Part shown: one piece after another, positions 1-64,000 of the stretch
How positions within the stretch are numbered: position 1 is the stretch's first letter
Layout: the number at the start of each line of letters is the position of its first letter
Notes under the pieces: generated by a model
Told to the model about the DNA's origin: nothing
Database searches by the model: none
The model's input: only the letters and a program-made list of their open reading frames with translations
IMG/VR virus record: IMGVR_UViG_3300023179_006727
Coordinates: 1-64,000 of that record
DNA length: 64,000 nt
Reading direction: 5' to 3' (one strand)
Source: a virus
Position numbers and translations under genes: made by a program

Positions 1-1580
1 TAGTATTCTAAAGTTGGTTCAGTTGCTGCGTCATTCCATTTATTACCCCATACATAGATGTAAGGTGGTGAAGTTGGATTAGGTCTCCATGCGAAATCTA
101 TTTCTGCACCTTCAATTAATACTTTCCAATTTGTCATATCAGGTAATAGTTCTACTATTTCTGACATATATTTGCGTTCTGTTGCTCCTTCTACGTGATA
201 TTCTAGGACAGGATCAAGTGTAACATCGCAATATTTGTTCCCCCATACATATATATAAGGTGGGCTTGTTGGGTTTGGTCGCCAACTATAATCAAATTTA
301 TTCTTGTTAACTTTAGCCAATTCAACCCATTTATCATACTGCGGTAATAATTCAACAGGTTCAGGCATATATTTTCGTTCAGTTGCGCCTTCTACATAAT
401 ATTCTAGTACAGGTTCAATAGAAGCATCAAAAAATTTATGTCCCCATACATAAATAAAGGGAGGTTCACGTGGATCAGGTCGCCAACTATAATCAAACTT
501 AGTCTCATCAATAGGCAACAACACTTTCCATTTCGACATATCAGGTAATAATTCTACTATTTCTGAAATGTATTTTCGTTCAGTTGCACCTTCTACAATA
601 TATTCTAACGCAGGTTCTATTTCAACAGGTGCGTACTTATGTCCCCATGTATAAATGTATGGTAATTCTGTTGGGTTAGGTCTCCATGTTAAATCAAATT
701 TTTTCTTATTAATCGATAAAAGTTCGTTCCAACATTTAGCAGGTTTTAATATAATATCATCGCCCATATATTTGTGTTCGGTGGCATTAGGCGTTCTATA
801 TTCAACGGTTGGTTTAATTGTGCCACTTACCCATTTATTACCCCATATATAGATATAGGGTGGGTCATGAGGGTGTGGAACCCATTGTGGATCAAGTTGT
901 AAATCTTCAATATCTTCGTGTATGACCCAATGATTTTGATCATTCACTAATTTAAAACGAAAATCATTGATATATTTTCTTTCAGTAGCTTCAGGTTGGT
1001 GATATTCAACCGTAGGCATTTCTTCAGCATTAAGATATTGATTGCCCCACACATAAATATATGGTGGTTCATAAGGATGTGGGTACCATTTTAATAAAGT
1101 TGAATCAATATTTACTTCATGTAAAATTTTCCAATGTTCAGGTAAACTTACAATCGTAGCAACGATAGTCGTTACATATTTTCGTTCTTTTGCGTTTTTA
1201 CATACATATTCAACTGTAGGCATATCAGCAACATATTGATTACCAAATGTCCAAATATAAGGTGGTTCAAATTCATCAGGATGCCAACTAAAATCAAATT
1301 CTATTTTAAATTTCTTATTAACAACCCAATTTTTCTTACTAGGTAAATGAATTGCAATTTGAGTTGATTGAAATTTATAACCTTCATGGTTGGGTACAAT
1401 AAATTTTGGTCCACCACTACGCTGCCATTGTGTACCGAATACATGAATATATGGACGATCATATTTGTCAGGTCGCCAACTAAAATTAAACTTAGTTGTA
1501 TCTAAATTATCGGGAATTTCCCAATAACCTTGCTCCCACAATGCTTCCCTACGATCTAATTCTGTTTGCTCAATATACAT
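1..1580 (-). CDS. Trp/Pro/Tyr-rich tandem-repeat protein (at least 8 repeats of ~66 aa); C-terminus runs off the window; absent from the ORF track
   Basis: Manual translation from ATG at 1580 (MYIEQTELDRREALWEQGYW...) stays open to base 1. The unit FDxSWRPxPxxPPYIYVWGxKx(6)PxLEYxxxGATERKY recurs every ~200 bp. A TAAATA box lies 5 nt upstream. Confidence 0.9.
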   Translation of the reverse strand, partial: MYIEQTELDRREALWEQGYWEIPDNLDTTKFNFSWRPDKYDRPYIHVFGTQWQRSGGPKFIVPNHEGYKFQSTQIAIHLPSKKNWVVNKKFKIEFDFSWHPDEFEPPYIWTFGNQYVADMPTVEYVCKNAKERKYVTTIVATIVSLPEHWKILHEVNIDSTLLKWYPHPYEPPYIYVWGNQYLNAEEMPTVEYHQPEATERKYINDFRFKLVNDQNHWVIHEDIEDLQLDPQWVPHPHDPPYIYIWGNKWVSGTIKPTVEYRTPNATEHKYMGDDIILKPAKCWNELLSINKKKFDLTWRPNPTELPYIYTWGHKYAPVEIEPALEYIVEGATERKYISEIVELLPDMSKWKVLLPIDETKFDYSWRPDPREPPFIYVWGHKFFDASIEPVLEYYVEGATERKYMPEPVELLPQYDKWVELAKVNKNKFDYSWRPNPTSPPYIYVWGNKYCDVTLDPVLEYHVEGATERKYMSEIVELLPDMTNWKVLIEGAEIDFAWRPNPTSPPYIYVWGNKWNDAATEPTLEY

Positions 1581-1585
1581 GACAA

Positions 1586-1617
1586 TATTTACTACCATTA
1601 TGGCAATTCTATAAATA
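1586..1617. promoter_or_regulatory. Divergent pair of T4-type late promoter boxes
   Basis: TATAAATA at 1610-1617 (+), 7 nt before ATG 1625. TAAATA at 1586-1591 (-), 5 nt before ATG 1580. A gp55 homologue is in the window. Confidence 0.7.
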
Positions 1618-1624
1618 TCTTATT

Positions 1625-2680
1625 ATGAATCTTCACAAAACCCCAGGCAAACCCATCCGCACCTATGATGAAACAGGACAATGGCGTGATTGGAGCACAG
1701 ATGAACTCGTTGGCGCAAAACTAAATTACTTACAAGGATGGAAATGCGGAGCAGGTGTTGATAGCCTATTTATTGATATGGACGGGTTTATATGGACTGC
1801 TAGCTGCCGTGTAGGTGGTCAACTAGGTAGTGTATGGGATACTTTTGAAGTACCTAATCAATGGATAGATTGTACCAAAAACGTTTGTTCATGTGGTGCA
1901 GATCTTTTTATACCAAAAGCACAAGATGAAAAGAAAATCATATTGTTACGTCAAAGTCAAGAATTAGATACTTTAATGGATAGGCAAAACAATCAGATTA
2001 CCAATTTTGTAGCAATGGAGCGTACACACGCTAGTAACCAAAAACAAATATATTGGGAAATTGGCAGACGTTGTAATTACGATTGTTCTTATTGTTGGCC
2101 TTGGATTCATAACAATACCGATCCACATAAACCATTAGAAGATTTAATTCGAGCAACTAACTTACTTGAAGAAAAATTTATGCATGGTGAAAGCGTAAAT
2201 TTTATCATTAGTGGCGGCGAACCAACTGTTAATAAAGATTTTCTAGATTGGTTACGATATCTTAACGCATTTGGTCATCATATTAGTTTACATAGTAATG
2301 GATCACGTAAACCTGATTATTATCGTGAAGTTATACATTATGGTGATTTAAACTTATCAGTACATTTTGAGTTTTATGATCGAGCAAAATTTGTTAAAGT
2401 GGTAGAAGCTGTAACAGATGAAAAATATAAAAATAACAATTATAATGTAGGGCATCTTGAAGTAAAGTTTATGATGCCTCCACAATATGTTGAAGAATCG
2501 CTTTCATTAGAGGCAGAGTTAAAACAAATACCACACTTTACAGATTTTTGTACATGGGCTTTTGTTCCTATTCGTGGTGGTATGAGTAATAAATTTTCTA
2601 AACCCGAAGATGATAGTGGTGCTGAAATTATGGAAGGATATGCACCTGAGCATTATGTGCTTTTTGGTGATCGTAAATGA
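1625..2680 (+). CDS. Radical SAM protein with N-terminal SPASM/twitch-like Cys domain
   Basis: CNYDCSYC (CX3CX2C), SGGEP and SNGS motifs; N-terminal GWKC...ASC...CTKNVCSC. Confidence 0.9.
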   Translation: MNLHKTPGKPIRTYDETGQWRDWSTDELVGAKLNYLQGWKCGAGVDSLFIDMDGFIWTASCRVGGQLGSVWDTFEVPNQWIDCTKNVCSCGADLFIPKAQDEKKIILLRQSQELDTLMDRQNNQITNFVAMERTHASNQKQIYWEIGRRCNYDCSYCWPWIHNNTDPHKPLEDLIRATNLLEEKFMHGESVNFIISGGEPTVNKDFLDWLRYLNAFGHHISLHSNGSRKPDYYREVIHYGDLNLSVHFEFYDRAKFVKVVEAVTDEKYKNNNYNVGHLEVKFMMPPQYVEESLSLEAELKQIPHFTDFCTWAFVPIRGGMSNKFSKPEDDSGAEIMEGYAPEHYVLFGDRK

Positions 2681-4032
2681 TTCCAATATATCCTGATCGA
2701 CCTAATACATTATGTAATTATGCGTGGGATTACTTAATGTTTTATATTAGCGAACCAAGTTTCACTTACTGTTGTCGAACATCAAGGAAAAGAATTACTC
2801 CTGAATTATATCAAGCATTTGGTAGTGAATTATTTTCTAATTTACCTGAGCATATTGACCGTAGAAAGAGTTTACTTAATAATGAGCAGCATAGTGATTG
2901 TCATACGTGTTGGAGTTTAGAAAATAATGGGTTTAAAAGTGCACGTAATGATATAAACTTTGAAGGCTACATGGAACGTAATATGGGTATTATACCTAAA
3001 TCTAAGAGTGACTTAGTGAACAATCCACAATTACAGTTATCCACATATGCAAATATAATAGAAATTGTTTTAAACAATACATGTGATGCTAAATGCACTT
3101 ATTGTAGTGAACATTATAGCACACAATGGTATGCAGAAAAGAAAAAATACAACATACCAATGACAAGGGAAAGTAGTCAACTTGGCGAACGTGATCCAAA
3201 AGCTGAATATTACTTTTGGAAATGGTACGAAGAAGTTGGCATGCAAAAACTATTTCGTTTTGGATTTATTGGTGGTGAACCATTAATAACTGATTTGATT
3301 TATGAATGTTTTGACAAATTAATAGAAATTCATGAAAAAAATCCAAGAATAGAGTCTGTTCGTAATATGGGTAATGGCGATTATTTAGATAAAGTTGAGT
3401 TATGTATTACTACTAATCTTAATACTCCTGAATCGTATTTTAAAAAGTTCTTAGAATATTTGCCTAGATTACAACAGCATTTTAACATTATCATTCAAGT
3501 AAGCAGCGAAAATGTTGGAGAAGAATTAGAGTATATCAGGTATGGTGTTAAATGGAATCGATTTAAAAATAATTTAGAAAAGTTGTTTAGTTTACCTGAT
3601 TTAGTTACTATTTCGTTTATGCCATGTTTAAATTTACTTGGATTGCCATCTTTATACAAGTATGTTGAATATTTTAAACAATGTAATGAAAATTATTATC
3701 CATTTTCTATTCATCGCAATATTGTAACTTGGCCCAAAGAACAAAGCCCAATGTCTGCACCAAAAGAATTTGCAAGATATTTAGATAAACCAATCGAAAT
3801 ATTTGAAGAATTAATTAATGACCCAAAATATAAAAAAGCCAAACCTCATCACAATTGGGAAGTATTTAGAGATTTCTTAATCCAAACACGTGAAGCGATT
3901 GAAAATAATCCTCCGATGGATAATATGCAAGATAAAGGTGAAGAAGTGCTGATATTTTTTGAAGAATTAGATCGAAGAAGAAATACGAATTTTATAAAAA
4001 CATTTCCTGAATTTAAAGAGTGGGTTTTATAA
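2677..4032 (+). CDS. Radical SAM protein with N-terminal twitch-like domain
   Basis: CDAKCTYC, IGGEP and TTN motifs; N-terminal C..AW...CC...CHTCW; ATGA overlap with the upstream gene. Confidence 0.9.
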   Translation: MIPIYPDRPNTLCNYAWDYLMFYISEPSFTYCCRTSRKRITPELYQAFGSELFSNLPEHIDRRKSLLNNEQHSDCHTCWSLENNGFKSARNDINFEGYMERNMGIIPKSKSDLVNNPQLQLSTYANIIEIVLNNTCDAKCTYCSEHYSTQWYAEKKKYNIPMTRESSQLGERDPKAEYYFWKWYEEVGMQKLFRFGFIGGEPLITDLIYECFDKLIEIHEKNPRIESVRNMGNGDYLDKVELCITTNLNTPESYFKKFLEYLPRLQQHFNIIIQVSSENVGEELEYIRYGVKWNRFKNNLEKLFSLPDLVTISFMPCLNLLGLPSLYKYVEYFKQCNENYYPFSIHRNIVTWPKEQSPMSAPKEFARYLDKPIEIFEELINDPKYKKAKPHHNWEVFRDFLIQTREAIENNPPMDNMQDKGEEVLIFFEELDRRRNTNFIKTFPEFKEWVL

Positions 4033-5194
4033 TAACTAGCTCATTTCGCAATTGTGGAACAATATCAGCGATTTTTTTATCACGCAATTTTTCAAGTGTT
4101 TTGGTTCTATGTACCCATTGATTATGTAATTCATTACCTAAATAACCATTTTTTAAATAATCAATAACAGGTGAATATAAATCATTATAATTTAAATGAG
4201 TGTAATATTCTATTAATGCTGAGAGCGTTTCAGGTTGCAAAACTAAAGCAGATTGATTTTCAGGACGTAAAACAAAATGTTTAAAGTTCGGTCTTTTAGG
4301 TATATGTTCTTTTTGTGGATATAATGTGAGGATATTGTTTTGCCACCATTGTCTTAACTCTTCAAGATTAAAAATATTATAAACAGAAATTGCACAGCTT
4401 AAGGAAAAATGATTTAAATTTTTTAGTTTACTAAATCTAATCAAAGTTTTTGTTACATTGTCAATATCACTTGTATATTGCGTATTAGGTGCAAACCTAA
4501 TCCAAGTATTTAAGTCACCAATACCATCGATACTACAAACAAAAATAACACTTTTAGCTTGTTCAACTAATTCTAAAATAGGTTCATTAATCACAGTACA
4601 ATTTGTTGTAATCATAATATTGACATTATGTAGTTGATTAATTTCTTTTAATTTTTGCAATACAAGTAAATTTTCTTTATTTAAAAATGGTTCACCACCC
4701 TTAAGCCATAAAGTCATTAAGTTAGACAAATCAATATTATCTAATAATTTAGTAGCAATTTCTCTATTAATAGGTTCAATTTTATGTTTACCATCTTTAT
4801 TCCAACCATTCTTATTAGATAACTCTATCCAAGCACTACTCCAATCTTCATTACACATTGCACAAGCTAAGTTACACGTATTAGTACTACTATATTCTAA
4901 ATATAAAATTTTTTCAGTTTCATCATAAGGGATAGCATTATAAACATTTAATCTTACACTTGTTTTAGTTTTATCTTCACGATTTTTACAAAAACGACAA
5001 CTTGGGTGCCATCTACCTTCGAGCATATGTTTCTTAACATCTTGCATAAAATTGCTTGATCTTATTTCTTGAATAGTTTGCTCATTTAAATTACCACATG
5101 GATCTTTATAATCCCATGCACAGCAAGGATTTACACTTTTATTTGGATTAATAGTTAAACTATTAAATGGTGCGCTACATAATACTTTTTTCAT
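4013..5194 (-). CDS. Radical SAM protein with N-terminal twitch-like domain
   Basis: CNLACAMC, KGGEP and SIDG motifs; N-terminal CSAPF...PCC...CRFC. Confidence 0.9.
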   Translation of the reverse strand: MKKVLCSAPFNSLTINPNKSVNPCCAWDYKDPCGNLNEQTIQEIRSSNFMQDVKKHMLEGRWHPSCRFCKNREDKTKTSVRLNVYNAIPYDETEKILYLEYSSTNTCNLACAMCNEDWSSAWIELSNKNGWNKDGKHKIEPINREIATKLLDNIDLSNLMTLWLKGGEPFLNKENLLVLQKLKEINQLHNVNIMITTNCTVINEPILELVEQAKSVIFVCSIDGIGDLNTWIRFAPNTQYTSDIDNVTKTLIRFSKLKNLNHFSLSCAISVYNIFNLEELRQWWQNNILTLYPQKEHIPKRPNFKHFVLRPENQSALVLQPETLSALIEYYTHLNYNDLYSPVIDYLKNGYLGNELHNQWVHRTKTLEKLRDKKIADIVPQLRNELVIIKPTL

Positions 5195-6540
5195 AACATT
5201 CTCGGTATAGTATTTAAGGCAATTTCATAAAATTCAGAAAATGTTTCTCTAAATATTTCGTTTCTATTTTCATCAATGGTTCTATTGTATTCTAAAAATT
5301 TAATCCATTGTTTGTGATCATATGAAGTTGAATTCATAAAATCAATAATGTTTTTTATACTTGCGCTTTGTTTATGATATTTTACATTGGAATTATTAAA
5401 ATTTAATAATTTATTTGTAATTATTTTTTTAATACTATCAGGTAAGTTTGTTATATTGGAATGTAAGGGATGATGCAATAAATTTAATACAAATTCAAAG
5501 TTTAAGTAAGATAATTGTTCAATAATTTCATCAAGATAATATATATTGTACATACTAATAGTTAGATATAGATAAAAACGACCATCTACATTATATAATT
5601 CAGAAAGAAGTTTAAAGTTTTCTAAGTTACTAATTACTTCATCATATATTGCATTCTTACGTTGGTATTCAAAACGTTTACCTATATCATCTATACTAAA
5701 ATTTACAACAACAAAATCAAATTGTTTCCATTTTATAACTAAGTCATCACTAAAATGTGTTCCATTTGTGTTATAACATAAATTTTGATCCTTTGATGAT
5801 CCGCTATTAATCATAATATCTAATATTTGATCATGTTCCTGTTGCATCAATGGTTCGCCACCATAAAACTCTATGCGTAAAATACCATCAGCCCATGATG
5901 TTAATATTTTTACATTTTCTTCATTAGTTAATAATTTTTCTTTGGCATTTTCCGCCCATACTACCATAGCACGTTTATCAGCCCAACCCAAATCTTTATA
6001 ATCTTTAATCCATTGTGTGCTTGACCATGGACCACATATTCTACATCTTAAATTACATAAATTACTTAATTTTAAATCTAGATTGGTTGGTTGCCCCGAA
6101 AATGCTCTTTTAAAATGTCTTTTAATATCATATCTTGAATCAGGATTTTGTAACCAATTTTTGTTATAAATCTGTCGCAAACTAATAATATTGCTTTTTT
6201 CCTCATTCCAACATACTTTACATTTTTCAGGTTTTTCATTACGCATAAAATCATCACGTAATTTATTCATTTCTTCACTATTAAATAATTGTACCACTGT
6301 TGAATTATGTAATGTTACTTTAGAATCATCTAACTTAAAAGCATCGTATTTACAACATGGACGACTAGTTCCTTCTGCTGTGATTTCCATATTAGTAAAT
6401 GGAGCAACACAAAAATTACTAGGCAAGAATTTATGATAATCATTATCAAAGTTCTTTTTTATTCCCCAATCATACTCGGCATCAATATGTTCAAATAATC
6501 TATCCTCTTCGATTGCTTTTTCGTATTCATCCCAATTCAT
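5191..6540 (-). CDS. Radical SAM protein with N-terminal twitch-like domain (start at ATG 6540 preferred over 6555)
   Basis: CNLRCRIC, YGGEP and NTNG motifs; CVAPF...RPCC...CKVCW. ATG 6540 forms an ATGA overlap with the upstream stop. Confidence 0.88.
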   Translation of the reverse strand: MNWDEYEKAIEEDRLFEHIDAEYDWGIKKNFDNDYHKFLPSNFCVAPFTNMEITAEGTSRPCCKYDAFKLDDSKVTLHNSTVVQLFNSEEMNKLRDDFMRNEKPEKCKVCWNEEKSNIISLRQIYNKNWLQNPDSRYDIKRHFKRAFSGQPTNLDLKLSNLCNLRCRICGPWSSTQWIKDYKDLGWADKRAMVVWAENAKEKLLTNEENVKILTSWADGILRIEFYGGEPLMQQEHDQILDIMINSGSSKDQNLCYNTNGTHFSDDLVIKWKQFDFVVVNFSIDDIGKRFEYQRKNAIYDEVISNLENFKLLSELYNVDGRFYLYLTISMYNIYYLDEIIEQLSYLNFEFVLNLLHHPLHSNITNLPDSIKKIITNKLLNFNNSNVKYHKQSASIKNIIDFMNSTSYDHKQWIKFLEYNRTIDENRNEIFRETFSEFYEIALNTIPRML

Positions 6541-7952
6541 AATAGTTTTTTGCACTCTTCTAAAAATGATATCATTTCAGGGAAAGTTTCTTCATAATTT
6601 AAATTACGTCTTTGGCGCATCTTTTCAACATTCAACGCAAACTCTTTCCTAGCATCATCACTTTTTTCAGGATTCTCGATACCCTTTTTTACCGTATATA
6701 AAAAGCTAATATAATGATCCCATCGACCAAATAAGTTATACGTGCCAGGTGTCACCTTCGCACTTTTTAATTCATTCATCATAATATCAATAGTTTCTAT
6801 AACATACTTTGAATATTCTACAGGCAAAATGTATGGACTTAACCAATGTGGATGACTGACTTGATTTTGACGTAAATGTATTCTACGATTAGTCCTGTTT
6901 TGTAAATCAATAATCCACCTAAAGAAGTTTGGCAAATCTGATATACATAATGCATTTAATGCTATTTGTAAATTAAAAATTATACGTTTTTGGTCAGGGT
7001 CAATTAAGTTAATAAACTCAATATAATTTTCTATATTGTTAGTCATGATTTCCCAATCTGTGCCTGTTCTAATATATTCTGCACGTTGTCCAATACTTTC
7101 ACAACTGACATTAAAATCTAAAGTAAACTGTTCCACACCAACAATTCTCATCGTAGTATCTAACCAACGATCATAAAACTTCTTTGGTGTATTAAAATTA
7201 GTAACAATAGAAAAATCAATATTTTTTTGTTCTGTCTTATGATCCTCGTAAAACTCACAAATACGATCAGTATAGCTATAAAATTTATCAATAATTAATG
7301 GTTCACCACCGATAAAGTTAATACAGTAAGTGTTCCATCCACTTTCGTTTTCAAACCAATCCCACCAAAATGTTTCATAAACTGTATCTTTGATCTTTGG
7401 TAGTTCAGTCTCCATTTCTTCAGGTTTAATTTCACCATACTTTAATCGTTCTGCCGCCCATTGTGAACTATAATGATGATGACAGTACAAACACTTTAAG
7501 TCACATATGTTACCCAAACTAATTTCAATCATGTTAGTATGTGGTAATCTAGATAACATCTCAAATTCATCAGAGGTAAGATTATATAGTTTTTCTTTTA
7601 ATTCATCACGTGATAATGTAGGCCAAAGTTTTTTTGATTGCACAAAATTGACAAAACGATCCCATCCTGTTCTTGGACTTTTTGCACCGCTATCTTCAAT
7701 ATCCCAACATACTGAACAGGCATCATTACGAATACCACGTAACATGTCTTTACGCACATTTACAATAGGTGGGAAATGTGTAAACAATCCACGCTCTAGT
7801 CGCCAATCTTCAGGTAATATTTTATGACTTTTACTACGACAACAATTTCTTAATTCATTACGTGAAATGTTTAATACACTATAATCCCATGCAAATTGGC
7901 ATACAGTATCTTTAATATCACCTTCACGTTTAATCTCAATGACTTGATTCAT
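6537..7952 (-). CDS. Radical SAM protein with N-terminal twitch-like domain; paralogue of 2677..4032
   Basis: CDLKCLYC and IGGEP motifs; CQFAWDY...CCRS...CSVCW; HYSSQW matches HYSTQW of the paralogue. Confidence 0.9.
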   Translation of the reverse strand: MNQVIEIKREGDIKDTVCQFAWDYSVLNISRNELRNCCRSKSHKILPEDWRLERGLFTHFPPIVNVRKDMLRGIRNDACSVCWDIEDSGAKSPRTGWDRFVNFVQSKKLWPTLSRDELKEKLYNLTSDEFEMLSRLPHTNMIEISLGNICDLKCLYCHHHYSSQWAAERLKYGEIKPEEMETELPKIKDTVYETFWWDWFENESGWNTYCINFIGGEPLIIDKFYSYTDRICEFYEDHKTEQKNIDFSIVTNFNTPKKFYDRWLDTTMRIVGVEQFTLDFNVSCESIGQRAEYIRTGTDWEIMTNNIENYIEFINLIDPDQKRIIFNLQIALNALCISDLPNFFRWIIDLQNRTNRRIHLRQNQVSHPHWLSPYILPVEYSKYVIETIDIMMNELKSAKVTPGTYNLFGRWDHYISFLYTVKKGIENPEKSDDARKEFALNVEKMRQRRNLNYEETFPEMISFLEECKKLL

Positions 7953-7961
7953 AAGTTTTAT

Positions 7962-9116
7962 TTAGTTTAAGCCTAGTACCTCGCTCCATTTTGGGAAAGT
8001 ATCCACAAAATCCTGATTCCTAAAATTGTCTAATATTTCAAGTTCATCAAGAAATTTTTGCCATTCTCCTATTTTTTCGGGTAAATTTAAAAAGTTTAAA
8101 ATATCAGGAAAATTTTCTAATCTTTCTTGTAATTGTGCTTTAACAAAATGAGGTAAATTTCTTATGTTGTATTTTTCGTTTTTGTGTAATATATTGTAAT
8201 GAACAAATAAATGCTTACTTTTTGCCCACGCAGCATATTCAGGTAAGTAGTATACATTAAAATTACTTACGGTACAAAATAATATTACTTCTATATTGGG
8301 ATGTTTATCTCGTAAATTGATAAACTTATCTACATTTTTAAGTATTACATTCCAATTACTAGGAAAACGATGATATTCTTGTCTTTCCTCTAAATCATCT
8401 ATACTTAAACATATCGTTGTTTTTTTAAATTGTTTAAGAAAATTTATTAAAGTTTCGTTCCAATGTGTTACATTAGTATTAATTAACATTGTTTTTTCAG
8501 ATAAAGCTGATTGTTCACTTAATAAACTTAGAATTTTAACATTTTCAGGTGATGTCATGGGTTCACCTCCTGTCATTTCAATGTGTTGAATGTTACTTGA
8601 CCATTGCGATATTATCTTTTCATTTTTAGTATCAGTGATTTTATCTTGTGTCCAATAGTTTGATTCAGGTAAATTAATATTCCATAACAATTTATATTCT
8701 TTATTATATGTTGAGGATGCTTGTGGACCACATATACGGCATTTTAAATTACAAACATTGTTAAGTTTTAAATCTAATACTAGTGGAGAATCAACAGTAA
8801 GTTTAGTAAAATCAACTTTGCTAATGTCTATTTTTTTGGTTTCAACAAATGTTTGTCGATAACTTTTAATACCACCTTGTTCGTCATTCCAACACATGCT
8901 ACATTCATGAGGTTCTTCACCATTAATGAATGCTTGACGTAATTTTTGCCAATCATCTGAGTTATATAATTTATTTAATTGACCCCTATAAATAAAAGGT
9001 AATTTATGATTAGTTTGTGCATTAGGTTGATAATATCTACAACATGGTCTTAGACTGCCATTAACATCGATTGATAAATTAATCCATGGTAACGGGCAAA
9101 ACTTTTTATTGGACAT
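7962..9116 (-). CDS. Radical SAM protein with N-terminal twitch-like domain
   Basis: CNLKCRIC and TGGEP motifs; CPLPW...RPCC...CSMCW. Confidence 0.9.
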   Translation of the reverse strand: MSNKKFCPLPWINLSIDVNGSLRPCCRYYQPNAQTNHKLPFIYRGQLNKLYNSDDWQKLRQAFINGEEPHECSMCWNDEQGGIKSYRQTFVETKKIDISKVDFTKLTVDSPLVLDLKLNNVCNLKCRICGPQASSTYNKEYKLLWNINLPESNYWTQDKITDTKNEKIISQWSSNIQHIEMTGGEPMTSPENVKILSLLSEQSALSEKTMLINTNVTHWNETLINFLKQFKKTTICLSIDDLEERQEYHRFPSNWNVILKNVDKFINLRDKHPNIEVILFCTVSNFNVYYLPEYAAWAKSKHLFVHYNILHKNEKYNIRNLPHFVKAQLQERLENFPDILNFLNLPEKIGEWQKFLDELEILDNFRNQDFVDTFPKWSEVLGLN

Positions 9117-10077
9117 TGATCTGATCAGTTACCAATTCTTTTGTTGTCATGATATCAAAATTACAATGACACATTTTCTTGGTACATACTACAGGATCTT
9201 CAGGTATCATTAAATTTTTATCGTATATACTACCTACACAATCACCTTCTTTGCACCATCCACGATAAATTCTACCATCCATATCTACAATAATTTGCTC
9301 TACACCTGCGTAACAATCCCATCCACTCCAATCATTAGTTTTATCATTAATAAAACGTTGTGCAGTAAATGATTCCTCTTTACCATCTTCATAAATCTTT
9401 CGCATTGCACCACGATAATATGGAAATTCTTTAGTGTGCTTGATATGCTTTATTACTAAATCATATTGACGATCAAATATCTTATGTTGGATATCACTAT
9501 AATCATATAAAGTATCGCCAAAATCATGAATTAGTGGTTGTAATGCCATACTAAGATCACCTAAAGCCTTAATTTTATTTGCTAAAGAATAACATTGCTC
9601 AAACTTTGCAGGACTCATCATAATATTAACGTGTGTTCTAAGATCTTTATGGACAGTTTTAATTACGTTCATAAAATGATCGGGGTCGCCTTCTTCAGGA
9701 TGAAAGCTTAAACATACATGATCAAAGTATTCTTTATTTTCTTCCCACCAACGAATGGTTCTACTACCGTTACTAATTAGTCCAATTTTAATATCCAAAT
9801 CTTTACAAAATTGGCAAACATCAGTAAAATGTTTCCATAAGGTAACTTCGCCACCTGTGAATTCAAAGTATAATTTACGTGGAAATACTTGATCTGCTAC
9901 TCTAGCGATAAAACTTTTTATTTCATTAGGGTCGGGCCACCCTACGGTACCATTATGTAATGCTTCAGGACAATAACTACAACTGAAATTACATGTATTT
10001 CCTATACACCAATTTACAACGAACCATTTTTCGTGTTCGGGATTATTATGAACTAGTTTAAAATATTTTTTAATCAT
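9106..10077 (-). CDS. Radical SAM protein with C-terminal SPASM/twitch-like domain
   Basis: CNFSCSYC, TGGEV and SNGSR motifs; C-terminal GWDC...GWC...CTKKMCHC. Confidence 0.9.
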   Translation of the reverse strand: MIKKYFKLVHNNPEHEKWFVVNWCIGNTCNFSCSYCPEALHNGTVGWPDPNEIKSFIARVADQVFPRKLYFEFTGGEVTLWKHFTDVCQFCKDLDIKIGLISNGSRTIRWWEENKEYFDHVCLSFHPEEGDPDHFMNVIKTVHKDLRTHVNIMMSPAKFEQCYSLANKIKALGDLSMALQPLIHDFGDTLYDYSDIQHKIFDRQYDLVIKHIKHTKEFPYYRGAMRKIYEDGKEESFTAQRFINDKTNDWSGWDCYAGVEQIIVDMDGRIYRGWCKEGDCVGSIYDKNLMIPEDPVVCTKKMCHCNFDIMTTKELVTDQINVQ

Positions 10078-10082
10078 GCTAT

Positions 10083-10811
10083 TTATTTATGTAAAAAGGA
10101 ATGTATAAGTTGACGAACTTCATCTGCGTTGATGATTTGATCATAAGGATTTTCAAATCCCTGTTTTTCAATCTTTATATCATTTACAAAACTTTTATTA
10201 AAAATTTTTGATAAATTATGAATCGCATTTTCATAGTTAATAATAGGACCTGTTATGCCAACCTTTTCTGCATATTGAAAGAAATAATTACTTGATTGTA
10301 CGAGCCATTTACTATTACTAACAACTGATAAATCTACTGTAACTTTGTCACTAAACCTTTCTTTATTTTTAAATTGTGTCCATCGATTAGTTGTTTGTGC
10401 TATAATATAACTTAATAAATGATTTTCCATATCCAACCTTTTAATAAGAAAAAAAGAAAAATTATTTTCCTTTAAATGTGACACAATGGTTGACATATGT
10501 TTTATTAAATAATGATATGGAAATACTCTTAATACCAATGGCATTGTTGTGTTTTGTTTTAGTGTACTATTAATATATTCAATTCGTCTAGGTAAAATTT
10601 CTAAATCATCATATTCAGGTAAAAATTTACAATATAATTCCCCTTTTTCGTTACAGACAGGCAACGGTTGCATATTTTTACCTAAACCACTTGTATAAGG
10701 TTCATATAAATCTAGAATTTTTTGTTCAGAATTAGTTTTTATTAATTCAGCAATATATTGACTACCACATCTTGGTAACCCAAATAAACAGATTCTGCTG
10801 TACATTACCAA
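10083..10811 (-). CDS. Putative PAPS-dependent sulfotransferase (Stf0-like)
   Basis: N-terminal GLPRCGSQ resembles the 5'-PSB loop; IKRLDMENHLLS resembles the 3'-PB motif; C-terminal INYE. Confidence 0.65.
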   Translation of the reverse strand: MVMYSRICLFGLPRCGSQYIAELIKTNSEQKILDLYEPYTSGLGKNMQPLPVCNEKGELYCKFLPEYDDLEILPRRIEYINSTLKQNTTMPLVLRVFPYHYLIKHMSTIVSHLKENNFSFFLIKRLDMENHLLSYIIAQTTNRWTQFKNKERFSDKVTVDLSVVSNSKWLVQSSNYFFQYAEKVGITGPIINYENAIHNLSKIFNKSFVNDIKIEKQGFENPYDQIINADEVRQLIHSFLHK

Positions 10812-11737
10812 CCTTCTTGTTCACGAATGATATCAATTTCTTTAATCATGGCACCACGATTATGCCATTTTTGACTGACATAATCTTTAAAAAACTTACT
10901 TTGTTCTTTATTTAATTCTACAATAGACAACCCTAAATCATGCTTTAATATTTCACCCAATCGTATATTATCTTCATCGGAACAATGTTGATGCTCACCC
11001 CATAACTCATCTAAGTATTTGAAATCACGCACTAAGGTATAAACCCAATCATTTTTTACCATAAGATAATAAGTTCCCATTCTTGCACCATACATTGCCC
11101 ACCAACCATACTCTTCATCCCTACCAATATTTTGCCAAATGTTTAAGTTTTGCATGTTACGAGGCCAAAGATGGGTACTAAATTCTTTTACAGTAGATGG
11201 TGGGTTACCATCCCTTGTACATAATTTTACACCTTCACGAAATCCTGCTCTCCATGCTTGTTTTGGGGTATAATTAATATATGTGGTTGAAAAGCAATCA
11301 TGCATAGGCCAATACATAGGATCAAAACAAAATTCTATATTAGTCCTTGCTTCACCTGTAGTATTTTCATGTGTTTTCATCGCTAGTACAAACTTTTTTG
11401 TCCAACAACTCATACCACCATTACCATAATATAAGCCATTTACGTTATTACGTGCTCGCCAACGAAATTGTGCATGTTGACTAATTTCATCTAAGTTTAA
11501 TTGTAAGGTAAAAAATGATTCATTAGGCATATTATCACCATCAATTAGAACAAATCGCTCTGTAGTGCTTGCGTTTGCTGCTGCTTTATGTGCGGCATCT
11601 GATCCAAATACACCATCAACACGCACTGCCCATGGCACCATGTCTTTTATTTTAAGCCAAAATTCTTCTTTTTGTGGTTCGTCGTATGAAAGATATATAC
11701 AATCTAAGTCTGCAATATCTACAATATGATTATTCAT
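10805..11737 (-). CDS. Putative GT-A fold glycosyltransferase
   Basis: N-terminal strand IYLSYDEP, AHKAAANAS helix, then FVLIDGDN (DXD motif) and a GGM motif. Confidence 0.65.
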   Translation of the reverse strand: MNNHIVDIADLDCIYLSYDEPQKEEFWLKIKDMVPWAVRVDGVFGSDAAHKAAANASTTERFVLIDGDNMPNESFFTLQLNLDEISQHAQFRWRARNNVNGLYYGNGGMSCWTKKFVLAMKTHENTTGEARTNIEFCFDPMYWPMHDCFSTTYINYTPKQAWRAGFREGVKLCTRDGNPPSTVKEFSTHLWPRNMQNLNIWQNIGRDEEYGWWAMYGARMGTYYLMVKNDWVYTLVRDFKYLDELWGEHQHCSDEDNIRLGEILKHDLGLSIVELNKEQSKFFKDYVSQKWHNRGAMIKEIDIIREQEGW

Positions 11738-12095
11738 CCTGCAAATCTTCTACCTTAACCGTGTCAACAAAAATATGTTCTGAATCATCATCAACAAGTA
11801 TGTTCCAATTTTCGGGATGTACCTTAAATCCCACCTTAGAACGTTTAAAAATAAGAAAGCGTGGATGTACAGGTCTAACTAATTTACCATCAATTACTTT
11901 TACTTGAAAACTAGCGATTTCGTAATCTTTATGTTGTATAACAATATAATCACCTTCTTCTTCACCTGCTGAATAAAAAAGTGGTAAAGATGTATCTTTA
12001 TCATAGTAAAGACGATATTCAATAGGTTTTCTTTCAACAAAATTGTTGACTAGTTTAAACGCTTCAATAATGTTTTTTAATTCGGGATCAATCAT
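11730..12095 (-). CDS. Hypothetical protein
   Basis: 121-aa ORF overlapping both neighbours in the operon. Confidence 0.8.
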   Translation of the reverse strand: MIDPELKNIIEAFKLVNNFVERKPIEYRLYYDKDTSLPLFYSAGEEEGDYIVIQHKDYEIASFQVKVIDGKLVRPVHPRFLIFKRSKVGFKVHPENWNILVDDDSEHIFVDTVKVEDLQDE

Positions 12096-12891
12096 AATAT
12101 GGACTAAAAGTATTTACTAAAGATTTATGTACATAATGAACAGGATAAAATTGACTGTAATTACAAATTTTCATTTGTCCATCTGCAAGAATTTCAAAAA
12201 ACAATTCTTTTGTCCAATCATCACTAACAATGTTTGACATTCTAGGTTTCATATGTGCCCATTTTAACGGATTGATAGCTGATGGAATTATACATTGTTC
12301 TTCACCATGTAATATTGTAGCTATAGCATAAACCACATCGGTTGTTGCAATTTCGTTATCAGGACAATATCGTAATATTGTTTTAAAATTATCCCACTTC
12401 TCAAAAATGTTTCTAACTGTTCCAAAAAATGATTCAGCTACTTTTCCTTTCTTGAAATAAGTAATACCATTATAGATATCAGGTAAATCATTTTTATCAA
12501 ATATAAGTCTATAATCACGAACATGGCTTGGTTGATTTTTATAATTGACGCATCCATGTGCAATTGCCAAATCTCTATTTGCACATGCTTCCCACCATGA
12601 ATCTATATTTCTAGTAATCAGAACATCGCTCTCAATTTTAAAAGTTTCATCATAGGGTGATGCATCATACACTTGCCAATCATTAACCAATTTCCATTCA
12701 TCACTTGAACGATCCATATGTGGAAATTCAATAATTTGATCGAAGTGATTATCGTCAATAACAATATCAGTTAGTAATGATATAGGAAAAGTAGGATTAG
12801 TTTTGCGTATGCTTTTTGCGAGTAAACGTGCACAGGCAACATAATCTGTTGTTGTATTGTTTTGTGCGAGTATAATTATACCTTTACTCAT
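12088..12891 (-). CDS. Putative GT8-like glycosyltransferase with degenerate DXD (ESD)
   Basis: KGIIILAQN..DY, LAKSIR, ASPYDETFKIESD; paralogue of 12884..13684. Confidence 0.65.
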   Translation of the reverse strand: MSKGIIILAQNNTTTDYVACARLLAKSIRKTNPTFPISLLTDIVIDDNHFDQIIEFPHMDRSSDEWKLVNDWQVYDASPYDETFKIESDVLITRNIDSWWEACANRDLAIAHGCVNYKNQPSHVRDYRLIFDKNDLPDIYNGITYFKKGKVAESFFGTVRNIFEKWDNFKTILRYCPDNEIATTDVVYAIATILHGEEQCIIPSAINPLKWAHMKPRMSNIVSDDWTKELFFEILADGQMKICNYSQFYPVHYVHKSLVNTFSPYYD

Positions 12892-13684
12892 TTATCATAT
12901 CCAATAAATTTAATTTATTCATACAATGAAAGTCTGTTTGACCAAAGTTTAATTTATAAGGTCGCATTGTATTACTAACAATTTTGTTAAATTTAAACTC
13001 AAATTCTGTTTGATCAATTTTAGCTACTTCGACATCAGGATAGACATTTAATAAAGGCCATTTTATTGTGTAATCATCTATGCCCAAATGTCCACTTACT
13101 GTGTTTAATGCGATTGTTAAAGCATAATCATTACGATATAATTGATTATTAAATTTATATAATCCTGCATAGTAAATGTAATTCTTTTGAATCATTTTCC
13201 ACATATCAAATAATGCACGTGTGAAATCATCTTTTTTAAATGTAATAACTGTTGCCCAACACATTTCTAACTGATATTGACCAATAAATGTTTCTGTAAT
13301 AGTGCTATATTTCGAGACTGAATTAGTTGTATTATGACATAAAAAACTAGAGTTTATATCCCATAGTTTATTTAAATGATTGGTGTTAATAATATAATCT
13401 GTATCGAGTAATAGAGTATGGTCATATGGTGTTAGATCGTATGCCATATGTCGATCAAAGTTTTTCCAAAAAATTAAATTACCATTTTTATCCGCTCGTT
13501 GTTGGTATATTTCATTCTTATGTAATATAACTTGATCAAATGATTCATCAACTGTTTCATTGTCAGTGATTAAAGTTACAGGTAAATTTAGAAATTGTTT
13601 TACACGTTGTGCAGTAAATTTGGCTATTTTAACATAGTCAATTTCTTCAGTATTATTTGCAATTAGAACAATTCCACGATTCAT
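12884..13684 (-). CDS. Putative GT8-like glycosyltransferase
   Basis: RGIVLIANN..DY, LTPYDHTLLLDTD (DXD motif), RNDYAL, C-terminal FHCMNK. Confidence 0.7.
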   Translation of the reverse strand: MNRGIVLIANNTEEIDYVKIAKFTAQRVKQFLNLPVTLITDNETVDESFDQVILHKNEIYQQRADKNGNLIFWKNFDRHMAYDLTPYDHTLLLDTDYIINTNHLNKLWDINSSFLCHNTTNSVSKYSTITETFIGQYQLEMCWATVITFKKDDFTRALFDMWKMIQKNYIYYAGLYKFNNQLYRNDYALTIALNTVSGHLGIDDYTIKWPLLNVYPDVEVAKIDQTEFEFKFNKIVSNTMRPYKLNFGQTDFHCMNKLNLLDMINE

Positions 13685-13989
13685 CGTTGTGTTTTTACAT
13701 TATCTAATTCTTCACTCCATTGTGCCATAACTATATTATAGTTTTCAATTAGTGAACTAAGTAGTTCTTTACGATTGACAAGGACAACGTTTTTATATTC
13801 ATCAACAAGATGAATTTCATCAGGTAATTGTTCTACCGCAAGAAATGAAATAAATTGTGGATTAGAAATCCAATAACCACCTTGACTTACAATAAGTAAT
13901 TTACTTTTGAACTTTTCTTCTAGTAAATTTTTGTGCAATCTATGATCATATCTTGATCTTACAGTTTTAATAATTTGATTAATATCCAT
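13681..13989 (-). CDS. Hypothetical protein; first gene of the glycosyltransferase operon
   Basis: 102-aa ORF with an ATGA overlap downstream; TAAATA at 13995-14000, 5 nt before the ATG. Confidence 0.85.
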   Translation of the reverse strand: MDINQIIKTVRSRYDHRLHKNLLEEKFKSKLLIVSQGGYWISNPQFISFLAVEQLPDEIHLVDEYKNVVLVNRKELLSSLIENYNIVMAQWSEELDNVKTQR

Positions 13990-14090
13990 AACACTATTTA
14001 ATGTTAAATATTAAGCTATATTTTTTTTATTGTTTTTTTAGACCTAATTTTTATAATGTTTAATGCATCTTAAAAAATATAAATCTAGAT

Positions 14091-14113
14091 AAGGTAAATT
14101 ATTAATTTACCTT
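14091..14113. terminator. Perfect 10-bp hairpin, likely terminator (degenerate copy at ~15303-15323)
   Basis: AAGGTAAATT-att-AATTTACCTT downstream of 14142..14396; both copies are flanked by TTTGTGGTCGTT. Confidence 0.55.
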
Positions 14114-14141
14114 TGTGGTCGTTTATTAATAACTGAGCTTT

Positions 14142-14396
14142 TTATTGTTCAGATGGCTGTGGTAGTAACATATTTTGATTCAATAGATCAGCATCACGAT
14201 TTCTATAACTAATCGTGGTTTCATCATCTACCAATTGTTCATCAACCAAAATACTATACATATAAGTTTGATAATTTTTATTAGTGGCAGAAGGTATTAA
14301 AATCTCATCTGTATCTTTATCATTTAATTCATAATGACCTTCACGTATCGACCTAACTCTATTATCTTTATCAAGTTTAAAAAATCTTTGAAACAT
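14142..14396 (-). CDS. Small acidic protein, possible tail-fibre assembly chaperone (copy B)
   Basis: MFQRFFKLD start, AAAGGA Shine-Dalgarno; paralogue of 15366..15623. Function is inferred from position only. Confidence 0.75.
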   Translation of the reverse strand: MFQRFFKLDKDNRVRSIREGHYELNDKDTDEILIPSATNKNYQTYMYSILVDEQLVDDETTISYRNRDADLLNQNMLLPQPSEQ

Positions 14397-14418
14397 ATTA
14401 TTTCCTTTATATTTTATA

Positions 14419-14841
14419 TTATGTTATATCTTCTTCAATTACAACAAAACTCCAACTAATAGTGTAAGTATTAGTACCCCCCAATTTAATGTATCTTCCT
14501 GCTGGCAAATACAAAGGCCCATAATTCATGAATTCTAACATAGTCCCTATTCCAGCTACACCACTAATAACCCCGGTTGCACCCGTCCATCCAGGACCTT
14601 CATTAAATATAATGTTCAAAATTCTAAAATATTGAGACCCAGCCGATTGAGTAAAAATCGTTCCAGTAATATTTAAACTTCCTGCAATAATGTATGCGTA
14701 ATTCGGGTCGGTATTAGCAAACGGCGCATAAAAATATGCATTTCCAACTACTTTAGCTGTTCTACCACTTGGTACCGTGTAGATAGTTGTCTCAGAGTTT
14801 GCTAGAGCCGCTCCCGCAAATGATTTTATATATCTAGCCAT
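14419..14841 (-). CDS. Small beta-rich putative tail-tip/receptor-binding protein (copy B)
   Basis: MARYIKSF...YTVPSGRTAK...NYGPLYL...VVIEEDIT; SD and ATAAATA upstream. Confidence 0.75.
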   Translation of the reverse strand: MARYIKSFAGAALANSETTIYTVPSGRTAKVVGNAYFYAPFANTDPNYAYIIAGSLNITGTIFTQSAGSQYFRILNIIFNEGPGWTGATGVISGVAGIGTMLEFMNYGPLYLPAGRYIKLGGTNTYTISWSFVVIEEDIT

Positions 14842-14892
14842 TTTCTTTTTTCCTTTTTTGTATTTATTATATCATATAATAATGCTTTAATT

Positions 14893-15015
14893 TTAAACTA
14901 TTTTAGAATTATAACTAAACGCAACAAATGGAGTTTGTGTATTTAGATTGAACGCATTAAATGCTTTAAATGGCAAATCTTCTTCACTTGAAATAATTGT
15001 TAATGATAATGATTG
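14893..15015 (-). pseudogene. Start-less relic of the last 40 codons of the Ig-repeat tail-fibre gene
   Basis: Reads QSLSLTIISSEEDLPFKAFNAFNLNTQTPFVAFSYNSKIV*, versus EPLTLTIVAASTIDLPFKEFDAFSLNTQTPFVAFDYDPLIT* in 16084..17604. Confidence 0.85.
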
Positions 15016-15227
15016 ACAAGGACAACGTTTTTATATTCATCAACAAGATATATTTCATTAGGTAGTTGTTCTACTGCAAGAAACGAAATAAATTGTTGGT
15101 TAGAAATCCAATAACCACCTTGACTTACAATAAGTAATTTACTTTTAAATTTTTCTTCAAGTAGATTTTTGTGCAATCTATAATCATATCTTGATCTTAC
15201 AGTTTTAATAATTTAATTAGTATCCAT
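15011..15227 (-). pseudogene. Truncated copy of gene 13681..13989 with a nonsense mutation at codon 5
   Basis: ATG GAT ACT AAT TAA (CAA changed to TAA), then IIKTVRSRYDYRLHKNLLEEKFKSKLLIVSQGGYWISNQQF...; still has TAAATA at 15233-15238. Confidence 0.9.
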
Positions 15228-15365
15228 GATACTATTTAATATTAAATATTAAGGTGTATTTTTTTCTATTTATGGTTTATTTTAATTAAATAAAAACCTT
15301 CAAAAGTAAATTAATTTACCTTTGTGGTCGTTAATTGAGATGGTAGCTTGCTAAACATGAGGTTT

Positions 15366-15623
15366 TTATTCTTGAGATTGCGGTAATTGCATCATAATTT
15401 GTTTCTTGTAAAACTCTTCATCGTCCTTTCGCTTACTTATTGTAACTCCATCTTCTACTAACTGTCCATTAACAAAAATACAATGCATATAATTTTTGAA
15501 CTCTTTATGATTTGCAGAATGTATTATAATTTCATCTGCATGTTTGTCATCCAATTCATAATGCCCTTCACGAACTGATACAACTCTATTACCTTCATCT
15601 AGTTTAAAAAATCTTTGAAACAT
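15366..15623 (-). CDS. Small protein, possible tail-fibre assembly chaperone (copy A); start at 15623 preferred
   Basis: ATG 15623 gives MFQRFFKLD, matching the paralogue, and has an AAAGGA SD. Confidence 0.75.
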   Translation of the reverse strand: MFQRFFKLDEGNRVVSVREGHYELDDKHADEIIIHSANHKEFKNYMHCIFVNGQLVEDGVTISKRKDDEEFYKKQIMMQLPQSQE

Positions 15624-15645
15624 ATTATTTCCTTTATCATTTATA

Positions 15646-16038
15646 TTATGTAATATCTTCTTCAATTACAACAAAATTATACATCATGTTTTGAAAATTA
15701 GAATATACGCTTACAACACTACCAGTTGCTAAATACAACGGACCATAATTACAATAATTTGGGATTATTTGAATCGAGGATCCGTACATCGCCATTGCCG
15801 CTGGAAACATTCCACCTTCATTGAACATAATTAGCGGTACTTGGTAACTATAACTTGTAGTTGCATAAGTACCACTATAAAATGTACTGTTGACTTCAAC
15901 ATAAGACCTAGTACCCCCAGCATCATTCCAACCCCCCATTTTGCAACTTCCGAGTAATTTAGCTGTTCTACCAGCTGGCACAGTATAAACACTTGCAGAC
16001 AGTGTATTACCACTAAAAGATTTTATATATCTAGCCAC
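15646..16038 (-). CDS. Small beta-rich putative tail-tip/receptor-binding protein (copy A)
   Basis: GTG start with SD and GATAAATA; same termini as 14419..14841 but a divergent core. Confidence 0.75.
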   Translation of the reverse strand: MARYIKSFSGNTLSASVYTVPAGRTAKLLGSCKMGGWNDAGGTRSYVEVNSTFYSGTYATTSYSYQVPLIMFNEGGMFPAAMAMYGSSIQIIPNYCNYGPLYLATGSVVSVYSNFQNMMYNFVVIEEDIT

Positions 16039-16083
16039 TCTCTTTTTTCCTTTTTATTATTTATCATATGATATTATGTTTAA

Positions 16084-17604
16084 TTAAGTTATCAATGGAT
16101 CATAATCAAACGCAACGAATGGAGTTTGTGTATTTAAACTAAATGCATCAAATTCCTTAAATGGTAAATCTATGGTACTAGCAGCTACAATAGTTAATGT
16201 TAATGGTTCTGAACCCGAATTTGAATAAGCATCAAGTGCTTGAACAGTAAAAGAAGCAATAGTCGGTGATGATGGTGTACCACTTAATACACCACCTGAT
16301 GATAAAGATAAACCTGCAGGAAGTGAGCCTGATATCACTGACCACGTGTAAGGAGCAGTTCCTCCGCTTGCAGTAAATGTTTGAGAATATGAAGTTCCTT
16401 CTTCACCATTACTCAATGTTGTTGGTGATATAGTTATTGTCGCTCCACTAATAGTTAATGATAACGATTGTGTACCTGTATATCCAAATGAGTCCATTGC
16501 TTGAATCACAAAGTTAGCAGTAGTCCCTGATAGTGGTGTACCACTTAATACACCACCCGATGATAAAGCTAAACCTGCAGGAAGTGAACCTGATACCACT
16601 GACCACGTGTAAGGAGCAGTTCCTCCACTTGCGGTAAATGTTTGAGAATATGAAATTCCTGCAGTACCATTGCTCAATGATGTTGGTGATATAGTTATTG
16701 TGGGAACCGCTCCTCCACCTGACCACCCTGCACCTGAAAAAGATACAGTTGCAATACCCCATGAGTCTTGAACTAAACCACGGAAAGGAGGTTTACGTAC
16801 TAAAACAGAAACTGTAAATGTACCTGTTACAACATCTGCCCATATATTTGTATGATTATCCCTAAAAGTAGTGGTAAATACTAAACGATCTGTTCCTTGT
16901 CCACTTACATCAACGGTTAATGTATTACTTGAATATGCACCACTTCCCGATCCACTATACATTCTACCTGCACTATCATAAAAACCAAAATTAGAACTAG
17001 CTGTACCACCACTACTCATCGCTTGTACCCACATCGTACCTGCGTTTGAGCATACTGTTGCCCAATTTAAATTTTGTTGAGAACCACCACCACTATAACT
17101 TATTTGAAGATTTACTCGACCACCCGCATTAAAAAAGTATCTTGCTGCATCAGAACTAGTCCACAAAACAGTCGCTATGTTTTGTATTTGTGGTTTTGCA
17201 GGTGTACCCCATGTTTGAACATAATTACTAGAAGCTAATGTTTGATCAGTAAATTGTGTATAGTCCCCAAATCTATTTTCTGTACCACTAGTATCACATA
17301 ATGTATTCATGTTTGAATCAAATGTTGATAACCAAGTTATTAAATCATATGTTACAGGTACAGTAATGCCTGCACTTGCTCCATTTTCATGCGTAGAAAT
17401 ATTGTTTAATGTAGTTACAAGTGATGCCCATTCAACAGGACTACCTGAAATTCCTGCTTCAATAAGTTCACCAACTGTTACTGTGCCAAGTGATGGCTGT
17501 CCCCAACCAAAATTACCACTACCTGTACTCCACACATTATTAATAGTAGATAATCTAGTGTTATAATCATTTGCTTGAATTAAACCGCCAACATTGTAAG
17601 TCAT
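16084..17604 (-). CDS. Tail fibre-type virion protein with two putative Ig (He_PIG-like) domains
   Basis: Two copies of YSQTFTASGGTAPYTWSVxSGSLPAGLxLSSGGVLSGTP; the N-terminal ~290 aa are paralogous to 17606..19537. Confidence 0.8.
   Translation of the reverse strand: MTYNVGGLIQANDYNTRLSTINNVWSTGSGNFGWGQPSLGTVTVGELIEAGISGSPVEWASLVTTLNNISTHENGASAGITVPVTYDLITWLSTFDSNMNTLCDTSGTENRFGDYTQFTDQTLASSNYVQTWGTPAKPQIQNIATVLWTSSDAARYFFNAGGRVNLQISYSGGGSQQNLNWATVCSNAGTMWVQAMSSGGTASSNFGFYDSAGRMYSGSGSGAYSSNTLTVDVSGQGTDRLVFTTTFRDNHTNIWADVVTGTFTVSVLVRKPPFRGLVQDSWGIATVSFSGAGWSGGGAVPTITISPTSLSNGTAGISYSQTFTASGGTAPYTWSVVSGSLPAGLALSSGGVLSGTPLSGTTANFVIQAMDSFGYTGTQSLSLTISGATITISPTTLSNGEEGTSYSQTFTASGGTAPYTWSVISGSLPAGLSLSSGGVLSGTPSSPTIASFTVQALDAYSNSGSEPLTLTIVAASTIDLPFKEFDAFSLNTQTPFVAFDYDPLIT
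16200..16705 (-). repeat. Two near-identical 261-bp direct repeats encoding the Ig domains
   Basis: GGTGTACCACTTAATACACCACC... occurs at 16274 and 16535 (offset 261 bp = 87 aa). Confidence 0.9.
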
Positions 17605-17605
17605 T

Positions 17606-19537
17606 TTAAGGAGTTCCTACGTTCAATGTTGGGTATGCTCTATTAGATCCCCAAATGATACGGACAATGCCTGGTGCGCCCCACATACCGTTACCTGGGT
17701 TATAGTCAAGGTTGGGGAAAGCAGATAAATCTAATACACCCCCTGCGCCACCTCCACCAAAAAGTCCACCATTATAAAATTGGGTATTATCTCTTGGGTC
17801 TGTATATGATAAATCTCTTCCATAATTGACTTGATTTCCATTTGTCCCACCTGCGAAGCCATGAGATCCACTACCATGTGCACTGCCACCCCCACCCCCT
17901 GCAGCACCATTGGTTGTTTGACCTAGATAACCAACTCCTCCACCACTACCACCTAAAGGAACATAGCCAGCAGTGCCTACAGTTCCTGTAAATGCTCCAC
18001 CCCCACCACCTCCACCTTGACCTGCAGTAGGTTGGATGGCTGTGGTTGTCCATGATGCACCATTACCACCTGAACCTGAGTATCCTGCTGCACCACCTCC
18101 ACCACCCCCACGTTGGTTAGCATTAGGTGATCCTAAACCACCATCCCCACCTTTTTGAAATCCAAAAGTACCATAACCTTGAGGGAATCCATTTATTTGA
18201 TAGAATGAGCTACCTTTTCCTAAACTAGGGTCGATGGATCCCGAACTACCACCTTCACCACCTGCTATAAGAAGTGTACCCTTCGCACCATTATTAATAT
18301 TGAGTAAAACACCACCACCTCGATCACCTGCACCTTCGCCTGACAATGCGGGGTGTCCTGCATATAATCCCACGAGCATAAATACATCCCCAGGCGCCAC
18401 AGGTATATCATTTACCCATAACATAGACCCTCCACCTCCCCCTTGTCCATTACGAGTTGAAGTTGCTGCCCCTCCGCCTCCACCACCTGATATCATAATT
18501 ACACAAACTGATGAGACACCACTTGGAACAGTCCAAAAAAGGTTAACGTTCTGAGGATTTATAGGGTTTCGTGCTTGACCATAAAATGTAATACTGCTAG
18601 GTTGTCCTCCTCCTCCGCTTGTTCCACCACCCCCTCCAGGCGTTGGTACCGCAGGAGTAGATGATGCTACAAAATTTGGAACAACAATATTAGGTTGGCC
18701 CCAAGAATTTATAGCCATTCCATTCATGGTAGGATTACGTACAAGTACAGTTACTGTAAAAACACCTGTAACATTATCTGCCCATACATTAGTGTGATTA
18801 TCATTTAAGTTTATAGCAAAGCTTAAAGAATTTGTACCTTGTCCTGCTACGTCAACAGTTAATGTATTACTCGAATATGCACCTGAACCACTTGCGCTAT
18901 ACATGCGGCCTGGGGATTGGTAATAACCACAACTACCTGATGCTGTTCCGCCAACTGATTGTGCTTGTAACCACATGGTACCTGCATTTGCACATAATGT
19001 TGCCCAATTATTATCTTGTGGGGTACCACTACCACCATTATATGATATAGTGATGTTTATTCTTCCACCTGCATTAAAAAAATATCTTGCTGCGTTAGCG
19101 TTTGCCCATGTTATGGTAGCTGTAGTACCTAATGTTGCGTTCCAAGGTTGAGAATATGATCCACGAACAGGAGCTAAATCTGAAAATTGTGTATAATTAC
19201 CAAAACGATTATTAGTTGCACCTGTATCACATAATTGATTTATTGTAGTATCTAATTGATTAAGCCAAGCAACAATGTTTCCTGTTATGGGTGGTGTTAT
19301 TGATGTTGCTCCACCTACTTCATGTGTCGATATATTATTTAAAGTTTGTATCAACGTACCCCATTGCTCAGGATTAGTCGTTAAACCTGCAGTAACTGTT
19401 CCACCAACTGTAACAGAAGATAAGGCAGGTTGTCCCCAACCATAACTTCCACTGCCTGTGCCCCAAACATTTTCTACTAAAGTTTCACGGCTATTATAGT
19501 CCGCAGCAGCAACTAAACCATACTGAACATAAGTCAT
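17606..19537 (-). CDS. Tail fibre/adhesin with C-terminal glycine-rich domain (gp38-like polyglycine type)
   Basis: WTVPSGVSSVCVIMISGGGGG...GGGG...GIVRIIW pattern, typical of phage Gly-rich receptor-binding domains. Confidence 0.8.
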   Translation of the reverse strand: MTYVQYGLVAAADYNSRETLVENVWGTGSGSYGWGQPALSSVTVGGTVTAGLTTNPEQWGTLIQTLNNISTHEVGGATSITPPITGNIVAWLNQLDTTINQLCDTGATNNRFGNYTQFSDLAPVRGSYSQPWNATLGTTATITWANANAARYFFNAGGRINITISYNGGSGTPQDNNWATLCANAGTMWLQAQSVGGTASGSCGYYQSPGRMYSASGSGAYSSNTLTVDVAGQGTNSLSFAINLNDNHTNVWADNVTGVFTVTVLVRNPTMNGMAINSWGQPNIVVPNFVASSTPAVPTPGGGGGTSGGGGQPSSITFYGQARNPINPQNVNLFWTVPSGVSSVCVIMISGGGGGGAATSTRNGQGGGGGSMLWVNDIPVAPGDVFMLVGLYAGHPALSGEGAGDRGGGVLLNINNGAKGTLLIAGGEGGSSGSIDPSLGKGSSFYQINGFPQGYGTFGFQKGGDGGLGSPNANQRGGGGGGAAGYSGSGGNGASWTTTAIQPTAGQGGGGGGGAFTGTVGTAGYVPLGGSGGGVGYLGQTTNGAAGGGGGSAHGSGSHGFAGGTNGNQVNYGRDLSYTDPRDNTQFYNGGLFGGGGAGGVLDLSAFPNLDYNPGNGMWGAPGIVRIIWGSNRAYPTLNVGTP

Positions 19538-19548
19538 TTAGCCCACCA

Positions 19549-21516
19549 TTAACTTAATTTAGCATTAACCGCTGCTAAAACTCTTCCGAATTCTTCAGTA
19601 ATTTTATTTTCTAATGCTCGCCCAATAGTATTAAAACTATTTGCTTCTCCTTTTTTAGCTGCTCGTGCATAACCATTTCCTGCACTAACTAGACGATCAC
19701 CTTTTTTAATCTTTCCAAATACTTTAACTTGTACTCTACCTGCTAATGCAACTGCAGGATGTGTTGAGCAATTACCTGCTGCACCATTCATTAAATAAGC
19801 AGCAGTATTACTAATTACACCAAATACGTTTTCACTAGCATCTTCACGTACTGCAGTAATTTCTTTTTCACCACCCAATTCAACAACTGTACCTGCATCA
19901 TAACTGAAATCACTCTCGAATCGTTCTGCCAAGTCAGCGTATGTTGCTTGTAAATTAGAACCTGCTGTCAATGTCCATGTACCTGTCATAGATCCCGCAG
20001 TAGCAGCACTTCCTGTTGTAATCGCAGGGGTTGTAATACCATACTGAAATGTTGCCGCATTAGCAGTTGTACTATTTCTAATAATTGCAGGTTGAACCGA
20101 ATTACTAGATCCGTATGCAAAAATCAACTCTGCTGATCCACCTGTTCCACTACGATAAATTTGCCCATCATCAATAATGTTGTTAAAAGAAACTATACCT
20201 GTTCTAGAAAATAATGAATTACCTGATAAGTTAGCAGCAGAATAAATGTTGCCTGCCGCACCAATACTACCTTGTACTTGCAATGCACCGTACCCAGGTA
20301 AACCAAACAAATATGTCGTGCTTTGAGCATTTACAGTGTCTGTTCCACGAATCATAGCATAATTATTTGATAAACCTGTTCCTAAATTTAAATTTGCTAA
20401 TATTCTAGCCCCACCTTGTAAATTAAATGCTCCACTTGTTGCACTACTGTTCGAATCATTTGTTCCATAAACTGTAAGCACTGCAGCAGTATTTGTTGCT
20501 CCTGTTCCACCTGTAGTTGTAACGTCTGCTCCAACAATAACATTACCTCTTGTTAGTACTGCATTATTACTATAGATGTTTGGACCCATTGATACTGCAG
20601 GTACACCACCAACTTGTATAAGAACAGGTCCTTGTGATACACTATTTGACCCATAACCACCTTGAAGTAAAATATTACTACTAGTAGTATTCAATGTTAT
20701 GGTATTTGCGCCTGTCGATACACTAAACGACCCAGGCCCACTAAACGTCATCTGACCTGCTTGCACAGAAAAGATATTACCACCACTTATAGCAACATTC
20801 ATTTGTGATGATACAATATTTGCATTAGAACCAATCGAAATATTACTATTAGCAATTGATGGTGGTACAATAAATAAATTACCTTGTACTGTTAAATTTG
20901 CTTCTGTGGTTTCTGTATAAGTTAAATAACTTGCTCCTACTGCCACAGAATTTGAATTTGTATAAATTACAGCATTAGTGCTACCACCAACAATTAGGTT
21001 ACCTGTAACATTTCCTGATAAAGTACCTACAATGTTGCCACCAACATGTAAATTACCACCAATACCTACCCCACCTACAACTGTTATTGCGCCTGTAACG
21101 GTTGATGTAGCAGCAGTATTGTTCGTGACTTGAAGAGGACCGTCAAATCGACTATTACCTGTTACATAAATCCATCCATTGGTTGTAACATTACCATCAA
21201 AAATAGGGTTATTAGGATCACCATCTGTTGTTAGAATACTTGTCCATGTGCTAGAGAAACCTGGGCCACCATCGGTTAAAGCTACACTTAATACATTGGA
21301 TGTAGGACTAAACCAAAGTTGACCTGTTAAACTATTCAATGGTGCGTTTGCACTACTAAAATTTTCTAATAAATGAACAAAATTTGTATCTAGAAACTGT
21401 CCATACCCATTGTAATTACGCCCAGGTAACTGCAACGTCGAGTATGCTTGACTTATCGTACCATCAGGTATAGTTGTTAATAAGTTTCCATCTGTCTTTA
21501 AAATTTGATATGCCAT
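19549..21516 (-). CDS. Tail fibre protein with C-terminal intramolecular chaperone/autocleavage (peptidase G2-like) domain
   Basis: N-terminal YGQFLDTNFVHLLENF...GQLW; GAITVVGGVGIGGNLHVGG shaft repeats; C-terminal YADLAERF...GVIS...ALAGRVQVKV...KGDRLVS...IGRALE. Confidence 0.8.
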   Translation of the reverse strand: MAYQILKTDGNLLTTIPDGTISQAYSTLQLPGRNYNGYGQFLDTNFVHLLENFSSANAPLNSLTGQLWFSPTSNVLSVALTDGGPGFSSTWTSILTTDGDPNNPIFDGNVTTNGWIYVTGNSRFDGPLQVTNNTAATSTVTGAITVVGGVGIGGNLHVGGNIVGTLSGNVTGNLIVGGSTNAVIYTNSNSVAVGASYLTYTETTEANLTVQGNLFIVPPSIANSNISIGSNANIVSSQMNVAISGGNIFSVQAGQMTFSGPGSFSVSTGANTITLNTTSSNILLQGGYGSNSVSQGPVLIQVGGVPAVSMGPNIYSNNAVLTRGNVIVGADVTTTGGTGATNTAAVLTVYGTNDSNSSATSGAFNLQGGARILANLNLGTGLSNNYAMIRGTDTVNAQSTTYLFGLPGYGALQVQGSIGAAGNIYSAANLSGNSLFSRTGIVSFNNIIDDGQIYRSGTGGSAELIFAYGSSNSVQPAIIRNSTTANAATFQYGITTPAITTGSAATAGSMTGTWTLTAGSNLQATYADLAERFESDFSYDAGTVVELGGEKEITAVREDASENVFGVISNTAAYLMNGAAGNCSTHPAVALAGRVQVKVFGKIKKGDRLVSAGNGYARAAKKGEANSFNTIGRALENKITEEFGRVLAAVNAKLS

Positions 21517-21544
21517 ATTCTAATTTCCGTGTTAAAATTATTTA

Positions 21545-22162
21545 TCATATGGTTACTAAGTTAGTTAAGGTCTGTATTCTAACCGTATAATCAATTTGAA
21601 TCTGACGATTTAACGCTTTTTGCACAGGATGAAAAATAGCATGACTTAATAATTTAGTATTAATCGCACCTGTACTGTCTGTACCATAATTTGCCAATAA
21701 ACCCAATTCATCAAATACGTATAACCCATCATTATTGGTCGCATTGTCAAATGCCTGTTGACCTGCAGGTTCACCGTAATCTAATAAACATTGTACTAAA
21801 ATGTCTGTATAAACTTTACCATTAACATGACTTACAATCATTCTATTACGTGCTGCATTAATATTTGTAGACAATGTATCATCAACAATTTTTTGATAGG
21901 TTTGATTATATAATGAAGCATTTTGGCCCGTAGTGTTTGGTGGCAAATATGTAATAATACCCGTTTCATCAACACTAGCTCCACCATTACCAAAAGCCAT
22001 CTGATAAATGCTACCGTAACCACGATCACTCAAAGTATATGCCATTGCCTCACTCATATTTTCATAGTGAATAGCATTTTTAGTGTCTAGTAATATTTCA
22101 CCATTACTTAAATCACTTATCTTTATAAATCCTTGAATTTGTATCGTTAGCATATCACTCAT
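21545..22162 (-). CDS. Conserved baseplate/structural protein
   Basis: 205 aa with MAFGNGG, FDELGL and FHPVQK motifs; lies within the baseplate operon. Confidence 0.7.
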   Translation of the reverse strand: MSDMLTIQIQGFIKISDLSNGEILLDTKNAIHYENMSEAMAYTLSDRGYGSIYQMAFGNGGASVDETGIITYLPPNTTGQNASLYNQTYQKIVDDTLSTNINAARNRMIVSHVNGKVYTDILVQCLLDYGEPAGQQAFDNATNNDGLYVFDELGLLANYGTDSTGAINTKLLSHAIFHPVQKALNRQIQIDYTVRIQTLTNLVTI

Positions 22163-22174
22163 TTGTTTTTTCCA

Positions 22175-22321
22175 TTAATCACACCTTTTTTGAACAAACG
22201 TTTGTTTAGTCTGTGGATCAAAAATTTTTAAAGAAGTCATAAAATAGAAACCTCCCGTTTCATTAGGCTTTTTTTCTATTTTTTCTACTTTGTGAGGCTT
22301 ATTTTCTTCTTTTTTATCCAT
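22175..22321 (-). CDS. Small 48-aa protein missing from the ORF track
   Basis: MDKKEENKPHKVEKIEKKPNETGGFYFMTSLKIFDPQTKQTFVQKRCD*; fills the intergenic gap; TAAATA at 22328-22333, 6 nt before the ATG. Confidence 0.75.
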   Translation of the reverse strand: MDKKEENKPHKVEKIEKKPNETGGFYFMTSLKIFDPQTKQTFVQKRCD

Positions 22322-22337
22322 ATTTTATATTTATCTT

Positions 22338-25300
22338 TTAATCATATCCACGTCTTAAGAATTCAGCAGGTGGTGTCTCACTAATTTGTAATGGATTGTT
22401 TCTAGCATCATTCCATAATGAACTATAATACCCACTCCATAATATATTACTTGGTAATGCACTTTTTACTAATGACCCCCTTGGAATTGTTTCATTAGTA
22501 ATAGTACCACCATAACCACGTGATAAACCACTTATACTATTATTTCCAAGAGTAGTATCAAAATACTTAAACTTGATATATTCACCATTAATGACTACAG
22601 TGTTTCCAACATAAACAAGAATTCTTACAGGAGTTCCTAAATCATAGGTTTTATTAACTAAAATACTAAAGTAACTATCAGGTACGTAAGTTGCAATATT
22701 TTCAACTAAATAAGTTCCACCACTACTATACGCAGTATAACTACTTGTATTTAAAGGTATGGTTAAATTATCATCTTGATATAAAGCAAACTGATTAGGT
22801 AAGTAACCTGTTGTTTTTGCATAATATGTCAAACCATTTACTTCATACATACCACCAACATTTTGTAATACTACAGCATCACTATCATTTAAATCATGAT
22901 TGTTTGTTGTAGTAACAATACCCGTAGACGAATTGGAAATATTACTAATATACTTTGTACCAATGATTTCTACTTTACTTACTTGATTTGAAACTAAAAT
23001 AGGATCTTCTACCATTATGGTTGGTAATGCACCTACAACATCATTTCGTTCTATAATATCAAATAAATTAATTACTCTATCAACAAAAATCTTGTCAATA
23101 GGTGGATCTTGTGGATAATATTCACTTACAAAAGTACAATCTGTCGTTGGCACACGCATAACAGTTGGTTGACTGTTTTTGTTTAAATGTATAGTAAAGT
23201 TTTGAGCATTGGGGGAGGCACCTGGGGTCATACTGAGTATGCCAATTTCATCTGTTACAATAATTTCTCTAAAAATCTGAACTTGATTATGAGTTATTAT
23301 AAAGTTACTTTCATCCACCCGATACCCATTAATTGTTATCCATAATCTGCTTTTATCTAAAATTATAAAATCAGGCTGATCTAAAAAGAATATATCTTTA
23401 TTAAAAGCATATCCATTTCCTATAACATTTTCACTACCACTATCAACTAATATAGTAAATGTTGTATTGGTGGGTGTTGATAATACTTCAAATTCACTAC
23501 CAAAACCATTTGATTGATCATAATCAACAGAATTAGTTCTATTAATTATAACTATTTCACCTTCAACAAAACTATGAGCATTTACTGTCGTTACTGTTGC
23601 AACAGTTCCCGAAACAATAATACTACTAATAGAATTAACTTTAGCACCGACAATACCTAATGTACTTAAACTTTGTTGTGCAGTGCGATTAAATGATGTT
23701 ACAGTAATTAAATCACCTGTATTTTGAATTGGAATATTTAATGTTAACGATGCTGAACCTGTTGCATGGTTATAAACAATGTCATAAGGATCACTTACGT
23801 TCGTATTGTCAATGTATATAATGTCAATATAATCTCCAACATTAGGTGGTGTAATAAATGTAACATAAGGTATATCATTAGAGTCATAAGTTACTGTATA
23901 ATCAACCAAATATTGCTGCACTACACCATTAATAGATGGTACCAATTCACCTAGTACATTGCTAGCAGGATTAAATCCATAAACCTGAGTAGCATTTGTT
24001 GGGTTACCTGCAAGATTTGTATAAGCTAAATAAATAGCTCCATGTTGGCCTACCGTAATTGTTTCGTTAGTTACTAATACTAATTCACCATAGATACTAT
24101 ATTCAATATATGCACTAACACGTATTCCTGTCCAAGTAGTCGCCGCCCCTGTAATTTCATAAATTAACGAAGTAAATGGCGCAATTTGATCAAAATCACC
24201 TACTGCGTAAAATGCAGGATTTCCACTTGCTTTATAGTCAGAATTATAAGCAATTTTATTAAAAGGAGTAGTAGATGGTAGTGATGTATCAATTCCTGTT
24301 ATACTAAAAGTAGAAGTTATTGTTCCTCCAACATAATTAATGTCATAACCATATGCCCATGGTTGACCATTATATGTCACTGCATTGTTTTGTCCAACTA
24401 CAATGATATAACCTGTTGCTCTATCAAAATCAACACTGCGCATAGATCCAATATTATCAAAACTTGAGTTAAAAGGAACAATCGTTACTGTAGTTAATGC
24501 TGAATCAATTAATGCTATAACACCATTTACTTGGTTAGTTAAACCCAAATATGATGTATCTGATGGTAATGGAGCACGTGCATTTGGTAAATTATTACAA
24601 TCGCCTATAATTACAAATGTAGAACTTATGCTATTAAAAATAATTTGCCTAAAATTATATTCATGGGTTGTTTCTTGTGTATTATAAGAAATCGGAATAT
24701 TAGGTTGAGTTAATCCTGAATTCCAAATTACACCGTTACTTGTTTTTAATATTTGTCTAGCTGCCCCAACAGCAACAAAACTTGAATTGCTTGCACTATA
24801 AATAATTGAATATAAATCTTCAGCAGTTGGTGGTGATTGTAATTGCCAACCAACTCGTAAATTATGTGCATTGACAATATTAGCTATTGACATTGTAATT
24901 ACAGTGCCATTATTTCCAACAATAACAAATACGCCATTTCCTACAGCAATACTAGTAAGATTTTCAGTAGTTACAGCTATTTGTGGCACCCAATCCAAAG
25001 GATTATCAAAATCATCAATGTTAATAATGATAGTACCGTTATTACCAACTGCCACATAATATGTATATACTACAGATGCTATAGTTACTGTGCCTGTTGT
25101 TATATCATTAATTGCACTTGTTAGAGATAATGGTATTGGAGCTACATAACTTGAAGAACCATTACTAATATACACTCTGCGTAATTCATCAAGCAATCTT
25201 TTACCATTAATTTCAACTACTGCATTAGTTTCATTAGTATCTCCTGTAAATACAGGATCACCAATAAAATTAGTTAAAGGTATTATTTGACTAATTGGTT

Positions 25301-28300
25301 GCGGATAAGCAAATGTTAAAACATTTGTTACAGCTATACCACTTACACTACTTAATTTCAAATCCGTAGAATTAAGTACATTGTCTACTAAAATGCTACC
25401 TGATATTGATCCACCACTTACATACATCCCTTGATAAATGTCAGTTGTTGAATTTAATGTAATAACAGAATTAGCTACATCTATAGCACTTACAGTTGCT
25501 AAAGTAGTACCCACAGTTGATAAAACTACTGTTTGGGTTTCAGGTATACTATAACCATAATTTGTTTTACCTGTCCCCGCATTATAATTTCCACTATTAC
25601 CTAATATAACATAGCTCAACCAATCATCTTCAGTGACTGCTTGTTTTAATACTATTTTTACTTTACCCAATGGATCATTTGCTTGATTAATTGGTGTAAT
25701 ATAATAATCTGTATTAGCAACCGCACTAAAATCAGTAAATGTTAAATTAGTTCCATACACAACAGTAACATTAGCGTCAAGCGTTACTACTGCATTATAA
25801 TTTAATGCCAAATTACTAAACACAACGTCCATAACATTTGGTTCTTCAATTAGTCCATAAGCCAACATTGTTGTACCAATTTCAATTCCTCTACCATCTA
25901 ATACATTAACTTGATTACTATTTGCTGAAGTAGTTATTGAAATTGTAGTATATGAACTATCAGCAGGTGGATAGTAATTTAATTTACGATATATTCCTGA
26001 TTCTGCATTATACAAATATACTAAAGGAGTAGCATATACTTGATTGATATAATTAAAAGTATTACTTGTTATAGGTAATTCACTTAAAATAGGATCTCTT
26101 GCAAAACTAAAAACTTCACGATAACTTGCATCTAAATAAATGTCAGTTAACGCTCCTGTAGAATTTGCTATGACAGGATTAACTTTGGTGTTTGTTCTTA
26201 CTAATTCATTACCACCACCTACTTCATACACATAAGCATCAATAGTATATGTTGGGTTTGCATTAATCCATTGATGATTCATTGTAACAATTTTATCGTT
26301 CCAATCAACATAATATACATTAGCGTCTGCTGCTGTAGTTGGTGGATTAACTAATCTTGTTTGATTATAAGTTTCAAATACCCACATAGGTTTATTTTGT
26401 ACACTAGCTAATGGTGGATTTAAATTTACCGTGGTTAATGTAGTCAAACTACTATAAACTACATTAGTTACAGTACCTATATTGGCATTTCCTAATGGGT
26501 TAATATTATAATCACTTTGTGTTACAATATCTCCAACAACAAATGCTTGGGTCAAATCACCTGAAAACACTAATGTATTTGCAATAGAATTTCCTAAATC
26601 AGGCGTAACTGTTGTATTTCTGTATATTGGACTATCTGTCATTTTTTCGTATAATATTAAGTCCATTGGATTTTCAACAATGCCCTCAAAACTGAATTCA
26701 GTACCTGAAAAACTAAACACCGTATTAGCATTTGCAGCATTTAATGTATTTGCACTTAATCCAATTGAATTGTTATTATAATATATATTTGATACTATAG
26801 TATTTGCACTAATTAAGTTAGCAGTTGTTGTATTAATTAGTTGACCAATTCTTACTCTATCTAAATTGTCAATTGTAATTGTTGCAACATTGTTTGCAAC
26901 ATATGAAGTCATTACCTTAGTAAATGTTATTTGTTCTAAATTTGGACTAAAGTTTACACAATTAAAACCTGTATGATCAACAAGCACATTACCTAATACT
27001 GCATTTGCATATGCTTGAACACCACTAAATGTAATATTTGCACCATTAGTAAAATCACCTCTTACATTAACAAAAACTGTATTATTGCTAACATTTTCAA
27101 CTAATGTATTAGCATCAATTGATGGTGTAGTTGTAACTGTCATGCCTGAAACTATACCATTTGCATTAGCTACATTAAAACTATAACTATTGGCAATAGT
27201 ACCATTTACTGTAGTTGTAATTATTGTGGGAGCAGTAATGGTAACCATTGGTTGTATTTCATCACTGTAACCTTCACCACCATTTGTTATACGAATTCCA
27301 ATTAATTCTTCATCAACAACTACTACTTTTGGTGGGTATGCAGGATCATACCCCAACCCAGGCTGCGTCACCACCACTCCTGTAATTGTGCCATTTCTAA
27401 TTTGCGCTACTGCTTGTGCTTGTAATCCACTAGTATTAATATCATTATTTGCATATCTAGGTTGATCAATGATAATCGTAGGTGGTGCTCCATAACCAAA
27501 CCCTGCATTTTGAACATAAATTGCCAATACTCTACCTTCGTTAATCGCACCTACAGGACCGACCAATACATTACCCAACCTTGCATTTTTCCCATTTGTT
27601 ACTGCAACTGCTGTGGCATCAACTTCTATACCACCAAAAATTAATGGTAAAGTTGGTGGTGAATCAATAGTTACATCAGGTGGTACATAATATGCACTTC
27701 CAAAAGGTGGGCGTGTTATAATATTATTACTATTAACGTTATCATATAAATCAACAGAACTAACTCTAAAAACTTGAGTTGCCACAGTAGAATCGTAATC
27801 CCATAACGACCCAGGCCTACTCCTCACATTAATATCAATATTATCACTTACTACACCTGCAACTAGTTCAGGTGGAGCATAACCATCTGAGAATTGTCCA
27901 CCACTAACATCATAAACTGTTATATCAACTGATGTAAAACTAGGTGAAATTAAGTCAGTATCATAATAAAATTGTGGAGTTAATACTTCATCAAGTTGTC
28001 CACCAAAGTATATATTATTTGGATATTCAACACCTGACACAAGTTGTCTCACATCTACCCCAGGCATATCTATCGTTGGCGAATAATATACCTGAATTCT
28101 ATCAATGCCATTAATTAAGTTACTATCAGATTCTAATACAACCCAATTAGCAGTATCTAATGGTGGTGGAGTAGTGACTCCTGCAGGACTACCCGTAGCA
28201 ATATAAATATTACCTGCGTAGCTGACTTGAGTTGGAACTATTGTAATAGGTTGTGGAATAATAGTTTGTATCGCATTAATATTGTTACCATAAATGTCAA

Positions 28301-31300
28301 CGAATGTAGTTTCAGGAACAGGATTAGTTAATGCAGGATCATAATACAAATCTATTGTATTAAAGTTTCCTCCATCATTAATAACTTTTACATAAAATTG
28401 ATTATCATTGTACCAACCACCGCTGAATACTACCTCATTGTTACCTCCTAATGTAAATGTTTGAAAATTATTTAAGTACACTGTACCTGCAGGGGCGTTA
28501 GCCACATTTGGATCCGCAACTATATCGGTAATTACAGTATTTGCAACAATTTTACTTCCACTTATTGGCATATTAATATATAAACCACTTATATCATCAA
28601 TTTGAATTGTTGAATCAATAAATGCATTTGCGATAAGATTTGCGGTGATATTAGAGTTTACAAAGCTATAAACATTTATTAATTGTTTATTTGCCTGCCC
28701 AGGCGCTATAAAACTATTCGCAAAGTCCATATACATTTGCACACCATTAGTTTCAGTATTTGATGTAATAGCTGTATTGGCATCAAATCCAAGTTTAGCT
28801 CCTGCAGTCGCTGACGTAATATAATAATTTACGCTCCAATTTGTATATGATCCATTATTTGGACTAACACTAGTTACAGTGATATCAAAAGTATTAGCAG
28901 GTTCACCTACAATATTACTAATTGTACCAATTAAATATTTTGGATTACTCTGTGCTGAACTAGTGTAAATTGTAGTATTGGCAGCAATGGCATTAGTAGA
29001 AGTATAAGTATTAGTTAAAGTAACAATTGAAATATATGGTATAATATTACCACTTACAATTGCATTGCCTCCTGTATAACCTGTTGTATTTACAGGAGAG
29101 GTTTTCCAAACTAATTGTCCTTGAATAACATTTCCTGTTGTTGATGGATTTATAGGTGGGTTAATTTCAATATTGTTATTACTTGCCCAACGATTTAAAA
29201 TAATAAATGAAGTTGGATTATTATCGCCACCGAATTGTATTCTATCATGCACTTGTAAAATATTTGCGACATTTCCACCTGATAAATTTACAAATACTCC
29301 GCTACTATAATTAGCAGTAACTGTCAAACCTGATAATGATGCAGATTCATTATATAAATAAAACGCAGTATTAGATAAACGATTAGCATAAAAAGTAGTA
29401 TTATTAATAGAATTACCACTAATTGGAGTTACAGGAATGTCAGTTAAATACACTTTTTGCCAATTTGCTAAATAATGATTTGGATTGGATGTAGTTACAG
29501 TTGCTCTTACGTTTGCGGTAACAGTGGAAATTGGATTTTGATATTCTGCGGGAGTTCCAATTAAATAACTTCCATTCCATTGTGGTGTACCTAATAAATT
29601 AAAATCAGGTGAACCATTGCTTGCAAAACTTATAGCTGATCCACGTAAAGAGGCAGCACCACCGCCTGGGTTTAGTCCTTGGTTATCAATTATAGCAAAT
29701 TGTGTGAATGGAGAATTAGCCACACTGTATGTTGTAATTGGAAACCCATTACCATAAACTGCAGGTTCCCATACACTTAACGCACTAACTCTTATTTGTT
29801 GATTAGATTTAAAAACTGTAGGGGTTGATTCAGTGTTTATAGTTATTGTAGTCGGTAATGCACTAACATTAGGTACAGTAATAGTATCTAAACTTATAAC
29901 ACCATAATTTTCTCCACTAGCCAAAAACAAACTAGATGCCATACTTGTTCGATCAGTATATGGTCCTGCATATGCATTGTTTGCCCCATCCCACGATGAT
30001 ATTTGACTGCGGTAACTTGTTCTATCAAGCTTAATTGTTGTTCTTATTTCTCTTACAGGTTGTGATGTTGTGAAAATTACTGCTCTAGCAGTTTGGTTAA
30101 ACACATGACCATCCCCAATTGCGCCACCAAACATTAACACTTTATTTTGATTGTAGTTTACCTCAGCTCTTGTAGCAACAGCAGATGCTTTATTATAAAA
30201 TAAGAATATACTATTACTTGGTGCATCAACACGTACATAATAATAACTACCTATTTCAAGTCCTACAGGAGGAGTTGATCCATCTTCAACTGTATATCGG
30301 ATACAATCTCCTGTTTTTAAATCAGTGGTGGTGGTTAATACAACACGATTTGTTGCAACATTAACAAACGCACTTGCAGGAAAAATTTCACTGAACGCAG
30401 GTTCAATTATAATTTCAGGTTGAACAACATAACCATCACCTTCGTCAATTACTTCAACTTCTAATAAACGATCATTTGCCATTACAGGCTTCATAATAGC
30501 CTCTCGTCTTGGAGGTGGGTAAATGCTAGTATCTATAACTAAATCAATTGTAGGTGGATTTGTATATACTCTACCTGTATCAACAACAGTAACAGGTGGC
30601 ATGGGGCAGATCACGGGTTCGCCTGGGTCATGGGTGGAAATCGTACTACCAAATGCAGCTCTTCCTAATCCTGCTAATCTTCCACGATAATAATCGACGA
30701 AATCATAGGTTATAATTTCTTGACCAATTTGAATATAACCTGTAGTTGGTAATCCATGTGTATTACTTATATAAATATCTGTTGCGCTAAGACTTACGAA
30801 TATAGTTACTGTAGCGACTACTAGTTCTTCAACATCAAATGAATCAAGCTGTAAACCATAATTTGAAATCCAATTTCTATATGGTTGAGTTAACCAAATT
30901 GGATTTGTTAATGTATATTCATTATCTTGTACAGGATATTCGTCATAAATTAATATAGGACTTTCGAAACTATTTATAGATGCTTTATATGTAGCAGGTA
31001 CATCAAAATCACTGATATCACCGTCGTATAATTCGCCACCTTCATAGCGATAACTAAAATCATTAATGACTACATGGTATGGTTTTACTTCAGTAAGGTA
31101 ACCATCAAGAAATTCTTGTTGATCTCTTTGATATTTTTCGTATGGAATAAGTTGTCTTATTGTATGAGATACATCAATTAATGAAGTTTTATTGAGCCAA
31201 GGTATATAATTTCCACCTTGTTGTGCTTCACTCATAATATACTTAAACATTAAAATAAGACTACGATTGCGCTCAATTTGTAAATCATTTATAAATATTT

Positions 31301-34300
31301 GTTCATTAATTGATCTTATAATCCAATATATAGGTTTAGATACTTCACTTAAGTTAGTATTGGTCCACAATGTTGATAAAAACTGAATTGTTCCATTCTC
31401 TATACCAATTTGTGACCATATTCCATTATTATATACATAGTAAGCAGCATTGCCACTAGTAGTCACTGAGACTCTTGCTACTAACCCATTTCGCTTGATT
31501 ATAGTGTCTAATTCAGGAACACTTTGTACTTGTACTTGTGCTTTTGTTGCGTTTGAATATCCATCTATCCAATAATTTTCATATGTCCAAAAGTTATTAG
31601 TTTCCCAACCTATACCACTAGTATTTAAATATGTTAATATTCTGCTTTCCGTTATAGAAAAATTTAAAATTATTTGATTTACATATTCAATAAAGTTTTG
31701 TAAAGCTTTAGCTCTATCTCTAAACATGCTTTGACGATAATGTGTACTTGTTCCATAACGAACTAATGGTGGTAAATTAGGGTCAGGAACATCTTGATTT
31801 AAATTATCTTTTCCTGCAAAACTATTTAAATATTTAAGGTATAATCCAATAGGATTTTTTTGAGCAATTCTTTGTTGATTAGGTAGTCCATTTAAAAAGC
31901 TGAATGAATCATTATCATGAATTAAATTAAACTCAACATGTTTTTGATCGCCGCTATTATTTGTTGAATATCCAATATGCAATGCGCTTGAATTTGTTCT
32001 TATAAAATCATTTGAATTATATAAAGCTACACTATTTAAACCTAATGGTGCAAGATAAGAAATACCTGACCCAAGTGGGTTTAATAAGTATGAAGCTATG
32101 GTTGAAGTATTTAAAGTTTTCCCTATGTTTGTAAATACTATTGGGTTATTTTCGACCCAAAAATAATACAAAGTCACCAAACTGTTTGTATTATTATCTT
32201 GAACATTAACTGTAACGTAATCTTCAAAGTTTCTTGGAAATCCACCACTACTATAATTAATAGGATCAACGTTGCTTTCAATCCAAGTATATACTCGTGG
32301 AATACTTCCAACAAACGGTTCTGCCCAATATTTTGCATTATATACATTGTCAGGAGTTGATGGATCTCCATATACACTTTGATGACAATCAATCATACGC
32401 ATTTCAGTAGGATCAAACCAAATTCTACCAACTTTATCTTTGTTCCATGCAACAGTACTATTTCCATAACCTGCAGGATCACTTATTGTTATATAATCAA
32501 TATTGGATGCAACTGCTCCTAATAATTTTCCTTGAATTGGATCGATATAATCTAAATAATTTAAATTAATATTATTTTCTGTATCATAGATTGAAATATA
32601 TTCTAAATTATTAATATTAACTGCAGCAAAAGGTGCTCTAACTACATTCCATGTTTTTTTAGAATCAGAAGTAAATTGATTAATTCTTCCGACATCAGGT
32701 GTTCCCCAAAGTGGACTAGTAGTAGTTATTACAGTGTTAGTAAAGTTTAATCCACCACTTGAATATTTTGGTTGTAAACCATATACTAAAGGATCAACGG
32801 TTGAATCATTTGCGTATTCTGCAAAGATGAGTTTTCCAGGATTGGTGATAGATTCATTTTCTGCAGGTAAATAATCATATACACAGATTTCACCAAATAA
32901 TGAGAAAGCATCTACAAATGTAGTTGCACCCCAATCAAAAATAGTATCATTTGATGTATAATCATCAGTGTAATCAAAGGAAGTTAAAGCATGTTTAGAA
33001 GCGGTTGGAGCAGAAATTGCCACACTACAATTGGAATTCATTGCTACTAACCATCCAAATTGAGCAGTATCTGTAAGATATGGCTCAAATATAGTTTGTG
33101 TCAAAGTATAAGGAATCAATCCAAGATTTTGCAGTGTAGTTACTGAATTAGAGCTTAAATCAATTAAATTAAGTGGCGTATCAACTAAATCTTTGTTAAC
33201 TGCAATTGTTAGTACTGACCCGCTTGAACTTGCTAATGCTGTTCTTCCTGCCCCATTTAATCCCGCATTGATTTGAGTAACTATACCTTGTAAATTGGCA
33301 GCAGCAGAAATACTAATGGTATCATTATCAATATATAATGTACCACTAAATGGATAACTTGCAACAACAGTGCCACTTATTGTGCCATATCTTTGAGCAG
33401 AGCTTGTATAACGATATACTGCACCTTCAACATGTTTAGATGTACCTACTGATTGTAAGTTAAATGGCGCACCAACAATGAAATCACTTCCATACAAAAA
33501 TGTAGCAATGCTTTTACCAAATAAAGCACCTTGATGTGGGCTAGGATTTACAATTGTTTGTTGTAAATTTATAGCACTGCCTGTATAATCGTAGCAATAA
33601 ACACAACCTGCTTCTGTAATTGTACTAATAGTAGAATTCGGTGCTCCTATAAAAATTTTATTTCCTTGTGCACTACAAGCTAATCCTGTACCAAAATTAA
33701 TTACTGCACCAACACTACCGCTAGCAACAGGTGCACTTATTGTCAATGACAACCCCCAAGTACTTGTGTAAGTATATTGATAAACAGCATTGCTACTAGG
33801 GCTTCCAACATAGACAATAGTTCCTGTGGAATTTGTACTTATACTCGTACATGATGATGGTAGTACAATAGTTTGAATTGCAGTTGTAGATGGGTAAGCG
33901 TAAACTTTTAATGTTGCACCACTTAAAGTAAAAATATAATTATTAGTTGTTGCAATACTTGTAACACCTGAAGAACTAACTAGTATTAATTCTGTGCCTA
34001 ATATAGTAAAAACTTTTACAACACTTGAATACGCAACAACTGTTCCAATAGATGAATTATATGATATTGCTCCTGTTTCACCTGTACTTGCTGTAGTGCG
34101 GAGTGAATTTTCTGTATAAACAGGTACACTTTCCCATACCGCCCATTGCATATCTGCGGTTGGACCGTTATTATCTACCCAAATTCTTTTACTAATAAAT
34201 TCATTACCAATTATAGGGTAATTAACAATGTTACTTGGTTGTGTTAGACGATGGCTTAAAAATTTAAAAGTTATGCCTTCATTAACAATTGTTTTTATAA

Positions 34301-37300
34301 CAAGATCTAAATCTAAGTCAATAATTATAGAAAATAATGATATTACTGATTTTACTGCATGATAACCATCAATATTTGAATCAAAATTTACTACACTGAA
34401 ATTTTGATTTTTAACTAAGCCATGTGGGTTACTAAAGGTCAATGTACAAGTACGATTTAAGTTATTTTGTACTAATACTAATATACTACCAATACTAACA
34501 GGTGTAGTAACATCCCAAGTTGCTAAATGATTTGCTAACCATATGTAATCATTATAATACATTGTTTGAATATTATTAATATCTTCATTCAAATCACTAT
34601 AATTAAATGCTTTAAATTTTACATCATCATAATTAACATATCCTGCTGTTGGTATACCTGATTGAATTTTATAATTTTCAATCATTGGAGGTAAAAAATT
34701 AGCGTTTCTTGGTTTTCTTTCCCAATTAATTAATTCATTAATACTAATTTCTTGTTGTGCACCATTTACGCTTGTTACAGTGTCATCAGTAAAACCAATA
34801 ATAGTAGGATTAGCATTAAGTAAACTTTGATTGAGCAAACCTTCAACATAATTACTACTATTTACTGCACCAAATTCTCCACTTTGTATAGCCCAATTTT
34901 CATAAACATCATAATCAATTTGACCTTGCACAAATTCTGCTTGTTTAAATGAATTTATAATTGCATTAGTACCTTTTTCTTTAATAAAATTTTTATAAAT
35001 GTTTACTTGACTAATAATAGTTAAATCTGCAGCTTGAAGATACTGTCTTGGCCTAAATCCAATTAAACTATATGCTAATAAATCTGCGTCGCCATTGAGT
35101 GATGCAGTATTAACATTATAATAATAAAGTGCATCTTGTGCTTCTGCGCTAGGATTAGCTAATAATCCCTCACGAACTTGATCGTAATCTGATTTTAACC
35201 AAAGCTCTAAATTAAATTCAGCATTAGGTTCAATTATAGTTGGTGCGACCCAATATTCATTTTTATATTTAACTATTTGTCCTTTTGTATACTTTATGTT
35301 AGATTGCCATTCTTGTATATTATCTTGATTTAAAATAAATCCTTGAGCATCAATATAACCATTCCATTCAGCAGTTTTATATCCCTTCATTAAAATACGA
35401 TTTTGTCTAAGACCAATTGCAACATTATAAATTACATCATTAAAAACAGTGTAATTATCAAACACGATAGCATGTTCTATATTAGATAAATTACATTGAA
35501 ATAATGAAATAGTATCACCTTCATTTTTAACTTTTAAATTAAATAATTCACCATTTCTTTGAACTAATAAATCTTTTGGATTTATTTGTACCATGTTTTG
35601 ATCTAGTATAAAATTTTGTTGTTGAAATGTTAGTGGTTGAACAATTAGATTTTGTTTTTCAATAGTTAATTCTTGACTGTTTGGGTTTAAAAGAATTAAA
35701 CTACCGAGTTCCCATTTTTGTGCCTGCCAATATAAAAACTCAGCAATCATTTGTTTCCAATTATATTCAACACCTTGCCATACATTATTAAATGTTATTC
35801 CTTGATAAGAAAGATATGCCCCATATCTTACTAAAAATTCAGCTACTCCTTCTAAACTAAAAAACTCAGTTCCGTATGGAACTAATATTGTTTCTGTTGG
35901 ACTAAAAAAAGTACTTACTTCCACTTTGTAATTTTGATATGAAATTGATTGTTTTAAATTTGAATTAATAGGTCGGGAAACAGTAAAATAACTTTGTGTT
36001 AAACTATTACCCCATACTGTAAAACCATAATTAGTTTTTTGTACCACTACCGACGACCATAATATCTTATCTGATGGAACATTTTCATATAATAAAATAG
36101 AATAACTATCGTCAGGAATTAATAATCCTGTATTTTGACTTTGTGTGCTTGCTTTTTCTACTAAAAAACTTAGAAATTTTTTACTAGTAAATCCTGCCAT
36201 ACGATATACTAAACGAACATCAAGATTTTGTAATGAATTTGTTAATTGCGTGGTAGCATCAACACCACGTTGCAACATATAATCAACTATAAAGTTTATA
36301 TAACTATGTTTAGCAGTGCCTGAACCATATACTACAATGTCATTTGGATTTATATGTTGACGACCATTGTACAACCATTGTCCTAATTCATTATTATATT
36401 GATATAAATCACGATCTACGTTTAAATTAAAAAAATTGGTTGGTTTGGTTAATATTAGTAAACGCATTATATCAAAAGGATATGTGGAACTTAATTCATA
36501 ACTTTCCTCGGTAGGGGCACAATCGCCTGGGACCCAATCCTTTTTAAAATTTAATTCATCATAATAAAGAACAACTAAATTTAATGGACTAATCAGATTT
36601 CCATAAGAATCTACGGGTATAATATCTAATAATTGTGGTCTTGCATATTGTGATAAGTAATAGCTATCACCTCCATTATATACATATCCTTGAGCTAAAT
36701 CATTCCATAATACTGTATTATCACTTGTATAAGGTAAATTACCATAATAACCTATCCACCATGATGGCATGACTGAAAAACCTAACATTTCCCATGGTGC
36801 CACATGTGGTCTATCAGTATCATAGAGGTACTTGTAAATACCACGCCAATACCCTTGCTTTATAATACTATTATCTAAAGAAAAAGTGCTTTCTCTATAA
36901 TTATAAGTAAATGAGTTATTTGCTCTGTAAAAATTAGGACGATACTCTACACGATTTTTTCCAACCCAATTTAAAAAAGATGGTGTTTTTATTTTTTGAA
37001 TATCCTCTAAGGTACAGTCAGTTTGTCGAAAGAAGCCTGGGACGACATCGGTTAAAGTAATTGGAATATTTTGATTAACTTTTATATTATTCCATACACG
37101 CATTTCAAACTCAAATAAAGCAATATCACGTGGATCAGTTAAAAAACCATTGACATATTCACCATATAATTTATTATAACTTCCATCATGCCCTTGTATA
37201 AAATAAGTTGGATTTACGTATGTATTATCAAAAATAATTTGTGGAACAAAAACAGGATATAATCCTAATTTACTAGGTGTATTAGGACAAAAAGTACCCC

Positions 37301-40300
37301 ATGTTTTATTAAATTCTTGAATAGTAACAACATCATTAGGTAAAAAATCATAGGTTATTGTTACATTAGGTGCAGTATTGCTTGTAACCCAATTTATATC
37401 ACGGTATAATTGAATTTGTTTTGTTTCGCTATTAACAACTCTTGTAACATATATACCAAGACCATAATAATTTGCACTGGAATAATCATAAATTCTACTT
37501 AAATTATATATTGCTTGACTAGCAGTATTCTTAAATGTATAAGAATTAGTAATGTAAGGATCACCACTAAAAAACATATCACTCCAAAAAAATGAAGCAG
37601 TATCTGCTTTTGCTTGAACTAGTCGCTCAATAACTGTGTTTAAAATGTAAGACGGTGTATCTGATGGTAAAAAATCTAAGATTTCTGCAGTATCAATTAT
37701 TAATTGTTTATAATTTACATATTCAACTGCATTATAAGATAATGCATTAATTAAACTATATTGTGGGTTTCTTAAAAATAATGCAGGTAATAATAACGGT
37801 GCACTATGTTGAATAATTTTATCACCATAATTATCTAAATTTGGCAAATCACGACTATTATTATTACCAACAAAATTCCCAAGTACTATTCCACTATTTT
37901 CGCAAATACTAACCCAATGATTTCGTATTCCACCTAAATCAATTGTAGTTGCATTTATATTAAATGGATTATTTTCAAAATTTGCAGGAATATTATAATA
38001 AGCAACTTTACTTACTTCAGCACTTAATAATTGTACAACAATTGGTACATTAAGTTCAGTGTTTGGAATTACAATTGTAGTTTTAGCAGTAGTTGTTGTA
38101 TATGTAAATTCAGTTGACTGTAAAAATTTATTATTTAACCATACTTTAACAGGATTCCAACCTGTATCAGGTAATGTAGAAATATCACAAACTACAGTTG
38201 AAAAACCTAATTTAGTATTTAAGTTAGTAGTTTCAAACGTGAATGTTTGATATTGTACAGTATCTTGTACAGAATTAACCCATCCCGTTTTTTTCTGTGC
38301 AGTTAATAAGTCAGTAATATAATTTACATATCCAATATTAATATTTTCTGTTACTGTGGTCATATTATAATATGTAAATGTGTCTGTATTCATGTTACAA
38401 GTAAAATTAATATCACTTGTGTTTTCAATACTTGTATATTGAATAGGAAAACCTAATATCGGGTCGTCTTCGTTAGAGGGGCCTGGGGTGTAGCTAAACA
38501 ACTTAGTTCCCACAAATGTACTAGAAGGATAATAATCAGTATTACTTAAACTTATTCCATTACCATTAAAAATATTAAAAAGTGGAGGTTGATTAATTCC
38601 CATTTTAAACTGACTTAATTGCCATCCACCTGTATTATTATTCAGTTCTGAGTAATAAGCATAGGATCGACCACTATTATCATATAAAGATTCTCCTCTT
38701 GTAACTACAATTTGAGATTTATCAATGATGATGACGTTTTTATCTTCAACAAAACTAATAACTTGTAATTTATTCTCATTAATAGTCTCATATTTTACAA
38801 GATAAACTTTATTTCTTACTTTAGGATCAACATCATTACTAATAACTACCCTACATCCATCAAATACTATTTCACCATCTACAATGTAGTCACCAAAACT
38901 AGCTATTGCATTTCCTGCTCCCGCAGCACTAAATGTTTGTGTGCTTAATGGCTCAGGATCATTAATATTTGCTACGGTACTACATTTAAACGTGGTTGTT
39001 GATACACCAACATTAATATCATATATATAAAAAATTTTATCATCTATAGTTTGCCATTCTGCTGCCCATGTTTCAGGAATCCTTAAAATTACACATTGTC
39101 CTTCAACTAAAGAAACTGTAATACTATTGTCTAATGTTGCAATTAAATCACTATTGTTTACTGTAAAAACTGCTTCTGTTGTTAAAGTAATATTTTGTAT
39201 AGTAGGAATACATGGTATAATACCTTCTACGGTGCTAAACACATCATAAGAAGCAGTATCTAAAAAATCTACAAATCCTGCACTAATTATTCCATTGTTA
39301 AACAATCTTAAGTCACCATGGAATTCAATAATAGGACGCTTAGCTCTTGATTGTATATTTTGTAAATCTGCTAATGCTCGATCACTTTTAGTGTAATTAT
39401 ATGTTGTTTGTAAAACATCATAATGAAACCAACGATTACTTCTAGTCCATGCATTTTTATCTTTAGATAAACGACTAATTGTAATATAATCAGGTTGAAT
39501 AGGCTGATTTAAAATAACATCATAACCTGTTGAATCATAAGGTTCCATATCATATGGAACAAAAATAGGTTGAGTGTAAGGTTCGGGAGTTGCTAAATCA
39601 CTTACGGGTATTAATGTAATTGATGTGCCAACACCATCTACGTAATATTCATTATTTAAATAATTTGATGGTTCAACATTACCTTGAAATAATATTTTTA
39701 GTCCGTTTGTAAAAACTACCCCATTTGGAGATGTATAATTTTTTTGTCCAATAATATCATCAATATATATCGTAGAAGTACTGTTTCTTTCAAATAACTG
39801 CAATATACCAATACTGTTAGGATCATTACTATTTTGATAATATAGTCTATCCAATGCTGCGCTTAAATAGGGTATTAACTCGATTTGACCTCCTAAATTT
39901 CTAAAGAAATTTCTTGCTTGATATTGGTCACCAAGTAATACTGAAATTTTTTGTAATGTAGGTATATCTCCATCTTCTACTAACCTTATAACAATAGTTT
40001 GGTCATATCCTACTTCTATGTTAGTTAAACTTACGTTAGTGTCTAAATATGATTCGTCATACTTAGGAAATGGCATTGCATTGTAAGGCACTGTTCTTTT
40101 TGGTGGCGGTGGACTGCGATCATTATAAAAAGTTAAATTAGTTAATGTTGTTACAGTTATACTATTATTAAGATAAATCGTGGAATTTATAATGTTAGTA
40201 ACTAGAGTACCACTTGGCACACCTACACCCGACACCATCAACCCAGGATATATATCCGTCATATCAACCACTTCAATTTCATTAACATTCGTATAATTAC

Positions 40301-41258
40301 TAATTGGTTGTGTTACAACATTAATAATATTATTAGTATCGTAAGTAATTCTATAGTATTTTGCTTGATATGGTACCGATTCTGTGCCATAAAAAATAAT
40401 ACGTTTATTTTCTAAATCCTCTACTCCATCAAGTGCATTGCCAATTGCAGCTAAAGTTTTTCCATTAATTTGATCATATTCTAAAGTACAAATGATATCT
40501 ACCGTTAAATCCCCAGGCAAATCATACTCATTCTGTGCATCCTTTGATGGTACCGTAAAAATTACTTCACCTGTTGTTGCCCCATTATCAGTAACACCTA
40601 ATATTTCTCTTGTACTGATATTAGGATATAAAGGCTCTACCCCCTCTACCCCAGGCGTCCCTTGAATCCAAAATGGATTATTTTGTTCAAGTTTGAATTT
40701 GTATGTACCCCCACGTAACAATGGTATAATAGGGTTTTTTGTTTTAAATCCTGAAATTCTGTACCCATTATCATCATTTAAAATTGTATATGTTTTTTTG
40801 TTATATATAGTATCAGTAGAAACTAGTACCGAATCAGGTCCTAGAGGTAACCAATAATATTGTTGATAATTTATCAACATGTCATAATTAATAAATGGTT
40901 CCCAACTGTAACCTTGTTGTGTAAATAAAGAATTTTGATCGGAAATAGGTCCGTTTAGTTGTTGTAAAGCGTTTACGATACCTGGGTAGGTGATGAAGTC
41001 TTCAGCTTTTGATGTATCAGTTTTTAAAAAAACAACTGCAGGATCAAGTTGATAATCAGTTCTTTGTTTAGTTGGTTCAACTACGTATTTGTCATTTTTG
41101 TTAACACCATAACCAAATCGTGAACCAATATAGCCCTGAATAGGTACAATGTTTTGATTCTGTGATAATTGATCAAGCGTAGCTGCTAAAAATTGACGAT
41201 TTGTTTCCGTCCTAAATATTTCAGGCAAAAACTCAATTGTTCGTACTTTTGTAACCAT
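22338..41258 (-). CDS. Giant 6306-aa virion protein, probable baseplate wedge (gp7-like) with many inserted domains
   Basis: Directly follows the gp6-like gene; EVKPYH motif; GxGYxxxP repeats, FG-GAP-like and VAVGNNG propeller repeats; Trp-containing CBM-like segment (EWQSNIKYTKGQIVKY). Confidence 0.8.
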   Translation of the reverse strand: MVTKVRTIEFLPEIFRTETNRQFLAATLDQLSQNQNIVPIQGYIGSRFGYGVNKNDKYVVEPTKQRTDYQLDPAVVFLKTDTSKAEDFITYPGIVNALQQLNGPISDQNSLFTQQGYSWEPFINYDMLINYQQYYWLPLGPDSVLVSTDTIYNKKTYTILNDDNGYRISGFKTKNPIIPLLRGGTYKFKLEQNNPFWIQGTPGVEGVEPLYPNISTREILGVTDNGATTGEVIFTVPSKDAQNEYDLPGDLTVDIICTLEYDQINGKTLAAIGNALDGVEDLENKRIIFYGTESVPYQAKYYRITYDTNNIINVVTQPISNYTNVNEIEVVDMTDIYPGLMVSGVGVPSGTLVTNIINSTIYLNNSITVTTLTNLTFYNDRSPPPPKRTVPYNAMPFPKYDESYLDTNVSLTNIEVGYDQTIVIRLVEDGDIPTLQKISVLLGDQYQARNFFRNLGGQIELIPYLSAALDRLYYQNSNDPNSIGILQLFERNSTSTIYIDDIIGQKNYTSPNGVVFTNGLKILFQGNVEPSNYLNNEYYVDGVGTSITLIPVSDLATPEPYTQPIFVPYDMEPYDSTGYDVILNQPIQPDYITISRLSKDKNAWTRSNRWFHYDVLQTTYNYTKSDRALADLQNIQSRAKRPIIEFHGDLRLFNNGIISAGFVDFLDTASYDVFSTVEGIIPCIPTIQNITLTTEAVFTVNNSDLIATLDNSITVSLVEGQCVILRIPETWAAEWQTIDDKIFYIYDINVGVSTTTFKCSTVANINDPEPLSTQTFSAAGAGNAIASFGDYIVDGEIVFDGCRVVISNDVDPKVRNKVYLVKYETINENKLQVISFVEDKNVIIIDKSQIVVTRGESLYDNSGRSYAYYSELNNNTGGWQLSQFKMGINQPPLFNIFNGNGISLSNTDYYPSSTFVGTKLFSYTPGPSNEDDPILGFPIQYTSIENTSDINFTCNMNTDTFTYYNMTTVTENINIGYVNYITDLLTAQKKTGWVNSVQDTVQYQTFTFETTNLNTKLGFSTVVCDISTLPDTGWNPVKVWLNNKFLQSTEFTYTTTTAKTTIVIPNTELNVPIVVQLLSAEVSKVAYYNIPANFENNPFNINATTIDLGGIRNHWVSICENSGIVLGNFVGNNNSRDLPNLDNYGDKIIQHSAPLLLPALFLRNPQYSLINALSYNAVEYVNYKQLIIDTAEILDFLPSDTPSYILNTVIERLVQAKADTASFFWSDMFFSGDPYITNSYTFKNTASQAIYNLSRIYDYSSANYYGLGIYVTRVVNSETKQIQLYRDINWVTSNTAPNVTITYDFLPNDVVTIQEFNKTWGTFCPNTPSKLGLYPVFVPQIIFDNTYVNPTYFIQGHDGSYNKLYGEYVNGFLTDPRDIALFEFEMRVWNNIKVNQNIPITLTDVVPGFFRQTDCTLEDIQKIKTPSFLNWVGKNRVEYRPNFYRANNSFTYNYRESTFSLDNSIIKQGYWRGIYKYLYDTDRPHVAPWEMLGFSVMPSWWIGYYGNLPYTSDNTVLWNDLAQGYVYNGGDSYYLSQYARPQLLDIIPVDSYGNLISPLNLVVLYYDELNFKKDWVPGDCAPTEESYELSSTYPFDIMRLLILTKPTNFFNLNVDRDLYQYNNELGQWLYNGRQHINPNDIVVYGSGTAKHSYINFIVDYMLQRGVDATTQLTNSLQNLDVRLVYRMAGFTSKKFLSFLVEKASTQSQNTGLLIPDDSYSILLYENVPSDKILWSSVVVQKTNYGFTVWGNSLTQSYFTVSRPINSNLKQSISYQNYKVEVSTFFSPTETILVPYGTEFFSLEGVAEFLVRYGAYLSYQGITFNNVWQGVEYNWKQMIAEFLYWQAQKWELGSLILLNPNSQELTIEKQNLIVQPLTFQQQNFILDQNMVQINPKDLLVQRNGELFNLKVKNEGDTISLFQCNLSNIEHAIVFDNYTVFNDVIYNVAIGLRQNRILMKGYKTAEWNGYIDAQGFILNQDNIQEWQSNIKYTKGQIVKYKNEYWVAPTIIEPNAEFNLELWLKSDYDQVREGLLANPSAEAQDALYYYNVNTASLNGDADLLAYSLIGFRPRQYLQAADLTIISQVNIYKNFIKEKGTNAIINSFKQAEFVQGQIDYDVYENWAIQSGEFGAVNSSNYVEGLLNQSLLNANPTIIGFTDDTVTSVNGAQQEISINELINWERKPRNANFLPPMIENYKIQSGIPTAGYVNYDDVKFKAFNYSDLNEDINNIQTMYYNDYIWLANHLATWDVTTPVSIGSILVLVQNNLNRTCTLTFSNPHGLVKNQNFSVVNFDSNIDGYHAVKSVISLFSIIIDLDLDLVIKTIVNEGITFKFLSHRLTQPSNIVNYPIIGNEFISKRIWVDNNGPTADMQWAVWESVPVYTENSLRTTASTGETGAISYNSSIGTVVAYSSVVKVFTILGTELILVSSSGVTSIATTNNYIFTLSGATLKVYAYPSTTAIQTIVLPSSCTSISTNSTGTIVYVGSPSSNAVYQYTYTSTWGLSLTISAPVASGSVGAVINFGTGLACSAQGNKIFIGAPNSTISTITEAGCVYCYDYTGSAINLQQTIVNPSPHQGALFGKSIATFLYGSDFIVGAPFNLQSVGTSKHVEGAVYRYTSSAQRYGTISGTVVASYPFSGTLYIDNDTISISAAANLQGIVTQINAGLNGAGRTALASSSGSVLTIAVNKDLVDTPLNLIDLSSNSVTTLQNLGLIPYTLTQTIFEPYLTDTAQFGWLVAMNSNCSVAISAPTASKHALTSFDYTDDYTSNDTIFDWGATTFVDAFSLFGEICVYDYLPAENESITNPGKLIFAEYANDSTVDPLVYGLQPKYSSGGLNFTNTVITTTSPLWGTPDVGRINQFTSDSKKTWNVVRAPFAAVNINNLEYISIYDTENNINLNYLDYIDPIQGKLLGAVASNIDYITISDPAGYGNSTVAWNKDKVGRIWFDPTEMRMIDCHQSVYGDPSTPDNVYNAKYWAEPFVGSIPRVYTWIESNVDPINYSSGGFPRNFEDYVTVNVQDNNTNSLVTLYYFWVENNPIVFTNIGKTLNTSTIASYLLNPLGSGISYLAPLGLNSVALYNSNDFIRTNSSALHIGYSTNNSGDQKHVEFNLIHDNDSFSFLNGLPNQQRIAQKNPIGLYLKYLNSFAGKDNLNQDVPDPNLPPLVRYGTSTHYRQSMFRDRAKALQNFIEYVNQIILNFSITESRILTYLNTSGIGWETNNFWTYENYWIDGYSNATKAQVQVQSVPELDTIIKRNGLVARVSVTTSGNAAYYVYNNGIWSQIGIENGTIQFLSTLWTNTNLSEVSKPIYWIIRSINEQIFINDLQIERNRSLILMFKYIMSEAQQGGNYIPWLNKTSLIDVSHTIRQLIPYEKYQRDQQEFLDGYLTEVKPYHVVINDFSYRYEGGELYDGDISDFDVPATYKASINSFESPILIYDEYPVQDNEYTLTNPIWLTQPYRNWISNYGLQLDSFDVEELVVATVTIFVSLSATDIYISNTHGLPTTGYIQIGQEIITYDFVDYYRGRLAGLGRAAFGSTISTHDPGEPVICPMPPVTVVDTGRVYTNPPTIDLVIDTSIYPPPRREAIMKPVMANDRLLEVEVIDEGDGYVVQPEIIIEPAFSEIFPASAFVNVATNRVVLTTTTDLKTGDCIRYTVEDGSTPPVGLEIGSYYYVRVDAPSNSIFLFYNKASAVATRAEVNYNQNKVLMFGGAIGDGHVFNQTARAVIFTTSQPVREIRTTIKLDRTSYRSQISSWDGANNAYAGPYTDRTSMASSLFLASGENYGVISLDTITVPNVSALPTTITINTESTPTVFKSNQQIRVSALSVWEPAVYGNGFPITTYSVANSPFTQFAIIDNQGLNPGGGAASLRGSAISFASNGSPDFNLLGTPQWNGSYLIGTPAEYQNPISTVTANVRATVTTSNPNHYLANWQKVYLTDIPVTPISGNSINNTTFYANRLSNTAFYLYNESASLSGLTVTANYSSGVFVNLSGGNVANILQVHDRIQFGGDNNPTSFIILNRWASNNNIEINPPINPSTTGNVIQGQLVWKTSPVNTTGYTGGNAIVSGNIIPYISIVTLTNTYTSTNAIAANTTIYTSSAQSNPKYLIGTISNIVGEPANTFDITVTSVSPNNGSYTNWSVNYYITSATAGAKLGFDANTAITSNTETNGVQMYMDFANSFIAPGQANKQLINVYSFVNSNITANLIANAFIDSTIQIDDISGLYINMPISGSKIVANTVITDIVADPNVANAPAGTVYLNNFQTFTLGGNNEVVFSGGWYNDNQFYVKVINDGGNFNTIDLYYDPALTNPVPETTFVDIYGNNINAIQTIIPQPITIVPTQVSYAGNIYIATGSPAGVTTPPPLDTANWVVLESDSNLINGIDRIQVYYSPTIDMPGVDVRQLVSGVEYPNNIYFGGQLDEVLTPQFYYDTDLISPSFTSVDITVYDVSGGQFSDGYAPPELVAGVVSDNIDINVRSRPGSLWDYDSTVATQVFRVSSVDLYDNVNSNNIITRPPFGSAYYVPPDVTIDSPPTLPLIFGGIEVDATAVAVTNGKNARLGNVLVGPVGAINEGRVLAIYVQNAGFGYGAPPTIIIDQPRYANNDINTSGLQAQAVAQIRNGTITGVVVTQPGLGYDPAYPPKVVVVDEELIGIRITNGGEGYSDEIQPMVTITAPTIITTTVNGTIANSYSFNVANANGIVSGMTVTTTPSIDANTLVENVSNNTVFVNVRGDFTNGANITFSGVQAYANAVLGNVLVDHTGFNCVNFSPNLEQITFTKVMTSYVANNVATITIDNLDRVRIGQLINTTTANLISANTIVSNIYYNNNSIGLSANTLNAANANTVFSFSGTEFSFEGIVENPMDLILYEKMTDSPIYRNTTVTPDLGNSIANTLVFSGDLTQAFVVGDIVTQSDYNINPLGNANIGTVTNVVYSSLTTLTTVNLNPPLASVQNKPMWVFETYNQTRLVNPPTTAADANVYYVDWNDKIVTMNHQWINANPTYTIDAYVYEVGGGNELVRTNTKVNPVIANSTGALTDIYLDASYREVFSFARDPILSELPITSNTFNYINQVYATPLVYLYNAESGIYRKLNYYPPADSSYTTISITTSANSNQVNVLDGRGIEIGTTMLAYGLIEEPNVMDVVFSNLALNYNAVVTLDANVTVVYGTNLTFTDFSAVANTDYYITPINQANDPLGKVKIVLKQAVTEDDWLSYVILGNSGNYNAGTGKTNYGYSIPETQTVVLSTVGTTLATVSAIDVANSVITLNSTTDIYQGMYVSGGSISGSILVDNVLNSTDLKLSSVSGIAVTNVLTFAYPQPISQIIPLTNFIGDPVFTGDTNETNAVVEINGKRLLDELRRVYISNGSSSYVAPIPLSLTSAINDITTGTVTIASVVYTYYVAVGNNGTIIINIDDFDNPLDWVPQIAVTTENLTSIAVGNGVFVIVGNNGTVITMSIANIVNAHNLRVGWQLQSPPTAEDLYSIIYSASNSSFVAVGAARQILKTSNGVIWNSGLTQPNIPISYNTQETTHEYNFRQIIFNSISSTFVIIGDCNNLPNARAPLPSDTSYLGLTNQVNGVIALIDSALTTVTIVPFNSSFDNIGSMRSVDFDRATGYIIVVGQNNAVTYNGQPWAYGYDINYVGGTITSTFSITGIDTSLPSTTPFNKIAYNSDYKASGNPAFYAVGDFDQIAPFTSLIYEITGAATTWTGIRVSAYIEYSIYGELVLVTNETITVGQHGAIYLAYTNLAGNPTNATQVYGFNPASNVLGELVPSINGVVQQYLVDYTVTYDSNDIPYVTFITPPNVGDYIDIIYIDNTNVSDPYDIVYNHATGSASLTLNIPIQNTGDLITVTSFNRTAQQSLSTLGIVGAKVNSISSIIVSGTVATVTTVNAHSFVEGEIVIINRTNSVDYDQSNGFGSEFEVLSTPTNTTFTILVDSGSENVIGNGYAFNKDIFFLDQPDFIILDKSRLWITINGYRVDESNFIITHNQVQIFREIIVTDEIGILSMTPGASPNAQNFTIHLNKNSQPTVMRVPTTDCTFVSEYYPQDPPIDKIFVDRVINLFDIIERNDVVGALPTIMVEDPILVSNQVSKVEIIGTKYISNISNSSTGIVTTTNNHDLNDSDAVVLQNVGGMYEVNGLTYYAKTTGYLPNQFALYQDDNLTIPLNTSSYTAYSSGGTYLVENIATYVPDSYFSILVNKTYDLGTPVRILVYVGNTVVINGEYIKFKYFDTTLGNNSISGLSRGYGGTITNETIPRGSLVKSALPSNILWSGYYSSLWNDARNNPLQISETPPAEFLRRGYD

Positions 41259-41313
41259 TCTAAATTATACCTATATTAAATTATTTAGCACATTTTAATA
41301 TATGTATATTTTG

Positions 41314-44300
41314 TTATTGTTGTAATACATTTGGAGTAAGAGATGCTACGATAACGATATCACTAGCGGTTGCACCATTGACGAATATTTCAAATGGAGC
41401 ACTTCTTACTTCGTATAGATCACCAAATTTTTGGTTTGGGTCTTGTGGAACAACTACAACAGAGCTTATTAAATCAGCTAATTCAACATGCAAATAAGCG
41501 GTTAATTCACTAAAATAGAAAGTATCACCAAAATTCCATTTATCTAGACTAAAATAGTTATTTAATGCTGTTAAAGCAGTGCTGCGTATTTGACTTTCAC
41601 TAGCAGTAGTTAGTGGACTTTTAATAATTTTAATAGTGCCACGTAACGCAGGATCTGCTTTTTGCCCAAATAGTGGTTTAAATTGAACACTGTTAATTAC
41701 AACACTATCACTTAACATTTTATAATCATCAATACTACTATAGCTTTGAGTTAATTCATTAATTGTTGGAGGTTCAGGTTCAATCAATACATTGGTAGAA
41801 TCATTTAACCAATTTGTATACGATGTATAATATGCTTGTGTTACAACATATAGATCAATAATATTTGTTGTAGCGGGATCAATTCGGGTAGTATTGTTAC
41901 TATTGTGTCGATATTGAAAAATAATATCTCCTCTACCTGTTTTTACACTGTATTTGTAACTTACATCAGTAAGTGTAACAATATTAGTTACATTGTTTAA
42001 AGTACTTGTATACCATGCAGGTTGTGTGGCTATTTTCCCACTTACTGATGATACACCTGTAACCGCATCTGTTAAATCAGGATTACTATATAATGCAAAA
42101 GTAGTCGATGAATATCCCGTGGCTTTTATAAACCGTGTGCCATTATTACCACCCGCACCTGTAATAATCACTTTTTGTCCATCAGTGAACGAATAAAATG
42201 AAGAAACTGTAACTACGGCAGGAGTTGCAGAAGTAATATTTGTTATAGTATATTCAACAGGATTATAATCTGTATAAAATACAGTGTTTGCAGGATACAG
42301 GTAACGATTATCCCATACATCAGCATATGTTTCTTGTGCAATTACAATAGCTCCATTTGGAACAATTTCAGTTCTATATAATCCTAAATTGTCTTCAACA
42401 ATTTCAAAAAATACATAAGGATATGGACTAGTAGAAGTATCACAAATTAATTCAAAGAAATCAGGATTACTTGCAAATCCTGTATCTATATCAATTGCAG
42501 AAATTTCTACTGCATAATCATCAGAATAGCCATCACTTTCAATTGGTTGGGCAATAATATCTAAATAATAATTTGTACCTAATGGTTGTGCGCTTTGTAA
42601 ATTTGGATTAACACTTTGAACACTAACATAGTCAGCAATTGTTTTTCCACTTTTTGGATCAAAAACTTTTTCAAAAGTATCGAAAAAAAATCTTACTTCA
42701 TCTACACTACCAAAATAATATTGTAGTGTGCGATATCGAACATAATATGCATTGTCAATAACATTGTACGTAAAACTCATAAAATAAGTCGTAGGCACTA
42801 CGTTTGAAGTTGGAATAGGGGTAACAACGCTCCATCTTTCTAAATTTGCTGTCAAGGAATTATCAAACACTAATGCAAAATTTTGTTTTAATTGAATCAA
42901 TGTTAAACATTGTCTAATAAGTGTATTACTTAATGATGAATCAATTGGAGGTATAATACCCGTTGCTTGACTACTTGAAGTACCACCACTTGTATAAACA
43001 TTATATATCGCTGTATTAACAGGATTTTCTAATGCACTATCATTATACAATGCATAAGTTGTGGCTGAATAACCACTTACTTTCGCATAATAAGTATTAT
43101 TATTAAGTTCTGTCATACCACCAACACCACTGATAACAACTGCTTGTCCATCGATTAATAAATGTGTTGATGAAGTAGTAACTACTCCTGGGATGGCGCT
43201 TGTTATATTAGTAATTGTTTTTGTAGCTGTTAATGTTTTGTCAATGACAGCATCTTGTGGTATATATTCACTAAGGGTAATCGGACCGTTACCATTTTCT
43301 AAATTACCTGTATTATAATTAGAACCATCTTCAATAACTTGTTCAACACCTGCCCATATAAAAGTTTTATCACCTAAAGCATAATTTGGCGTTCTAGTAA
43401 CAATTCTATTATTTTTATCAAAACATTGAGTATTTGGATCAGGACATACAAACTTGATTAAAGTTCCTGTAGCAATGTATCTAAGATCTGTTCCGTTAAG
43501 GGGTCCTACTGATTGAGGAAATTCTGATGTTGTATTAATATAAAAATAACCCGTAACGTTATTACTATTAACTGTGCTTAAATTCCAATATGCATTATAA
43601 TTACCTGCTACTCCTGCAGGTTGATAATATCCACTATATCTTGGGTAATATTCTAAATAATATTGTTGACATTGTTGACTATTTAAAATTTGTTGGAAAG
43701 ATTGAGTTAAAAATTCTGTAGCAAAGTTAATGTTACTTAAACTAAAAGTTGTAGCAGTTGTAGGTGCTCCTGTTGTAGGATCATCACCATCTAATTTCCA
43801 CAATGCACCATCATCAGCATATACATTTGTACTACTATATTTTCCTGTTGGATCTAATAAGTCTAAACTACGATTTACACCAATACTACTGCGATTTAAT
43901 GCTTTTGATTTAATAATACTATTATATAAAGTATATGGAAAATTAGTATAGTCTTCTCCATTAACCATACGATTTTGTGTATAATATCTTGCAGGAGCAC
44001 GTTCTTTTATACTATTTAAACTTTCACGTGTCTGTGCTGTATTGACAGGTAATTGTAAAGATAATGTTAAAGTTAATGTTTCAATACGATTTGAACGACT
44101 TAAATATCCAATATTTACAGTAATTCCCTGCATTTCATTAGGATCAATGGTATATTTTAATGCATTTCCACTGCGAACATATGCTCTAAAACTACCAACA
44201 GGAATTTCTGCAAAGATACCATCACCAAAAATATAAGTGACTTGATCATTAAATCGTGAAGTAACGCTAAAAATTTTTCTTTGGCTATTCTCTAATTGTA

Positions 44301-45252
44301 ATTGTGCATTTGCATAAACACTTTCAACCTGATTCCATAATTCGCTTGTAACTTGATCGCTATTTAATTTATAAAGCCAAGTATCAGTATTATTAATACC
44401 TTCTATATTAATTAATTGTACATTGTTTTCAATAGCTTCAGCGAATGCAAAATCAACGTTAGTAAGTACACCTTGTTTAAAATAAGAAAACCATCCTGTA
44501 TTTGGGCTTCCAAAACCTAATTTATCATTTTGGTATAAAATATTAAATGCGCCAACGGGTGCGGGTGGAATTTCATATAGTGCATTAGAATTTAAACTAG
44601 TAACACTAACAAGTTCAAAATTCATATCAACACCATCTATTTGTGCCACATAAGGTACAACAGGTAAAAAGTTATCAGGTATAGCTATAGTATATTCATC
44701 AGTTTTTATGCCTAAAAGGGTGGCAGAGTTGCCTGGTCTGCCGACGTATTGACTACTAATTAAAGATGCGTTAATAATACTATTAAATTGTGTTTGCCAA
44801 TATGGATTTGATGGGTCATTCCACTGTATAATTTGATTGCCTAGGGCATTGCCATTAATATCACGTATATTTTCAGTTGTTTGTACAGCTACAATTTTAA
44901 CAATTCCTTGAGCACAAGTGTTTCTTTTTGGATTATAACTTACTAAATTGGCTAATTTTATAACTGAATCACGTCTTTCTGCAGTATCAATAAAATTTTC
45001 ACGTGCATTTAAATCACTTCTAAACGCCATAGACTGACCCATAAAAGCAATAATATCTAGTAAAGCTATAAATTCACTGCTTTCAATATAATCATTAAAT
45101 GTTTCGGGATAATAATTAGTTAAATAATCAATAAATGATTTACGTAAAGTTTCATAATCATAACTTGTAAAGTCAGCTTCACGGTAAGTTTGGTAAATTT
45201 TTTTCCAATCTTGTACTCCAAACAGTGCACTTTGTCTCGTACTTGATGCCAT
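41314..45252 (-). CDS. gp6: Baseplate wedge subunit, T4 gp6-like
   Basis: DYETLRKS...FNDYIESSE...LLDIIAF...ENFIDTAERRDSV...LVSYNP, FGDG, ESLNSIKERAP..YTQNRMVNGEDY. Confidence 0.85.
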   Translation of the reverse strand: MASSTRQSALFGVQDWKKIYQTYREADFTSYDYETLRKSFIDYLTNYYPETFNDYIESSEFIALLDIIAFMGQSMAFRSDLNARENFIDTAERRDSVIKLANLVSYNPKRNTCAQGIVKIVAVQTTENIRDINGNALGNQIIQWNDPSNPYWQTQFNSIINASLISSQYVGRPGNSATLLGIKTDEYTIAIPDNFLPVVPYVAQIDGVDMNFELVSVTSLNSNALYEIPPAPVGAFNILYQNDKLGFGSPNTGWFSYFKQGVLTNVDFAFAEAIENNVQLINIEGINNTDTWLYKLNSDQVTSELWNQVESVYANAQLQLENSQRKIFSVTSRFNDQVTYIFGDGIFAEIPVGSFRAYVRSGNALKYTIDPNEMQGITVNIGYLSRSNRIETLTLTLSLQLPVNTAQTRESLNSIKERAPARYYTQNRMVNGEDYTNFPYTLYNSIIKSKALNRSSIGVNRSLDLLDPTGKYSSTNVYADDGALWKLDGDDPTTGAPTTATTFSLSNINFATEFLTQSFQQILNSQQCQQYYLEYYPRYSGYYQPAGVAGNYNAYWNLSTVNSNNVTGYFYINTTSEFPQSVGPLNGTDLRYIATGTLIKFVCPDPNTQCFDKNNRIVTRTPNYALGDKTFIWAGVEQVIEDGSNYNTGNLENGNGPITLSEYIPQDAVIDKTLTATKTITNITSAIPGVVTTSSTHLLIDGQAVVISGVGGMTELNNNTYYAKVSGYSATTYALYNDSALENPVNTAIYNVYTSGGTSSSQATGIIPPIDSSLSNTLIRQCLTLIQLKQNFALVFDNSLTANLERWSVVTPIPTSNVVPTTYFMSFTYNVIDNAYYVRYRTLQYYFGSVDEVRFFFDTFEKVFDPKSGKTIADYVSVQSVNPNLQSAQPLGTNYYLDIIAQPIESDGYSDDYAVEISAIDIDTGFASNPDFFELICDTSTSPYPYVFFEIVEDNLGLYRTEIVPNGAIVIAQETYADVWDNRYLYPANTVFYTDYNPVEYTITNITSATPAVVTVSSFYSFTDGQKVIITGAGGNNGTRFIKATGYSSTTFALYSNPDLTDAVTGVSSVSGKIATQPAWYTSTLNNVTNIVTLTDVSYKYSVKTGRGDIIFQYRHNSNNTTRIDPATTNIIDLYVVTQAYYTSYTNWLNDSTNVLIEPEPPTINELTQSYSSIDDYKMLSDSVVINSVQFKPLFGQKADPALRGTIKIIKSPLTTASESQIRSTALTALNNYFSLDKWNFGDTFYFSELTAYLHVELADLISSVVVVPQDPNQKFGDLYEVRSAPFEIFVNGATASDIVIVASLTPNVLQQ

Positions 45253-45273
45253 ATTATATCCCTTGTAAAGTAT

Positions 45274-45720
45274 TTATACAGTGCTCGCTTGCCCTGTACT
45301 TCTATCTAAAAGCACAGCAAGATTTACAGGATTATTAAATGGAGTAAATGCAATTTCAAGCTCTAATAAAATGCCATTCTCTTGATTATTAATATAAACT
45401 GATCCTAAAATAATTCTTGGATCTTGTGAAATTATTCTGCGTACTTCATCTTCAATTTGACCCAAAACAATAGTACTATTTGGTTCAAATAAAAATCCCC
45501 ATAGTGTAGAACCATAAGCAGGTTGACCAACTTTATCTCCCTGTTTAATATTAAAGGCATTCAATAGGTCACGAATTATTAAATTTTCATCAGTTAAAGT
45601 AAATTTTTTAGTAATTGGAACAGGTCGAGTTATTCCTGCAACGCCCCCAAATTTACCAGGCTCAGTAAATCTAGTTAATAATCCAAGTTCTTGAGTTGAA
45701 AATCCGTAATATGTAGCCAT
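45274..45720 (-). CDS. gp25: Baseplate wedge subunit/sheath initiator, gp25-like
   Basis: DLLNAFNIKQGDKVGQPAYGSTLWGFLFEP...DPRI. Confidence 0.88.
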   Translation of the reverse strand: MATYYGFSTQELGLLTRFTEPGKFGGVAGITRPVPITKKFTLTDENLIIRDLLNAFNIKQGDKVGQPAYGSTLWGFLFEPNSTIVLGQIEDEVRRIISQDPRIILGSVYINNQENGILLELEIAFTPFNNPVNLAVLLDRSTGQASTV

Positions 45721-45741
45721 AATATAGTATTTATGTTCTCT

Positions 45742-48700
45742 TTAAGTTGCATTTTCACCTGCAGATTCTTGCTTTAACAATGTTGCATATGCTGCTTCAG
45801 CTTCTTGTAGACTTTTTAATCTCATATCTGCTTTTTCTATCCATTGTTGGTTTAATCTTAGATATGCTGCCTTATCAATTTTTCCTTCTTGATAATTTTC
45901 AATTATTTTTTGGCGGTATAAAATTAATTCTTTAGTTTTTGCTGTTTCTTCTTGTACTCGTCTACCTGCTTCTTCAATTGCTATTTGTTGTTGATTAGGC
46001 TCTTCAGGAGTTTTCGGACCTACCGCAAAAACAGGAGCAGGTATTTTGGCATCGCCTACTAATGATCCTGATTTTGCAATTATTGCAGCACTATTAAAAG
46101 TTCCCGTAGCTATAATTGGTGTTTTCAATTCTGAATTAATAGATGCTAATGATCCTACTTTTGTCAAAATCTGACCATTTACCCCACCTGCTGCTTTTTG
46201 TAAATTTTCTCCAACCGCACTAATCGATGCTTTTGATGCATTCACCGCCGATGGAATATTACTTACATTGCCTGCTAAATTTTTAAAAGTATTTGTCACT
46301 GCTCCTGTTACAGCTTGAACTAGTCCATTTGCAGATTTTGCTGCAGACGAAACTAAAGAAGATGCATTAGTGCCAACTGTTGATACTATTTTATTAACTA
46401 TATTAGATGTATCTTTTCCTGTAACAGAATTTGTTATCGTATTTACTACAGAACCCACTCCCCCAGGTATCGCATTTGACCCACTATTTGCAGTCGTTGC
46501 TACCATGGCTGCGCCACTTGTTATTTTATTTGATATTGCTTGCATATTTTGTGCATTTAATGAACCACCTACCGCACCTTTAACTATTGAAGCATCTACA
46601 CTTCCTGTTGATGAAGCTACATTAGATTGTTGTTCTTTTTCAATTTGTGCTAAAGCTTGTTTTAATTTTTGGCCTGCTTCATCCCACGCTGCTTTGTTTT
46701 CAGGTGTTTTATCAGCGTAGTAAATTTGTAATTTTTCTCTAACATCTTTGTATAAAAATTCAATATTTGCAATTGCTTTTGTATTTACTCCTAAAGGTAA
46801 TGCAGGTTCACCACCACCTAAAACATTTGGTTCTCCTGCTTTTAAGTTAGTAAATGAAGCTTCTATACCACGAAAAGCTTGTTCAGCCAATGATTGTAAA
46901 TTATTTGCTGCCCCTTTAATTGCACTACTTACCGCATTTACTGTTCCTGATACTGCATTATTGATACTTGAAGCAACTCCTGTCATCCCATTAAGTGCTT
47001 TATCTGCTAAACTACCTGCAAAATTTCCACTAGCAACATCATTACTGATCTTAGCAAGTGAAGCTGTATTACCATTAAGTGCTTTAGTAACTGTACCAAT
47101 ACCTTGATTTGCTGTTGCCATTGCCAAACCTGTTACTTGAGTGACATTTAAATTCGGAGAAATTGCCCCTGTATTTTGTAATTGTACAACACTTTTATTT
47201 AAAGTATTTACAAATGCTCCTACTTGTGCAGAAGAATTATTAAGAAATTGTTGTGCACTTTGTGCTCCTTGAGAACCTGTCAAAATACTATTTGATAAAG
47301 CAACTGATTCAGGGAATCCTGCGTCAAGTTTTCTTTGAGCTATGATGTTGCTGCCTGGTTTAATTACGCCGCTTTCAGCCATTTGTGTTAAAGATGAAAC
47401 CTTTGCACCAACCAATCCATTTGCAGTAGCAGCAGCATTACTTAAAAATGAATTATTTGTAGCCTGTTGAGCAATTAATGTTAAATTAGTATTATTTGGC
47501 AAAACATTCTTTGTTCCGATATTAATATTCGCATTAGCTGCAGCAGTCGATGTTGTAGCAGGTGTTTTAGGTGAAGATGGTACAGCATTTTGTAAAGCTT
47601 GTGTTTTAGGTGGAGCTTCGGGAGCTGCTTTTGCCGCAACTAAACTAGATTTTACTGAAACTCCCCCTGTAGTACCATTGGTTTCAGGCATAGGATAATG
47701 GCTTGTTACACGGGTGGTAATGCTTTGGAGTTTGCCTGGGGTGTTGATCCATCCTTTTTCAGTAGAATAGATCGTATCAGGATAATTTTTTGGTTTATTT
47801 TCTTCTACATCTTTTGCTATTACAGAAGGATTACGAGTATTTAATTGAATATTTTTCCCTTTTATTACAACATCCGCTCCGTTACTATATAAATTTGCTT
47901 CTCCTTTACTTTGTAATGCCACGCTATCGTTAGCGTACACTGTGTATTTGTTACCCGCACTTGAATTAAAATCAGTACCTGCACGATTTGTAATAGTCGT
48001 TTCTGATTCTATACCAATAGTATTTGCTCTTATACGAAAATCTTTGCCTGCATGCATGTTAATATGTTGATCAGCATGAAAATTTAAATCACCTAATGTA
48101 CGCACGTTAAAACTGTTGGTAGAAAATACATCAATTGCACCTTCACTATTCATTTCTATCCAACTTTGACCATTACTATGCATTAAAAACAATGTTTGTC
48201 CATCATCACTCATAGTAATTTGATGACCACCTGCACTACGCAAACGAATAAGTTGATTATTTCCTTCGATGTCACCATCATCCATTACTAACGAATGACC
48301 ACCTGTTCTACCTATAACTTTAAACTTTTTAGGATTTTTTTCATCCTTTATTGCATTTTTAATCGTTTGATTATTAAAACCACCCTCGTAGATTTCGCCA
48401 CCTGGGGTGCTGATGCCAAATACTCTGCTTGGAGTTTCACGGTATGTGCTACTTGATATAACACCACGAGTGCTATCCCTAATCAAACCCTGTTGGAACA
48501 AAATTGCTGCCTGATAAGAATGTACAGGTCTTGGTTCTTCATAAAATACTGCACTGTCATTAATACCTGAATTATTAGTATTAATTTCTGAAACAGGTAA
48601 AATATCTGCACCACCATAAGATGTAGATTCTGTTTTATTAGGTACAACCCTACTCGACCCAGGAGCCACCGCAGGAACCATATTATGCACCTCTACTTTT

Positions 48701-49086
48701 GGTATGCATCCTATATAATATCCTTGATTTATAAAACCATTAACAAATAAGCAAATTACTTCTGTTCCTATATCAGGTGGTGTAGCCCAAAAACCATAAC
48801 TTTGTGGATTGTTTTTAAAATCACCTGCGGTGTCGCTTGGGGAGTAGGAGTCAAGATACCCATAAAATGGGCTTAAATATCTAACAGGAATCCAACTTGC
48901 GCTATCTTCAGGGTTATTACTTTGTTGTATTCCTGATATCCAAACTTTTAAAATTCCTGTTCTACATGCATCAATACTATCTTTTACAATGCCAATTCGT
49001 GGCTCTCTTATTAATGAAGCACCACCACGATCTGTTTTTAATTGAGCAGGTGTTCCTCTTGCTTTTGGTAAATTATTTGCTGCCAT
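45742..49086 (-). CDS. gp5: Baseplate hub/central spike, gp5/VgrG-like, with long Ala/Ser/Asn-rich C-terminal extension
   Basis: OB-fold (GIVKDSID...LKVWI...PPDIGTEVICLF...YIGC); beta-helix repeats (GHSLVMDD, GHQITMSD). No lysozyme domain recognised. Confidence 0.75.
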   Translation of the reverse strand: MAANNLPKARGTPAQLKTDRGGASLIREPRIGIVKDSIDACRTGILKVWISGIQQSNNPEDSASWIPVRYLSPFYGYLDSYSPSDTAGDFKNNPQSYGFWATPPDIGTEVICLFVNGFINQGYYIGCIPKVEVHNMVPAVAPGSSRVVPNKTESTSYGGADILPVSEINTNNSGINDSAVFYEEPRPVHSYQAAILFQQGLIRDSTRGVISSSTYRETPSRVFGISTPGGEIYEGGFNNQTIKNAIKDEKNPKKFKVIGRTGGHSLVMDDGDIEGNNQLIRLRSAGGHQITMSDDGQTLFLMHSNGQSWIEMNSEGAIDVFSTNSFNVRTLGDLNFHADQHINMHAGKDFRIRANTIGIESETTITNRAGTDFNSSAGNKYTVYANDSVALQSKGEANLYSNGADVVIKGKNIQLNTRNPSVIAKDVEENKPKNYPDTIYSTEKGWINTPGKLQSITTRVTSHYPMPETNGTTGGVSVKSSLVAAKAAPEAPPKTQALQNAVPSSPKTPATTSTAAANANINIGTKNVLPNNTNLTLIAQQATNNSFLSNAAATANGLVGAKVSSLTQMAESGVIKPGSNIIAQRKLDAGFPESVALSNSILTGSQGAQSAQQFLNNSSAQVGAFVNTLNKSVVQLQNTGAISPNLNVTQVTGLAMATANQGIGTVTKALNGNTASLAKISNDVASGNFAGSLADKALNGMTGVASSINNAVSGTVNAVSSAIKGAANNLQSLAEQAFRGIEASFTNLKAGEPNVLGGGEPALPLGVNTKAIANIEFLYKDVREKLQIYYADKTPENKAAWDEAGQKLKQALAQIEKEQQSNVASSTGSVDASIVKGAVGGSLNAQNMQAISNKITSGAAMVATTANSGSNAIPGGVGSVVNTITNSVTGKDTSNIVNKIVSTVGTNASSLVSSAAKSANGLVQAVTGAVTNTFKNLAGNVSNIPSAVNASKASISAVGENLQKAAGGVNGQILTKVGSLASINSELKTPIIATGTFNSAAIIAKSGSLVGDAKIPAPVFAVGPKTPEEPNQQQIAIEEAGRRVQEETAKTKELILYRQKIIENYQEGKIDKAAYLRLNQQWIEKADMRLKSLQEAEAAYATLLKQESAGENAT

Positions 49087-49098
49087 AGTATTTTATCT

Positions 49099-51795
49099 TT
49101 ACGGAAATGTTGGTGGTTCTCTTGTTGAATCAGGTGGCGGAACTCTTGCCAATAATCTTGAATTTTCATTTTGTATTACAGCATCATCATTAAATGCTTG
49201 ATTATTTAAATTAGGGGTAGATTGAACAGCAAAATCATAAGGAGGTTGCCAAGTAGGAGTTGGAGCAGGTTTTAGATCACCTGTTTTATTATTGTTATTA
49301 ACAGCATTTGCTTGTGAAGTTTCCCTAGGATTAGTGTTATTTGGGGTTGCTTTGGAGTTAGATTTAAAAAAGGCTCCTGGGTCGATTAGAACACCGTTTA
49401 AATCCTGAGTAAATTTTCCACGAGAAAAATTACTAGTAACATGGCGTAGCATATAAACTAAAGAATCACTATCTACTGCTTCATCACTAAATTGTTTTGA
49501 ATTATAAAAACCTATACTAGCATTTAATCCCATCAATCCATTTTCTTCTGAGTATTGCACCGAACTATTTCTTGGATTTAATATTGCGTTATAATCTACT
49601 GCTTCTTTAAATGATATTTCTACAAAGACTTGACCTCCATTTGGATTTATAGTATAACCATCATAGCTATATACACTAAATTTTTTATAAAAATTTTCAT
49701 TTAATGTATCAGTTCCAACAGATTGAGTAAGATAATCAGGATCTCCTAAAATAGTTGCTTTAAATTCAACTTGATCTTTTGGACTTGTTAACGCAGTAGC
49801 TATTTGAGCAGTTTGGCTTCCTGTAATCCCACCTCCACTGCTATCAATAGGAGCATCAGGACCGCCCAACGCTGAAATAGGTGCACTACCTAAATTATTA
49901 CTATTAGTCTTATCTTGCCCTGTTGTTTGTGCTAGTAACAAATAAAATAATCCACTATAATTTTGCTCATAACTGATTATTTCACTATTTTTTCCTGTTA
50001 ACCAATACTCATATTTTTTGTGTGCACCCGTATATTGTGCCCTAGCACCTACATAAGGACTACGTACATAAGGAATTTTAAATTCGTGAATTTGATAAGT
50101 TATGTCATATGCCCAATCTTTACGTTTAGCGTCCCAAGCACGAGGTTTTACATATGGATTAACATGATACCAATTTAAATTTTTAGTTGAAGCTTGATTT
50201 TCAGTCTCACCTTCATCTTCAGATGGAGTATTAACTTGATTGATTGCGTTTATGACATAATCACTTTGTCTAATAATTTGATCAATAGCACTTAGTATTG
50301 GAGTTGGTGATATCGGAACATTGGTTGCAGTTGATATTCCTATAGTGTTTTGAGATTCTTGTACATTACTTTCATAACTAACATCTACATCTGAAGTCAC
50401 TGTATTTGTTTTATCTAGTATAGATATTTTTAATTTTGAATTTAAAATATCACTACCGTTTTCAAATTTGATAAAATAACGATCTACCTCATCAATGACA
50501 TTAGAACCCTTTAAAGACTCTTGTATACTGTTTAATTGTGTAACTAAACCATTTGTTCCTGTTAATATCTGATTTACAGTGCTGCCTTTACATGATATAG
50601 TAGTAGGAACAATGCCACGTTTTGATCCATAAGCTACACTAATTGACATTGGAGCAGCTTTAATATTGTAAACAGTTGCTTTACCATCTAATTTAAATTT
50701 AAATTCAGTGATTTTTATAACATAAAATCTTTCAAAAATTGCATCAGGTGTAGTGCCCATTGTTTCATTAGGGCTAAACTTTTTAGAATCAACTAATGCT
50801 CCATTTTCATCATAACCATAAAATCTTACAGCTAAAACAAAATGTTGATCTAATGGATTTGGTGTTTTGTTTGGATTTCTATTATTTAAAATTTGACTGT
50901 TTTGGTACAAATTTTGTACAGCTTGTACTAATTTAGTGGGTAATGAAAAACTATTAGGTTCTATAATTTTAAATTCAAAATTCATCCCACTCGCAGGTCC
51001 TCCTGGGATCATTAAAATTGTCTTAAAACTTAAGTCATCGATATAGTAGTCGTAGATCATGCCTGGGGCACGAAGGGCAGGATTACCAACCCCTGCACTT
51101 TGAGCAATAATATACGCTTGTGGTTTTGATCCTGAACTAGTTGGAAGCATTGTATTAATATTTCTAAATTGTGATTCTTGTAGATTTGTTATTGCATCAG
51201 GATTTGCCATATACCATGTTATATTATAAGTATAACTAGATAACATACTTAGTGGATTAAATTGCCGACGACCAGGTATCGTACTATCATCACCTGCAGG
51301 TGCACGAATTGTTACAGTTTGGTTAGCAGATCCTGTATTTGTAGTATTTTGTGTAACACCATCACCACTTGGATTATTAACACCTGTAGCGACACCTTGT
51401 TGACTAGGTTTGTTTTCTTTATTATCATCATCTGATGCGGTTGATGATGGTTCATCTTGATCTACAGTATCACCTGTTTCACCTTCTGTAACTGTTGAAG
51501 ATTCAGGTGGCGTTGGTTCCGTAACAGGTTTTGGTTCAGTTGCAGGTGGAGCAGGATCTTCTTTGGGTTTAGGTTGTAAGGCAGCTAATATTTCACTAAT
51601 ATTATTATTAGCAATATTTGTTAATGCCTCTTCTGAACCTTCGGCTGATGGGGATCCTTTAAATCCACTTATAAATGTCGCAGTTGAAAAATTACTAATA
51701 GATCCAAGATCTATAGATCGTTTTGTACCTGTTAATATAACTCTTCCTGAAGCAGAAAGTGAAAAATTAAAACCATTTATTGTAATTGAACTCAT
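49099..51795 (-). CDS. Probable baseplate hub protein (gp27-like) with Pro/Thr/Asp-rich N-terminal linker
   Basis: FEFKIIEP, TILGDP and VTSNFSRGKFTQDL motifs; lies between the gp53-like and gp5-like genes. Confidence 0.6.
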   Translation of the reverse strand: MSSITINGFNFSLSASGRVILTGTKRSIDLGSISNFSTATFISGFKGSPSAEGSEEALTNIANNNISEILAALQPKPKEDPAPPATEPKPVTEPTPPESSTVTEGETGDTVDQDEPSSTASDDDNKENKPSQQGVATGVNNPSGDGVTQNTTNTGSANQTVTIRAPAGDDSTIPGRRQFNPLSMLSSYTYNITWYMANPDAITNLQESQFRNINTMLPTSSGSKPQAYIIAQSAGVGNPALRAPGMIYDYYIDDLSFKTILMIPGGPASGMNFEFKIIEPNSFSLPTKLVQAVQNLYQNSQILNNRNPNKTPNPLDQHFVLAVRFYGYDENGALVDSKKFSPNETMGTTPDAIFERFYVIKITEFKFKLDGKATVYNIKAAPMSISVAYGSKRGIVPTTISCKGSTVNQILTGTNGLVTQLNSIQESLKGSNVIDEVDRYFIKFENGSDILNSKLKISILDKTNTVTSDVDVSYESNVQESQNTIGISTATNVPISPTPILSAIDQIIRQSDYVINAINQVNTPSEDEGETENQASTKNLNWYHVNPYVKPRAWDAKRKDWAYDITYQIHEFKIPYVRSPYVGARAQYTGAHKKYEYWLTGKNSEIISYEQNYSGLFYLLLAQTTGQDKTNSNNLGSAPISALGGPDAPIDSSGGGITGSQTAQIATALTSPKDQVEFKATILGDPDYLTQSVGTDTLNENFYKKFSVYSYDGYTINPNGGQVFVEISFKEAVDYNAILNPRNSSVQYSEENGLMGLNASIGFYNSKQFSDEAVDSDSLVYMLRHVTSNFSRGKFTQDLNGVLIDPGAFFKSNSKATPNNTNPRETSQANAVNNNNKTGDLKPAPTPTWQPPYDFAVQSTPNLNNQAFNDDAVIQNENSRLLARVPPPDSTREPPTFP

Positions 51796-52094
51796 TATAA
51801 TCCTAATACCGCTTTTAATGTTTCCGCTGTTGGTAAGTAAATATAAATTCCTTGCACAAAATCAAATAATGGATTAATTAATTTATTTGGATTACGTTGT
51901 GCGAATACCCACCATAATTTTGGATCATCATATAAATCATAAGCTAATAAATCAGGTCGCAAATGATAGGTAGGACCTATTTGCCAATATAAATCAGATG
52001 GATTTTTTGGTATTGCTCTATTAGTCATAACATCTAAGTAATTGTTGTTAACAATATTTGTAATATAATACGGACTTGTTGATGGATATTTCAT
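51795..52094 (-). CDS. gp53: Baseplate wedge protein, gp53/LysM-like
   Basis: RPDLLAYDLYDDPKLWWVFAQRN...IYLP. Confidence 0.8.
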   Translation of the reverse strand: MKYPSTSPYYITNIVNNNYLDVMTNRAIPKNPSDLYWQIGPTYHLRPDLLAYDLYDDPKLWWVFAQRNPNKLINPLFDFVQGIYIYLPTAETLKAVLGL

Positions 52095-54422
52095 TTACCA
52101 AACTCCTCCACCATAACCTGCATTTTTACTTCCATTTAATAATTTACCTGTTGCATAATCTTTCAAACTAAATTTATTACTGACCATTCTTCTTGTTACA
52201 ATAGGATGAAAAGTTAAACTCATACTCATTTTAGTTGGAATTCTTGTTGTTTCACCTGTCACCACATTTTTAAAAATTGGTGGCGTATTAAGTCCACCTT
52301 TTGCTAAACGATTAGCTTGTAATCGATTTACCTGCGAAAGAATTGGATTACTTGAAGATGCAGGTGCATTTACTTGTTGATTACCTTGTACAATAGTTTG
52401 TGTTATATCACCTGCCATAATATAATCAACATCAGCAGGTAATGTATATTGAAATTGTGCCAATACCATAGGATGATTATCAAATTGATATTCACCAAAA
52501 CCACTTAAATACAATAACGGTGGAGGAATTCCTGCCTTTGGTGATTGATCTTGTCCATAAAACATTTTTGATGCACTGCGGAAAAAATGTATTACTGCTC
52601 GCAAATATGCTGCTTCTGCTATATTTTGTGCAGTAAAATCTGCATTAATACTTATATCACTTACTGAGCTACCACGATAACTAAAGATTTTGTAATTACT
52701 ATGAGTAGGTTCAGTGGCATCATAATTAGCTGAATATGATAAACTTACTTGAGGCGTATAAGGAAATATTACCCCATTTGTAGATTTTAAAGGCCAAAGT
52801 ATGTCTGTTTGTTCTGCAATATTATAAAAATATGGCGCACTTGGAGCAAGACTTATACGAACACGCCAATCAATTGCTTTTTCAAATTTTACTGATGCTG
52901 ATTGATTACTGTTTTTACTATCACCTACAAATTGATCCGTATTAGGGGATGCGGTTACTGCTATAGATGCGCCTGCGGCGGTTGGCAGAAAACCCTCTGC
53001 TTCACGTAAAGCGTTAGCTTCATCATCACGTCTTTGTGCATCAGCCATTGCATTTGATATATCATCTGCCCCGCTTATATCAGGTGGTTCTGTAATAAAG
53101 AAACTTGGCTCACTAAGACTATAGTCAAAAACATCATCCAAGATTTCTGAATAATATACATCCTCCTTTTGATCTATGGTTGGTGCTGAAGAATAACGTA
53201 CCAATGCTTCTTCGTTATATGCATTTTCCAACTGAGTGATTGTACTTGTAGGAAATCCACTCGAAAGAATTTCTAAATTAGTTATACCATTATCTTTGAT
53301 CCATTGAGCTTTTTGAGCAAGAGTATATGTACCCCAATCACTAGGAACATGTGTAAAAGATCCTCCTTTACGTTCAAAATAAAAACCTACTGAAGTATTA
53401 ATATCATATATACGACTTCCACCATTATTAATAAAACGTTGTTCTTCGGGCGGAAGAGTATATTCAGTAAAATTTACATTAAATGTTTTAGATGTTGTGT
53501 TTCCATTTGCATCTGTTATAATTATAGTAGTAGGAAGGGCAGCATTGGGAACGGCTAGACTAGTACTACCTACTTTTCCATAAAAAGTAGCGTTGTTGCT
53601 GCCTGGATTATAGGTGAGATTAAGGTTAACCAAACCCTCAAATCCGCCAGGTGACCTGTCATTTCTATCAAAAGTAAAATTATAAGGAGGTTGCCCACCT
53701 ATACTTGATACATCAATCGAAAAGTCCTGCCCCCAAACTGCGTTTAAAGTTTGAGAAGTTGTAAATGCCAAAGGAGTATTACTCGTAGCGGTACTGCTGC
53801 TATTTTGATTTTGTATAGCAGCAATCGTTGCAGTAGTTGAAACATTGTTGCTTGCTTGATTCGAATTATTGTCATTGATTGTTGTATTATTGCTTATTGG
53901 GGGCTGAGTCGGAGGAGGTGGAGAAGGTGGTGGTTCATCAACAATTTTTATTTCCTTATTTTGTACCTGATTTTTCCAAAATGCATATTTGTCCCAATAA
54001 TTAGGATCTACGCCACCGCCGCCTGGGGCAATTGTCTTGTTAACTGTATCAACATAATATTTTCCATCATCATTATCTGCCTGTGCTAAAAATGTTACTA
54101 CTTCTGTTGGAGTATATCCCAATGCTCTTGATAGGTCTTCAACATTAGCTCCATATAATGATCCATATGGATGTCGTACTTCGAAAAGAATGTCACTTGC
54201 AACATATCCTGGCTTATCGGGATGCGCCTTTAAGCTTTCAGTTACAATTTTTTTAATTCTTTCATCAGTTAAACCACCAAATTCCCCCCCCGCCCCATCA
54301 AAATCAGTTCTAGATAATATATTTCTTGATATATCAACAAATAAATTATTAAATTCCTTCTGAGTAATAGTTTTAATTTCATTAGTAGTTGAAACATTAT
54401 TGCTTGCTTGTTCATCTGCCAT
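52095..54422 (-). CDS. Tail tube initiator/baseplate (gp48/gp54-like) protein with long variable N-terminus; start at 54422 preferred
   Basis: C-terminal FPYTPQV...THSNY...FFRSASKMFYG...PPPLLYLSGFG. ATG 54422 has an AAGGG SD and TAAATA at 54442-54447, which lies inside the longer 54467 call. Confidence 0.7.
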   Translation of the reverse strand: MADEQASNNVSTTNEIKTITQKEFNNLFVDISRNILSRTDFDGAGGEFGGLTDERIKKIVTESLKAHPDKPGYVASDILFEVRHPYGSLYGANVEDLSRALGYTPTEVVTFLAQADNDDGKYYVDTVNKTIAPGGGGVDPNYWDKYAFWKNQVQNKEIKIVDEPPPSPPPPTQPPISNNTTINDNNSNQASNNVSTTATIAAIQNQNSSSTATSNTPLAFTTSQTLNAVWGQDFSIDVSSIGGQPPYNFTFDRNDRSPGGFEGLVNLNLTYNPGSNNATFYGKVGSTSLAVPNAALPTTIIITDANGNTTSKTFNVNFTEYTLPPEEQRFINNGGSRIYDINTSVGFYFERKGGSFTHVPSDWGTYTLAQKAQWIKDNGITNLEILSSGFPTSTITQLENAYNEEALVRYSSAPTIDQKEDVYYSEILDDVFDYSLSEPSFFITEPPDISGADDISNAMADAQRRDDEANALREAEGFLPTAAGASIAVTASPNTDQFVGDSKNSNQSASVKFEKAIDWRVRISLAPSAPYFYNIAEQTDILWPLKSTNGVIFPYTPQVSLSYSANYDATEPTHSNYKIFSYRGSSVSDISINADFTAQNIAEAAYLRAVIHFFRSASKMFYGQDQSPKAGIPPPLLYLSGFGEYQFDNHPMVLAQFQYTLPADVDYIMAGDITQTIVQGNQQVNAPASSSNPILSQVNRLQANRLAKGGLNTPPIFKNVVTGETTRIPTKMSMSLTFHPIVTRRMVSNKFSLKDYATGKLLNGSKNAGYGGGVW

Positions 54423-54441
54423 AGTAATACCCTTATTTTTA

Positions 54442-54520
54442 TATTTATGACTAAATAAAAGTGCCATTTTTACCTAATAAATCCTAATATATTGATTTTT
54501 TTGTTAATATTATGTAACAT
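54442..54520. promoter_or_regulatory. Divergent control region: back-to-back late boxes plus a sigma70-like promoter for gp55
   Basis: TATTTA-tgac-TAAATA at 54442-54457; TTGATT(54492-54497)-N17-TAACAT(54515-54520); GGAG SD before ATG 54547. Confidence 0.6.
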
Positions 54521-54546
54521 TATAGGTATTATAACTACGGAGCATT

Positions 54547-56430
54547 ATGACAGTCATTAAAAGACCCCTAAATTACCTTAATAATAAGGATATTCTCAAA
54601 GAGATTCACTTAAGTAAAAATACTTATTGCAGTTTTATAGAACCACAAGATCACCAATATGATTATATAATTGATTATGAAGAAGGTGTTTCACTAGAAG
54701 ATAGTCTAAAAATTGCACTTAGACCTGATATTATACAAAAAGCAAAAGAAAATCGTGCTTATCGTTTAAGTATTGAAAATGGAACAAAAATAGATCCTAC
54801 TACAATAGAACATAATGATCTAGTTTTTAGAATTATGACGTGGGATCATATACCATTAGCCCCTAAACAACCTAGAAAAATTGACAAGAAAAAATCTGCA
54901 AAAGAATTGTTTGAATTTGAAATTGAAGAAGATCAAATATATGATGACTTAGATGATCCAAAATTAAACAAAGAAATGGGCATGTCAGATATGATCCATG
55001 TTCGTGTCAATTTCCCACCATTTCAACATTTTAAGTACGCAGTAGTAGGGGGACAAATGTATTGTGTAGGTAAATCTCATTGGAAAGGTGACATCTATAC
55101 AGGCCATTTTGATAAAGATAAAGGTCAACTTACTAACAAACTAGCCAAAATGTACCTCATGCTATGTGAAAAATATGCTATGAGGTTCAATTGGCGTGGT
55201 TACTGCGTAGATAAAACTACTGAAGCATTAACACAACGTGGTTGGTTATCCTATGATCAAATCAATGAAGATGACAAAATTTTATCATATAATGAAAATA
55301 AATTAGTATGGTCATCAATTACATCAATATATAGGGGTCAATATAATGGATTAATGCATTATATGACTGCAACGGGTTTAGATTCACTCATGACACCTGA
55401 GCACAAACTTGTTACTAAAAATGGTCTTAAAAAAGTTGAACATGTTTTAGAACATGATAAAGTCGTTCTTATGGGTCAACCATTGGAGGATTGTACTATT
55501 CCAACAATTAATAATAGTTTAGTAGAAATTATTGGTTGGGTTGTTACTGAAGGTTCTTATGACTATTATCCAAATAAAACAATTAAACATATCAGTATCT
55601 ATCAAAATAATGGGAAAAAAGCTAATCGAATACGTAAGTTACTAGAAAGTTTGGATATTAATTTTAGTGAAAGAATGAGAAAAAATAATATTTGTTTTAG
55701 AATTAATACAGAATCTTCCAAAAAAATAGCTGAAATTGCACCACAAAAAAACCTTACCATGGAATTTTTGTTAAAACTTACCTATGAGCAAAGACTAACC
55801 TTATTACATACTATGATAGATGGTGATGGTTGGCGCACAGGAACTAAAAAACAAAATTTACGATATGTACAAAAGAACAAAGCTCACATCGATATGTTTC
55901 AAACACTATGCACCATGGTTGGATTAAGGTCGAATTATCACCTACGAAACCATGTTTCATACGGTAAACCCACTAGTTCATATACTGTAAACATATTTTC
56001 AAATAGGAAAAATACAACAAGATTTGAAAATATTAGCTTGAATGGTGGTAAACAAAGCGGCAAAAACTATATTGGTAAAGGCAAAACTGCTCATCCTAAT
56101 ACACCTACAGTACCATATAATGACATTGTATGGTGTCCTGAAACAGAATATGGATGCTTTATTGCTAGAAGGAATGGCACAATTTTCTTAACAGGTAATA
56201 CTTATAATGACGAAATGCGTGGTGCGGCTATTTTACAATTAACTTATGTTGGGTTACGATTTAATGAGGCTAAATCAAGCAATCCTTTTGCTTATTATAC
56301 AGCAGCAATTACTAATTCATTCTGTCGTGTATTGAATACAGAAAAGAAAAATCAAGGCATTCGTGATGATATTTTAGAGACTAACGGTCTAAACCCAAGT
56401 TGGTCAAGACAATTTGCGGAAGAATCCTAA
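54547..56430 (+). CDS. gp55: Late-transcription sigma factor (T4 gp55-like), interrupted by an intein
   Basis: NYLNNKDIL, RFNWRGY|intein|TYNDEM, FNEAKSSNPFAYYT; synteny with gp47 and gp46. Confidence 0.9.
   Translation: MTVIKRPLNYLNNKDILKEIHLSKNTYCSFIEPQDHQYDYIIDYEEGVSLEDSLKIALRPDIIQKAKENRAYRLSIENGTKIDPTTIEHNDLVFRIMTWDHIPLAPKQPRKIDKKKSAKELFEFEIEEDQIYDDLDDPKLNKEMGMSDMIHVRVNFPPFQHFKYAVVGGQMYCVGKSHWKGDIYTGHFDKDKGQLTNKLAKMYLMLCEKYAMRFNWRGYCVDKTTEALTQRGWLSYDQINEDDKILSYNENKLVWSSITSIYRGQYNGLMHYMTATGLDSLMTPEHKLVTKNGLKKVEHVLEHDKVVLMGQPLEDCTIPTINNSLVEIIGWVVTEGSYDYYPNKTIKHISIYQNNGKKANRIRKLLESLDINFSERMRKNNICFRINTESSKKIAEIAPQKNLTMEFLLKLTYEQRLTLLHTMIDGDGWRTGTKKQNLRYVQKNKAHIDMFQTLCTMVGLRSNYHLRNHVSYGKPTSSYTVNIFSNRKNTTRFENISLNGGKQSGKNYIGKGKTAHPNTPTVPYNDIVWCPETEYGCFIARRNGTIFLTGNTYNDEMRGAAILQLTYVGLRFNEAKSSNPFAYYTAAITNSFCRVLNTEKKNQGIRDDILETNGLNPSWSRQFAEES
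55204..56199 (+). mobile_element. Intein (332 aa) with LAGLIDADG homing endonuclease
   Basis: Begins CVDKTTEALTQRGW; block B TPEH; LAGLIDADG-like IIGWVVTEG and LLHTMIDGDG; ends FLTGN before Thr+1. Removal restores NWRGYTYNDEM. Confidence 0.92.
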
Positions 56431-56470
56431 TAATTTGACTTTAGTATTTACGCTGTTATACATTCTATGA

Positions 56471-57487
56471 ATGAGTAAATTATTTAAAAAGGCAGCAGTT
56501 TTCACTGATATACATTTTGGAATGCGTAATAACAGCATCCAACACAATGAGGACTGCATACAATTCGTTGATTGGTTTATAAAAACTGCCAAGAAAGAAG
56601 GGTGTGAAACCTGTTTCTTTCTTGGAGATTGGCATCATAATCGTGCCACAGTCAACGTTCTTACCCTAAATTACAGCTTAAATGCATTGGAAAAATTAAA
56701 TGAATCGTTTGACTGCGTTTATTTTATTGTTGGTAATCATGACCTTTATTATCGAGATCGTCGTGACGTACAGAGTGTTGAATGGGCTAAGCACCTTAAA
56801 AGAATTCGTATTTGTAACGATTGGGTTATTGATGGCGATTGTGTCATTGCTCCCTGGCTTATTGGGGAAGATTATAAAAAAATACAAACCCTAAACGCAA
56901 AATACCTGTTTGGTCACTTTGAACTACCATCATTTTATATGAATGCTATGGTTGAAATGCCCGATCACGGTGAAATCAACCGTAATCACGTATTACAATT
57001 TGGGCATGTTTTCACAGGACATTTTCATAAAAGACAAACAAAAGGAAACGTAACATATATTGGTAACGCATTTCCGCATAACTATAGTGATGTAAATGAT
57101 GATGATCGTGGTATGATGATACTAGAATGGGGTAAAGAACCACAATTTCGTTCTTGGGATAATCAACCTAAATTTCGTTCGTATACTTTATCAGAAATTT
57201 TGGATAACCCTGATAAATTACTGTTACCTAATACAAGCGTAAAAATACAAATTGATCGTGAAATCAATTACGAAGAATCAAGTTCAATCAAGGAAACTAT
57301 TATGAAAGAATATAATTTAAGAGAAATGACCTTAATTCCACAACGTGTTGACATTGAAACTGATACCACAGATCAAGTAAACTTACAATTTGAGAGTGTT
57401 GATACTATTGTATTGTCACAAATTGAACAACTTGAAGCAGGTGCTTATGATAAGCAACTGCTACTTAACATTTACAGAAATTTATGA
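56471..57487 (+). CDS. gp47: Recombination endonuclease subunit (Mre11/SbcD-like)
   Basis: Phosphoesterase motifs DIHFG, LGDWHH, VGNHD and GHFH. Confidence 0.92.
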   Translation: MSKLFKKAAVFTDIHFGMRNNSIQHNEDCIQFVDWFIKTAKKEGCETCFFLGDWHHNRATVNVLTLNYSLNALEKLNESFDCVYFIVGNHDLYYRDRRDVQSVEWAKHLKRIRICNDWVIDGDCVIAPWLIGEDYKKIQTLNAKYLFGHFELPSFYMNAMVEMPDHGEINRNHVLQFGHVFTGHFHKRQTKGNVTYIGNAFPHNYSDVNDDDRGMMILEWGKEPQFRSWDNQPKFRSYTLSEILDNPDKLLLPNTSVKIQIDREINYEESSSIKETIMKEYNLREMTLIPQRVDIETDTTDQVNLQFESVDTIVLSQIEQLEAGAYDKQLLLNIYRNL

Positions 57488-59649
57488 TCGTTATAAAAGA
57501 ATTAACCATTAAAAACTTCCTATCAGTAGGCAATGTTACACAAAAAATTAACTTCAATCGCAACGATTTAACTCTTATTCTTGGTGAAAATCGTGATTTA
57601 GGTGGAGATGGTGCACGTAATGGCACAGGAAAATCCACTATTGTACAAGCACTTAGCTATGCTCTATACGGTTCAGTTCTTAATAATATCAAAAAAGATA
57701 ATCTAATTAACCTTACTAATGGTAAAGGTATGCTCGTTACCGTTGATTTTGATATCAATGGCAAAGAATATCGTATTGAACGTGGGCGAAAACCTAATAT
57801 ATTGAAGTTCTATGTAGACAATTCCGAACAAGAATTTGATGAAGATGATAGCGAAAGTCAAGGTGAAAGTAAAGAAACCCAAGCTAAAATCGAGTCTATG
57901 ATAGGCATTTCTGCTGAAATGTTTAAGCATATTGTTGCATTAAACACCTATAATGAACCATTTTTAGCACTTAAAGCAGCAGATCAACGTGAAATTATTG
58001 AACAATTGCTTGGTATTACCTTGCTTAGTGAAAAAGCTGAAGGTATTAAAGAACTCAATCGTAACGTAAAAGAACAAATTCAAAAAGAGGAATTTAAGAT
58101 ACGTAGTGTGCAAGATGCCAATACAAAAATCCAAGAACAAATTGATAATCTTAAGCGTAGACAAACACTTTGGACTACAAAAAAGAATGAAGATATTACC
58201 AATTATACGAATCAATTAATTGAATTATACAAAATTGATATTGATCAAGAAATTAGTGCGCATCGTTCTTTAGTGATTTATAATGAAAAACAAACAACAT
58301 TAACCAATGCTAAAAATCATTATGATACTGAGCTGTCTAAACTTACTAACCGATACAATGAAACTGTTGTGTCAAATCGGAAAGAAAGTAGTGCTATCAG
58401 TACACAAATGAATAATTTACAGAATATTGACATTCATATCGAAATTTCAAACTTAAAAATTATTTCTGAAATTAGGGAAAAAACAATTAAACGTGATAAT
58501 ACAAAGAAATTATTTACAAACGCTAATGCTACTTGTATACGTTTAAAAAAAGCTATTGATGATATTAATGGAGAACTAGTTAAGTTATATGACCACAAAT
58601 GTTATGCATGTGGTCAAGATTTTCATGATAATAGCCTTAAAATTGTTATAGAGGATAAAGAAACTAAGCTAGAAGAACTTAAGGTAGAATATGATACTGC
58701 ACAAACACAATACGCAGAATATGAAACTATTCTTAAAGAAATTGGTGATATACCATTAACTCCTACTGTAGTGTATAAAACTTTGGAAGAAGCGATTAAT
58801 CACAAGTCTACCATAGATTCGTTGGATGAAAAATCAAAAAAGTTGTTAGAAACTATTGACCAAGCTAAAAAATTATATGAAAAGGATATTACAGCACTTG
58901 AACAACAATACAATATAGTTGTTAGTAAGATTGGTGATATCGGAACAAAACCAACTATTATCTATAAAAATTTAGAAGAAGCATTAAAACATCAAAGTAC
59001 GGTTGAAAAGTTAGAGCAAGCCTTAGAAAAGCGTGTTGATGAGTTTGATCCTTATGCTGACCAAATCAATGATATGCAAAATAATAGTCTTGTTGAGGTT
59101 AATTTTGGCACGTTAAATGATTTAACTAAGGTATTAAAGCATCAAGAATACTTGTTAGACTTGTTAACAAATAAGAAATCTTTTGTTCGTAAGAAGATTA
59201 TTGAACAAAATTTAAGTTATTTGAATACTCGTTTAGGTAATTATTTGGATAAAATGGGTTTACCTCATCGTGTTAAGTTTCAAAATGATCTTAGTGTAGA
59301 AATTACAGAGCTAGGTCGTGATTTAAGTTATGGCAATTTTAGTCGTGGTGAAAGCACTCGTTTGATACTATCACTATCATTTGCTTTCCGTGATGTATGG
59401 GAAAACCTGTATCATAGTATCAATTTATTGTTTATTGATGAAATGATTGACAATGGATTAGATACGGTCGGTGTAGAAAATGCCATTGGATTGTTTAAAG
59501 AATTAGGTAGACGTAGAGATAAATCGGTATGGTTAATCTCACATCGTGATGAATTGGTAAGTCGTGTTAATAACGTATTACATGTGATTAAAGAGGGTGG
59601 TTTTACTCGTTACTCTAATGTCAATGAAAAATTTGCGTTGCCGATATAA
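57484..59649 (+). CDS. gp46: Recombination ATPase subunit (Rad50/SbcC-like)
   Basis: KNFLS, Walker A NGTGKS, Zn-hook CYAC, signature FSRGE, Walker B LFIDE, ISH. Confidence 0.92.
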   Translation: MIVIKELTIKNFLSVGNVTQKINFNRNDLTLILGENRDLGGDGARNGTGKSTIVQALSYALYGSVLNNIKKDNLINLTNGKGMLVTVDFDINGKEYRIERGRKPNILKFYVDNSEQEFDEDDSESQGESKETQAKIESMIGISAEMFKHIVALNTYNEPFLALKAADQREIIEQLLGITLLSEKAEGIKELNRNVKEQIQKEEFKIRSVQDANTKIQEQIDNLKRRQTLWTTKKNEDITNYTNQLIELYKIDIDQEISAHRSLVIYNEKQTTLTNAKNHYDTELSKLTNRYNETVVSNRKESSAISTQMNNLQNIDIHIEISNLKIISEIREKTIKRDNTKKLFTNANATCIRLKKAIDDINGELVKLYDHKCYACGQDFHDNSLKIVIEDKETKLEELKVEYDTAQTQYAEYETILKEIGDIPLTPTVVYKTLEEAINHKSTIDSLDEKSKKLLETIDQAKKLYEKDITALEQQYNIVVSKIGDIGTKPTIIYKNLEEALKHQSTVEKLEQALEKRVDEFDPYADQINDMQNNSLVEVNFGTLNDLTKVLKHQEYLLDLLTNKKSFVRKKIIEQNLSYLNTRLGNYLDKMGLPHRVKFQNDLSVEITELGRDLSYGNFSRGESTRLILSLSFAFRDVWENLYHSINLLFIDEMIDNGLDTVGVENAIGLFKELGRRRDKSVWLISHRDELVSRVNNVLHVIKEGGFTRYSNVNEKFALPI

Positions 59650-59666
59650 AGATATAAGTAAAATAT

Positions 59667-60179
59667 ATGCCATCTGCTAGTAAAATTAAAGGAAGTTCAT
59701 TTGAGAGGGATATTGCAAAATATTTGTCCGATCTATATAATGAGTCTTTTGTACGTGTTCCAAATAGTGGAGCATTTATTGGTGGTATTAACAAAGATAG
59801 GAAATCTTATTTGCATGAGGGACAGGTTCGCAGTTTTAAGGGAGATATAATTCCTGGGGAATCGTTTCAATTATTAAATATAGAATGCAAAAACTATGCA
59901 GATTTTCCGTTCTATCAAATTCTAACTACATGTAAATTATTAGATGATTGGTTAGATCAATTGATGGATGTAAGTGATAAGGATGATTTGAACGTTCTTT
60001 TTATGAAATTCAATCGTAAAGGTCGTTATATTGCAGTAGAACAAAAACATAAATGGAAAATGAACAATTACTTAGTATATCATAGTGATATATATGGTTC
60101 ATGGATTATCTCAGAATTAGAACATTTTTTTAAATTAAACTCAGGTCTCTTCAAAACTCTCTCCAAAAATAATACTTAG
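59667..60179 (+). CDS. Holliday junction resolvase-like PD-(D/E)XK nuclease
   Basis: SKIKGSSFER, SGA, GDII and IECK motifs. Confidence 0.8.
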   Translation: MPSASKIKGSSFERDIAKYLSDLYNESFVRVPNSGAFIGGINKDRKSYLHEGQVRSFKGDIIPGESFQLLNIECKNYADFPFYQILTTCKLLDDWLDQLMDVSDKDDLNVLFMKFNRKGRYIAVEQKHKWKMNNYLVYHSDIYGSWIISELEHFFKLNSGLFKTLSKNNT

Positions 60180-60211
60180 GTCTACTCTAAGGTCTCAAAA
60201 TCATAGAACAA

Positions 60212-60558
60212 TAGGTTTGGTTGCATGACCTGTAACGCAACGAAGGTATATCAATGAACGTTGGTCAATGCCTGAATCACTGCCGTTCTACAGTGGCTTC
60301 AATGGACTACCCTCAAGGAGGATGCTTTAAATGGGTGCTCGCATGTCACATTTCCATTGTCGTAATAGTTGAATTCATTGAGAAATGAGTTGGAGTATGT
60401 AGTAATGTACTAAGTGTCTGATCATAATAATATGGGCAAAGGGTCAGAATCAGGTTATAAATTAATTCACTGCGGTTTATAACGGGTATAAAATACCACT
60501 GATGTATACGATATATTTCTTGTTAGTAACAAGTTTTGGGGTGATATAGTCAAACCTA
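60212..60558 (+). ncRNA. Candidate ~350-nt structured non-coding RNA, family not recognised
   Basis: 12-bp end-to-end helix (60212-60223 with 60547-60558) enclosing at least 7 hairpins; a GAGA tetraloop; multiple G-U pairs that form only on the + strand; no long ORF. Confidence 0.6.
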
Positions 60559-60617
60559 CCTGAATAAAATATATGAAGTGAACCCTATCCACGTAATGTG
60601 GGCGTTGGCAAACAAAC

Positions 60618-60664
60618 AAAAAGGGACAATATAAATTATTAATTTTATATTTACCCCTTTTTTT
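60618..60664 (+). terminator. Long hairpin with T-tract, probable intrinsic terminator
   Basis: AAAAAGGG..AATATAAA / TTTATATT..CCCTTTTTTT. Confidence 0.55.
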
Positions 60665-60987
60665 GCGTTAAGCAACAACCAATTATTATAACTTTTTATT
60701 ATTTTGAGCGTCGCTGATTAAAGGCATTTGATAGAACCCCCCTAATACAAATGATGTGCTGAAAATCCCCCCACCTATTAATGGCTTTATTACCCCCCAT
60801 GGTTTTCAACACATTGAGTTTAAAAAATAAAAAAAGAAAAAAAGATTTTTGTTTTTTCGAATTTATGAGAAAAAACAAAAATAGATGACTGCAGGTCGAT
60901 AGACCAAAGTCATCTTTAAAGAAAAGCAAGGATGATATTAAGGCATTATCAACAAAAAATTCAATGTAAGTTTCAAATAAAAAATTT

Positions 60988-61200
60988 TTAAAAGAAAGGT
61001 AAACCACTTTTTTTTGTGGTTTCTAAATTATCATCTATAAGTTGGTTAATTAGTTGTGTTTCTGTGGGTGATAAATTCATTGCATCAGTATACGATAGTG
61101 ATCCACGCATATACCAAGACAAACGCAATGCATTAGATTTAATATTTTTTACTTCTTCGTCAAGTGATTTTACTAGCTTCTCTATGTCATCTTGTGACAA
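60988..61200 (-). CDS. Small tail/baseplate assembly protein (gp51-like position); probably the -1 frameshift extension of 61212..62036
   Basis: LSWYMRGSLSY..AMNLSPTE motif; weak TTG start without SD; the frame is open back to the slippery T TTT TTC at 61224-61218. Confidence 0.75.
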   Translation of the reverse strand: MSQDDIEKLVKSLDEEVKNIKSNALRLSWYMRGSLSYTDAMNLSPTETQLINQLIDDNLETTKKSGLPFF

Positions 61201-61211
61201 ATAGAGAAGCT

Positions 61212-62036
61212 TTAGTCGAAAAAATCGGTAACATTAAATGCAACGGTTTGTTTATATTCGTGTTTACAATTAATACATTTAAATTGAAGTGGTTTACTTG
61301 AACTACTATCTCGTAATTCAATACTTTTATCACGAATTTTATCATACATTTTTTTATCACAATTTTGTAAAAAATCTAGAATAAAATTTTGATCAGTTAC
61401 CGTTGTTTCAGGAGTTTTTATATATTGAATACTTTTACCAAGAATTTTTTGACTTAATTCATTCATTTTAGCTAATAATTCACTTGCTGCTTTATTTTTA
61501 GCTTCACCATTTTCAAATGAATCAAGTTGTGCTAAACCACGTTGAATTTCAAATTGTTCAGTATTATTTGCGTTGTTTTGTTGATATGTTACTTCATTGA
61601 ATTTAACTGAAAGATCACCTAGCATAAGTTCTTTATTATAATCTCCAACACTAATACCACTTAATAATTGTGAAAGATTTACTCCAAATCTCATTGTTTC
61701 ACTACAACTAGGGCAGCTAGTATCAACATCCATTTCGTCACCTGTAGTAGCAATTTTTATAGCAATAAGTATAGTTTCAATATCACTATTAATAATTTTC
61801 CATGGATTTTTAATGGATGGGACACAACTTTTAATAATTGATACTACTGCTGATCCATTAAAAAGTGCATCAGGAGTACGTGAAGTAATTTCATCATTAG
61901 CTGTCATTGGATATACAGGTAATTCTCCTGTAGGAGGAAATTCTATAATATCAGGCGTGTAATTAAACTTACTTGGTAATCTAATATGTATCGCAGGTCT
62001 GCGAAAATACTGCTTAAGTGGGTTATTTTCCATCAT
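61212..62036 (-). CDS. Baseplate hub/tail assembly chaperone, gp26-like
   Basis: NPLKQYFRRP, VYPMTANDE, DIETILIAIKIAT, CPSC and CINC Zn motifs, ends DFFD; GGAG SD. Confidence 0.8.
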   Translation of the reverse strand: MMENNPLKQYFRRPAIHIRLPSKFNYTPDIIEFPPTGELPVYPMTANDEITSRTPDALFNGSAVVSIIKSCVPSIKNPWKIINSDIETILIAIKIATTGDEMDVDTSCPSCSETMRFGVNLSQLLSGISVGDYNKELMLGDLSVKFNEVTYQQNNANNTEQFEIQRGLAQLDSFENGEAKNKAASELLAKMNELSQKILGKSIQYIKTPETTVTDQNFILDFLQNCDKKMYDKIRDKSIELRDSSSSKPLQFKCINCKHEYKQTVAFNVTDFFD

Positions 62037-62064
62037 TTGGTTAAAATCTCCATATATATTGTTG

Positions 62065-62078
62065 GATAAATATATTTA
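62065..62078. promoter_or_regulatory. Palindromic divergent late promoter
   Basis: TAAATATATTTA (62067-62078) supplies TAAATA on both strands between the gp26-like and tape-measure genes. Confidence 0.6.
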
Positions 62079-62103
62079 ATCTTAAAAAAATATGATATAA
62101 AAA

Positions 62104-64000
62104 ATGGCAGATCAACTTGATCCTGATATAATACAACAGTTAAATGAGAAATTTAACGAATTAGCTGCTATTACCTCGTCTGCTGCAGCACGAGCTAGTG
62201 CAAGTGCTTCTGCTACTCAAAATCAAACTGCAGCAGCAAAAAAAAATACTGATGCAAGTAATGATAATTTTGAAGCTATAAGACGTGCAAATCAAGCAAT
62301 ACGACAACAATCAGGTGCAGTAGATTCTAGTCGTGCTACTATTAATAGATTAAATGCTAGTATTCAAGATCAGTACAAAGCTTACGAGGCCAATCAAAAA
62401 GCTATAGAAGAAATTGAAAAGGCTACTAATAAAGCAGCACAACAGGAGCGTAATAAAGCAATTCATCTTGAGCGTGCAGTAGAATCCACAATTGCTGCAT
62501 TTGAACAATTAGGCAAAGCTATATTTGATTCTAGTAGGGGAATGTCAAAATATACAGGTGTAGTTGAAAACCTTACAACTGCAGTAAGTGCGTTGTTATT
62601 AATTTTTGGCGGTCCGTTACTCAAAGTGGTAGGTTTAGTTGTTGGAGCATTAGGTAAATTATTTGGTGCGCAATTAGAGCAAATTGAAGCAAGTAATAAA
62701 TTATATGAATCGTTAAGTGAATTTGGTGCATTAAGATTAGATGAGTTTGGTAATGGTATACAGTCTATCACACAAGATGTACATAAATTTGGATTAACAG
62801 TAAAGAATGATGGTGGATTATTTGTAGATAGTATGAAAGGTATGTCCAAGGAGATTGTTGCGCTTGGAGGTACAGTAGGTCAAGGTCGTGGACAATTAGC
62901 GGATGCTTTTGGTGCAAATATTGGTGCACCTATTGAAGATGAATTACGCAGACTTGGTTATAATAGTCAAACATATTTTAAATCATGGGCAAAAGCTACG
63001 CAATTAGCTATACAATCAGGTCAAGCTGTTGGTAAAAGTAATTCGGAGTTAAACAAACAAACCAATCAATATTTAAAAACGTTAACTGAACTAAGTGAAT
63101 TAACAGGTATTTCACGTGATGAGCAAATGGCTATACGTGAAAGAGCAATGCAAGATGAAGCTTATTTCATGAAACGCCGTGAAATTGCTGCTAGTGGGGA
63201 TGACAAAGCTTTAGAACGTTTTGATAAATTAACTACGGTAACAAATCAGTTTGGTGATGGAATTGGGCAGGTAATTAAAGAAGTAACGAATGCAGGTGGA
63301 GTAGTTACTGAAAGAGCAGCAGAAATTAATGCATTTACAAATGGAGCAATTGAACGTGCCACACAAGCATATAATCGTGGTGCGATTGATGAACAACAGT
63401 TACGTAAAGAAATTGCAGAGGCAGTTAATTCATTAAGAGAAAGATTTGGTTCAAAAGCTATAGCGATTTTGGGTAATGATTTTGCAAAAGCGATAGGCTT
63501 ATCAAGTGAAGCAATGAAGGCATCTGCGACTATAGAAAAACAATCTGCGGATGCAGCAAAAACAGCAAGAAATGTCATAGATAAAATTGCTGCAGAAGGT
63601 GCAGGAAAAGAACGTCAAATTGCAATTGATGAAAACAAAATGGCTATAAAAAATCAACAAGCCTTAGAAAAAGTCATTCAAGTGACAAATGGACCGCTTA
63701 TTGGGGCTTTTGAAAAATTAATTCAAGTCACTAATAAGTTGCGTGATGCTTTTGTAAAAATATTACGTATGGTTGGTATTGATGCTGAAGCGGGTACATC
63801 AGCGGAATCAAAAAGACGTGTACAAGCTGCTGAAAGTTCATTAGAAGAGACCAAAAAAAGTTTAGAATTTCAAAAACAGCAAGCTCAAAAAACTGCGATG
63901 AGAGCAGCAGGTATTAAAGAAGGTGAGACAGGAACAGAGGAGCAACGTAAAAAGTATCAAGAAATATACAATAAAGAATTAGAACGTACTACAAAATTTG
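62104..64000 (+). CDS. Probable tape-measure protein, runs off the window; absent from the ORF track
   Basis: MADQLDPDIIQQLNEKF...; open to the window end (>630 aa); Ala/Gln/Glu-rich helical composition with one hydrophobic segment (SALLLIFGGPLLKVVGLVVGALGKLFG); adjacent to the chaperone pair. Confidence 0.8.
   Translation, partial: MADQLDPDIIQQLNEKFNELAAITSSAAARASASASATQNQTAAAKKNTDASNDNFEAIRRANQAIRQQSGAVDSSRATINRLNASIQDQYKAYEANQKAIEEIEKATNKAAQQERNKAIHLERAVESTIAAFEQLGKAIFDSSRGMSKYTGVVENLTTAVSALLLIFGGPLLKVVGLVVGALGKLFGAQLEQIEASNKLYESLSEFGALRLDEFGNGIQSITQDVHKFGLTVKNDGGLFVDSMKGMSKEIVALGGTVGQGRGQLADAFGANIGAPIEDELRRLGYNSQTYFKSWAKATQLAIQSGQAVGKSNSELNKQTNQYLKTLTELSELTGISRDEQMAIRERAMQDEAYFMKRREIAASGDDKALERFDKLTTVTNQFGDGIGQVIKEVTNAGGVVTERAAEINAFTNGAIERATQAYNRGAIDEQQLRKEIAEAVNSLRERFGSKAIAILGNDFAKAIGLSSEAMKASATIEKQSADAAKTARNVIDKIAAEGAGKERQIAIDENKMAIKNQQALEKVIQVTNGPLIGAFEKLIQVTNKLRDAFVKILRMVGIDAEAGTSAESKRRVQAAESSLEETKKSLEFQKQQAQKTAMRAAGIKEGETGTEEQRKKYQEIYNKELERTTKF

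What the first reader, a model, noticed from the sequence alone, without database searches (positions are those of the whole stretch)
1..64000. Near-total avoidance of CCAG/CTGG and CCGG except where Pro-Gly makes it unavoidable
Seen: Ala-Gly, Thr-Gly and Ser-Gly are written GCA/ACA/TCA GGN, and Pro-Glu/Asp is written CCT GAN. CCTG/CAGG is therefore abundant, while the same-composition CCAG/CTGG is almost confined to CCWGG. By eye I found only about ten CCAG/CTGG outside CCWGG and one CCGG (~14573). Every Pro-Gly coding contains CCAG, CTGG or CCGG, which explains why those sites survive. Inference: the targeted motif is the asymmetric 4-mer CCAG (or CCRG) rather than the Dcm palindrome, and it is costly or hypermutable. 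This points to the recognition site of the process behind the halos.
Basis: partly seen in the sequence, partly recalled or inferred. Interest (0 to 1): 0.75.

Follow-up and report, generated by a model that had tools for sequence, protein, structure and literature searches.

The report
Phage purge of the word CCAG
A giant lake-water phage has silently rewritten its codons to remove the four-letter DNA word CCAG (with CCGG, CGCG and a few classic restriction sites); the copies that Pro-Gly codons force it to keep each sit in a one-strand, about 35-base stretch of silent changes to C, which points to an unidentified strand-reading DNA enzyme.

Summary
Observation confirmed. In the window, CCAG/CTGG outside CCWGG occurs 11 times against 224±11 in codon-preserving shuffles. 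CCGG occurs once (14573) against 27 expected, and CGCG never against 21.

44 of the 45 CCWGG sites are in-frame Pro-Gly. CCWGG is forced, not exempt: out-of-frame copies number 3 against 44 expected across three sister phages. Pro-Gly is never spelled CCC/CCG GGN.

The sister phages purge the same words, plus CAGCTG, TGGCCA and GGCC. More distant relatives purge other 4-mers (TGCA, AGCT, ACGT, TCGA, CATG). The cultured relative PA5oct purges none of these words. This is the pattern of restriction-site avoidance, and CCAG-specific methyltransferases are on record.

The agent reading CCAG is asymmetric. Each forced site has C at 46-65% of silent positions (baseline 11%) on the CCAG strand, from -10 to +14, with a tail to about +26. 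Forced GGCC, forced TGCA and Pro-Gly in non-purging relatives show no such halo.

Between sisters, 41% of shared sites have flipped CCA/CCT, and the halo has flipped with them. Selection (armour) and a CCAG-triggered mutational scar therefore both remain possible.

This scan had already noted the same purge and halo on sister DNA. I found no paper describing either.

The parts
1..64000 (.). Window-wide purge of CCAG/CTGG, CCGG and CGCG, and also of CAGCTG and TGGCCA, on both strands of a T4-like jumbo phage fragment.
   Evidence: CCAG/CTGG outside CCWGG: 11 against 224±10.6. CCGG: 1 against 27. CGCG: 0 against 21. Contig-wide, CAGCTG is 1 against 28.9 and TGGCCA 0 against 11.9.
1643..59857 (.). 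45 surviving CCWGG sites (21 CCAGG and 24 CCTGG on the + strand). 44 are in-frame Pro-Gly codon pairs, and each carries a C-rich silent halo on the CCAG strand.
   Evidence: The mean is 4.47 C at the ten silent positions from -10 to +20, against 0.75 in controls. Searches give the halo profile.
18624..18662 (+). Example of a halo around the CCAGG at 18636, with upstream and downstream silent positions mostly C.
   Evidence: Site context listed; statistics.
14502..14666 (.). Cluster of unpurged words inside small ORF 14419-14841(-): CTGG at 14502, CCAG at 14552, 14639 and 14663, and the window's only CCGG at 14573.
   Evidence: The segment has no nucleotide homologue in the sister phages.
15722..15978 (.). 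Second cluster of unpurged words, in the paralogous small ORF 15646-16038(-): CCAG at 15722, 15917 and 15971; CTGG at 15801 and 15975.
13681..16171 (-). Tandem duplication of about 1.2 kb next to the tail-fibre genes, read as a host-range-type cassette. The ends of the two copies are 79-96% alike and the centres of the small ORFs have diverged. It holds 10 of the window's 12 non-forced purge-word survivors (9 CCAG/CTGG plus the window's only CCGG).
   Evidence: repeats D1, D2, D4, D5, D7.
17967..17970 (+). Isolated unforced CCAG (CCAGC) in a tail-fibre-like ORF segment that has no sister homologue.
37477..37480 (+). Isolated unforced CTGG in the 6306-aa gene. It is the only survivor in the window that lies in a segment conserved with a sister phage.
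56853..56857 (+). The only CCWGG that is not Pro-Gly: CCC TGG (Pro-Trp) in the SbcD-like gene. It is avoidable, and it has 5 C in the halo comb.

Best explanation
The window is part of a 101.7-kb fragment (about 27% complete) of an uncultured freshwater T4-like jumbo phage.

Its genes have been rewritten at silent positions so that the asymmetric word CCAG/CTGG almost disappears, together with CCGG, CGCG and palindromes such as CAGCTG and TGGCCA. The most likely cause is long-term selection against target words of host DNA-cutting defence systems, that is, restriction-site avoidance.

The CCWGG copies survive only because Pro-Gly cannot be spelled without CCAG, CTGG or CCGG. The phage always takes the single-CCAG spelling, CCW GGN.

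The agent that reads CCAG is asymmetric and strand-polar. It is probably a Type IIS/IIG- or Type III-like enzyme that marks the single adenine of CC-A-G. This class assignment is inferred, not shown.

Each forced site is wrapped in a halo of about 35 nt in which silent positions carry C on the CCAG strand. My preferred reading is that the halo weakens the enzyme at sites that cannot be removed. This is also an inference.

Shown here: the purge, the forcing by Pro-Gly, the polarity of the halo and its specificity to CCAG. Inferred: the nuclease, its class, and the protective role of the halo.
For: (1) Size of the purge: 11 against 224±10.6 in the window. Contig-wide z is -17.7 for CCAG[ACT] and -15.7 for [AGT]CTGG.

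(2) Both orientations are purged relative to transcription, so the effect acts on DNA, not RNA.

(3) Classic Type II sites are purged alongside. In this contig: CGCG 0 against 30, CCGG 2 against 39, CAGCTG 1 against 29, TGGCCA 0 against 12. In sister G12: CGCG 0/78, CCGG 3/85, GGCC 30/103, CAGCTG 0/57, TGGCCA 0/22, AGCGCT 0/15.

(4) The purge is lineage-specific. Only the three closest IMG/VR relatives share the list. Relatives at 62-66% identity purge TGCA, AGCT, ACGT, TCGA or CATG instead. The syntenic 50 kb of PA5oct, also 33% GC, has CCAG 116 against 105 expected.

(5) 21 of 25 survivors lie in segments without a nucleotide homologue in the sisters. Ten sit in one duplicated tail-fibre-side cassette, as expected for DNA imported recently.

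(6) The replacements are whatever synonym is available (CCTG/CAGG +160, CCAC/GTGG +112). They are not transition products; CTAG has z = +1.3.

(7) Selection is clearly acting at the forced sites. CCA is never changed to CCC, although neighbouring silent positions are 50-65% C.

(8) CCAG is a real methyltransferase specificity. It was confirmed by knockout in H. pylori A45, and CCAG plus TGGCCA are methylated in T. phaeum (PMC10689673). Type III Mod enzymes with GCAG and CCAGC sites are known (PMC3036652; PMC4417156).

(9) The halo is polar and tied to the word, not to translation. The CCA and CCT classes give the same profile in CCAG-strand coordinates: 0.2 at -13, about 0.5 at -10, a plateau to +14 and a tail to +26.

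(10) The halo is absent from Pro-Gly sites of non-purging relatives (n = 297).
Against: The host and its restriction systems are unknown, so no cognate enzyme is shown.

A survey of about 4000 phages found avoidance almost only for orthodox palindromic Type II sites, none for Type IIG and very rarely for Type III (PMC6286503).

About 60 forced and 22 unforced CCAG copies remain in 101 kb. An all-or-none nuclease would still cut. The story therefore needs either a small additive cost per site or a protective halo.

A classical Type III enzyme could be escaped simply by co-orienting the forced sites, which is a silent CCA/CCT choice. Yet the orientation is 21:24 in the window and 31:29 in the contig.

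If halos were orientation-specific armour, flipping CCA to CCT should be selected against. In fact 23 of 56 orthologous sites are flipped between sisters. That is about the rate of neutral A/T change at fourfold sites, 37%.

Forced sites of other purged words carry no halo: Trp-Pro GGCC, n = 32, and Met-His/Gln TGCA in relatives, n = 37.

I know of no enzyme that is inhibited by the C content of one strand.
Confidence: 0.62

Rival explanations
1. CCAG is hypermutable rather than costly. An enzyme, from host or phage, nicks the CCAG strand about 11 nt upstream of the word. A patch of about 25-40 nt is then resynthesised 5' to 3' with a strong bias towards inserting C. Avoidable sites are destroyed by this process. 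Forced sites survive under amino-acid constraint and keep accumulating C at silent positions, which makes the halo.
For: The halo has the shape expected of a repair patch: a sharp 5' edge (0.2 at -13, 0.5 at -10), a plateau, and a gradual 3' decay from +17 to +29. The shape is the same for both codon classes.

Orientation flips between sisters occur at about the neutral rate, and the halo is always rebuilt on the new strand. Flipped sites show 48-51% halo base, unflipped sites 54-62%.

Pro-Gly sites unique to one phage have nearly full halos (58%), while the partner lacking the site is at baseline (12.7%).

The halo occurs only at CCAG and not at other forced purge words.

Halo C does not depend on its neighbouring bases.

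CCC is over-used before G-starting codons: 43 of 72 CCC codons.
Against: A and T are replaced by C about equally. No known polymerase or deaminase bias does this.

Purged sites mostly became CCT G (260), not CCC G (43).

CCA GGN never becomes CCC GGN (0 against 14.2 expected), so selection on the words is needed in any case.

The same genomes purge ordinary palindromic restriction sites without halos.

Codon positions 1 and 2 inside halos show no shift.
Confidence: 0.2
2. The phage itself encodes a CCAG-directed nuclease or nickase, for example to degrade host DNA. It has cleared its own genome of the target, and the halos mark the remaining sites as immune.
For: The same word list is kept in three phages that have diverged to 72-79% nucleotide identity. 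That fits a phage-borne agent as well as it fits a stable host.

The halo is unique to CCAG.
Against: No restriction-like nuclease or DNA methyltransferase was found in about 330 kb of clade DNA. PF00145, PF01555 and PF02384 gave no hit above cut-off. The contigs are only 12-45% complete, so this is weak evidence.

A cassette with ten naked sites is tolerated.

The co-purged palindromes look like a host restriction repertoire.
Confidence: 0.07
3. The CCWGG sites are spared because Dcm-type methylation protects them, or the pattern is a by-product of Dcm/Vsr very-short-patch repair.
For: CCAG/CTGG survives almost only inside CCWGG.
Against: Out-of-frame CCWGG is purged: 3 against 43.8 expected.

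59 of the 60 CCWGG sites in the contig are in-frame Pro-Gly.

No C5-methyltransferase was found.

Very-short-patch repair predicts CTAG loss and CCAG gain, which is the opposite of what is seen. CTAG is at expectation.

The halo distinguishes CCAGG from CCTGG.
Confidence: 0.03
4. The pattern is a translational or codon-pair effect around Pro-Gly, or general codon bias, and not a DNA-level signal.
For: The halo has a three-base period and lies around a dipeptide known to be slow to translate.
Against: The three-base period simply reflects which positions are silent.

CCA sites take C-ending neighbouring codons and CCT sites take G-ending ones. The polarity follows the DNA word, not the direction of translation.

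Non-purging relatives show no halo at 297 Pro-Gly sites.

The purge is equal on the coding and template strands.
Confidence: 0.02

Closest known systems
Restriction-site avoidance in virulent dsDNA phages (survey: Rusinov et al. 2018, PMC6286503)
   Same: Silent removal of short words on both strands. The removal is near-complete and lineage-specific, and it is accompanied by removal of classic Type II palindromes (CGCG, CCGG, CAGCTG, TGGCCA, GGCC).
   Different: The main word is an asymmetric 4-mer, a class for which that survey found avoidance absent or very rare. About 60 copies are forced to remain. These carry a strand-specific silent halo, which I found in no paper.
CCAG-specific DNA methyltransferases (H. 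pylori A45 hp944; T. phaeum CCAG and TGGCCA motifs; Konanov et al. 2023, PMC10689673)
   Same: They show that CCAG is a genuine recognition word of restriction-modification-type enzymes. In T. phaeum it is methylated together with TGGCCA, which this phage also purges.
   Different: Those organisms are not plausible hosts of a lake phage. No cognate nuclease, cleavage position or flank preference is described for them.
Type III restriction-modification enzymes (EcoP15I CAGCAG; HP0593 GCAG; ModD1 CCAGC; PMC11142916, PMC3036652, PMC4417156)
   Same: Their sites are asymmetric, of the N-C-A-G type, with one adenine methylated on one strand only; CTGG has no adenine. Their contacts run from about 6 bp upstream to the cut 25-26 bp downstream, along defined 'methylating' and 'translocating' strands. 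That resembles the halo's span (-10 to about +26) and its polarity.
   Different: Type III cleavage needs two inversely oriented sites. Silently co-orienting the forced sites would give escape, but orientation here is random (21:24). No dependence on strand composition is known for these enzymes.
T7 strand bias against EcoP15I, and the T5 first-step-transfer region free of sites
   Same: Both are sequence-level ways in which a phage evades restriction.
   Different: Here there is no strand bias and no regional restriction. The purge covers the whole contig apart from imported segments.

Membership tests
Restriction-site avoidance (phage anti-restriction strategy) | The word is under-represented against a null that keeps protein sequence and codon usage. 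| tested here: met
   11 against 224±10.6 in the window. Contig-wide z is -15.7 to -17.7.
Restriction-site avoidance (phage anti-restriction strategy) | The avoidance is specific to a lineage or host, not a general property of the phage family. | tested here: met
   Only the three closest of 80 relatives share the list. Others purge TGCA, AGCT, ACGT, TCGA or CATG. PA5oct purges none of these words.
Restriction-site avoidance (phage anti-restriction strategy) | The word is a known specificity of a restriction-modification enzyme. | tested here: met
   From the literature: a CCAG methyltransferase confirmed by knockout (PMC10689673). CGCG, CCGG, CAGCTG and TGGCCA are classic Type II sites (my own knowledge).
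Restriction-site avoidance (phage anti-restriction strategy) | The host carries the cognate system. | not testable with these tools
   The host is unknown. The phage is known only from freshwater and lake metagenomes.
Dcm/EcoRII-type CCWGG system (protection or avoidance of the palindrome) | The unit recognised is the symmetric 5-mer CCWGG. | tested here: not met
   CCAGA, CCAGT and CCAGC are all purged. Out-of-frame CCWGG is purged, 3 against 43.8 expected. The halo distinguishes CCAGG from CCTGG.
Type III restriction target | An asymmetric site with a methylatable adenine on one strand only. | tested here: met
   Read directly from the sequence: CCAG has one A and CTGG has none.
Type III restriction target | Escape by strand bias, because cleavage needs inversely oriented sites. 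| tested here: not met
   Forced sites are 21 CCAGG and 24 CCTGG in the window, and 31:29 in the contig.
Type III restriction target | Enzyme reach from just upstream of the site to 25-27 bp downstream. | tested here: inconclusive
   The halo runs from -10 to about +26 with a 3' tail. EcoP15I contacts are taken from PMC11142916. This is a resemblance only.
Very-short-patch repair signature | CTAG is depleted and CCAG/CTGG enriched. | tested here: not met
   CTAG is 182 against 179 expected. CCAG is depleted about 20-fold.
T5-like restriction-site-free first-entry region | The purge is confined to one block of early genes. | tested here: not met
   The purge spans the structural, recombination and radical-SAM regions of the whole 101-kb contig.

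The most novel reading that the evidence does not exclude
CCAG is the entry site of an undescribed strand-polar DNA-processing activity. The action of that activity, rather than selection, writes C into about 35 nt of the CCAG-bearing strand, starting about 11 nt upstream. Avoidable sites erase themselves, and forced Pro-Gly sites carry a permanent mutational halo. This would be motif-triggered, strand-specific local hypermutation in a phage genome.
Probability: 0.2. Interest if true: 0.95.

Novelty: new variant of a known kind. Interest (0 to 1): 0.78.

Why it matters
Restriction-site avoidance is textbook for palindromes. Here three things go beyond the textbook case:
- An asymmetric 4-mer is removed about 20-fold from a jumbo phage.
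- The genetic code sets a floor on the removal, because Pro-Gly cannot be spelled without the word.
- Each irreducible site carries a polar, one-strand halo of silent changes that follows the site's orientation through evolution.

If the halo is armour, phages can tune flanking DNA to blunt an enzyme at sites they cannot delete. That would be a new anti-restriction principle, and the halo would be a sequence-only read-out of the enzyme's footprint and polarity.

If the halo is a scar, it records a site-directed mutagenic process not known in phages.

Either way, the signature can be searched for in metagenomes. It can point to the responsible defence system in freshwater bacteria, and it gives a concrete substrate design for biochemical tests.

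Tried and rejected
**Protection of CCWGG by methylation.** Rejected by the frame analysis. No C5, N4/N6 or N6 DNA methyltransferase domain was found in G000-G003. The contigs are fragments, so the absence of a gene is weak evidence.

**Base hypermodification.** No DpdA/TGT homologue and no thymidylate-synthase-like dCMP hydroxymethylase in the purging clade. The same caveat applies.

**A shield built from a short overlapping motif (GpC, CpC or CpG).** Rejected. Halo C is independent of its 5' and 3' neighbours.

**GC content or duplex stability as the selected property.** Rejected. NNR codons beside CCA sites do not shift to G, and NNY codons beside CCT sites do not shift to C.

**Halos as a general device at forced restriction sites.** Rejected. 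There is none at Trp-Pro GGCC in the same phages or at ATG CAN TGCA in relatives that purge TGCA.

**CRISPR PAM plus protospacer.** Rejected, because the halo lies on both sides of the word.

**Chi-like protection after cutting.** Rejected, because it would need opposite strand polarity on the two sides.

**Very-short-patch repair.** Rejected, because it predicts the opposite polarity and CTAG loss.

**Strong depletion of the Pro-Gly dipeptide.** Only mild. Observed/expected is 0.60, against 1.22 in non-purging relatives. In ortholog alignments the ratio of relative-only to G000-only Pro-Gly is 3.05, against 2.13 for Gly-Pro. Part of this reflects composition.

**Orientation chosen to suit the flanking amino acids.** No signal.

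**Population variants.** Contigs of four lake runs were laid on 36001-56000. Only 40 of 158 differences were listed, too few for a spectrum. One (39933, A to C) creates a CCAG in other populations, and one (45661) removes a halo C.

**RNA.** No RNA holder was listed.

**Near-identical records among cultured phages.** None.

**tRNAs in the window.** None.

**Host identification.** Not attempted beyond habitat, because no suitable tool route was available.


Full report
**What the DNA is.** The window is the first 64 kb of a single 101,734-bp IMG/VR virus contig with 33% G+C. CheckV puts it at about 27% complete. It encodes T4-type baseplate wedge and hub proteins, a gp55-like late sigma factor, SbcCD-like gp46/47, a 6306-aa virion protein and an island of radical-SAM genes. 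The nearest cultured relatives are jumbo phages at about 50% protein identity: Pseudomonas PA5oct and the E. coli 121Q/PBECO4 group. Near-identical DNA occurs in freshwater and lake metagenomes of several studies from 2018 to 2024.

- The window has 28 CCAG and 28 CTGG, of which 45 lie inside CCWGG. It has 263 CCTG and 221 CAGG, one CCGG (14573) and no CGCG.
- I used 200 shuffles that keep every protein and each gene's codon usage. CCAG/CTGG outside CCWGG number 11 against 224±10.6, with a minimum of 192 in any shuffle. The same class of CCTG/CAGG is 435 against 273. CCGG is 1 against 27 and CGCG 0 against 21.
- The whole contig gives z = -17.7 and -15.7 for the two orientations on the coding strand. 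RNA-level explanations are therefore out.
Ala/Thr/Ser-Gly uses NCA 301 times and NCT 9 times. Pro before Val/Ala/Asp/Glu uses CCT 260, CCC 43, CCA 7 and CCG 0 times. Gln after an NNC codon is CAA 66 times and CAG 0 times. Trp follows NNC once.

**CCWGG is forced, not spared.**
- 44 of the 45 CCWGG in the window, and 59 of 60 in the contig, are in-frame Pro-Gly.
- Every spelling of Pro-Gly contains CCAG, CTGG or CCGG.
- In this phage and two sisters, out-of-frame CCWGG occurs 3 times against 43.8 expected. Pro-Gly is never CCC/CCG GGN (0 against 14.2 expected).
- All 5-mer extensions are depleted: CCAGA 0/109, ACTGG 4/127, CCAGC 15/104.
- The Pro-Gly dipeptide itself is only mildly reduced. Observed/expected is 0.60, against 1.22 in non-purging relatives. 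Gly-Pro is also low, so part of this is composition.

**The exceptions.** In the contig, 21 of the 25 unforced CCAG/CTGG/CCGG lie in segments with no nucleotide homologue in the sister phages. Ten sit in a tandemly duplicated 1.2-kb cassette beside the tail-fibre genes (13681-16171). The ends of its two copies are 79-96% alike, and the centres of two small paralogous ORFs have diverged. I read this as recently exchanged host-range DNA that has not yet been purged. That reading is an inference.

**Context that points to restriction avoidance.**
- The same genomes lack classic palindromic sites. In this contig, CAGCTG is 1/29 and TGGCCA 0/12.
- The sister G001+G002, merged to 184 kb, has CGCG 0/78, CCGG 3/85, GGCC 30/103, CAGCTG 0/57, TGGCCA 0/22, AGCGCT 0/15 and CGATCG 0/8.
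- Of 80 IMG/VR relatives found with the SbcD-like protein, only the three at 80% identity share the CCAG/CCGG/CGCG purge. Relatives at 62-66% identity purge other 4-mers: TGCA, AGCT, ACGT, TCGA or CATG.
- PA5oct, with the same G+C and the same gene order, has CCAG at 116 against 105 expected.
- The words that absorb the deficit are whatever synonyms exist: CCTG/CAGG, CCAC/GTGG, CCAA, CCAT. CTAG is at expectation, so there is no deamination-type decay pattern.
- CCAG is a documented methyltransferase specificity. It was confirmed by knockout in H. pylori A45, and it is methylated together with TGGCCA in T. phaeum (PMC10689673).
- Type III Mod enzymes with GCAG and CCAGC sites exist (PMC3036652; PMC4417156).
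- The published survey of phage site avoidance found it almost only for orthodox Type II palindromes (PMC6286503). An asymmetric 4-mer purged 20-fold is therefore unusual.

- I oriented every site as CCAGG and counted C among silent positions that can take C on that strand. The fraction is about 0.1 beyond -19 and 0.2 at -16 and -13. It jumps to 0.49 at -10 and stays at 0.46-0.65 through +14. It then falls to 0.38 (+17), 0.28 (+20), 0.21 (+23) and 0.20 (+26), reaching baseline by about +29 to +35. The baseline is 0.11, and n is about 180 sites in three phages.
- CCA GGN sites (CCAG on the coding strand) and CCT GGN sites (CCAG on the template strand) give the same profile in CCAG-strand coordinates. 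The polarity therefore belongs to the DNA word, not to translation.
- The effect is strictly on one strand. Beside CCA sites, NNY and fourfold codons go to C, but NNR codons do not go to G. Beside CCT sites the reverse holds.
- A and T are replaced about equally. The identity of the neighbouring bases does not matter. Codon positions 1 and 2 are untouched.
- In the window, a site has on average 4.47 C at ten comb positions, against 0.75 in controls.
- Three controls show no halo: 297 Pro-Gly sites in non-purging relatives, 32 forced GGCC sites (Trp-Pro, which is never TGG CCA) in the purging phages themselves, and 37 forced TGCA sites in TGCA-purging relatives.
- The halo is therefore specific to CCAG. 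The agent that reads CCAG differs in kind from whatever drives the palindrome purges.

**Evolutionary behaviour.**
- Among 56 orthologous Pro-Gly pairs between the three phages, 33 keep the same Pro codon and 23 are flipped between CCA and CCT (41%). Neutral A/T differences at fourfold sites in the same genes run at 37%.
- Flipped sites carry full halos of their own polarity (48-51% halo base).
- Sites present in only one phage have nearly full halos (58%). The partner sequence lacking Pro-Gly is at baseline (12.7%).
- Halos are thus made and lost quickly and follow the site faithfully.
- If the halo were orientation-specific armour against a costly site, a flip should be disfavoured. From the strength of the purge I estimate a suppression of roughly ten-fold, and that is not seen.
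- Saturation of silent sites and non-independent pairs weaken this argument. It is still real tension.

**Weighing the mechanisms.** Selection on the words is certain at some level, because CCA never becomes CCC at forced sites while adjacent silent positions are half C.
- My best reading (0.62) is avoidance of a host defence enzyme with an asymmetric CCAG (perhaps CCRG) site and a modest cost per site. The halo then either attenuates that enzyme or records its action.
- A Type III-like or Type IIS/IIG-like enzyme fits in three ways. The site is asymmetric. The only adenine is on one strand. The halo span resembles EcoP15I's contacts, from about 6 bp upstream to the cut 25-26 bp downstream on defined strands (PMC11142916).
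- Classical Type III is disfavoured, because the silent escape by co-orientation is not used: orientation is 21:24.
- The mutational rival (0.2) is favoured by the patch-like profile and by the free flips. It is disfavoured by the equal replacement of A and T, by CCT rather than CCC at purged sites, and by the company of ordinary restriction palindromes.
- A phage-borne nuclease (0.07) cannot be excluded on fragmentary genomes.
- Dcm/Vsr and translational explanations are refuted.

**Novelty and prior notes.** This scan had already reported the same purge and one-strand halo on sister DNA (e1-5743846, e1-5743854, e1-5743864, e1-5904708). I re-derived all of it here independently. I added the following:
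- the internal controls (forced GGCC, forced TGCA, Pro-Gly in non-purging relatives);
- the test for neighbour independence;
- the per-class polarity profile;
- the ortholog analysis of flipped sites and of partners lacking the site;
- the test for Type III orientation bias.

I found no paper that describes a CCAG purge or flank halos. The literature tool covers open-access text only.

**Limits.** The host is unknown, and all genomes are fragments. ORFs were called by a simple longest-ORF rule. One long ORF (73889-79627) was first missed because it overlaps the next one. This does not affect the window figures. Pairs among three phages are not independent. No experiment was possible.

Noticed in passing
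window 1625-10077: Seven consecutive radical-SAM genes in two converging runs, followed by glycosyltransferase-like genes at 12088-13684. All QueE-like matches are weak, and no DpdA was found, so nothing ties them to DNA modification.
   Followed up: partly
window 54547-56430: The gp55-like late sigma factor matches its family at residues 8-220 and 552-618, with an insert of about 340 aa in between. This fits the intein noted by another reader.
   Followed up: no
window 13681-16171: Tandem 1.2-kb duplication made of a small 130-140-aa ORF, a small 84-99-aa ORF and a 102-aa ORF (truncated in copy 2), with a duplicated fragment of the tail-fibre gene's 3' end. The small ORFs (both starting MARYIKSF) have conserved ends and divergent centres, like exchangeable receptor-binding cassettes.
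   Followed up: partly
G000 contig 73889-79627 and 79528-89115 (beyond the window): Two long ORFs in different frames overlap by about 100 nt. Another report reads them as a single 5075-aa RCC1-repeat protein, which would need a frameshift near 79.55 kb.
   Followed up: no
G000 contig 64933, 64984, 65083 (beyond the window): Three unpurged CCAG copies sit in an identical 16-nt context (GCAGTGCCAGCACAAA), spaced 51 and 99 nt apart, in the 3' end of ORF 62104-65358. This is a short in-gene repeat without a sister homologue.
   Followed up: no
window 39933: Contigs from four other lake runs read C instead of A here, which creates a CCAG (ACCCAGT). The purge is therefore not absolute across populations.
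   Followed up: partly
L004-L080 (IMG/VR relatives): Members of this jumbo-phage family each purge a different 4-mer: TGCA 8/71 in L004, AGCT 1/62 in L036, ACGT 0/34 in L015, TCGA 1/18 in L027, CATG 9/69 in L080. Together they form a natural series for linking phage lineages to host restriction repertoires.
   Followed up: partly
G000, G001+G002 and G003 coding sequences: Trp-Pro is never written TGG CCA (0 of 32, against 13.8 expected), which avoids TGGCCA. Halo-driven GGC codons create GGCC (for example GGC CAA), so the halo preference overrides the weaker GGCC purge.
   Followed up: yes

Follow-up and report, generated by a model that had tools for sequence, protein, structure and literature searches.

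Strand-polarized C enrichment at synonymous positions around CCWGG in a T4-like jumbo phage that avoids CCAG

The bases that flank a recognition site alter the efficiency of restriction cleavage, symmetrically at palindromic sites and in a side-dependent manner at asymmetric ones (PMC3675476). Systematic avoidance of recognition sites has been described for orthodox palindromic Type II sites but hardly ever for others: Type III sites are rarely avoided, and Type IIG and Type I sites are not (PMC6286503). The phage DNA analyzed here differs on both counts: the word it avoids, CCAG, is an asymmetric 4-mer and hence atypical beside the orthodox palindromic Type II sites, and the base preference around it reaches about 30 bp, whereas known flank effects reach 1–2 bp. 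An earlier note on this DNA knew of no described system that leaves such a signature, and no published account of such a halo was found in the literature that we searched.

The window, by which we mean the whole 64-kb stretch of DNA analyzed, belongs to a T4-like jumbo phage of lakes that is represented by a fragment estimated as 27% complete. This phage and three relatives make up the four clade genomes, all of them fragments, the largest of which is 45% complete. The non-purging comparison set (n = 81) consisted of Vibrio phage 2.275.O and 80 contigs with 78–90% capsid identity.

Extent, polarity and specificity of the halo

A total of 45 CCWGG sites were counted in the window (21 CCAGG and 24 CCTGG on the + strand), 44 of which are in-frame Pro-Gly codon pairs (CCW GGN). 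The halo zone was scored over ~31 nt, from -10 to +20 relative to the first C of CCAGG, which agrees with the span of about 30 nt given in the earlier note. Individual sites were scored by C versus G at ten phase-2 positions within this zone on the CCAGG-oriented strand (Table 1), and pooled third positions were counted at codon offsets -4 to -1 and +1 to +5. Against a background of 7.9% C and 8.4% G, the 23 CCA GG sites carried 105 C and 15 G among 207 third positions, and the 21 CCT GG sites carried 11 C and 75 G among 189 (binomial p = 5e-59 and 9e-32; Fisher p = 1e-28). The halo around CCWGG, with a polarity that follows the motif strand, is thereby confirmed, and symmetric enrichment of G and C is not the case; the examples quoted earlier (1643, 30622, 40981, 51062, 27358, 40651, 27811 and 21422) all match the sequence. 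C outnumbers G at 42 of the 45 sites, the exceptions being 32836, 51002 and 53647. The three exceptions listed previously stand only in part: 32836 is truly opposite in polarity, and we take its central base to have flipped recently, 54208 is weak, and 56853 is out of frame, so that a phase-2 count misses its codon third positions.

Table 1. CCWGG sites of the window, each named by position and oriented to read CCAGG, with the number of C and G at ten third positions, and one C-rich stretch that lacks the site
Feature	Interval	Strand	C	G	Remark
CCAGG 1643	1633..1663	+	7	0	
CCAGG 6745	6735..6765	+	4	2	
CCAGG 14591	14581..14611	+	2	0	within 14.4-16.0 kb stretch retaining other CCAG words
CCAGG 17670	17654..17684	-	4	2	halo overlaps that of 17694
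CCAGG 17694	17678..17708	-	4	2	
CCAGG 18390	18380..18410	+	3	0	
CCAGG 18636	18626..18656	+	3	0	
CCAGG 18909	18893..18923	-	5	1	
CCAGG 20294	20284..20314	+	2	1	weak
CCAGG 20732	20722..20752	+	6	0	
CCAGG 21260	21244..21274	-	4	1	
CCAGG 21422	21412..21442	+	5	2	
CCAGG 23221	23205..23235	-	5	1	
CCAGG 27358	27348..27378	+	8	0	strongest in the window
CCAGG 27811	27801..27831	+	6	0	
CCAGG 28060	28050..28080	+	5	0	
CCAGG 28699	28689..28719	+	4	0	
CCAGG 29665	29649..29679	-	3	0	
CCAGG 30622	30606..30636	-	7	1	
CCAGG 32836	32826..32856	+	0	4	opposite-polarity halo
CCAGG 36526	36510..36540	-	4	2	
CCAGG 37036	37020..37050	-	5	0	
CCAGG 38482	38466..38496	-	7	0	
CCAGG 40243	40233..40263	+	6	0	
CCAGG 40513	40503..40533	+	5	0	flipped in G001 orthologue
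CCAGG 40651	40641..40671	+	6	0	scored flipped vs G004
CCAGG 40981	40965..40995	-	6	0	
CCAGG 43187	43171..43201	-	3	0	
CCAGG 44732	44716..44746	-	7	0	
CCAGG 45656	45646..45676	+	2	0	
CCAGG 46463	46453..46483	+	4	0	CCA form with coding-strand C halo in relatives (hub alignment column 930)
CCAGG 47354	47338..47368	-	5	0	
CCAGG 47735	47719..47749	-	6	1	Pro-Leu orthologues without halo (hub alignment column 452)
CCAGG 48401	48385..48415	-	7	1	CCT with G halo in L003, near-same peptide (hub alignment column 230)
CCAGG 48659	48649..48679	+	6	0	
Ghost halo	48826..48855	-			GAC TCC TAC TCC CCA AGC GAC ACC; Pro-Ser, vs Pro-Gly (CCA GGC) in L003
CCAGG 49376	49360..49390	-	3	0	
CCAGG 51002	50986..51016	-	1	3	exception
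CCAGG 51062	51046..51076	-	7	1	
CCAGG 51272	51262..51292	+	2	0	
CCAGG 53602	53586..53616	-	6	0	
CCAGG 53647	53637..53667	+	2	2	mixed; oppositely oriented 53602 at 45 nt
CCAGG 54022	54006..54036	-	4	1	
CCAGG 54208	54192..54222	-	2	1	weak
CCAGG 56853	56837..56867	-			sole site outside in-frame Pro-Gly; first C is codon position 2
CCAGG 59853	59837..59867	-	3	0	

Across 230 sites, third positions between -10 and +17 were enriched 4–6x in C, and the base content of first and second codon positions was unaltered. The enrichment declines smoothly with distance and trails far downstream, to +38; at isolated sites, a weak G-enriched zone lies at -25 to -16 on the CCAG strand (13.7% versus 8.7%, p = 5e-6), giving a polarity switch near -13. 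Within the halo, four-fold sites carry 18% A, 30% T and 49% C, compared with 43%, 43% and 7% at baseline, and one site whose central base has flipped shows four direct C/G differences. T, G and A alike therefore give way to C, and the signature is not the exchange of T for C (equivalent to A for G) that had been proposed. In two-fold Y codons near CCT sites, C stayed at the background level of 14%, although this was their only way to raise GC, and two-fold R codons near CCA sites gained G by no more than about 2x.

Among the four pooled clade genomes, no halo was found at CCA without a following G, at CCT without a following GG, at Ala-, Thr- or Ser-Gly, at GGC or GGG not preceded by Pro, or at Pro-Pro, and the control words GGACC, CCACC, GCAGG, CCATGG, CCAAGG and GGTACC had none either. 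The enrichment is thus not a property of any Pro- or Gly-rich dipeptide. CCAG outside CCAGG had no halo, including ten such words in the 14.4–16.0 kb stretch. In unbiased scans, Pro-Gly ranked first among 400 dipeptides, and the largest effect sizes among k-mers belonged to CCAG and CCAGG. These results support a signal at the DNA level that is anchored on the asymmetric CCAG and is independent of gene strand.

Purge of CCAG and the sites that remain

In the four clade genomes, CCAG was observed 290 times versus 1925 expected (ratio 0.15), a purge of about 7-fold, and it is the only non-palindromic 4-mer with a ratio below 0.67; CGCG was found 0 times versus 162 expected and CCGG 10 times versus 123. 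Codon pairs revealed the same avoidance: CCA before G occurred 131 times (118 before Gly) versus 1118 for CCT before G, and before GG the counts were 16 GCT versus 626 GCA, 10 ACT versus 654 ACA, and 2 TCT versus 275 TCA. Because a third-position swap of T for A is no product of deamination, the purge stems from selection acting on the word itself. This lineage removes CCAG/CTGG from both strands wherever synonymous codon choice permits.

CCAGG makes up 80–90% of the CCAG still present. Pro-Gly offers no escape: CCW GG gives CCAG/CTGG, and CCS GG gives CCGG, which is purged more strictly. Since every spelling of Pro-Gly holds a purged word, the CCWGG sites are unavoidable leftovers, exactly those CCAG sites that lie beyond removal by synonymous codon change; the Pro-Gly dipeptide itself stands at 0.64 of expectation. 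The halo was present in all four CCAG-purging genomes versus none of the 81 non-purging relatives, in which third positions around Pro-Gly held 18.2% C versus a background of 18.3%.

Orthologous sites, flips and turnover

Orthologues whose peptides are identical or almost so have codons ending in C next to CCA and in G next to CCT, and those with Pro-Leu in place of Pro-Gly lack the halo. Where the site is present, C occupies 4.2–5.8 of ten positions; where only the partner genome has it, the value is 1.0–2.0 of ten in three pairs (5–10 such positions) and 3.0 of ten in a pair with only 2 site-less positions. At the ghost halo (Table 1), the C-rich third positions persist without the site.

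When the central base flips, the halo switches strand, even between genomes that are 98.9% identical. At L003:18444-18471, nine consecutive synonymous differences fall within 28 nt between genomes 98.9% identical overall, a complete re-polarization of nine codons; on reading by eye, site 40651 is judged to be the orthologue of the one at which L003 and L104 differ. Orientation was kept at 61 of 100 aligned sites versus 784 of 1141 (0.69) ordinary Pro CCA/CCT codons; central-base flips occur at the neutral rate. Polarity was correct in both genomes at 26 of the 39 flipped sites.

The relaxation rate of halo C relative to background is predicted at 2.2–2.6 if mutation drives the halo and at about 0.55 if selection keeps C. 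The two best-powered pairs gave 0.71 (CI 0.47–1.07) and 0.83 (0.56–1.41), and two smaller pairs gave 1.17 and 2.15 with wide intervals; the test is confounded by position-to-position variation in tolerance of C. In the 98.9% pair, 2 of 55 halo C had changed versus 81 of 714 background S third positions (OR 0.29, p = 0.11), and 5 of 56 W third positions had changed in halos versus 96 of 3078 elsewhere (p = 0.03).

Explanations of the halo

Our best explanation, held tentatively and with slightly more doubt than belief, is that the halo is a selected sequence context, or "armour", around CCAG sites that the phage cannot remove. It is favored because purge and halo co-occur, C is confined to synonymous positions, the orthologues follow the site, and the turnover of halo C is not above background in the two best-powered pairs; the published flank effects on cleavage offer a precedent. 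The harm of CCAG would come from a putative strand-asymmetric DNA-targeting enzyme, most probably a nuclease of the restriction type that either occupies about 30 bp around the site or cuts at a distance inside that span, and this enzyme could be the host's or the phage's own; C:G pairs in the halo orientation may reduce the odds of the site being bound, opened or cut. Of the options in the earlier note, selection against bases around a site to which a defence enzyme binds is, in its general form, the best supported by the purge, by the distribution of the halo among genomes and by the identity of CCWGG as the unremovable set. Several points count against armour. The avoided word is an asymmetric 4-mer, and the flank effects known so far reach 1–2 bp; a strongly selected polarity should suppress flips, and these occur at the neutral rate; nine codons were re-polarized between genomes 98.9% identical; and we know of no physical reason for preferring C:G over G:C along three helical turns.

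The neutral flip rate and the nine re-polarized codons are better accommodated by a site-anchored, strand-specific rewriting, which we nevertheless consider unlikely. CCAG would be nicked or cut, and patch repair from about -12 to +20 would tend to write C on the CCAG strand in place of any base; purifying selection would spare synonymous changes only, and the halo would be a mutational scar rather than an adaptation. Neutral flipping with 26 of 39 sites correctly polarized in both genomes implies that re-polarization is fast relative to flipping, and the nine differences in L003, the excess change at W third positions, the smooth fall-off and the tail to +38 are likewise in its favor. The excision and resynthesis suggested previously gains from the neutral flip rate in the same way, but needs a C-writing polymerase or editor, and to our knowledge no activity in phages or bacteria makes C from A, T and G alike on one strand. 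Moreover, the predicted excess turnover of halo C is absent in the two best-powered pairs, CCAG sites other than CCAGG lack a halo (though they may simply be young), and the purge still demands selection as a second, separate cause.

Two further explanations appear improbable, each to the same degree. One is a variant of armour with a chemical shield: some C or G would be modified, depending on context, and the extra C:G pairs would put modified bases on the strand contacted by the enzyme that reads CCAG. What is enriched is C on the CCAG strand, equivalent to G on the CTGG strand, and never GC content as such, and seven ORFs with radical SAM matches form an island at 1625-10077, but nothing ties this island to DNA, and the sulfotransferase and glycosyltransferases proposed next to it gave no family hits. 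Searches of the four clade fragments yielded neither a C5, N6 or N4 methyltransferase nor TGT/DpdA, which bears out the earlier statement that no responsible gene can be identified in this window, and purging many Type II words presumably implies largely unmodified DNA. The other is an aid to break repair, in which the CCAG enzyme would cut about 12–14 bp upstream of CCAG, that is, 10–12 nt 3' of CTGG, and the halo would make the 3'-ending strand at the break G-rich, assisting strand pairing, end protection or re-ligation. It draws on the upstream G zone with its switch near -13 and on the palindrome GGWCC (Gly-Pro), which shows a dyad-symmetric pattern with G at -10, -7 and -4 and C at +8, +11 and +14; one rule, that each strand is C-rich 3' of the putative cut point, fits both. 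However, the G arm at CCAG is far weaker and shorter than the C arm (1.6x over ~10 nt versus 5x over 30 nt), the upstream-G half at GGWCC is also seen in non-purging control phages, and the benefit of a G-rich 3' end is extrapolated from RecA-type pairing, which prefers GT.

A site-guided deaminase turning A to I on the CTGG strand, read as T to C on the CCAG strand, would explain why the latter is T-depleted and C-enriched, but deaminases yield transitions only, and this earlier proposal is contradicted by the four-fold sites, where A drops more than T, by two-fold R codons gaining so little G near CCA, and by the four direct C/G differences, so that we give it practically no credence. Just as implausible is a by-product of composition, Pro-Gly context or codon choice at a slow Pro-Gly bond: nearly all sites are Pro-Gly and a GC-rich word would tend to pick GC-rich surroundings, but other Pro codons, other X-Gly pairs and control words of equal composition have no halo, polarity is set by the synonymous third base of Pro, and Pro-Gly in the 81 related phages is without it.

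For the phage, a purge of about 7-fold pays only if the ~60 CCAG sites left per 100 kb do little or no harm, or if the harm is additive per site. Armour around these sites would supply that harmlessness.

Strand-polar flanks of CCWGG sites

The window contains 45 CCWGG sites, 44 of which are in-frame Pro-Gly. Third positions were counted over the four codons before and the five codons after each site, against a background of about 8% per base. The 23 CCA GG sites carried 105 C and 15 G among 207 third positions and the 21 CCT GG sites carried 11 C and 75 G among 189 (Fisher p 1e-28 for the contrast of C and G between the two kinds of site), which bears out the proposal of the earlier note that a one-strand halo of C surrounds CCWGG with its polarity set by the strand of the motif. 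With every site oriented as CCAGG and positions numbered from its first C, C outnumbered G at 42 of the 45 when the phase-2 positions between -10 and +20 (ten per site, both ends included) were counted. Pooling of 230 sites from four genomes, namely the window's contig and three related contigs, revealed that the enrichment of C amounts to 4-6-fold throughout the third positions between -10 and +17, falls to 2.8-fold at +20 and is about 1.9-fold at each of -13, +23 and +26, with essentially no change at first and second codon positions within the halo; G was depleted (0.3-0.6x) downstream of the site, not upstream. At isolated CCAGG-oriented sites across the clade, a tail of raised C and lowered G reached +38 downstream, and a faint G-rich zone lay just upstream of the C halo at -25..-16 (13.7% vs 8.7% at third positions, 192 sites, p 5e-6), which indicates that the strand polarity switches near -13.

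The claim that the pattern is anchored on the motif, and not on any Pro or Gly dipeptide, also stood. No halo was observed at CCA lacking a following G, at CCT lacking a following GG, at Ala-, Thr- or Ser-Gly, at Pro-Pro, at GGC or GGG following residues other than Pro, or at control words of like composition. Pro-Gly ranked first in an unbiased scan across all dipeptides, and the flank effect was the largest for CCAG and CCAGG among all 4- and 5-mers.

The spectrum of base changes was examined by codon class. Around CCA GG, four-fold degenerate sites lost A (43 to 18%) and T (43 to 30%) and gained C (7 to 49%); around CCT GG it was G that increased, to 59%. Two-fold Y codons near CCT sites had C at 14%, equal to background, though C is the sole route to higher GC there. 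C is placed on the CCAG strand wherever the genetic code allows it; the rule is neither T>C nor more GC. Hence the T>C (equivalent to A>G) deamination signature that had been suggested did not hold, with A>C being no less frequent than T>C at four-fold sites, and editing by a nucleic-acid deaminase, which produces transitions only, is ruled out by the A>C changes and by C/G differences at a flipped site. Inside the halos no dinucleotide was eliminated, the only change being a general shift to C, and CpG was up 2.5-3x. Two other explanations were rejected by reasoning: forbidden words (CGCG, CCGG, GGCC, CCAG) that force C onto one strand would act on adjacent bases only and are blind to the central W, and C at every third base gives neither G-runs nor the self-complementarity of a G-quadruplex or hairpin.

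The phage clade and its removal of CCAG

The window is the opening 64 kb of one viral contig (101,734 bp, 33% GC, 27% complete by CheckV), which encodes T4-type proteins, including baseplate wedge and hub, a gp55-like late sigma factor, gp46/47-like nuclease subunits, portal and major capsid protein. Its capsid protein shares about 65% identity with the capsid proteins of jumbo myoviruses, e.g., Vibrio phage 2.275.O, Serratia BF, Pectobacterium CBB and Pseudomonas PA5oct. Near-identical DNA was found in lake or freshwater metagenome contigs from at least six studies, and the phage is known from such metagenomes only. These features together identify the contig as part of the genome of an uncultured T4-like jumbo phage from freshwater, a T4-like myovirus of the virulent type. 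Three relatives were recovered from IMG/VR, G001 (43 kb), G003 (74 kb) and G004 (158 kb), whose hub proteins are 58-72% identical to that of the window and which show the purge of CCAG and the halo as in the window, with identical halo limits. Searches with the hub, an 898-aa protein and a 643-aa protein as queries returned no clade member beyond the same four IMG/VR contigs and one metagenome contig. PF00145 (C5 cytosine methyltransferase), PF01555, PF02384 and PF01702 had no match in any of the four clade fragments, which are 12-45% complete, and absence from them says little. Further features of the contig are listed in the table.

Features of the window and of the remainder of its contig
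Coordinates	Feature	Observation
1625-10077	Radical SAM island	Matches to radical SAM families, by PHROGs or Pfam, in seven ORFs; for Pfam, two matches fall just below the curated cut-off
10083-13989	Five ORFs downstream of the island	No family match
14.1-16.0 kb	Small ORFs	Here and in the radical SAM island, nothing DNA-related in Pfam or PHROGs; no link of the island to DNA chemistry
14419-16038	Word cluster in small ORFs lacking a PHROG match	Ten non-CCAGG CCAG and one of the contig's three CCGG, clustered in 1.5 kb; none haloed; looks like recently acquired DNA, not yet purged
22338-41258, minus strand	One 6306-codon ORF	Holds 15 of the 45 CCWGG sites
36500-56499	Region compared with contigs of four lake or soil runs	Among the 40 of 270 differences listed, most come from conserved pieces of related phages
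~48838	Ghost halo	Site lost in the window (CCA AGC)
64933-65083 of the contig, just past the window (ORF 62104-65358)	Repeat unit (...gaaaaacaagcagtgCCAGcacaaaaaccacaagt...), three copies	Unpurged CCAGC in each
73865-79537 of the contig, past the window	Segment of about 5.7 kb	Hardly any ORF >50 codons (standard code), no tRNA; its three CCAGG have weak halos

Across the four genomes, CCAG occurs 290 times against 1925 expected (0.15, Markov) and is the only non-palindromic 4-mer below 0.67 of expectation. The window alone has 56 CCAG against 484 CCTG and 450 CCAC, and the whole contig has 82 CCAG/CTGG against 306-493 expected, 60 of the 82 being CCAGG. CGCG is absent from the whole contig (0 vs 162 expected across the four genomes), CCGG occurs three times in it (10 vs 123 expected across the four) and GGCC is down to 0.40 of expectation in the four genomes. 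CTAG stands at 0.79 in the same set, a value that does not fit the palindromic set CYRG as the purged word. Of the longer palindromes, AGCGCT, CGATCG, TGGCCA and GACGTC are absent from the four genomes, GTCGAC and CAGCTG are nearly absent, and GGATCC, TGCGCA and GGCGCC are under-represented; ATGCAT, TTCGAA and CTTAAG show no purge. The purged palindromes constitute an ordinary multi-enzyme restriction-avoidance profile, and the set resembles the restriction repertoire of cyanobacteria (freshwater, filamentous and colonial forms), which is only a lead to the host.

The word is removed from both strands by the choice of synonymous codons and codon pairs. Before a G-starting codon, CCA was used 131 times (118 of them before Gly) and CCT 1118 times; before GG, the counts were 16 for GCT and 626 for GCA, 10 for ACT and 654 for ACA, and 2 for TCT and 275 for TCA, with a sum of 28 for NCT against 1555 for NCA. 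Because the purge proceeds by third-position T/A swaps and not through deamination products, it reflects selection, at the level of double-stranded DNA, against the word itself. Pro-Gly yields CCAG when spelled CCA GG, CTGG when spelled CCT GG, and CCGG when spelled CCC GG or CCG GG; it is spelled with CCW in 215 of 215 instances, and the dipeptide itself is at 0.64 of its expected frequency. The halo is polar because its anchor, CCAG, is intrinsically asymmetric. Both the purge (CCAG, CGCG, CCGG) and the Pro-Gly halo are absent in Vibrio phage 2.275.O and in 80 contigs with 78-90% capsid identity, and C makes up 18.2% of CCA GG flanks in these non-purging relatives against a background of 18.3%. 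The two features therefore occur together in 4/4 clade genomes versus 0/81 relatives.

A second, weaker halo with dyad symmetry was present at Gly-Pro spelled GGW CCN in the window and the clade (177 pooled GGACC-oriented sites). It consists of G at third positions -10, -7 and -4 (0.20-0.28 vs about 0.10) and C at +8, +11 and +14 (0.20-0.27), is independent of the central base and ends sharply at +/-12; the Gly-Pro dipeptide is at 0.49 of its expected frequency. Since the upstream-G half was also seen in non-purging control phages (0.245 vs 0.140), this pattern is only partly clade-specific.

Orthologous sites, central-base flips and turnover

At the hub site in the peptide VFGISTPG-EIYE, three genomes write GGC ATC AGC ACC CCA GGT ... 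ATC TAC, and the fourth, whose peptide differs at one residue after the site, writes GGG ATA AGT ACG CCT GGG ... ATA TAT. Relatives with Pro-Leu in place of Pro-Gly showed no halo. C-rich codons persist at the ghost halo of the window, and one relative has CCT GGT within a C halo where its sister carries CCA GGC. Where a site exists in the orthologues, 4.2-5.8 of the 10 positions are C; at positions orthologous to sites that the partner lacks, the values were 1.0-2.0 (three pairs, 5-10 such sites) and 3.0 (a pair with two). A close metagenome contig (L104) matches G001 at 98.86% identity over 19.4 kb and has all 24 sites in common with it. One of these sites has the opposite central base and nine consecutive synonymous differences in 28 nt, the two alleles being GGG ACG CCT GGG GTG ACG GGT ACT GAA CCT and GGC ACC CCA GGC GTC ACA GGA ACC GAA CCC.

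Orientation was kept at 61 of 100 aligned sites in four genome pairs, compared with 784 of 1141 ordinary Pro CCA/CCT codons, and 26 of the 39 flipped sites (CCA to CCT or the reverse) had the correct polarity in both genomes. As sites keep their orientation no more than ordinary Pro codons do, and most flipped sites are correctly polarised, flips are not suppressed, and re-polarisation, or the recombinational exchange of whole alleles, is fast. Over the 19.4 kb, the G001 DNA (L003) and L104 form a mosaic in which difference-free stretches alternate with 2-8% divergent blocks (0 to 41 mismatches per 500 nt), an alignment pattern that indicates recent recombination between lineages.

A purely mutational halo is predicted to give relaxation-rate ratios of 2.2-2.6, and C's kept by selection a ratio of about 0.55. 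For target bases in permissive codons at orientation-kept sites, the two larger pairs, the only ones in which the test is informative, gave ratios of 0.71 (0.47-1.07) and 0.83 (0.56-1.41), i.e., turnover was not faster than background, with the proviso that differences among positions in C tolerance confound the ratios and bias them low. In the 98.9% pair, with the flipped site excluded, 2 of 55 halo C's had changed, compared with 81 of 714 other G/C third positions (p 0.11), and 5 of 56 halo A/T positions had changed against 96 of 3078 (p 0.03).

Readings of the halo and known systems

The purge is proof that some agent makes CCAG harmful in the phage lineage. The most economical reading, which we favor tentatively, is that the halo is an answer to the same agent at sites beyond removal, the flanks being selected as a context that a strand-asymmetric, CCAG-reading nuclease tolerates poorly. 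Against a nuclease, a purge of about 7-fold with some 60 sites per 100 kb still in place would be of small use unless the leftover sites are largely disarmed or each site adds its own harm. The halo extends some 10 bp to one side of CCAG and 14-17 bp, plus a tail, to the other. Among enzymes that cut at a distance, Type IIS/IIG act 10-16 nt away, and Type IIB and MspJI-type enzymes release about 32 bp; by analogy, the span of the halo may correspond to the size of the DNA that such enzymes cover or excise.

The removal of short words via synonymous codon choice is shared by the clade with virulent dsDNA phages that avoid restriction sites. In a survey of such avoidance, almost only palindromic orthodox Type II sites were avoided (Rusinov et al., 2018, PMC6286503); unlike these, the key word of the clade is an asymmetric 4-mer, and its being unusual as an avoided word (PMC6286503) argues against selected flank context, as do the central-base flips at a neutral rate. 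Compensating changes in the ~30 bp around unremovable sites are not described in the restriction-avoidance literature, and the literature searched yielded neither an account of flank halos nor one of a CCAG-specific system. Flanking bases do alter the cutting of a cognate site, in a mirror-symmetric manner at palindromes and a side-dependent manner at asymmetric sites (MfeI; Kamps-Hughes et al., 2013, PMC3675476), and this has its parallel in the CCAG halo, which is polar, and in the GGWCC pattern, which is dyad-symmetric. However, the measured effects are few-fold, were obtained with limiting enzyme and span only 1-2 adjacent bases (PMC3675476), which also weighs against this reading, whereas the halo involves at least 10 synonymous positions over about 31 bp, always to C on one strand.

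A rather doubtful alternative is that the halo is the scar of a site-anchored process that puts C in place of A, T or G on one of the strands. Flips and fast re-polarisation are accounted for in this way, at the price of an activity of no known kind that converts A, T and G alike on a single strand, and the turnover of halo C's that it predicts was not seen in the better-powered pairs. It is unlikely, too, that a CCAG-anchored process repeatedly rewrites about 30 nt of one strand to C:G from any base and re-polarises the halo soon after a flip. Two variants of selection rank lower: a landing pad for a modification and an aid to break repair are both improbable as readings of the halo, and equally so.

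VSP repair by Dcm/Vsr of E. coli introduces a site-anchored, strand-specific nick at CCWGG followed by short-patch resynthesis, and has shaped oligonucleotide frequencies. Its action makes CCAG/CCWGG commoner and CTAG rarer, falls on either strand irrespective of the central base, and includes a faithful resynthesis that is confined to the 3' side of the nick. The halo is likewise anchored on CCWGG and strand-specific; unlike VSP repair, it is two-sided and polar, the clade purges CCAG, and a C5 methyltransferase was not found in the four 12-45% complete fragments. A Dcm/Vsr footprint, with CCWGG/CCAG enriched at the cost of CTWGG/CTAG, is contradicted by CCAG at 0.15 and CTAG at 0.79. Escape from Type III/IIE enzymes, as by T7 with its one-orientation EcoP15I sites and by T3/T7 with refractory EcoRII sites, rests on orientation or spacing. 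If the halo is selected flank context, it would resemble such escape in that sites are kept and made harmless by a property outside the site, which here would be flank base composition instead. Site orientations in the four clade genomes are balanced and random (31+/29-, 33/42, 27/29 and 16/23; runs tests with |z| 0.2-2.0 and z between -2.0 and +1.9, of opposite signs among the genomes), so that one-orientation escape in the style of Type III does not apply.

Word avoidance is a textbook passive defense of phages against restriction, and to our knowledge it has always been treated as all-or-nothing per site. The lineage appears to handle protein-forced, unavoidable sites too, via a long strand-specific change of their surroundings. 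If the halo is selected flank context, it would be the footprint of an uncharacterized enzyme and give its asymmetry and reach (~10 bp / 17-20 bp); it would provide a rule for making DNA resistant to a CCAG enzyme with no change of protein, and the geometry of enzyme-DNA contact could be inferred from phage genomes alone. If instead C is written at the sites, the halo would point to a natural site-directed, strand-specific rewriting, i.e., a guided repair or editing activity in the phage-host system of a kind not described. On either reading, the prediction is testable with synthetic substrates, and other phages can be scanned for the signature at further words that they are unable to avoid.

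Follow-up and report, generated by a model that had tools for sequence, protein, structure and literature searches.

The closest described counterpart of the locus analyzed here is the 'host recognition cluster' of pelagimyophages and cyanomyophages, a hypervariable part of the structural region in which GT8-type genes are found together with radical SAM cassettes (Zaragoza-Solas et al. 2020, PMC7029224). For islands of this type, that report proposes modification of the host O-chain rather than decoration of the virion, and its account of the freshwater Fonsibacter phages describes them as being without radical SAM and LPS genes. Both the cluster and the present island are located beside tail-fibre genes of T4-like aquatic phages, and both hold radical SAM genes, accompanied by GT8-type genes in the cluster and by weakly GT8-like candidates in the island. 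In contrast to the Fonsibacter phages of that account, however, the present freshwater phage carries seven radical SAM genes. In its description of the cluster, PMC7029224 notes the genes only, and the analysis of family, fold and synteny of the radical SAM set is the present work. Glycosylation of its own virion was reported for the mycobacteriophage Che8 (Freeman et al. 2023, cited in PMC11256854). Che8 and the chlorovirus PBCV-1, the latter with protein A64R, each use GT-A enzymes of their own; for both a virion glycan has been shown, with neither radical SAM enzymes nor a sulfotransferase taking part, whereas for the present phage such a glycan is a prediction.

Chloroviruses, giant viruses and a few mycobacteriophages are known to encode glycosylation systems of their own, and to our knowledge none of these employs radical SAM chemistry. 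The locus described below derives from an uncultured giant freshwater (lake) phage, represented by a record of 101.7 kb with a CheckV completeness of 27%. The window, which means the whole stretch of DNA analyzed, covers the first 64,000 nucleotides of this record (IMG/VR record IMGVR_UViG_3300023179_006727). No near-identical DNA was found in the phage collection searched. In read mapping, parts of the island, at about 5.3–9.3 kb, were without cover in run X7, an observation that proves nothing.

Next to the tail-fibre genes, seven radical SAM enzymes (A to G), several sugar-transferring enzymes and a sulfotransferase-like protein (H) are encoded in a tightly packed island. The arrangement in two converging operons, proposed in an earlier sequence-only reading of this DNA, was confirmed by ORF calling: genes A and B are transcribed from the plus strand and genes M to C from the minus strand, with a 20-nt overlap between the 3' ends of B and C. 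Between M and C, neighbouring genes overlap or are spaced by 5–9 nt. The first gene of this operon, M (13681..13989, minus strand), codes for a small conserved protein and is preceded by TAAATA and by a 152-nt spacer holding an AT-rich hairpin, which was spotted by eye; another small conserved protein is encoded by J (11730..12095, minus strand). No membrane helix was predicted for any of the island proteins, the highest 19-residue Kyte–Doolittle window being 1.53 (protein B) against the mark of 1.6. A phage seroconversion system of the GtrABC type was rejected, because the flippase and membrane glucosyltransferases were absent from the island in the hydropathy scan. The same genome carries a second sugar block, including a Pfam-level sulfotransferase, an FkbM methyltransferase, DUF4422, DegT and an epimerase.

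Exactly one CX3CX2C motif was detected in each of the seven consecutive proteins A–G, in agreement with the earlier reading, and none in the six proteins that follow (H–M). The Pfam Radical_SAM family matched all seven, with B (27.5 bits) and E (29.2 bits) slightly below the cut-off of 29.5 bits. BLASTP also bore out the three groups of paralogues proposed before for the genes at 1625/9106, 2677/6537 and 4013/5191/7962: identity was 32.6% over 89 aa and 29.5% over 166 aa for A and G, 28.8% over 469 aa for B and E, and 30.9% over 401 aa for D and F, with 25.8% for C and F and 25.4% for C and D. Five of the enzymes are members of NF033640 (NCBIfam, N_Twi_rSAM, twitch domain-containing radical SAM protein; curated cut-off, 170 bits), with the twitch Fe–S domain at the N terminus: B (2677..4032, plus strand, 210.8 bits), C (4013..5194, minus strand, 215.0 bits), D (5191..6555, minus strand, 321.7 bits), E (6537..7952, minus strand, 209.2 bits) and F (7962..9116, minus strand, 302.4 bits). 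In these five, the single CX3CX2C motif at residues 107–167 follows five conserved Cys residues (C-x17/18-CC...C-x2-C), and the Pfam SPASM match fell on this N-terminal Cys-rich twitch domain in C (residues 6–70), D (49–116) and F (7–76). A (1625..2680, plus strand, 28.2 bits) and G (9106..10077, minus strand, 18.3 bits) stayed below the NF033640 cut-off and form a separate family. The two are circular permutations of each other, A having an N-terminal five-Cys twitch-like module and G a C-terminal twitch-like Cys module, and G is highly conserved (63–88% identity over the best 120 clusters).

The radical SAM enzyme BtrN has a truncated SPASM domain with a single auxiliary cluster, and acts on a sugar-like substrate in a glycoside pathway. 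Its twitch domain is C-terminal, in contrast to the N-terminal one of B–F, and no specific sequence relation to these was found. The closest solved structures to the N-twitch profile were viperin and MoaA (E 1.9e-5). Orthology to cofactor enzymes of the MoaA or QueE type, named by the sequence-only reading as evidence that would speak against its proposal, was rejected, all scores being far under the cut-offs (MoaA, at best 42.2 vs 284 bits; QueE, 18.1 vs 206; NirJ, 28.7 vs 515). NF033640 matched more than 4,584 proteins in one search, and on viral contigs 590 of 600 candidate N-twitch stretches were confirmed. In the literature we found no paper dedicated to NF033640 or to such an island as a system, nor a family member with tested function.

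Fold and profile evidence support the prediction that H (10083..10811, minus strand) is a sulfotransferase. The top VIA match of its model was the Stf0 sulfotransferase (PDB 1tex; Z 11.3), which it resembles in fold over nearly the full length (193 of 242 residues) but at 10% identity, and 3-O-sulfotransferases gave Z values of 9.4–9.9 over 184–193 aa spanning residues 5–242. Kinases aligned on about 150 residues of the model, whereas sulfotransferases aligned on the whole; the first Foldseek match was a guanylate kinase (E 5.4e-4). PAPS sulfotransferases carry a 5'-phosphosulfate loop and an R...S motif for the 3'-phosphate, with the spacing R-x7-S. In H the sequence GLPRxGSQY, including a PSB-loop-like GLPRxGS, is invariant together with R125 and S134 in 10/10 sequences, with the spacing R-x8-S, and the Walker-A lysine is absent. 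The genome's own Pfam sulfotransferase has GLPRSGS in common with H, and the H profile matches a bacterial sulfotransferase-like gene that lies amid N-twitch genes and beside CysD/CysN (hhalign E 2.3e-5, 118 columns). Neither H nor the 10 members of its alignment gave a Pfam or NCBIfam sulfotransferase match at E values up to 10, and PDB sequence searches with H and its alignment likewise gave no sulfotransferase. Since H is Stf0-like, we read it as a putative sulfotransferase; the sulfotransferase-like neighbour proposed earlier thus gained fold and profile support but no curated HMM match. H is an accessory cassette, and in a near relative its place is taken by a replacement.

The product of I (10805..11737, minus strand) is, as judged from its model, a GT-A-fold glycosyltransferase-like protein, with the motif D66-G67-D68 and a helical C-terminal domain. 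In this model (pLDDT 90.8), residues 4–156 match GT-A enzymes at Z values between 8.2 and 9.4 (B4GALNT1, 9.4; STIV A197, 9.1; SunS, 8.4; PBCV-1 A64R, 8.2), against 7.4–8.4 for nucleotidyltransferases of the same fold, and the DGD motif is invariant in 31/31 aligned sequences. The third match overall in the viral library, and the best named one, was the Che8 glycosyltransferase (E 2.4e-4); I thus resembles the enzymes of both Che8 and PBCV-1. Among 17 long proteins of the I family scanned, five are fused to GT-B glycosyltransferase domains and two give weak Glycos_transf_2 matches (E 6.9e-7 and 5.8e-4). Complex prediction for I and G, run without controls, gave a score of 0.00 against the mark of 0.32. 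The paralogues K (12088..12891, minus strand) and L (12884..13684, minus strand), with 29% identity over 110 aa and a D-T-D motif in L, are weakly GT8-like (glycogenin-like) glycosyltransferase candidates. All 19 PDB matches of the K/L profile were glycogenin, at weak E values of 0.022–1, and covered its N-terminal half with the DxD region aligned on LDADTLV, while the Atlas neighbours were Nucleotid_trans and GT8 at 0.96. The likeness to the retaining glycogenin/GT8 enzymes includes the DxD strand; however, the E values are weak, and 0 of 47 family members matched Pfam GT8, only two touching any Pfam glycosyltransferase family (E 0.016). No kinship of K and L with I emerged from profile–profile comparison.

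No Pfam or NCBIfam match was obtained for H, I, K or L alone. The HMM searches thus upheld the radical SAM calls and gave NF033640 for five of them, but gave no match for these four, and of the glycosyltransferase-like neighbours named earlier I stands by its fold and invariant DGD, K and L by weak GT8 profile matches. On the other side of gene A, R (1..1598, minus strand) represents the first 532 residues of a giant repeat protein, whose gene continues past the window start. It is built of about 66-aa WRPxPxxPPYIYVWG units, with at least nine near-identical W/Y-rich repeats, and gave no match in Pfam, PHROG or PDB. A full-length relative of 1290 aa ends in an I-like domain, in which DGD is replaced by F-A-K. 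This fourth GT-like domain in R, the NF033640 identity of B–F and the A/G permutation had been overlooked in the sequence-only reading.

The block M-L-K-J-I recurs with about five N-twitch enzymes among 81 viral contigs, and in most it lies behind fibre genes. These 81 loci carry 442 N-twitch ORFs (median, five per locus), and the 2 + 3 make-up of N-twitch subfamilies in the window is also found in 41 of them. With fibre-like genes located upstream, the radical SAM array was accompanied by I (70 loci), K (53), L (46), J (37), M (30) and R (23); of these partners I is the best conserved. Additions in related islands are a carbamoyltransferase (56 loci), a DegT aminotransferase (12), an NDP-sugar epimerase/dehydratase (12), an APS-kinase-like gene (9), a 5'-deoxyadenosine-type nucleosidase family (7) and SAM synthetase (4), and B12 radical SAM proteins also belong to this enzyme mix. 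Fusions were observed in a single ORF between the repeats, an I-like domain and a G-type radical SAM enzyme (four related phage loci), between an N-twitch and a G-type enzyme (one locus), and of J to the N terminus of I (one related contig). In bacteria, glycosyltransferases flank the array in five of nine loci scanned (78 fetched) and some carbohydrate-tailoring enzyme in seven of the nine; the homologues there belong to clusters of the polysaccharide type, in which UbiA-family and GT2/GT4 genes also occur. The neighbourhood comparison proposed earlier as a check thus showed the sugar-enzyme context to recur both in the 81 viral loci and in the bacterial loci scanned. Among cultured relatives, protein search with I and K detected only Ralstonia phage RsoM2USA, in which the whole block is annotated as hypothetical. 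The linkage to fibre genes may merely reflect a common hypervariable insertion site.

TAAATA was confirmed before the starts at 1625, 7952, 10077 and 13989, where it had been noted earlier, and was also found before 5194 and 12095. Of the 37 gene starts in the whole window, 12 have it in the 35 nt preceding them, where chance predicts 1.0 (binomial P ~2e-10), and it is common to island genes and structural genes. The full T4 late-promoter consensus TATAAATA, present at 1610..1617 (plus strand) 8 nt before the start of A, precedes only two of the 37 starts, those of A and of the gene at 41314-45252, and is rarer than chance in the window (9 vs 20.4 expected). The distance from TAAATA to the start codon is 8–13 nt for A, E, G and M, as against 25–29 nt at the structural genes; a T4-type late promoter at this position would therefore leave almost no leader. 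Sigma-70-like sites were not enriched (108 vs 111.1 expected), and the terminator scan detected no canonical terminator. The island may be expressed late.

Gene content, folds, families, synteny, sugar context and the upstream motif support the reading that the island builds and tailors a glycan. We tentatively propose that a sugar chain is first assembled and afterwards edited by radical chemistry in a pathway of soluble, cytoplasmic proteins, with a fibre or other virion protein of the phage itself as the most probable acceptor, and give this proposal as a whole a nearly even chance. The catalytic steps, donor sugars, sulfation, timing and acceptor that we infer are as follows. As GT-A enzymes, I, K and L would move sugars from nucleotide sugars to the acceptor, possibly together with the terminal I-like domain of R; H would sulfate the product with PAPS as the donor. 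The radical SAM team, composed of the five N-terminal-twitch paralogues in their conserved '2 + 3' set and the permuted pair A and G, would act with each of its seven members taking hydrogen from a different C–H position of the sugars. Oxidation, epimerisation, deoxygenation or formation of a new bond could result, all in an oxygen-free manner, with the twitch cluster serving as an electron relay. The acceptor, most probably the fibre or another virion protein, would be produced at the same late time. Since the glycosyltransferase core is conserved but the radical SAM set has strongly diverged, the glycan may differ among related phages. The original interpretation, a phage pathway that builds and radically tailors a sulfated glycan or other modification on the virion, is thus partly supported: non-cofactor radical SAM enzymes lie among glycosyltransferase and sulfotransferase folds, within a sugar-enzyme context, and share TAAATA with structural genes.

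Following the reading given to the GT8 and radical SAM cassettes of the pelagimyophage cluster in PMC7029224, the island may instead remodel an envelope polysaccharide of the host (O-chain or capsule) during infection, acting on its lipid-linked intermediates from the cytoplasmic side, and so block superinfection by competitor phages or the sticking of progeny to debris. The polysaccharide-type clusters of the bacterial homologues, with their UbiA-family and GT2/GT4 genes, agree with this, and the divergence of the radical SAM enzymes resembles O-antigen diversity. However, the island is without membrane protein, flippase, polymerase or priming transferase, none of its proteins attains a transmembrane hydropathy score, the block stays behind fibre genes in most of the 81 loci, and late expression, with an upstream motif common to structural genes, would be poorly timed for exclusion. 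We therefore consider the host envelope an unlikely target, albeit one of some weight. It is distinctly improbable that the radical SAM enzymes are protein maturases, which would cross-link or epimerise residues in a protein of the phage, such as the aromatic-rich 66-aa repeats of R or a fibre protein, while the transferases work separately. SPASM/twitch enzymes include many peptide maturases, and the second-best NCBIfam matches of C and F were the peptide maturases YhhB (4.9e-10) and PapB (2.7e-9), so that protein substrates are possible; R, with its W/Y-rich repeats, also flanks the island in 23 of the 81 loci. These matches, however, reach 31–39 bits against cut-offs of 340–445, Pfam detected no leader-recognition domain, and the arrays lie amid sugar enzymes with no precursor-like gene seen among the longer ORFs of the nine bacterial loci. 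In many architectures, moreover, the repeats form the N-terminal accessory of an I-like transferase domain, for which a binding role fits better than that of a substrate.

All island proteins being soluble, the product could also be a free sugar-based small molecule, such as an aminoglycoside-like compound or a modified nucleotide sugar, acting on the host or on competitors. The carbamoyltransferase, DegT, dehydratase, and twitch and B12 radical SAM enzymes of the relatives point this way, such an enzyme mix recalling aminoglycoside gene clusters. Neither an exporter nor a self-resistance gene was seen in the island, however, and the linkage to fibre genes and the giant repeat protein with its transferase-like domain favour a macromolecular acceptor, leaving this explanation a small probability. 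T4-like phages glycosylate their DNA, and known pathways of thymidine hypermodification involve radical SAM enzymes; the fold of H is also kinase-like. The island might thus serve to glycosylate, sulfate or radically edit DNA bases against host nucleases. However, no Pfam match to T4 DNA glucosyltransferases or base-hydroxymethylases was found in the 101.7-kb record, which is 27% complete, and I and K/L are GT-A-like, whereas the alpha- and beta-glucosyltransferases of T4 have the GT-B fold. The motif in common with structural genes and the polysaccharide-type context in bacteria also argue against DNA as the substrate, and we regard it as very improbable.

For the preferred reading, that of a glycan built and edited on the phage's own virion, a bolder extension may be considered, although we think it unlikely to hold in full: the N-terminal-twitch radical SAM enzymes could represent a new class of glycan editors, working in fixed teams of five on an assembled sulfated chain on fibre proteins. 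The repeat-plus-transferase protein R would hold this chain and couple it to the G-type enzyme. Through swapping of cassettes, giant aquatic phages would then diversify their own surface into 'serotypes', in a viral parallel to O-antigen diversity that relies on radical chemistry independent of oxygen. Once found, the substrate of NF033640 would give a function to a large enzyme family, which in many large aquatic phages is represented by about five members next to sugar transferases. The same finding would tell what abundant phages of lakes and oceans place on their own surface or on that of the host, and could reveal new C–H editing reactions on sugars.

The phage record (101.7 kb in IMG/VR, completeness 27%), of which the window is the initial 64 kb, carries matches to T4-type portal, capsid and baseplate families. 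ORF calling indicated a compact gene block, in which the giant repeat protein R (1-1598, minus strand, extending beyond the window edge) is followed by A and B on the plus strand and by C to M on the minus strand. Neighbouring starts and stops overlap or are separated by 5-9 nt, and the convergent genes B and C overlap by 20 nt. As the sequence-only reading had stated, seven proteins carry the CX3CX2C motif: exactly one copy was found in each of A-G and none in H-M. Its division of the seven into three paralogous groups was reproduced, and their identity as radical SAM enzymes was supported by matches of all seven to Pfam Radical_SAM, those of B and E falling marginally below the cut-off.

Enzymes B-F matched the NCBIfam family NF033640 ('twitch domain-containing radical SAM protein'; hereafter N-twitch, for the N-terminal twitch domain) with 209-322 bits against a curated cut-off of 170. 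A SPASM-type domain was detected by Pfam N-terminal to the radical SAM core of C, D and F, and five conserved cysteines lie in the N-terminal twitch/SPASM-type region of N-twitch enzymes. A literature search yielded no paper on the NF033640 family. The closest solved structures to the N-twitch profile were viperin and MoaA (E 1.9e-5), which reflects generic kinship only. Orthology to cofactor enzymes, which the sequence-only reading had itself named as contrary evidence, is absent, since the scores for MoaA (42 bits against a cut-off of 284) and QueE (18 against 206) were far below the cut-offs. A and G constitute a second radical SAM family, separate from B-F. The first 100 or so residues of A-type enzymes align with the last 100 or so of G-type enzymes, including five conserved cysteines (8 A-type and 11 G-type sequences), and the radical SAM cores align in reverse order relative to this Cys module, indicating that both arrangements of the auxiliary-cluster module are present within one family and one island. 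Conservation of G is unusually high, at 63-88% identity for the best 120 of 610 matching clusters.

No Pfam or NCBIfam match was obtained for any of H-M; the evidence on H, I, K and L comes from structural models and profiles. For the sulfotransferase-like protein H (model pLDDT 88.3), the top structural match was trehalose sulfotransferase Stf0, with Z 11.3 over 193 residues. By Foldseek alone, sulfotransferases and kinases were inseparable; sulfotransferases cover the whole H model, whereas kinases cover about 150 residues. H also contains an invariant GLPRxGSQY loop without the Walker lysine. The H profile detected a sulfotransferase-like gene on a Crocinitomicaceae chromosome (E 2.3e-5), which is located amid N-twitch genes and adjoins CysD/CysN.

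For I, one of the three glycosyltransferase-like proteins, an AlphaFold model was built from 31 sequences (pLDDT 90.8). Residues 4-156 adopt a GT-A fold in this model, matching B4GALNT1 (Z 9.4), STIV A197 (9.1), SunS (8.4) and PBCV-1 A64R (8.2); Foldseek E-values were around 2e-3, and nucleotidyltransferases of the same fold matched almost equally well. D66-G67-D68 is invariant, and the first named match in the viral library was the Che8 glycosyltransferase. With a threshold of E 0.001, 1,517 representative clusters fall into the I family. Among 17 long members scanned, five carry a preceding GT-B domain, four Sel1 repeats, two a weak GT2 match and six nothing. The other two, K and L, gave no useful match to Pfam, but all 19 PDB matches of their 47-sequence profile were glycogenin, weak in themselves (E 0.022-1) and with the DxD strand aligned, and their atlas neighbours were Nucleotid_trans/GT8 clusters (0.96). 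K and L are thus probably GT8-like. The full length of R, as seen in a relative, is 1290 aa, with at least nine units of about 66 aa (WRPxPxxPPYIYVWG...) and an I-like C-terminal domain. In 13 of 17 long forms of R, a conserved F-A/G-K replaces DGD; the four that keep DGD are all fused to a G-type radical SAM enzyme.

Membership of the N-twitch family is very large. Of 8,000 candidates scored in one search, at least 4,584 were N-twitch proteins at E up to 1e-5, and 590 of 600 candidate stretches on viral contigs were confirmed. The 81 viral loci kept contain 442 N-twitch ORFs (2-8 per locus, median 5), and the composition of the window, two B/E-type and three C/D/F-type enzymes, was found in 41. 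Homologues of I were present in 70 of these loci, K in 53, L in 46, the small conserved proteins J and M in 37 and 30, and R in 23, typically in the order fibre-like genes, M-L-K-J-I, radical SAM genes and R beyond. Islands marked by the A/G pair and by H form a minority, with A and G in 12 loci each and H in three. I retains 50-61% identity in 58 loci, whereas close orthologues of B, C and E (70% or more) are limited to two loci, with 37% or less in the others, indicating that the transferase core is conserved and the radical SAM set strongly diverged. Among cultured phages, the M-L-K-J-I block was found in RsoM2USA only. By scanning one representative per cluster, we detected further enzymes in related islands: carbamoyltransferase (56 loci), DegT aminotransferase and NDP-sugar epimerase/dehydratase (12 each), B12 radical SAM (11), APS-kinase-like protein (9), PNP_UDP_1 nucleosidase (7) and SAM synthetase (4).

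The bacterial set consisted of 78 loci, chiefly from Bdellovibrionota and Bacteroidota MAGs. In nine loci scanned on long contigs, N-twitch arrays adjoin GT2, GT4, GT90, UbiA-family, carbamoyltransferase, SGNH, sulfotransferase and CysDN genes. Seven loci (L040, L049, L050, L055, L061, L073 and L077) come from one 'Elusimicrobia' MAG; these and L044 and L052 are short contigs that either consist almost wholly of N-twitch genes or bear homologues of K and I. They resemble phage contigs placed in bacterial bins, and how widely the family occurs in bacteria is therefore probably overstated.

Of the 37 gene starts, 12 have TAAATA in the preceding 35 nt, where chance would give 1.0. Six of the 12 belong to island genes (A, C, E, G, J and M) and six to structural or fibre-region genes. 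The motif lies 24-29 nt upstream of structural genes, followed by a purine-rich stretch, and 8-13 nt upstream of A, E, G and M. From this enrichment and these positions, the motif common to island and structural genes, as the sequence-only reading had noted, is real; that it serves the island as a late promoter is inferred. The island varies among contigs from other lake samples. A 5.6-kb contig (run X7) matches M-I and the start of G at about 95% identity, and there 655 nt of H (at 10090-10746) are replaced by 1,322 unrelated letters. This swap, seen also at low depth in run X2, is a cassette exchange within the island. In the same contig, from a near relative, 13962-16840 is replaced by 190 letters. 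This interval holds a gene pair in two tandem copies (14142-16038, minus strand), coding for 130-140-aa proteins that begin with MARYIKSF and 84-99-aa proteins that begin with MFQRFFKLD, without homologue among 158 related loci at E 1e-5; the larger gene of each pair is preceded by an ATAAATA motif and a purine-rich stretch.

Elsewhere in the window, an ORF of 6,306 codons (22338-41258, minus strand) lies between fibre-like and baseplate genes. A LAGLIDADG-type homing-endonuclease domain is present in a 627-aa protein (54547-56430, plus strand) whose gene is flanked by baseplate genes and by an SbcCD-like nuclease pair. The window as a whole contains 9 copies of TATAAATA, fewer than the 20.4 expected, and five of them are antisense within the giant ORF. 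Outside the window, directly after a giant RCC1-repeat gene, the full record carries a second sugar-chemistry block (about 89.2-97.3 kb; L169:7178-15325) with Pfam-level sulfotransferase, 2OG-Fe(II) oxygenase, FkbM/RfbT-like methyltransferase, a second methyltransferase, DUF4422, DegT aminotransferase and NDP-sugar epimerase/dehydratase.

The island proteins have no predicted membrane helix, and the island is without flippase or polymerase, indicating that its chemistry is cytoplasmic. A sugar chain would be assembled by I, K, L and perhaps R, H would add sulfate, and the seven radical SAM enzymes would edit its C-H positions. Radical enzymes are tied to glycosyl transfer by gene fusions: W/Y-rich repeats, an I-like GT-A domain with DGD kept and a G-type enzyme form single ORFs of 754-941 aa (L089:1405-4230, L091:4928-7744, L096:6256-8520 and L097:5267-7873), and an N-twitch enzyme is fused to a G-type enzyme (L012:5575-7983).

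The position of the island, the common motif and the precedent of Che8 for virus-encoded virion glycosylation (PMC11256854) favour virion proteins, probably those of the fibre, as the acceptor. In the literature, the host O-chain is proposed as the target of modification instead (PMC7029224); the same paper notes, without analysis, radical SAM cassettes and GT8 genes beside fibre genes of pelagimyophages. Maturation of a protein, synthesis of a free small molecule and modification of DNA are each less likely. Features that set this window apart are its permuted A/G pair, H as a Stf0-like cassette, R with its altered DxD and, in its relatives, the Rosetta-stone fusions. We rate the island as a putative variant of virus-encoded glycosylation machinery.

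Follow-up and report, generated by a model that had tools for sequence, protein, structure and literature searches.

Comparative analysis of an uncultured freshwater phage identifies a conserved structured non-coding RNA gene from a previously uncatalogued family

A stretch of around 415 nt in the genome of an uncultured freshwater phage is, as judged by comparison with its relatives, an evolutionarily conserved structured non-coding RNA gene. It lies within the window, as the whole 64-kb stretch of DNA analysed is termed here, which makes up the opening 64 kb of an IMG/VR record that is 101.7 kb long and, by the CheckV estimate, 27% complete. The comparative evidence shows the plus strand of positions 60203-60615 to be under purifying selection for a predicted RNA fold of approximately 17 helices. 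The predicted RNA belongs to a family of large RNAs that had not been catalogued before and has no match in Rfam 15, with members in aquatic phages as well as in mobile elements of marine Rhodobacteraceae; it is the family that is new, and no new mechanism is claimed for it. A first-pass annotation of this DNA had proposed either an undescribed phage non-coding RNA or a folded single-strand replication or packaging signal. The first of these proposals is supported by gene-level conservation, covariation, a strand bias in G.U pairs, a structurally conserved terminator and the absence of an Rfam match.

The RNA is found behind a set of genes with similarity to recombination functions, the last of which encodes a nuclease whose homologues in cultured phages are labelled 'RusA-like Holliday junction resolvase' in their annotations. 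The features of this locus are:

56471-59649: gp47/gp46-like Mre11/Rad50 gene pair, upstream of the resolvase-like gene
59667-60179, plus strand: PDDEXK_15 nuclease gene, 170 aa (Pfam PF24608, E 9.7e-24)
60143..60195, plus strand: three AGGTCT repeats, at 60143, 60178 and 60190, spanning the end of the resolvase-like gene and the spacer that follows

The stop codon of the nuclease gene, at 60177-79, is separated from the start of the RNA by a spacer of 23 nt. Relatives have between two and four copies of AGGTC(T) at the same position as in the window, and other lineages carry different short repeats. No plus-strand gene was found 3' of the RNA in the list of open reading frames (ORFs) for the window, which excludes a role as a leader sequence here; further downstream, a T4-type baseplate gene is present on the opposite strand. 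The DNA 3' of the RNA also contains C-rich tracts and inverted repeats (60729-60919), although conservation of the C tracts does not extend to relatives, whose downstream sequences are only 51-54% identical. DNA bearing the RNA is present in freshwater and lake metagenome runs.

The region had been described by the first-pass annotation as both ORF-free and richer in GC than its flanks. Strictly, it harbours an ORF of 44 aa on the plus strand (60254-60388) and two, of 50 aa and 40 aa, on the minus strand; none is a conserved reading frame, since indels of 1-2 nt distinguish the relatives inside these short ORFs, and all six frames of 60180-60700 are interrupted by stop codons. The difference in base composition holds for the 5' half of the RNA and not for the remainder, as the GC fraction reaches 0.39-0.44 only at 60150-60450, relative to approximately 0.30 in the flanks.

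The evidence for selection comes from a collection of 80 viral contigs encoding a relative of the PDDEXK protein, in which the DNA 3' of the gene was searched. Homologues of the non-coding stretch were identified by this search in L003 and L002, with L082 and L125 added through pattern scans, and in all four the RNA homologue is directly 3' of the same PDDEXK_15 gene. Nucleotide identity to the window copy is 71-81% for the RNA and 77-79% for the adjacent gene, falling to 51-54% for DNA past the terminator: the RNA is conserved as strongly as the neighbouring coding sequence. RNAalifold predicted 101 pairs from the five sequences, 22 of which had undergone compensatory changes. For counting covariation, the prediction was edited slightly to give 103 pairs arranged in 17 helices. 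With this structure, pairing was possible in 96.7% of cells across this close group of just five sequences, compared with 34-40% when partners were slid by one to three columns. Likewise, 21 pairs had changed on both sides, as opposed to 0-3 in the slid controls, and the observed values were attained by none of 500 column shuffles, such that the comparison of syntenic regions in related phages, which had been put forward as a check on the original proposal, revealed strong covariation.

The first-pass annotation had also remarked that the non-Watson-Crick pairs of its helices were G-U on the plus strand, and this is borne out by the 76 G.U cells, against 5 A.C cells, that were counted. Wobble pairing of G with U is typical of RNA helices, and this excess points to the plus-strand transcript as the folded molecule. 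The energy of the single sequence is, by comparison, ordinary. For 60212-60601, the minimum free energy was calculated as -94.6 kcal/mol, corresponding to a z score of -0.54 on the plus strand relative to dinucleotide shuffles and -0.35 on the minus strand; by this measure alone the fold is no better than chance. Unremarkable folding energy had been named at the outset as a potential refutation, but it is not decisive, as the comparative evidence is clearly beyond chance.

The predicted structure consists of a series of local hairpins surrounding a three-way junction, followed by a long-range helix, a 3' hairpin and a terminator:

60203..60615, plus strand: structured RNA body of around 415 nt, with conservation extending from ATAGAACAA to GCGTTGGC
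60212..60219, plus strand: 5' strand (T)AGGTTTG, TAGGTTTG, the candidate pseudoknot partner of the loop at 60551-60558
60220..60241, plus strand: hairpin H1, GTTGC/GCAAC, with a 12-nt loop containing GACCT
60244-73, plus strand: hairpin H2, AGGTA/TGCCT and ATCAAT/GTTGGT, with close-group covariation (H2 and H3 being helices 3-5)
60278-95, plus strand: hairpin H3, CACTG/CAGTG, with close-group covariation
60296..60363, plus strand: family-defining three-way junction, from the family core alignment and covariance model R1
60372-91, plus strand: hairpin H5, AATTCATT/AATGAGTT, with a GAGA loop
60394-411, plus strand: hairpin H6, AGTATGT/ATGTACT
60417-48, plus strand: hairpin H7, TCTGATC/GGTCAGA, with a conserved 18-nt loop
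60449-53 / 60499-503, plus strand: helix ATCAG/CTGAT, enclosing the GTTATAAATT/GGTTTATAAC hairpin and an optional GGTAT/ATACC hairpin
60504-18 / 60567-83, plus strand: long-range helix (close-group helices 13-16), enclosing the next two hairpins
Within the long-range helix, plus strand: hairpin CTTGT/ACAAG
60539-61, plus strand: hairpin GGGT/ACCT, also within the long-range helix, with a 15-nt loop, GATATAGTCAAACCT, carrying CAAACCT
60588..60602, plus strand: 3' hairpin TCCAC/GTGGG (close-group helix 17)
60618..60664, plus strand: intrinsic terminator, comprising a long hairpin (60618-60657) and T7 (-12.5 kcal/mol, z -4.1)

The three-way junction is formed by the helix CAATGGA/TCCATTG (60300-06 / 60353-59) and two hairpins, one being CCTC/GAGG and the other opening with AATG and closing with CATT, connected in the window by the conserved strands GACTACCC and GGATGC.TTAAA. 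Upstream of it, the 5' strand takes the conserved form AAGGTTG in the family as a whole, and the stem of H1 covaries between family types, being GGCAC/GTGCT, GACAC/GTGTT or GACGG/CCGTT elsewhere. Downstream, the hairpins of 60372..60448 are supported by family helix 4, in which all five of the pairs are compensatory, and on close-group helices 9 and 10. Within 60449..60503, four of the five pairs of close-group helix 11 are compensatory, with additional support from helix 12, and the GGGT/ACCT hairpin combines a stem that covaries across family types with a conserved loop.

All of the hairpins listed by the first-pass annotation are present in the sequence, and covariation supports CACTG/CAGTG, CCTC/GAGG, AATTCATT-GAGA-AATGAGTT, TCTGATC/GGTCAGA, GTTATAAATT/GGTTTATAAC, CTTGTT/AACAAG and CCAC/GTGG. 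AGTATGT/ATGTACT corresponds to a hairpin in every relative, with differing stem sequences, when the alignment is read by eye, as this segment is misaligned by MAFFT. GGTAT/ATACC is more sporadic, existing in three of the five close-group sequences and having been deleted in L002 and L125. To this list can be added CAATGGA/TCCATTG, the paired segments AGGTA/TGCCT and ATCAAT/GTTGGT, ATCAG/CTGAT and the long-range helix 60504-18 / 60567-83. The terminator-like hairpin that had been noticed beyond the RNA is also confirmed, as 60618-60657 followed by U7; relatives retain both the hairpin and the T-run, although the stem sequences differ (for instance, z -5.4 in L082).

One of the proposed helices requires a different interpretation. 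The element had been thought to be closed by pairing of TAGGTTTG (60212-19) with CAAACCTA (60551-58), and these two sequences are indeed present and complementary, with the helix perfect in both the window and L002. In L003, L082 and L125, however, three of the five sequences in the close group, the two pairs at its centre are disrupted with no compensating change, and the helix does not covary. As the 3' partner sits, across the family, in the loop of a covarying hairpin, the interaction is a candidate pseudoknot rather than a closing stem, in which the 5' strand AGGTTTG may pair with the loop sequence ...CAAACCT.

Beyond the close group, a profile of these sequences found partial matches in L064 and L067, again following the PDDEXK gene, and the block shared between them was used as a pattern with which to search IMG/VR, JGI metagenomes and GTDB genomes. 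Around 30 distinct sequences carry the three-way-junction core, in RNAs of 400-800 nt. Their 5' segment AAGGTTG precedes a hairpin in which the stem covaries; the three-way junction itself retains GACTACCC and GGATGCC.TAAA without variation; TTGTCGTAATGGT leads into a hairpin capped by a GAGA, GTAA or GTGA loop; and most of them also possess a hairpin that combines a covarying stem with the conserved loop GATAGCAAAACCT. The core can be defined as the helix CAAyrGA/TCyrTTG, the two hairpins, the junction strands GACTACCC and GGATGCC.TAAA, the sequence TTGTCGTAATrGT and the hairpin with a GNRA-type loop. The window copy has this core at 60295-60405 (model R1, 92.3 bits, E 1.6e-20) and the flanking features in the form of TAGGTTTG, GTTGC/GCAAC and GGGT/ACCT with the loop GATATAGTCAAACCT. 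Other probes were less productive: most matches to the exact 17-mer GATATAGTCAAACCTAC fell in coding genes, such as portal genes, which made it uninformative, and a gapped pattern with looser constraints picked up L133 and L134, both spurious matches to coding sequence.

The core is itself supported by covariation. Across 18 sequences and 24 pairs, pairing is found in 88% of cells, relative to approximately 42% when partners are slid, and the covariation score is 0.407, compared with 0.06-0.09 for slid partners; the MAFFT alignments of the wider family are imperfect. Two positions of the junction helix that had been left free in the search pattern are complementary in all 37 retrieved copies. 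The helix varies as TG/CA, TA/TA and CA/TG, and as CT/AG in L037. This last is a further subtype located after the PDDEXK gene, which was found through R1 and has a new compensatory pair.

Three genomic settings can be distinguished for these RNAs. In phages with the gene order of the window, they directly follow the PDDEXK gene, as in the window, L064 and L037 types. In the second, they form a separate cassette of around 650-700 nt, consisting of a terminator, a promoter of the form TTGACT-17-TATAGT, the RNA and the RNA's own terminator, the neighbours of which are unrelated: a DNA methyltransferase in L107, assigned through the DPPY motif in its translation, and HNH endonuclease and tail fibre genes in L104 (PHROGs). 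These relatives, having their own promoter and terminator alongside unrelated genes, indicate that the RNA can be its own transcription unit. The third setting is found in marine contigs and in the chromosomes of Marivita and Roseovarius metagenome-assembled genomes, where a divergent gene for a small site-specific recombinase is followed by an ORF of around 110 aa, the RNA and a DUF6626 gene. The recombinase is of the tyrosine type, approximately 190 aa in length, in L136, L165, L169 and L170, and is a serine resolvase in L145. The DUF6626 gene comes directly after the RNA in nine of the 11 copies that are not of the phage type, and no obvious terminator was seen between the two in the Rhodobacteraceae and marine copies. 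The predicted structure of the DUF6626 protein has a pLDDT of 90, and its first 55 residues weakly resemble a Cro/C1-type helix-turn-helix (Foldseek, E about 1.5). One Roseovarius genome hosts three copies of the RNA, and only two of the 151 Rhodobacteraceae genomes sampled contain any copy, a distribution that fits carriage on mobile DNA. In the 101.7-kb phage record, the family core is present once, and neither DUF6626 nor Phage_integrase was found in this approximately 27% complete sequence.

Comparisons with databases gave no indication that the RNA had been described previously. Searches of the whole window against Rfam 15 at the gathering score produced no relevant match, nor did 1.1-kb and 431-nt queries of the region at E values up to 10, so that the strong match to a known family that had been named at the outset as a potential refutation was not found. 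The same was true of 22 related loci, in which no relevant family, including GOLLD, ROOL, OLE, HEARO and raiA, was detected with Rfam 15. Similarly, ARAGORN found neither tRNA nor tmRNA in the 64-kb window or in 26 related loci, in agreement with the first-pass annotation's failure to recognise hallmarks of either. Three family types had no blastn match among 50,697 cultured-phage records. The closest cultured homologues of the resolvase gene, at 45% identity, are in Salicola phage SCTP-2 and Pseudomonas phage PA5oct, and a non-coding gap following the homologue was not found in either of them. Literature searches found neither a described equivalent of the RNA nor any mention of DUF6626.

A promoter scan did not find a sigma70-like promoter above chance upstream of the RNA in the window, which suggests read-through from the upstream operon. 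Four sequencing runs were mapped, three of them on record as RNA and the other, X15, probably DNA. In X16, X17 and X19, single contigs of relatives, at depths of 2-3.2 and possibly representing DNA carry-over, cover parts of 60100-60338, of which 60123-60338 is represented by two short contigs from RNA libraries. No contig in the four runs covers the 3' two thirds of the RNA, and this coverage is informative neither for nor against expression.

The gene product is probably, though by no means certainly, a stand-alone structured RNA acting through its tertiary structure, likely in concert with a protein. In the window phage, it would be made by read-through from the gp47/gp46/resolvase operon, and the transcript may then be processed to a stable RNA. 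The AGGTTTG 5' strand may clamp onto the conserved ...CAAACCT hairpin loop, and the invariant junction nucleotides GACTACCC, GGATGC.TTAAA and TTGTCGTAAT would form a specific tertiary site. The most likely role of such a molecule would be as a structured partner or scaffold of a protein, rather than as a regulator of an adjacent gene. This reading is the most economical in view of the selected fold, the terminator, the ability of the RNA to be its own transcription unit and the lack, in the window, of anything downstream on the same strand for it to regulate.

A different possibility is that the structure is a cis-acting mRNA element, serving in the window phage as a structured 3' untranslated region that affects the stability or processing of the recombination operon and, in Rhodobacteraceae, as a leader for DUF6626. 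The start of the RNA just 23 nt past a stop codon with no promoter detected, and the DUF6626 gene directly following nine of 11 non-phage-type copies without an obvious terminator, would both be expected of such an element. Nevertheless, this is unlikely, as the RNA has different neighbouring genes in each of the three settings, the cassette copies have their own promoter and terminator, and in the window no plus-strand gene follows. Furthermore, around 17 covarying helices and invariant junction nucleotides far exceed the needs of a stabiliser.

That level of elaboration raises the prospect of a ribozyme, either self-processing or acting on another RNA, with an active site built from the pseudoknot and the invariant nucleotides at the junctions of the three-way core. 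Its size, its several domains with helices that span long distances, and the strict conservation of unpaired bases at its junctions are all typical of catalytic RNAs. Yet it has no similarity to any Rfam ribozyme family, does not conform to the group I topology against which it was tested and has no conserved cleavage or ligation site that could be identified, making catalysis improbable.

The locus behind the PDDEXK gene is also of interest in phages with other sequences at this position. In around 50 of the 80 PDDEXK loci, the gene is immediately followed by a stretch of 400-950 nt with no ORF of at least 80 aa, the examples examined having a GC content of 34-45%, against approximately 30% in the flanks of the window; the gaps of L028-L030 and L052 look to be coding on the other strand. 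At least three further sequence types, unrecognised by R1, occupy this slot, among them the L004, L033 and L036 types. Strong covariation was seen in the two that were analysed. In the L004 type, 22 of 60 predicted pairs are compensatory across six sequences, and in the L036 type the same is true of 18 of 45 across seven sequences. The L064 and L037 subtypes share the 3' block GGTA..GC..AACCGCCTC with other slot types, which hints at modular exchange. In most phages of the group, this place behind the recombination genes is occupied by a large covarying RNA of one kind or another, with at least four structural types represented. Furthermore, in almost all loci, short direct repeats with a spacing of 10-13 bp are found between the stop codon and the RNA; their sequence is lineage-specific, being AGGTCT in the window and TAGGCA, AGGCT, CTAATA, CTAACACA or CAATAACA elsewhere. 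Exact 6-mer complements of these repeats were not found inside the RNAs at 22 loci. The H1 loop of the window RNA contains GACCT, complementary to AGGTC, although a match of 5 nt is expected by chance in approximately one third of 400-nt sequences.

Such an arrangement might be explained if the RNA were a cofactor or partner of recombination enzymes, with the PDDEXK resolvase in this position in phages, a small recombinase of the tyrosine or serine class in elements of the Rhodobacteraceae type, and the repeats as the DNA sites. Three subtypes (window, L064 and L037) directly follow the PDDEXK gene; a divergent recombinase gene adjoins the RNA in L136, L165, L169 and L170 (tyrosine) and in L145 (serine); and both the regularly spaced repeats and the complementarity of the H1 loop would suit this role. 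Were this so, the locus behind the resolvase would represent a slot for interchangeable large RNAs serving that task, and the lineage-specific, helically phased repeats would be DNA sites that the RNA helps to recognise or regulate. This idea is regarded as distinctly improbable because exact repeat complements are absent from the RNAs of at least 20 loci, because the H1 match is of a length that often arises by chance, and because cassette copies lack a recombinase nearby. In addition, synteny at the boundary of convergent gene blocks may simply be inherited.

The other proposal of the first-pass annotation, that single-stranded DNA folds here into a replication or packaging signal, to which can be added the R-loop or primer RNA of an origin, is very improbable. 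The proximity of recombination and replication genes, the iteron-like direct repeats upstream, and the C-rich tracts and inverted repeats at 60729-60919 downstream could be accommodated by it, but the asymmetry between G.U and A.C cells (76 to 5), the terminator bounding the element, with a sigma70-type promoter also present in relatives, and the lack of conservation of the C tracts in relatives all disfavour it. A degenerate or free-standing group I intron can be virtually discounted, for although TTCAATGGACTA and GATATAGTC bear a likeness to the group I consensus for the R and S elements, no match to Intron_gpI was obtained either at the gathering score or at E up to 10 with the 1.1-kb and 431-nt queries, the P3-P7 core is contradicted by the R-like GGACTA being within the covarying helix CAATGGA/TCCATTG and the S-like TAGTC being in the loop of a covarying hairpin, and the element, following a stop codon and preceding a terminator with no plus-strand ORF after it, interrupts no gene.

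The probable stand-alone RNA can be compared with a number of known systems. It is akin to the group I introns of T4-like phages in its size, its location in a phage and its two short core-like motifs, but differs from them in topology and genomic setting and is not matched by their Rfam model. The bridge RNA of IS110 and the omega RNA of IscB and TnpB are guide RNAs encoded beside their enzyme. Similarly, in this case a structured RNA gene abuts that of a nuclease or recombinase, with lineage-specific short repeats at the junction; by contrast, the neighbours are PDDEXK_15, a Phage_integrase catalytic domain or a serine resolvase, rather than IS110, IscB or TnpB, complementarity to flanking DNA was limited to the 5-nt match of GACCT to AGGTC in the window, with no exact 6-mer complements of the repeats at 22 loci, and some copies of the RNA have no such gene beside them. 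STAXI and EFASI, both in Rfam, are structured RNA motifs located beside integrase genes, to which the Rhodobacteraceae and marine copies can be likened in adjoining small recombinase genes on sporadic, mobile-looking DNA. Unlike these motifs, the RNA has no Rfam match, is much larger and has phage copies without an integrase.

A catalogue assembled from IMG/VR lists 10,006 candidate structured RNAs, termed csRNAs (PMC10690425). These are drawn from the same source collection and, likewise, identified through covariation in viral intergenic regions (PMC10690425). The main text of that publication describes nothing comparable to the family reported here, fragments of which might be among the 10,006 entries. 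GOLLD and ROOL are large, ornate non-coding RNAs of bacteria and phages that have been found by cryo-EM to form homo-oligomeric assemblies (PMC12286853). They have in common with the present RNA a length of several hundred nt, many covarying helices, conserved junctions, carriage by phages and occurrence in aquatic sequences, and likewise lack a known biochemical function. The differences are that the Rfam models of GOLLD and ROOL match none of around 20 loci, that no tRNA genes were found by ARAGORN near the new RNA and that the specific three-way-junction core has not been described for either.

Large, elaborately folded non-coding RNAs are rare, and those that have been discovered, such as RNase P, group I and II introns, tmRNA, OLE, GOLLD, ROOL and HEARO/omega RNA, have tended to reveal new biochemistry. 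To these would be added a family with at least 17 predicted helices in the window phage and lengths of up to around 800 nt in its relatives, distributed across uncultured freshwater and marine phages and Rhodobacteraceae chromosomes. The copies in Rhodobacteraceae may offer a genetically tractable route to its function, if the RNA is carried by cultured strains.

In most related phage contigs, the locus 3' of the resolvase-like PDDEXK_15 nuclease gene, which in the window precedes the structured RNA, is occupied by another kind of large RNA-like element that is free of ORFs. These elements comprise at least three types besides the window family, none matching Rfam or R1, the covariance model of the family's three-way-junction core. 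Strong covariation is evident in both the L004 type (compensatory pairs 22/60) and the L036 type (18/45). The elements are found directly 3' of the PDDEXK gene in the following contigs:

L004:3586-3990, L005, L007, L012, L023 and L027: RNA-like element, L004 group
L033, L040, L062 and L065: RNA-like element, second group
L036, L044, L054, L072, L010, L020 and L057: RNA-like element, L036 group

The interval from the resolvase stop codon to the RNA holds short direct repeats, spaced 10-13 bp apart (window 60143-60195; contigs L054:3560-3620, L064:3540-3570, L065:3550-3600 and L057:3550-3590). Their sequence is lineage-specific, with units AGGTCT, TAGGCA, CTAATATCTA, CTAACACA and CAATAACA, and no exact complements of them were found inside the RNAs. 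On the 3' side, stem-loops with GCGAAGC-, GCGTAGC- or GCGGAGC-type caps repeatedly follow the RNAs in several lineages (L136:10160-10320; L138; L020:3870-3930; L036:3960-4010; L044).

Beyond the RNA terminator, two stretches of the window (60729-60805 and 60884-60918) contain three C6 tracts and a hairpin. The tracts are not conserved among relatives, the identity of the downstream DNA being 51-54%. The hairpin, AGATGAC...GTCATCT (60886-60916), is kept in the close relatives L003, L082, L002 and L125, and looks like the terminator of convergent minus-strand genes.

CheckV estimates the 101.7 kb record to be 27% complete, which implies that the full genome measures several hundred kb. The nearest cultured homologues of the resolvase-like gene, at no more than 45% identity, are in the jumbo phages Salicola SCTP-2 (440 kb), PA5oct (287 kb) and Sinorhizobium Phosso (469 kb); the phage group of the window is uncultured.

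Elsewhere, marine contigs and chromosomes of Marivita and Roseovarius host a module of conserved order, in which a divergently transcribed small recombinase gene, encoding either a small tyrosine recombinase (~190 aa) or a serine resolvase, is followed by a ~110-aa ORF, the RNA and a DUF6626 gene:

L170:1-7700; L165:4879-6835; L169:3528-5527; L136:8509-10739; L145:870-3050: recombinase-RNA-DUF6626 module

A literature search found no mention of DUF6626, the predicted model of which (pLDDT 90) bears a weak likeness to Cro/C1-type HTH domains.

Other family members are of a cassette type. Upstream they have an intrinsic terminator together with a sigma70 promoter close to the consensus (TTGAC.-17-TATAGT/TATTCT), and downstream a terminator of their own:

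L107:1400-1480 (minus strand); L104:10020-10100; L148:1600-1660: upstream terminator and promoter

This arrangement resembles a mobile promoter/stem-loop cassette.
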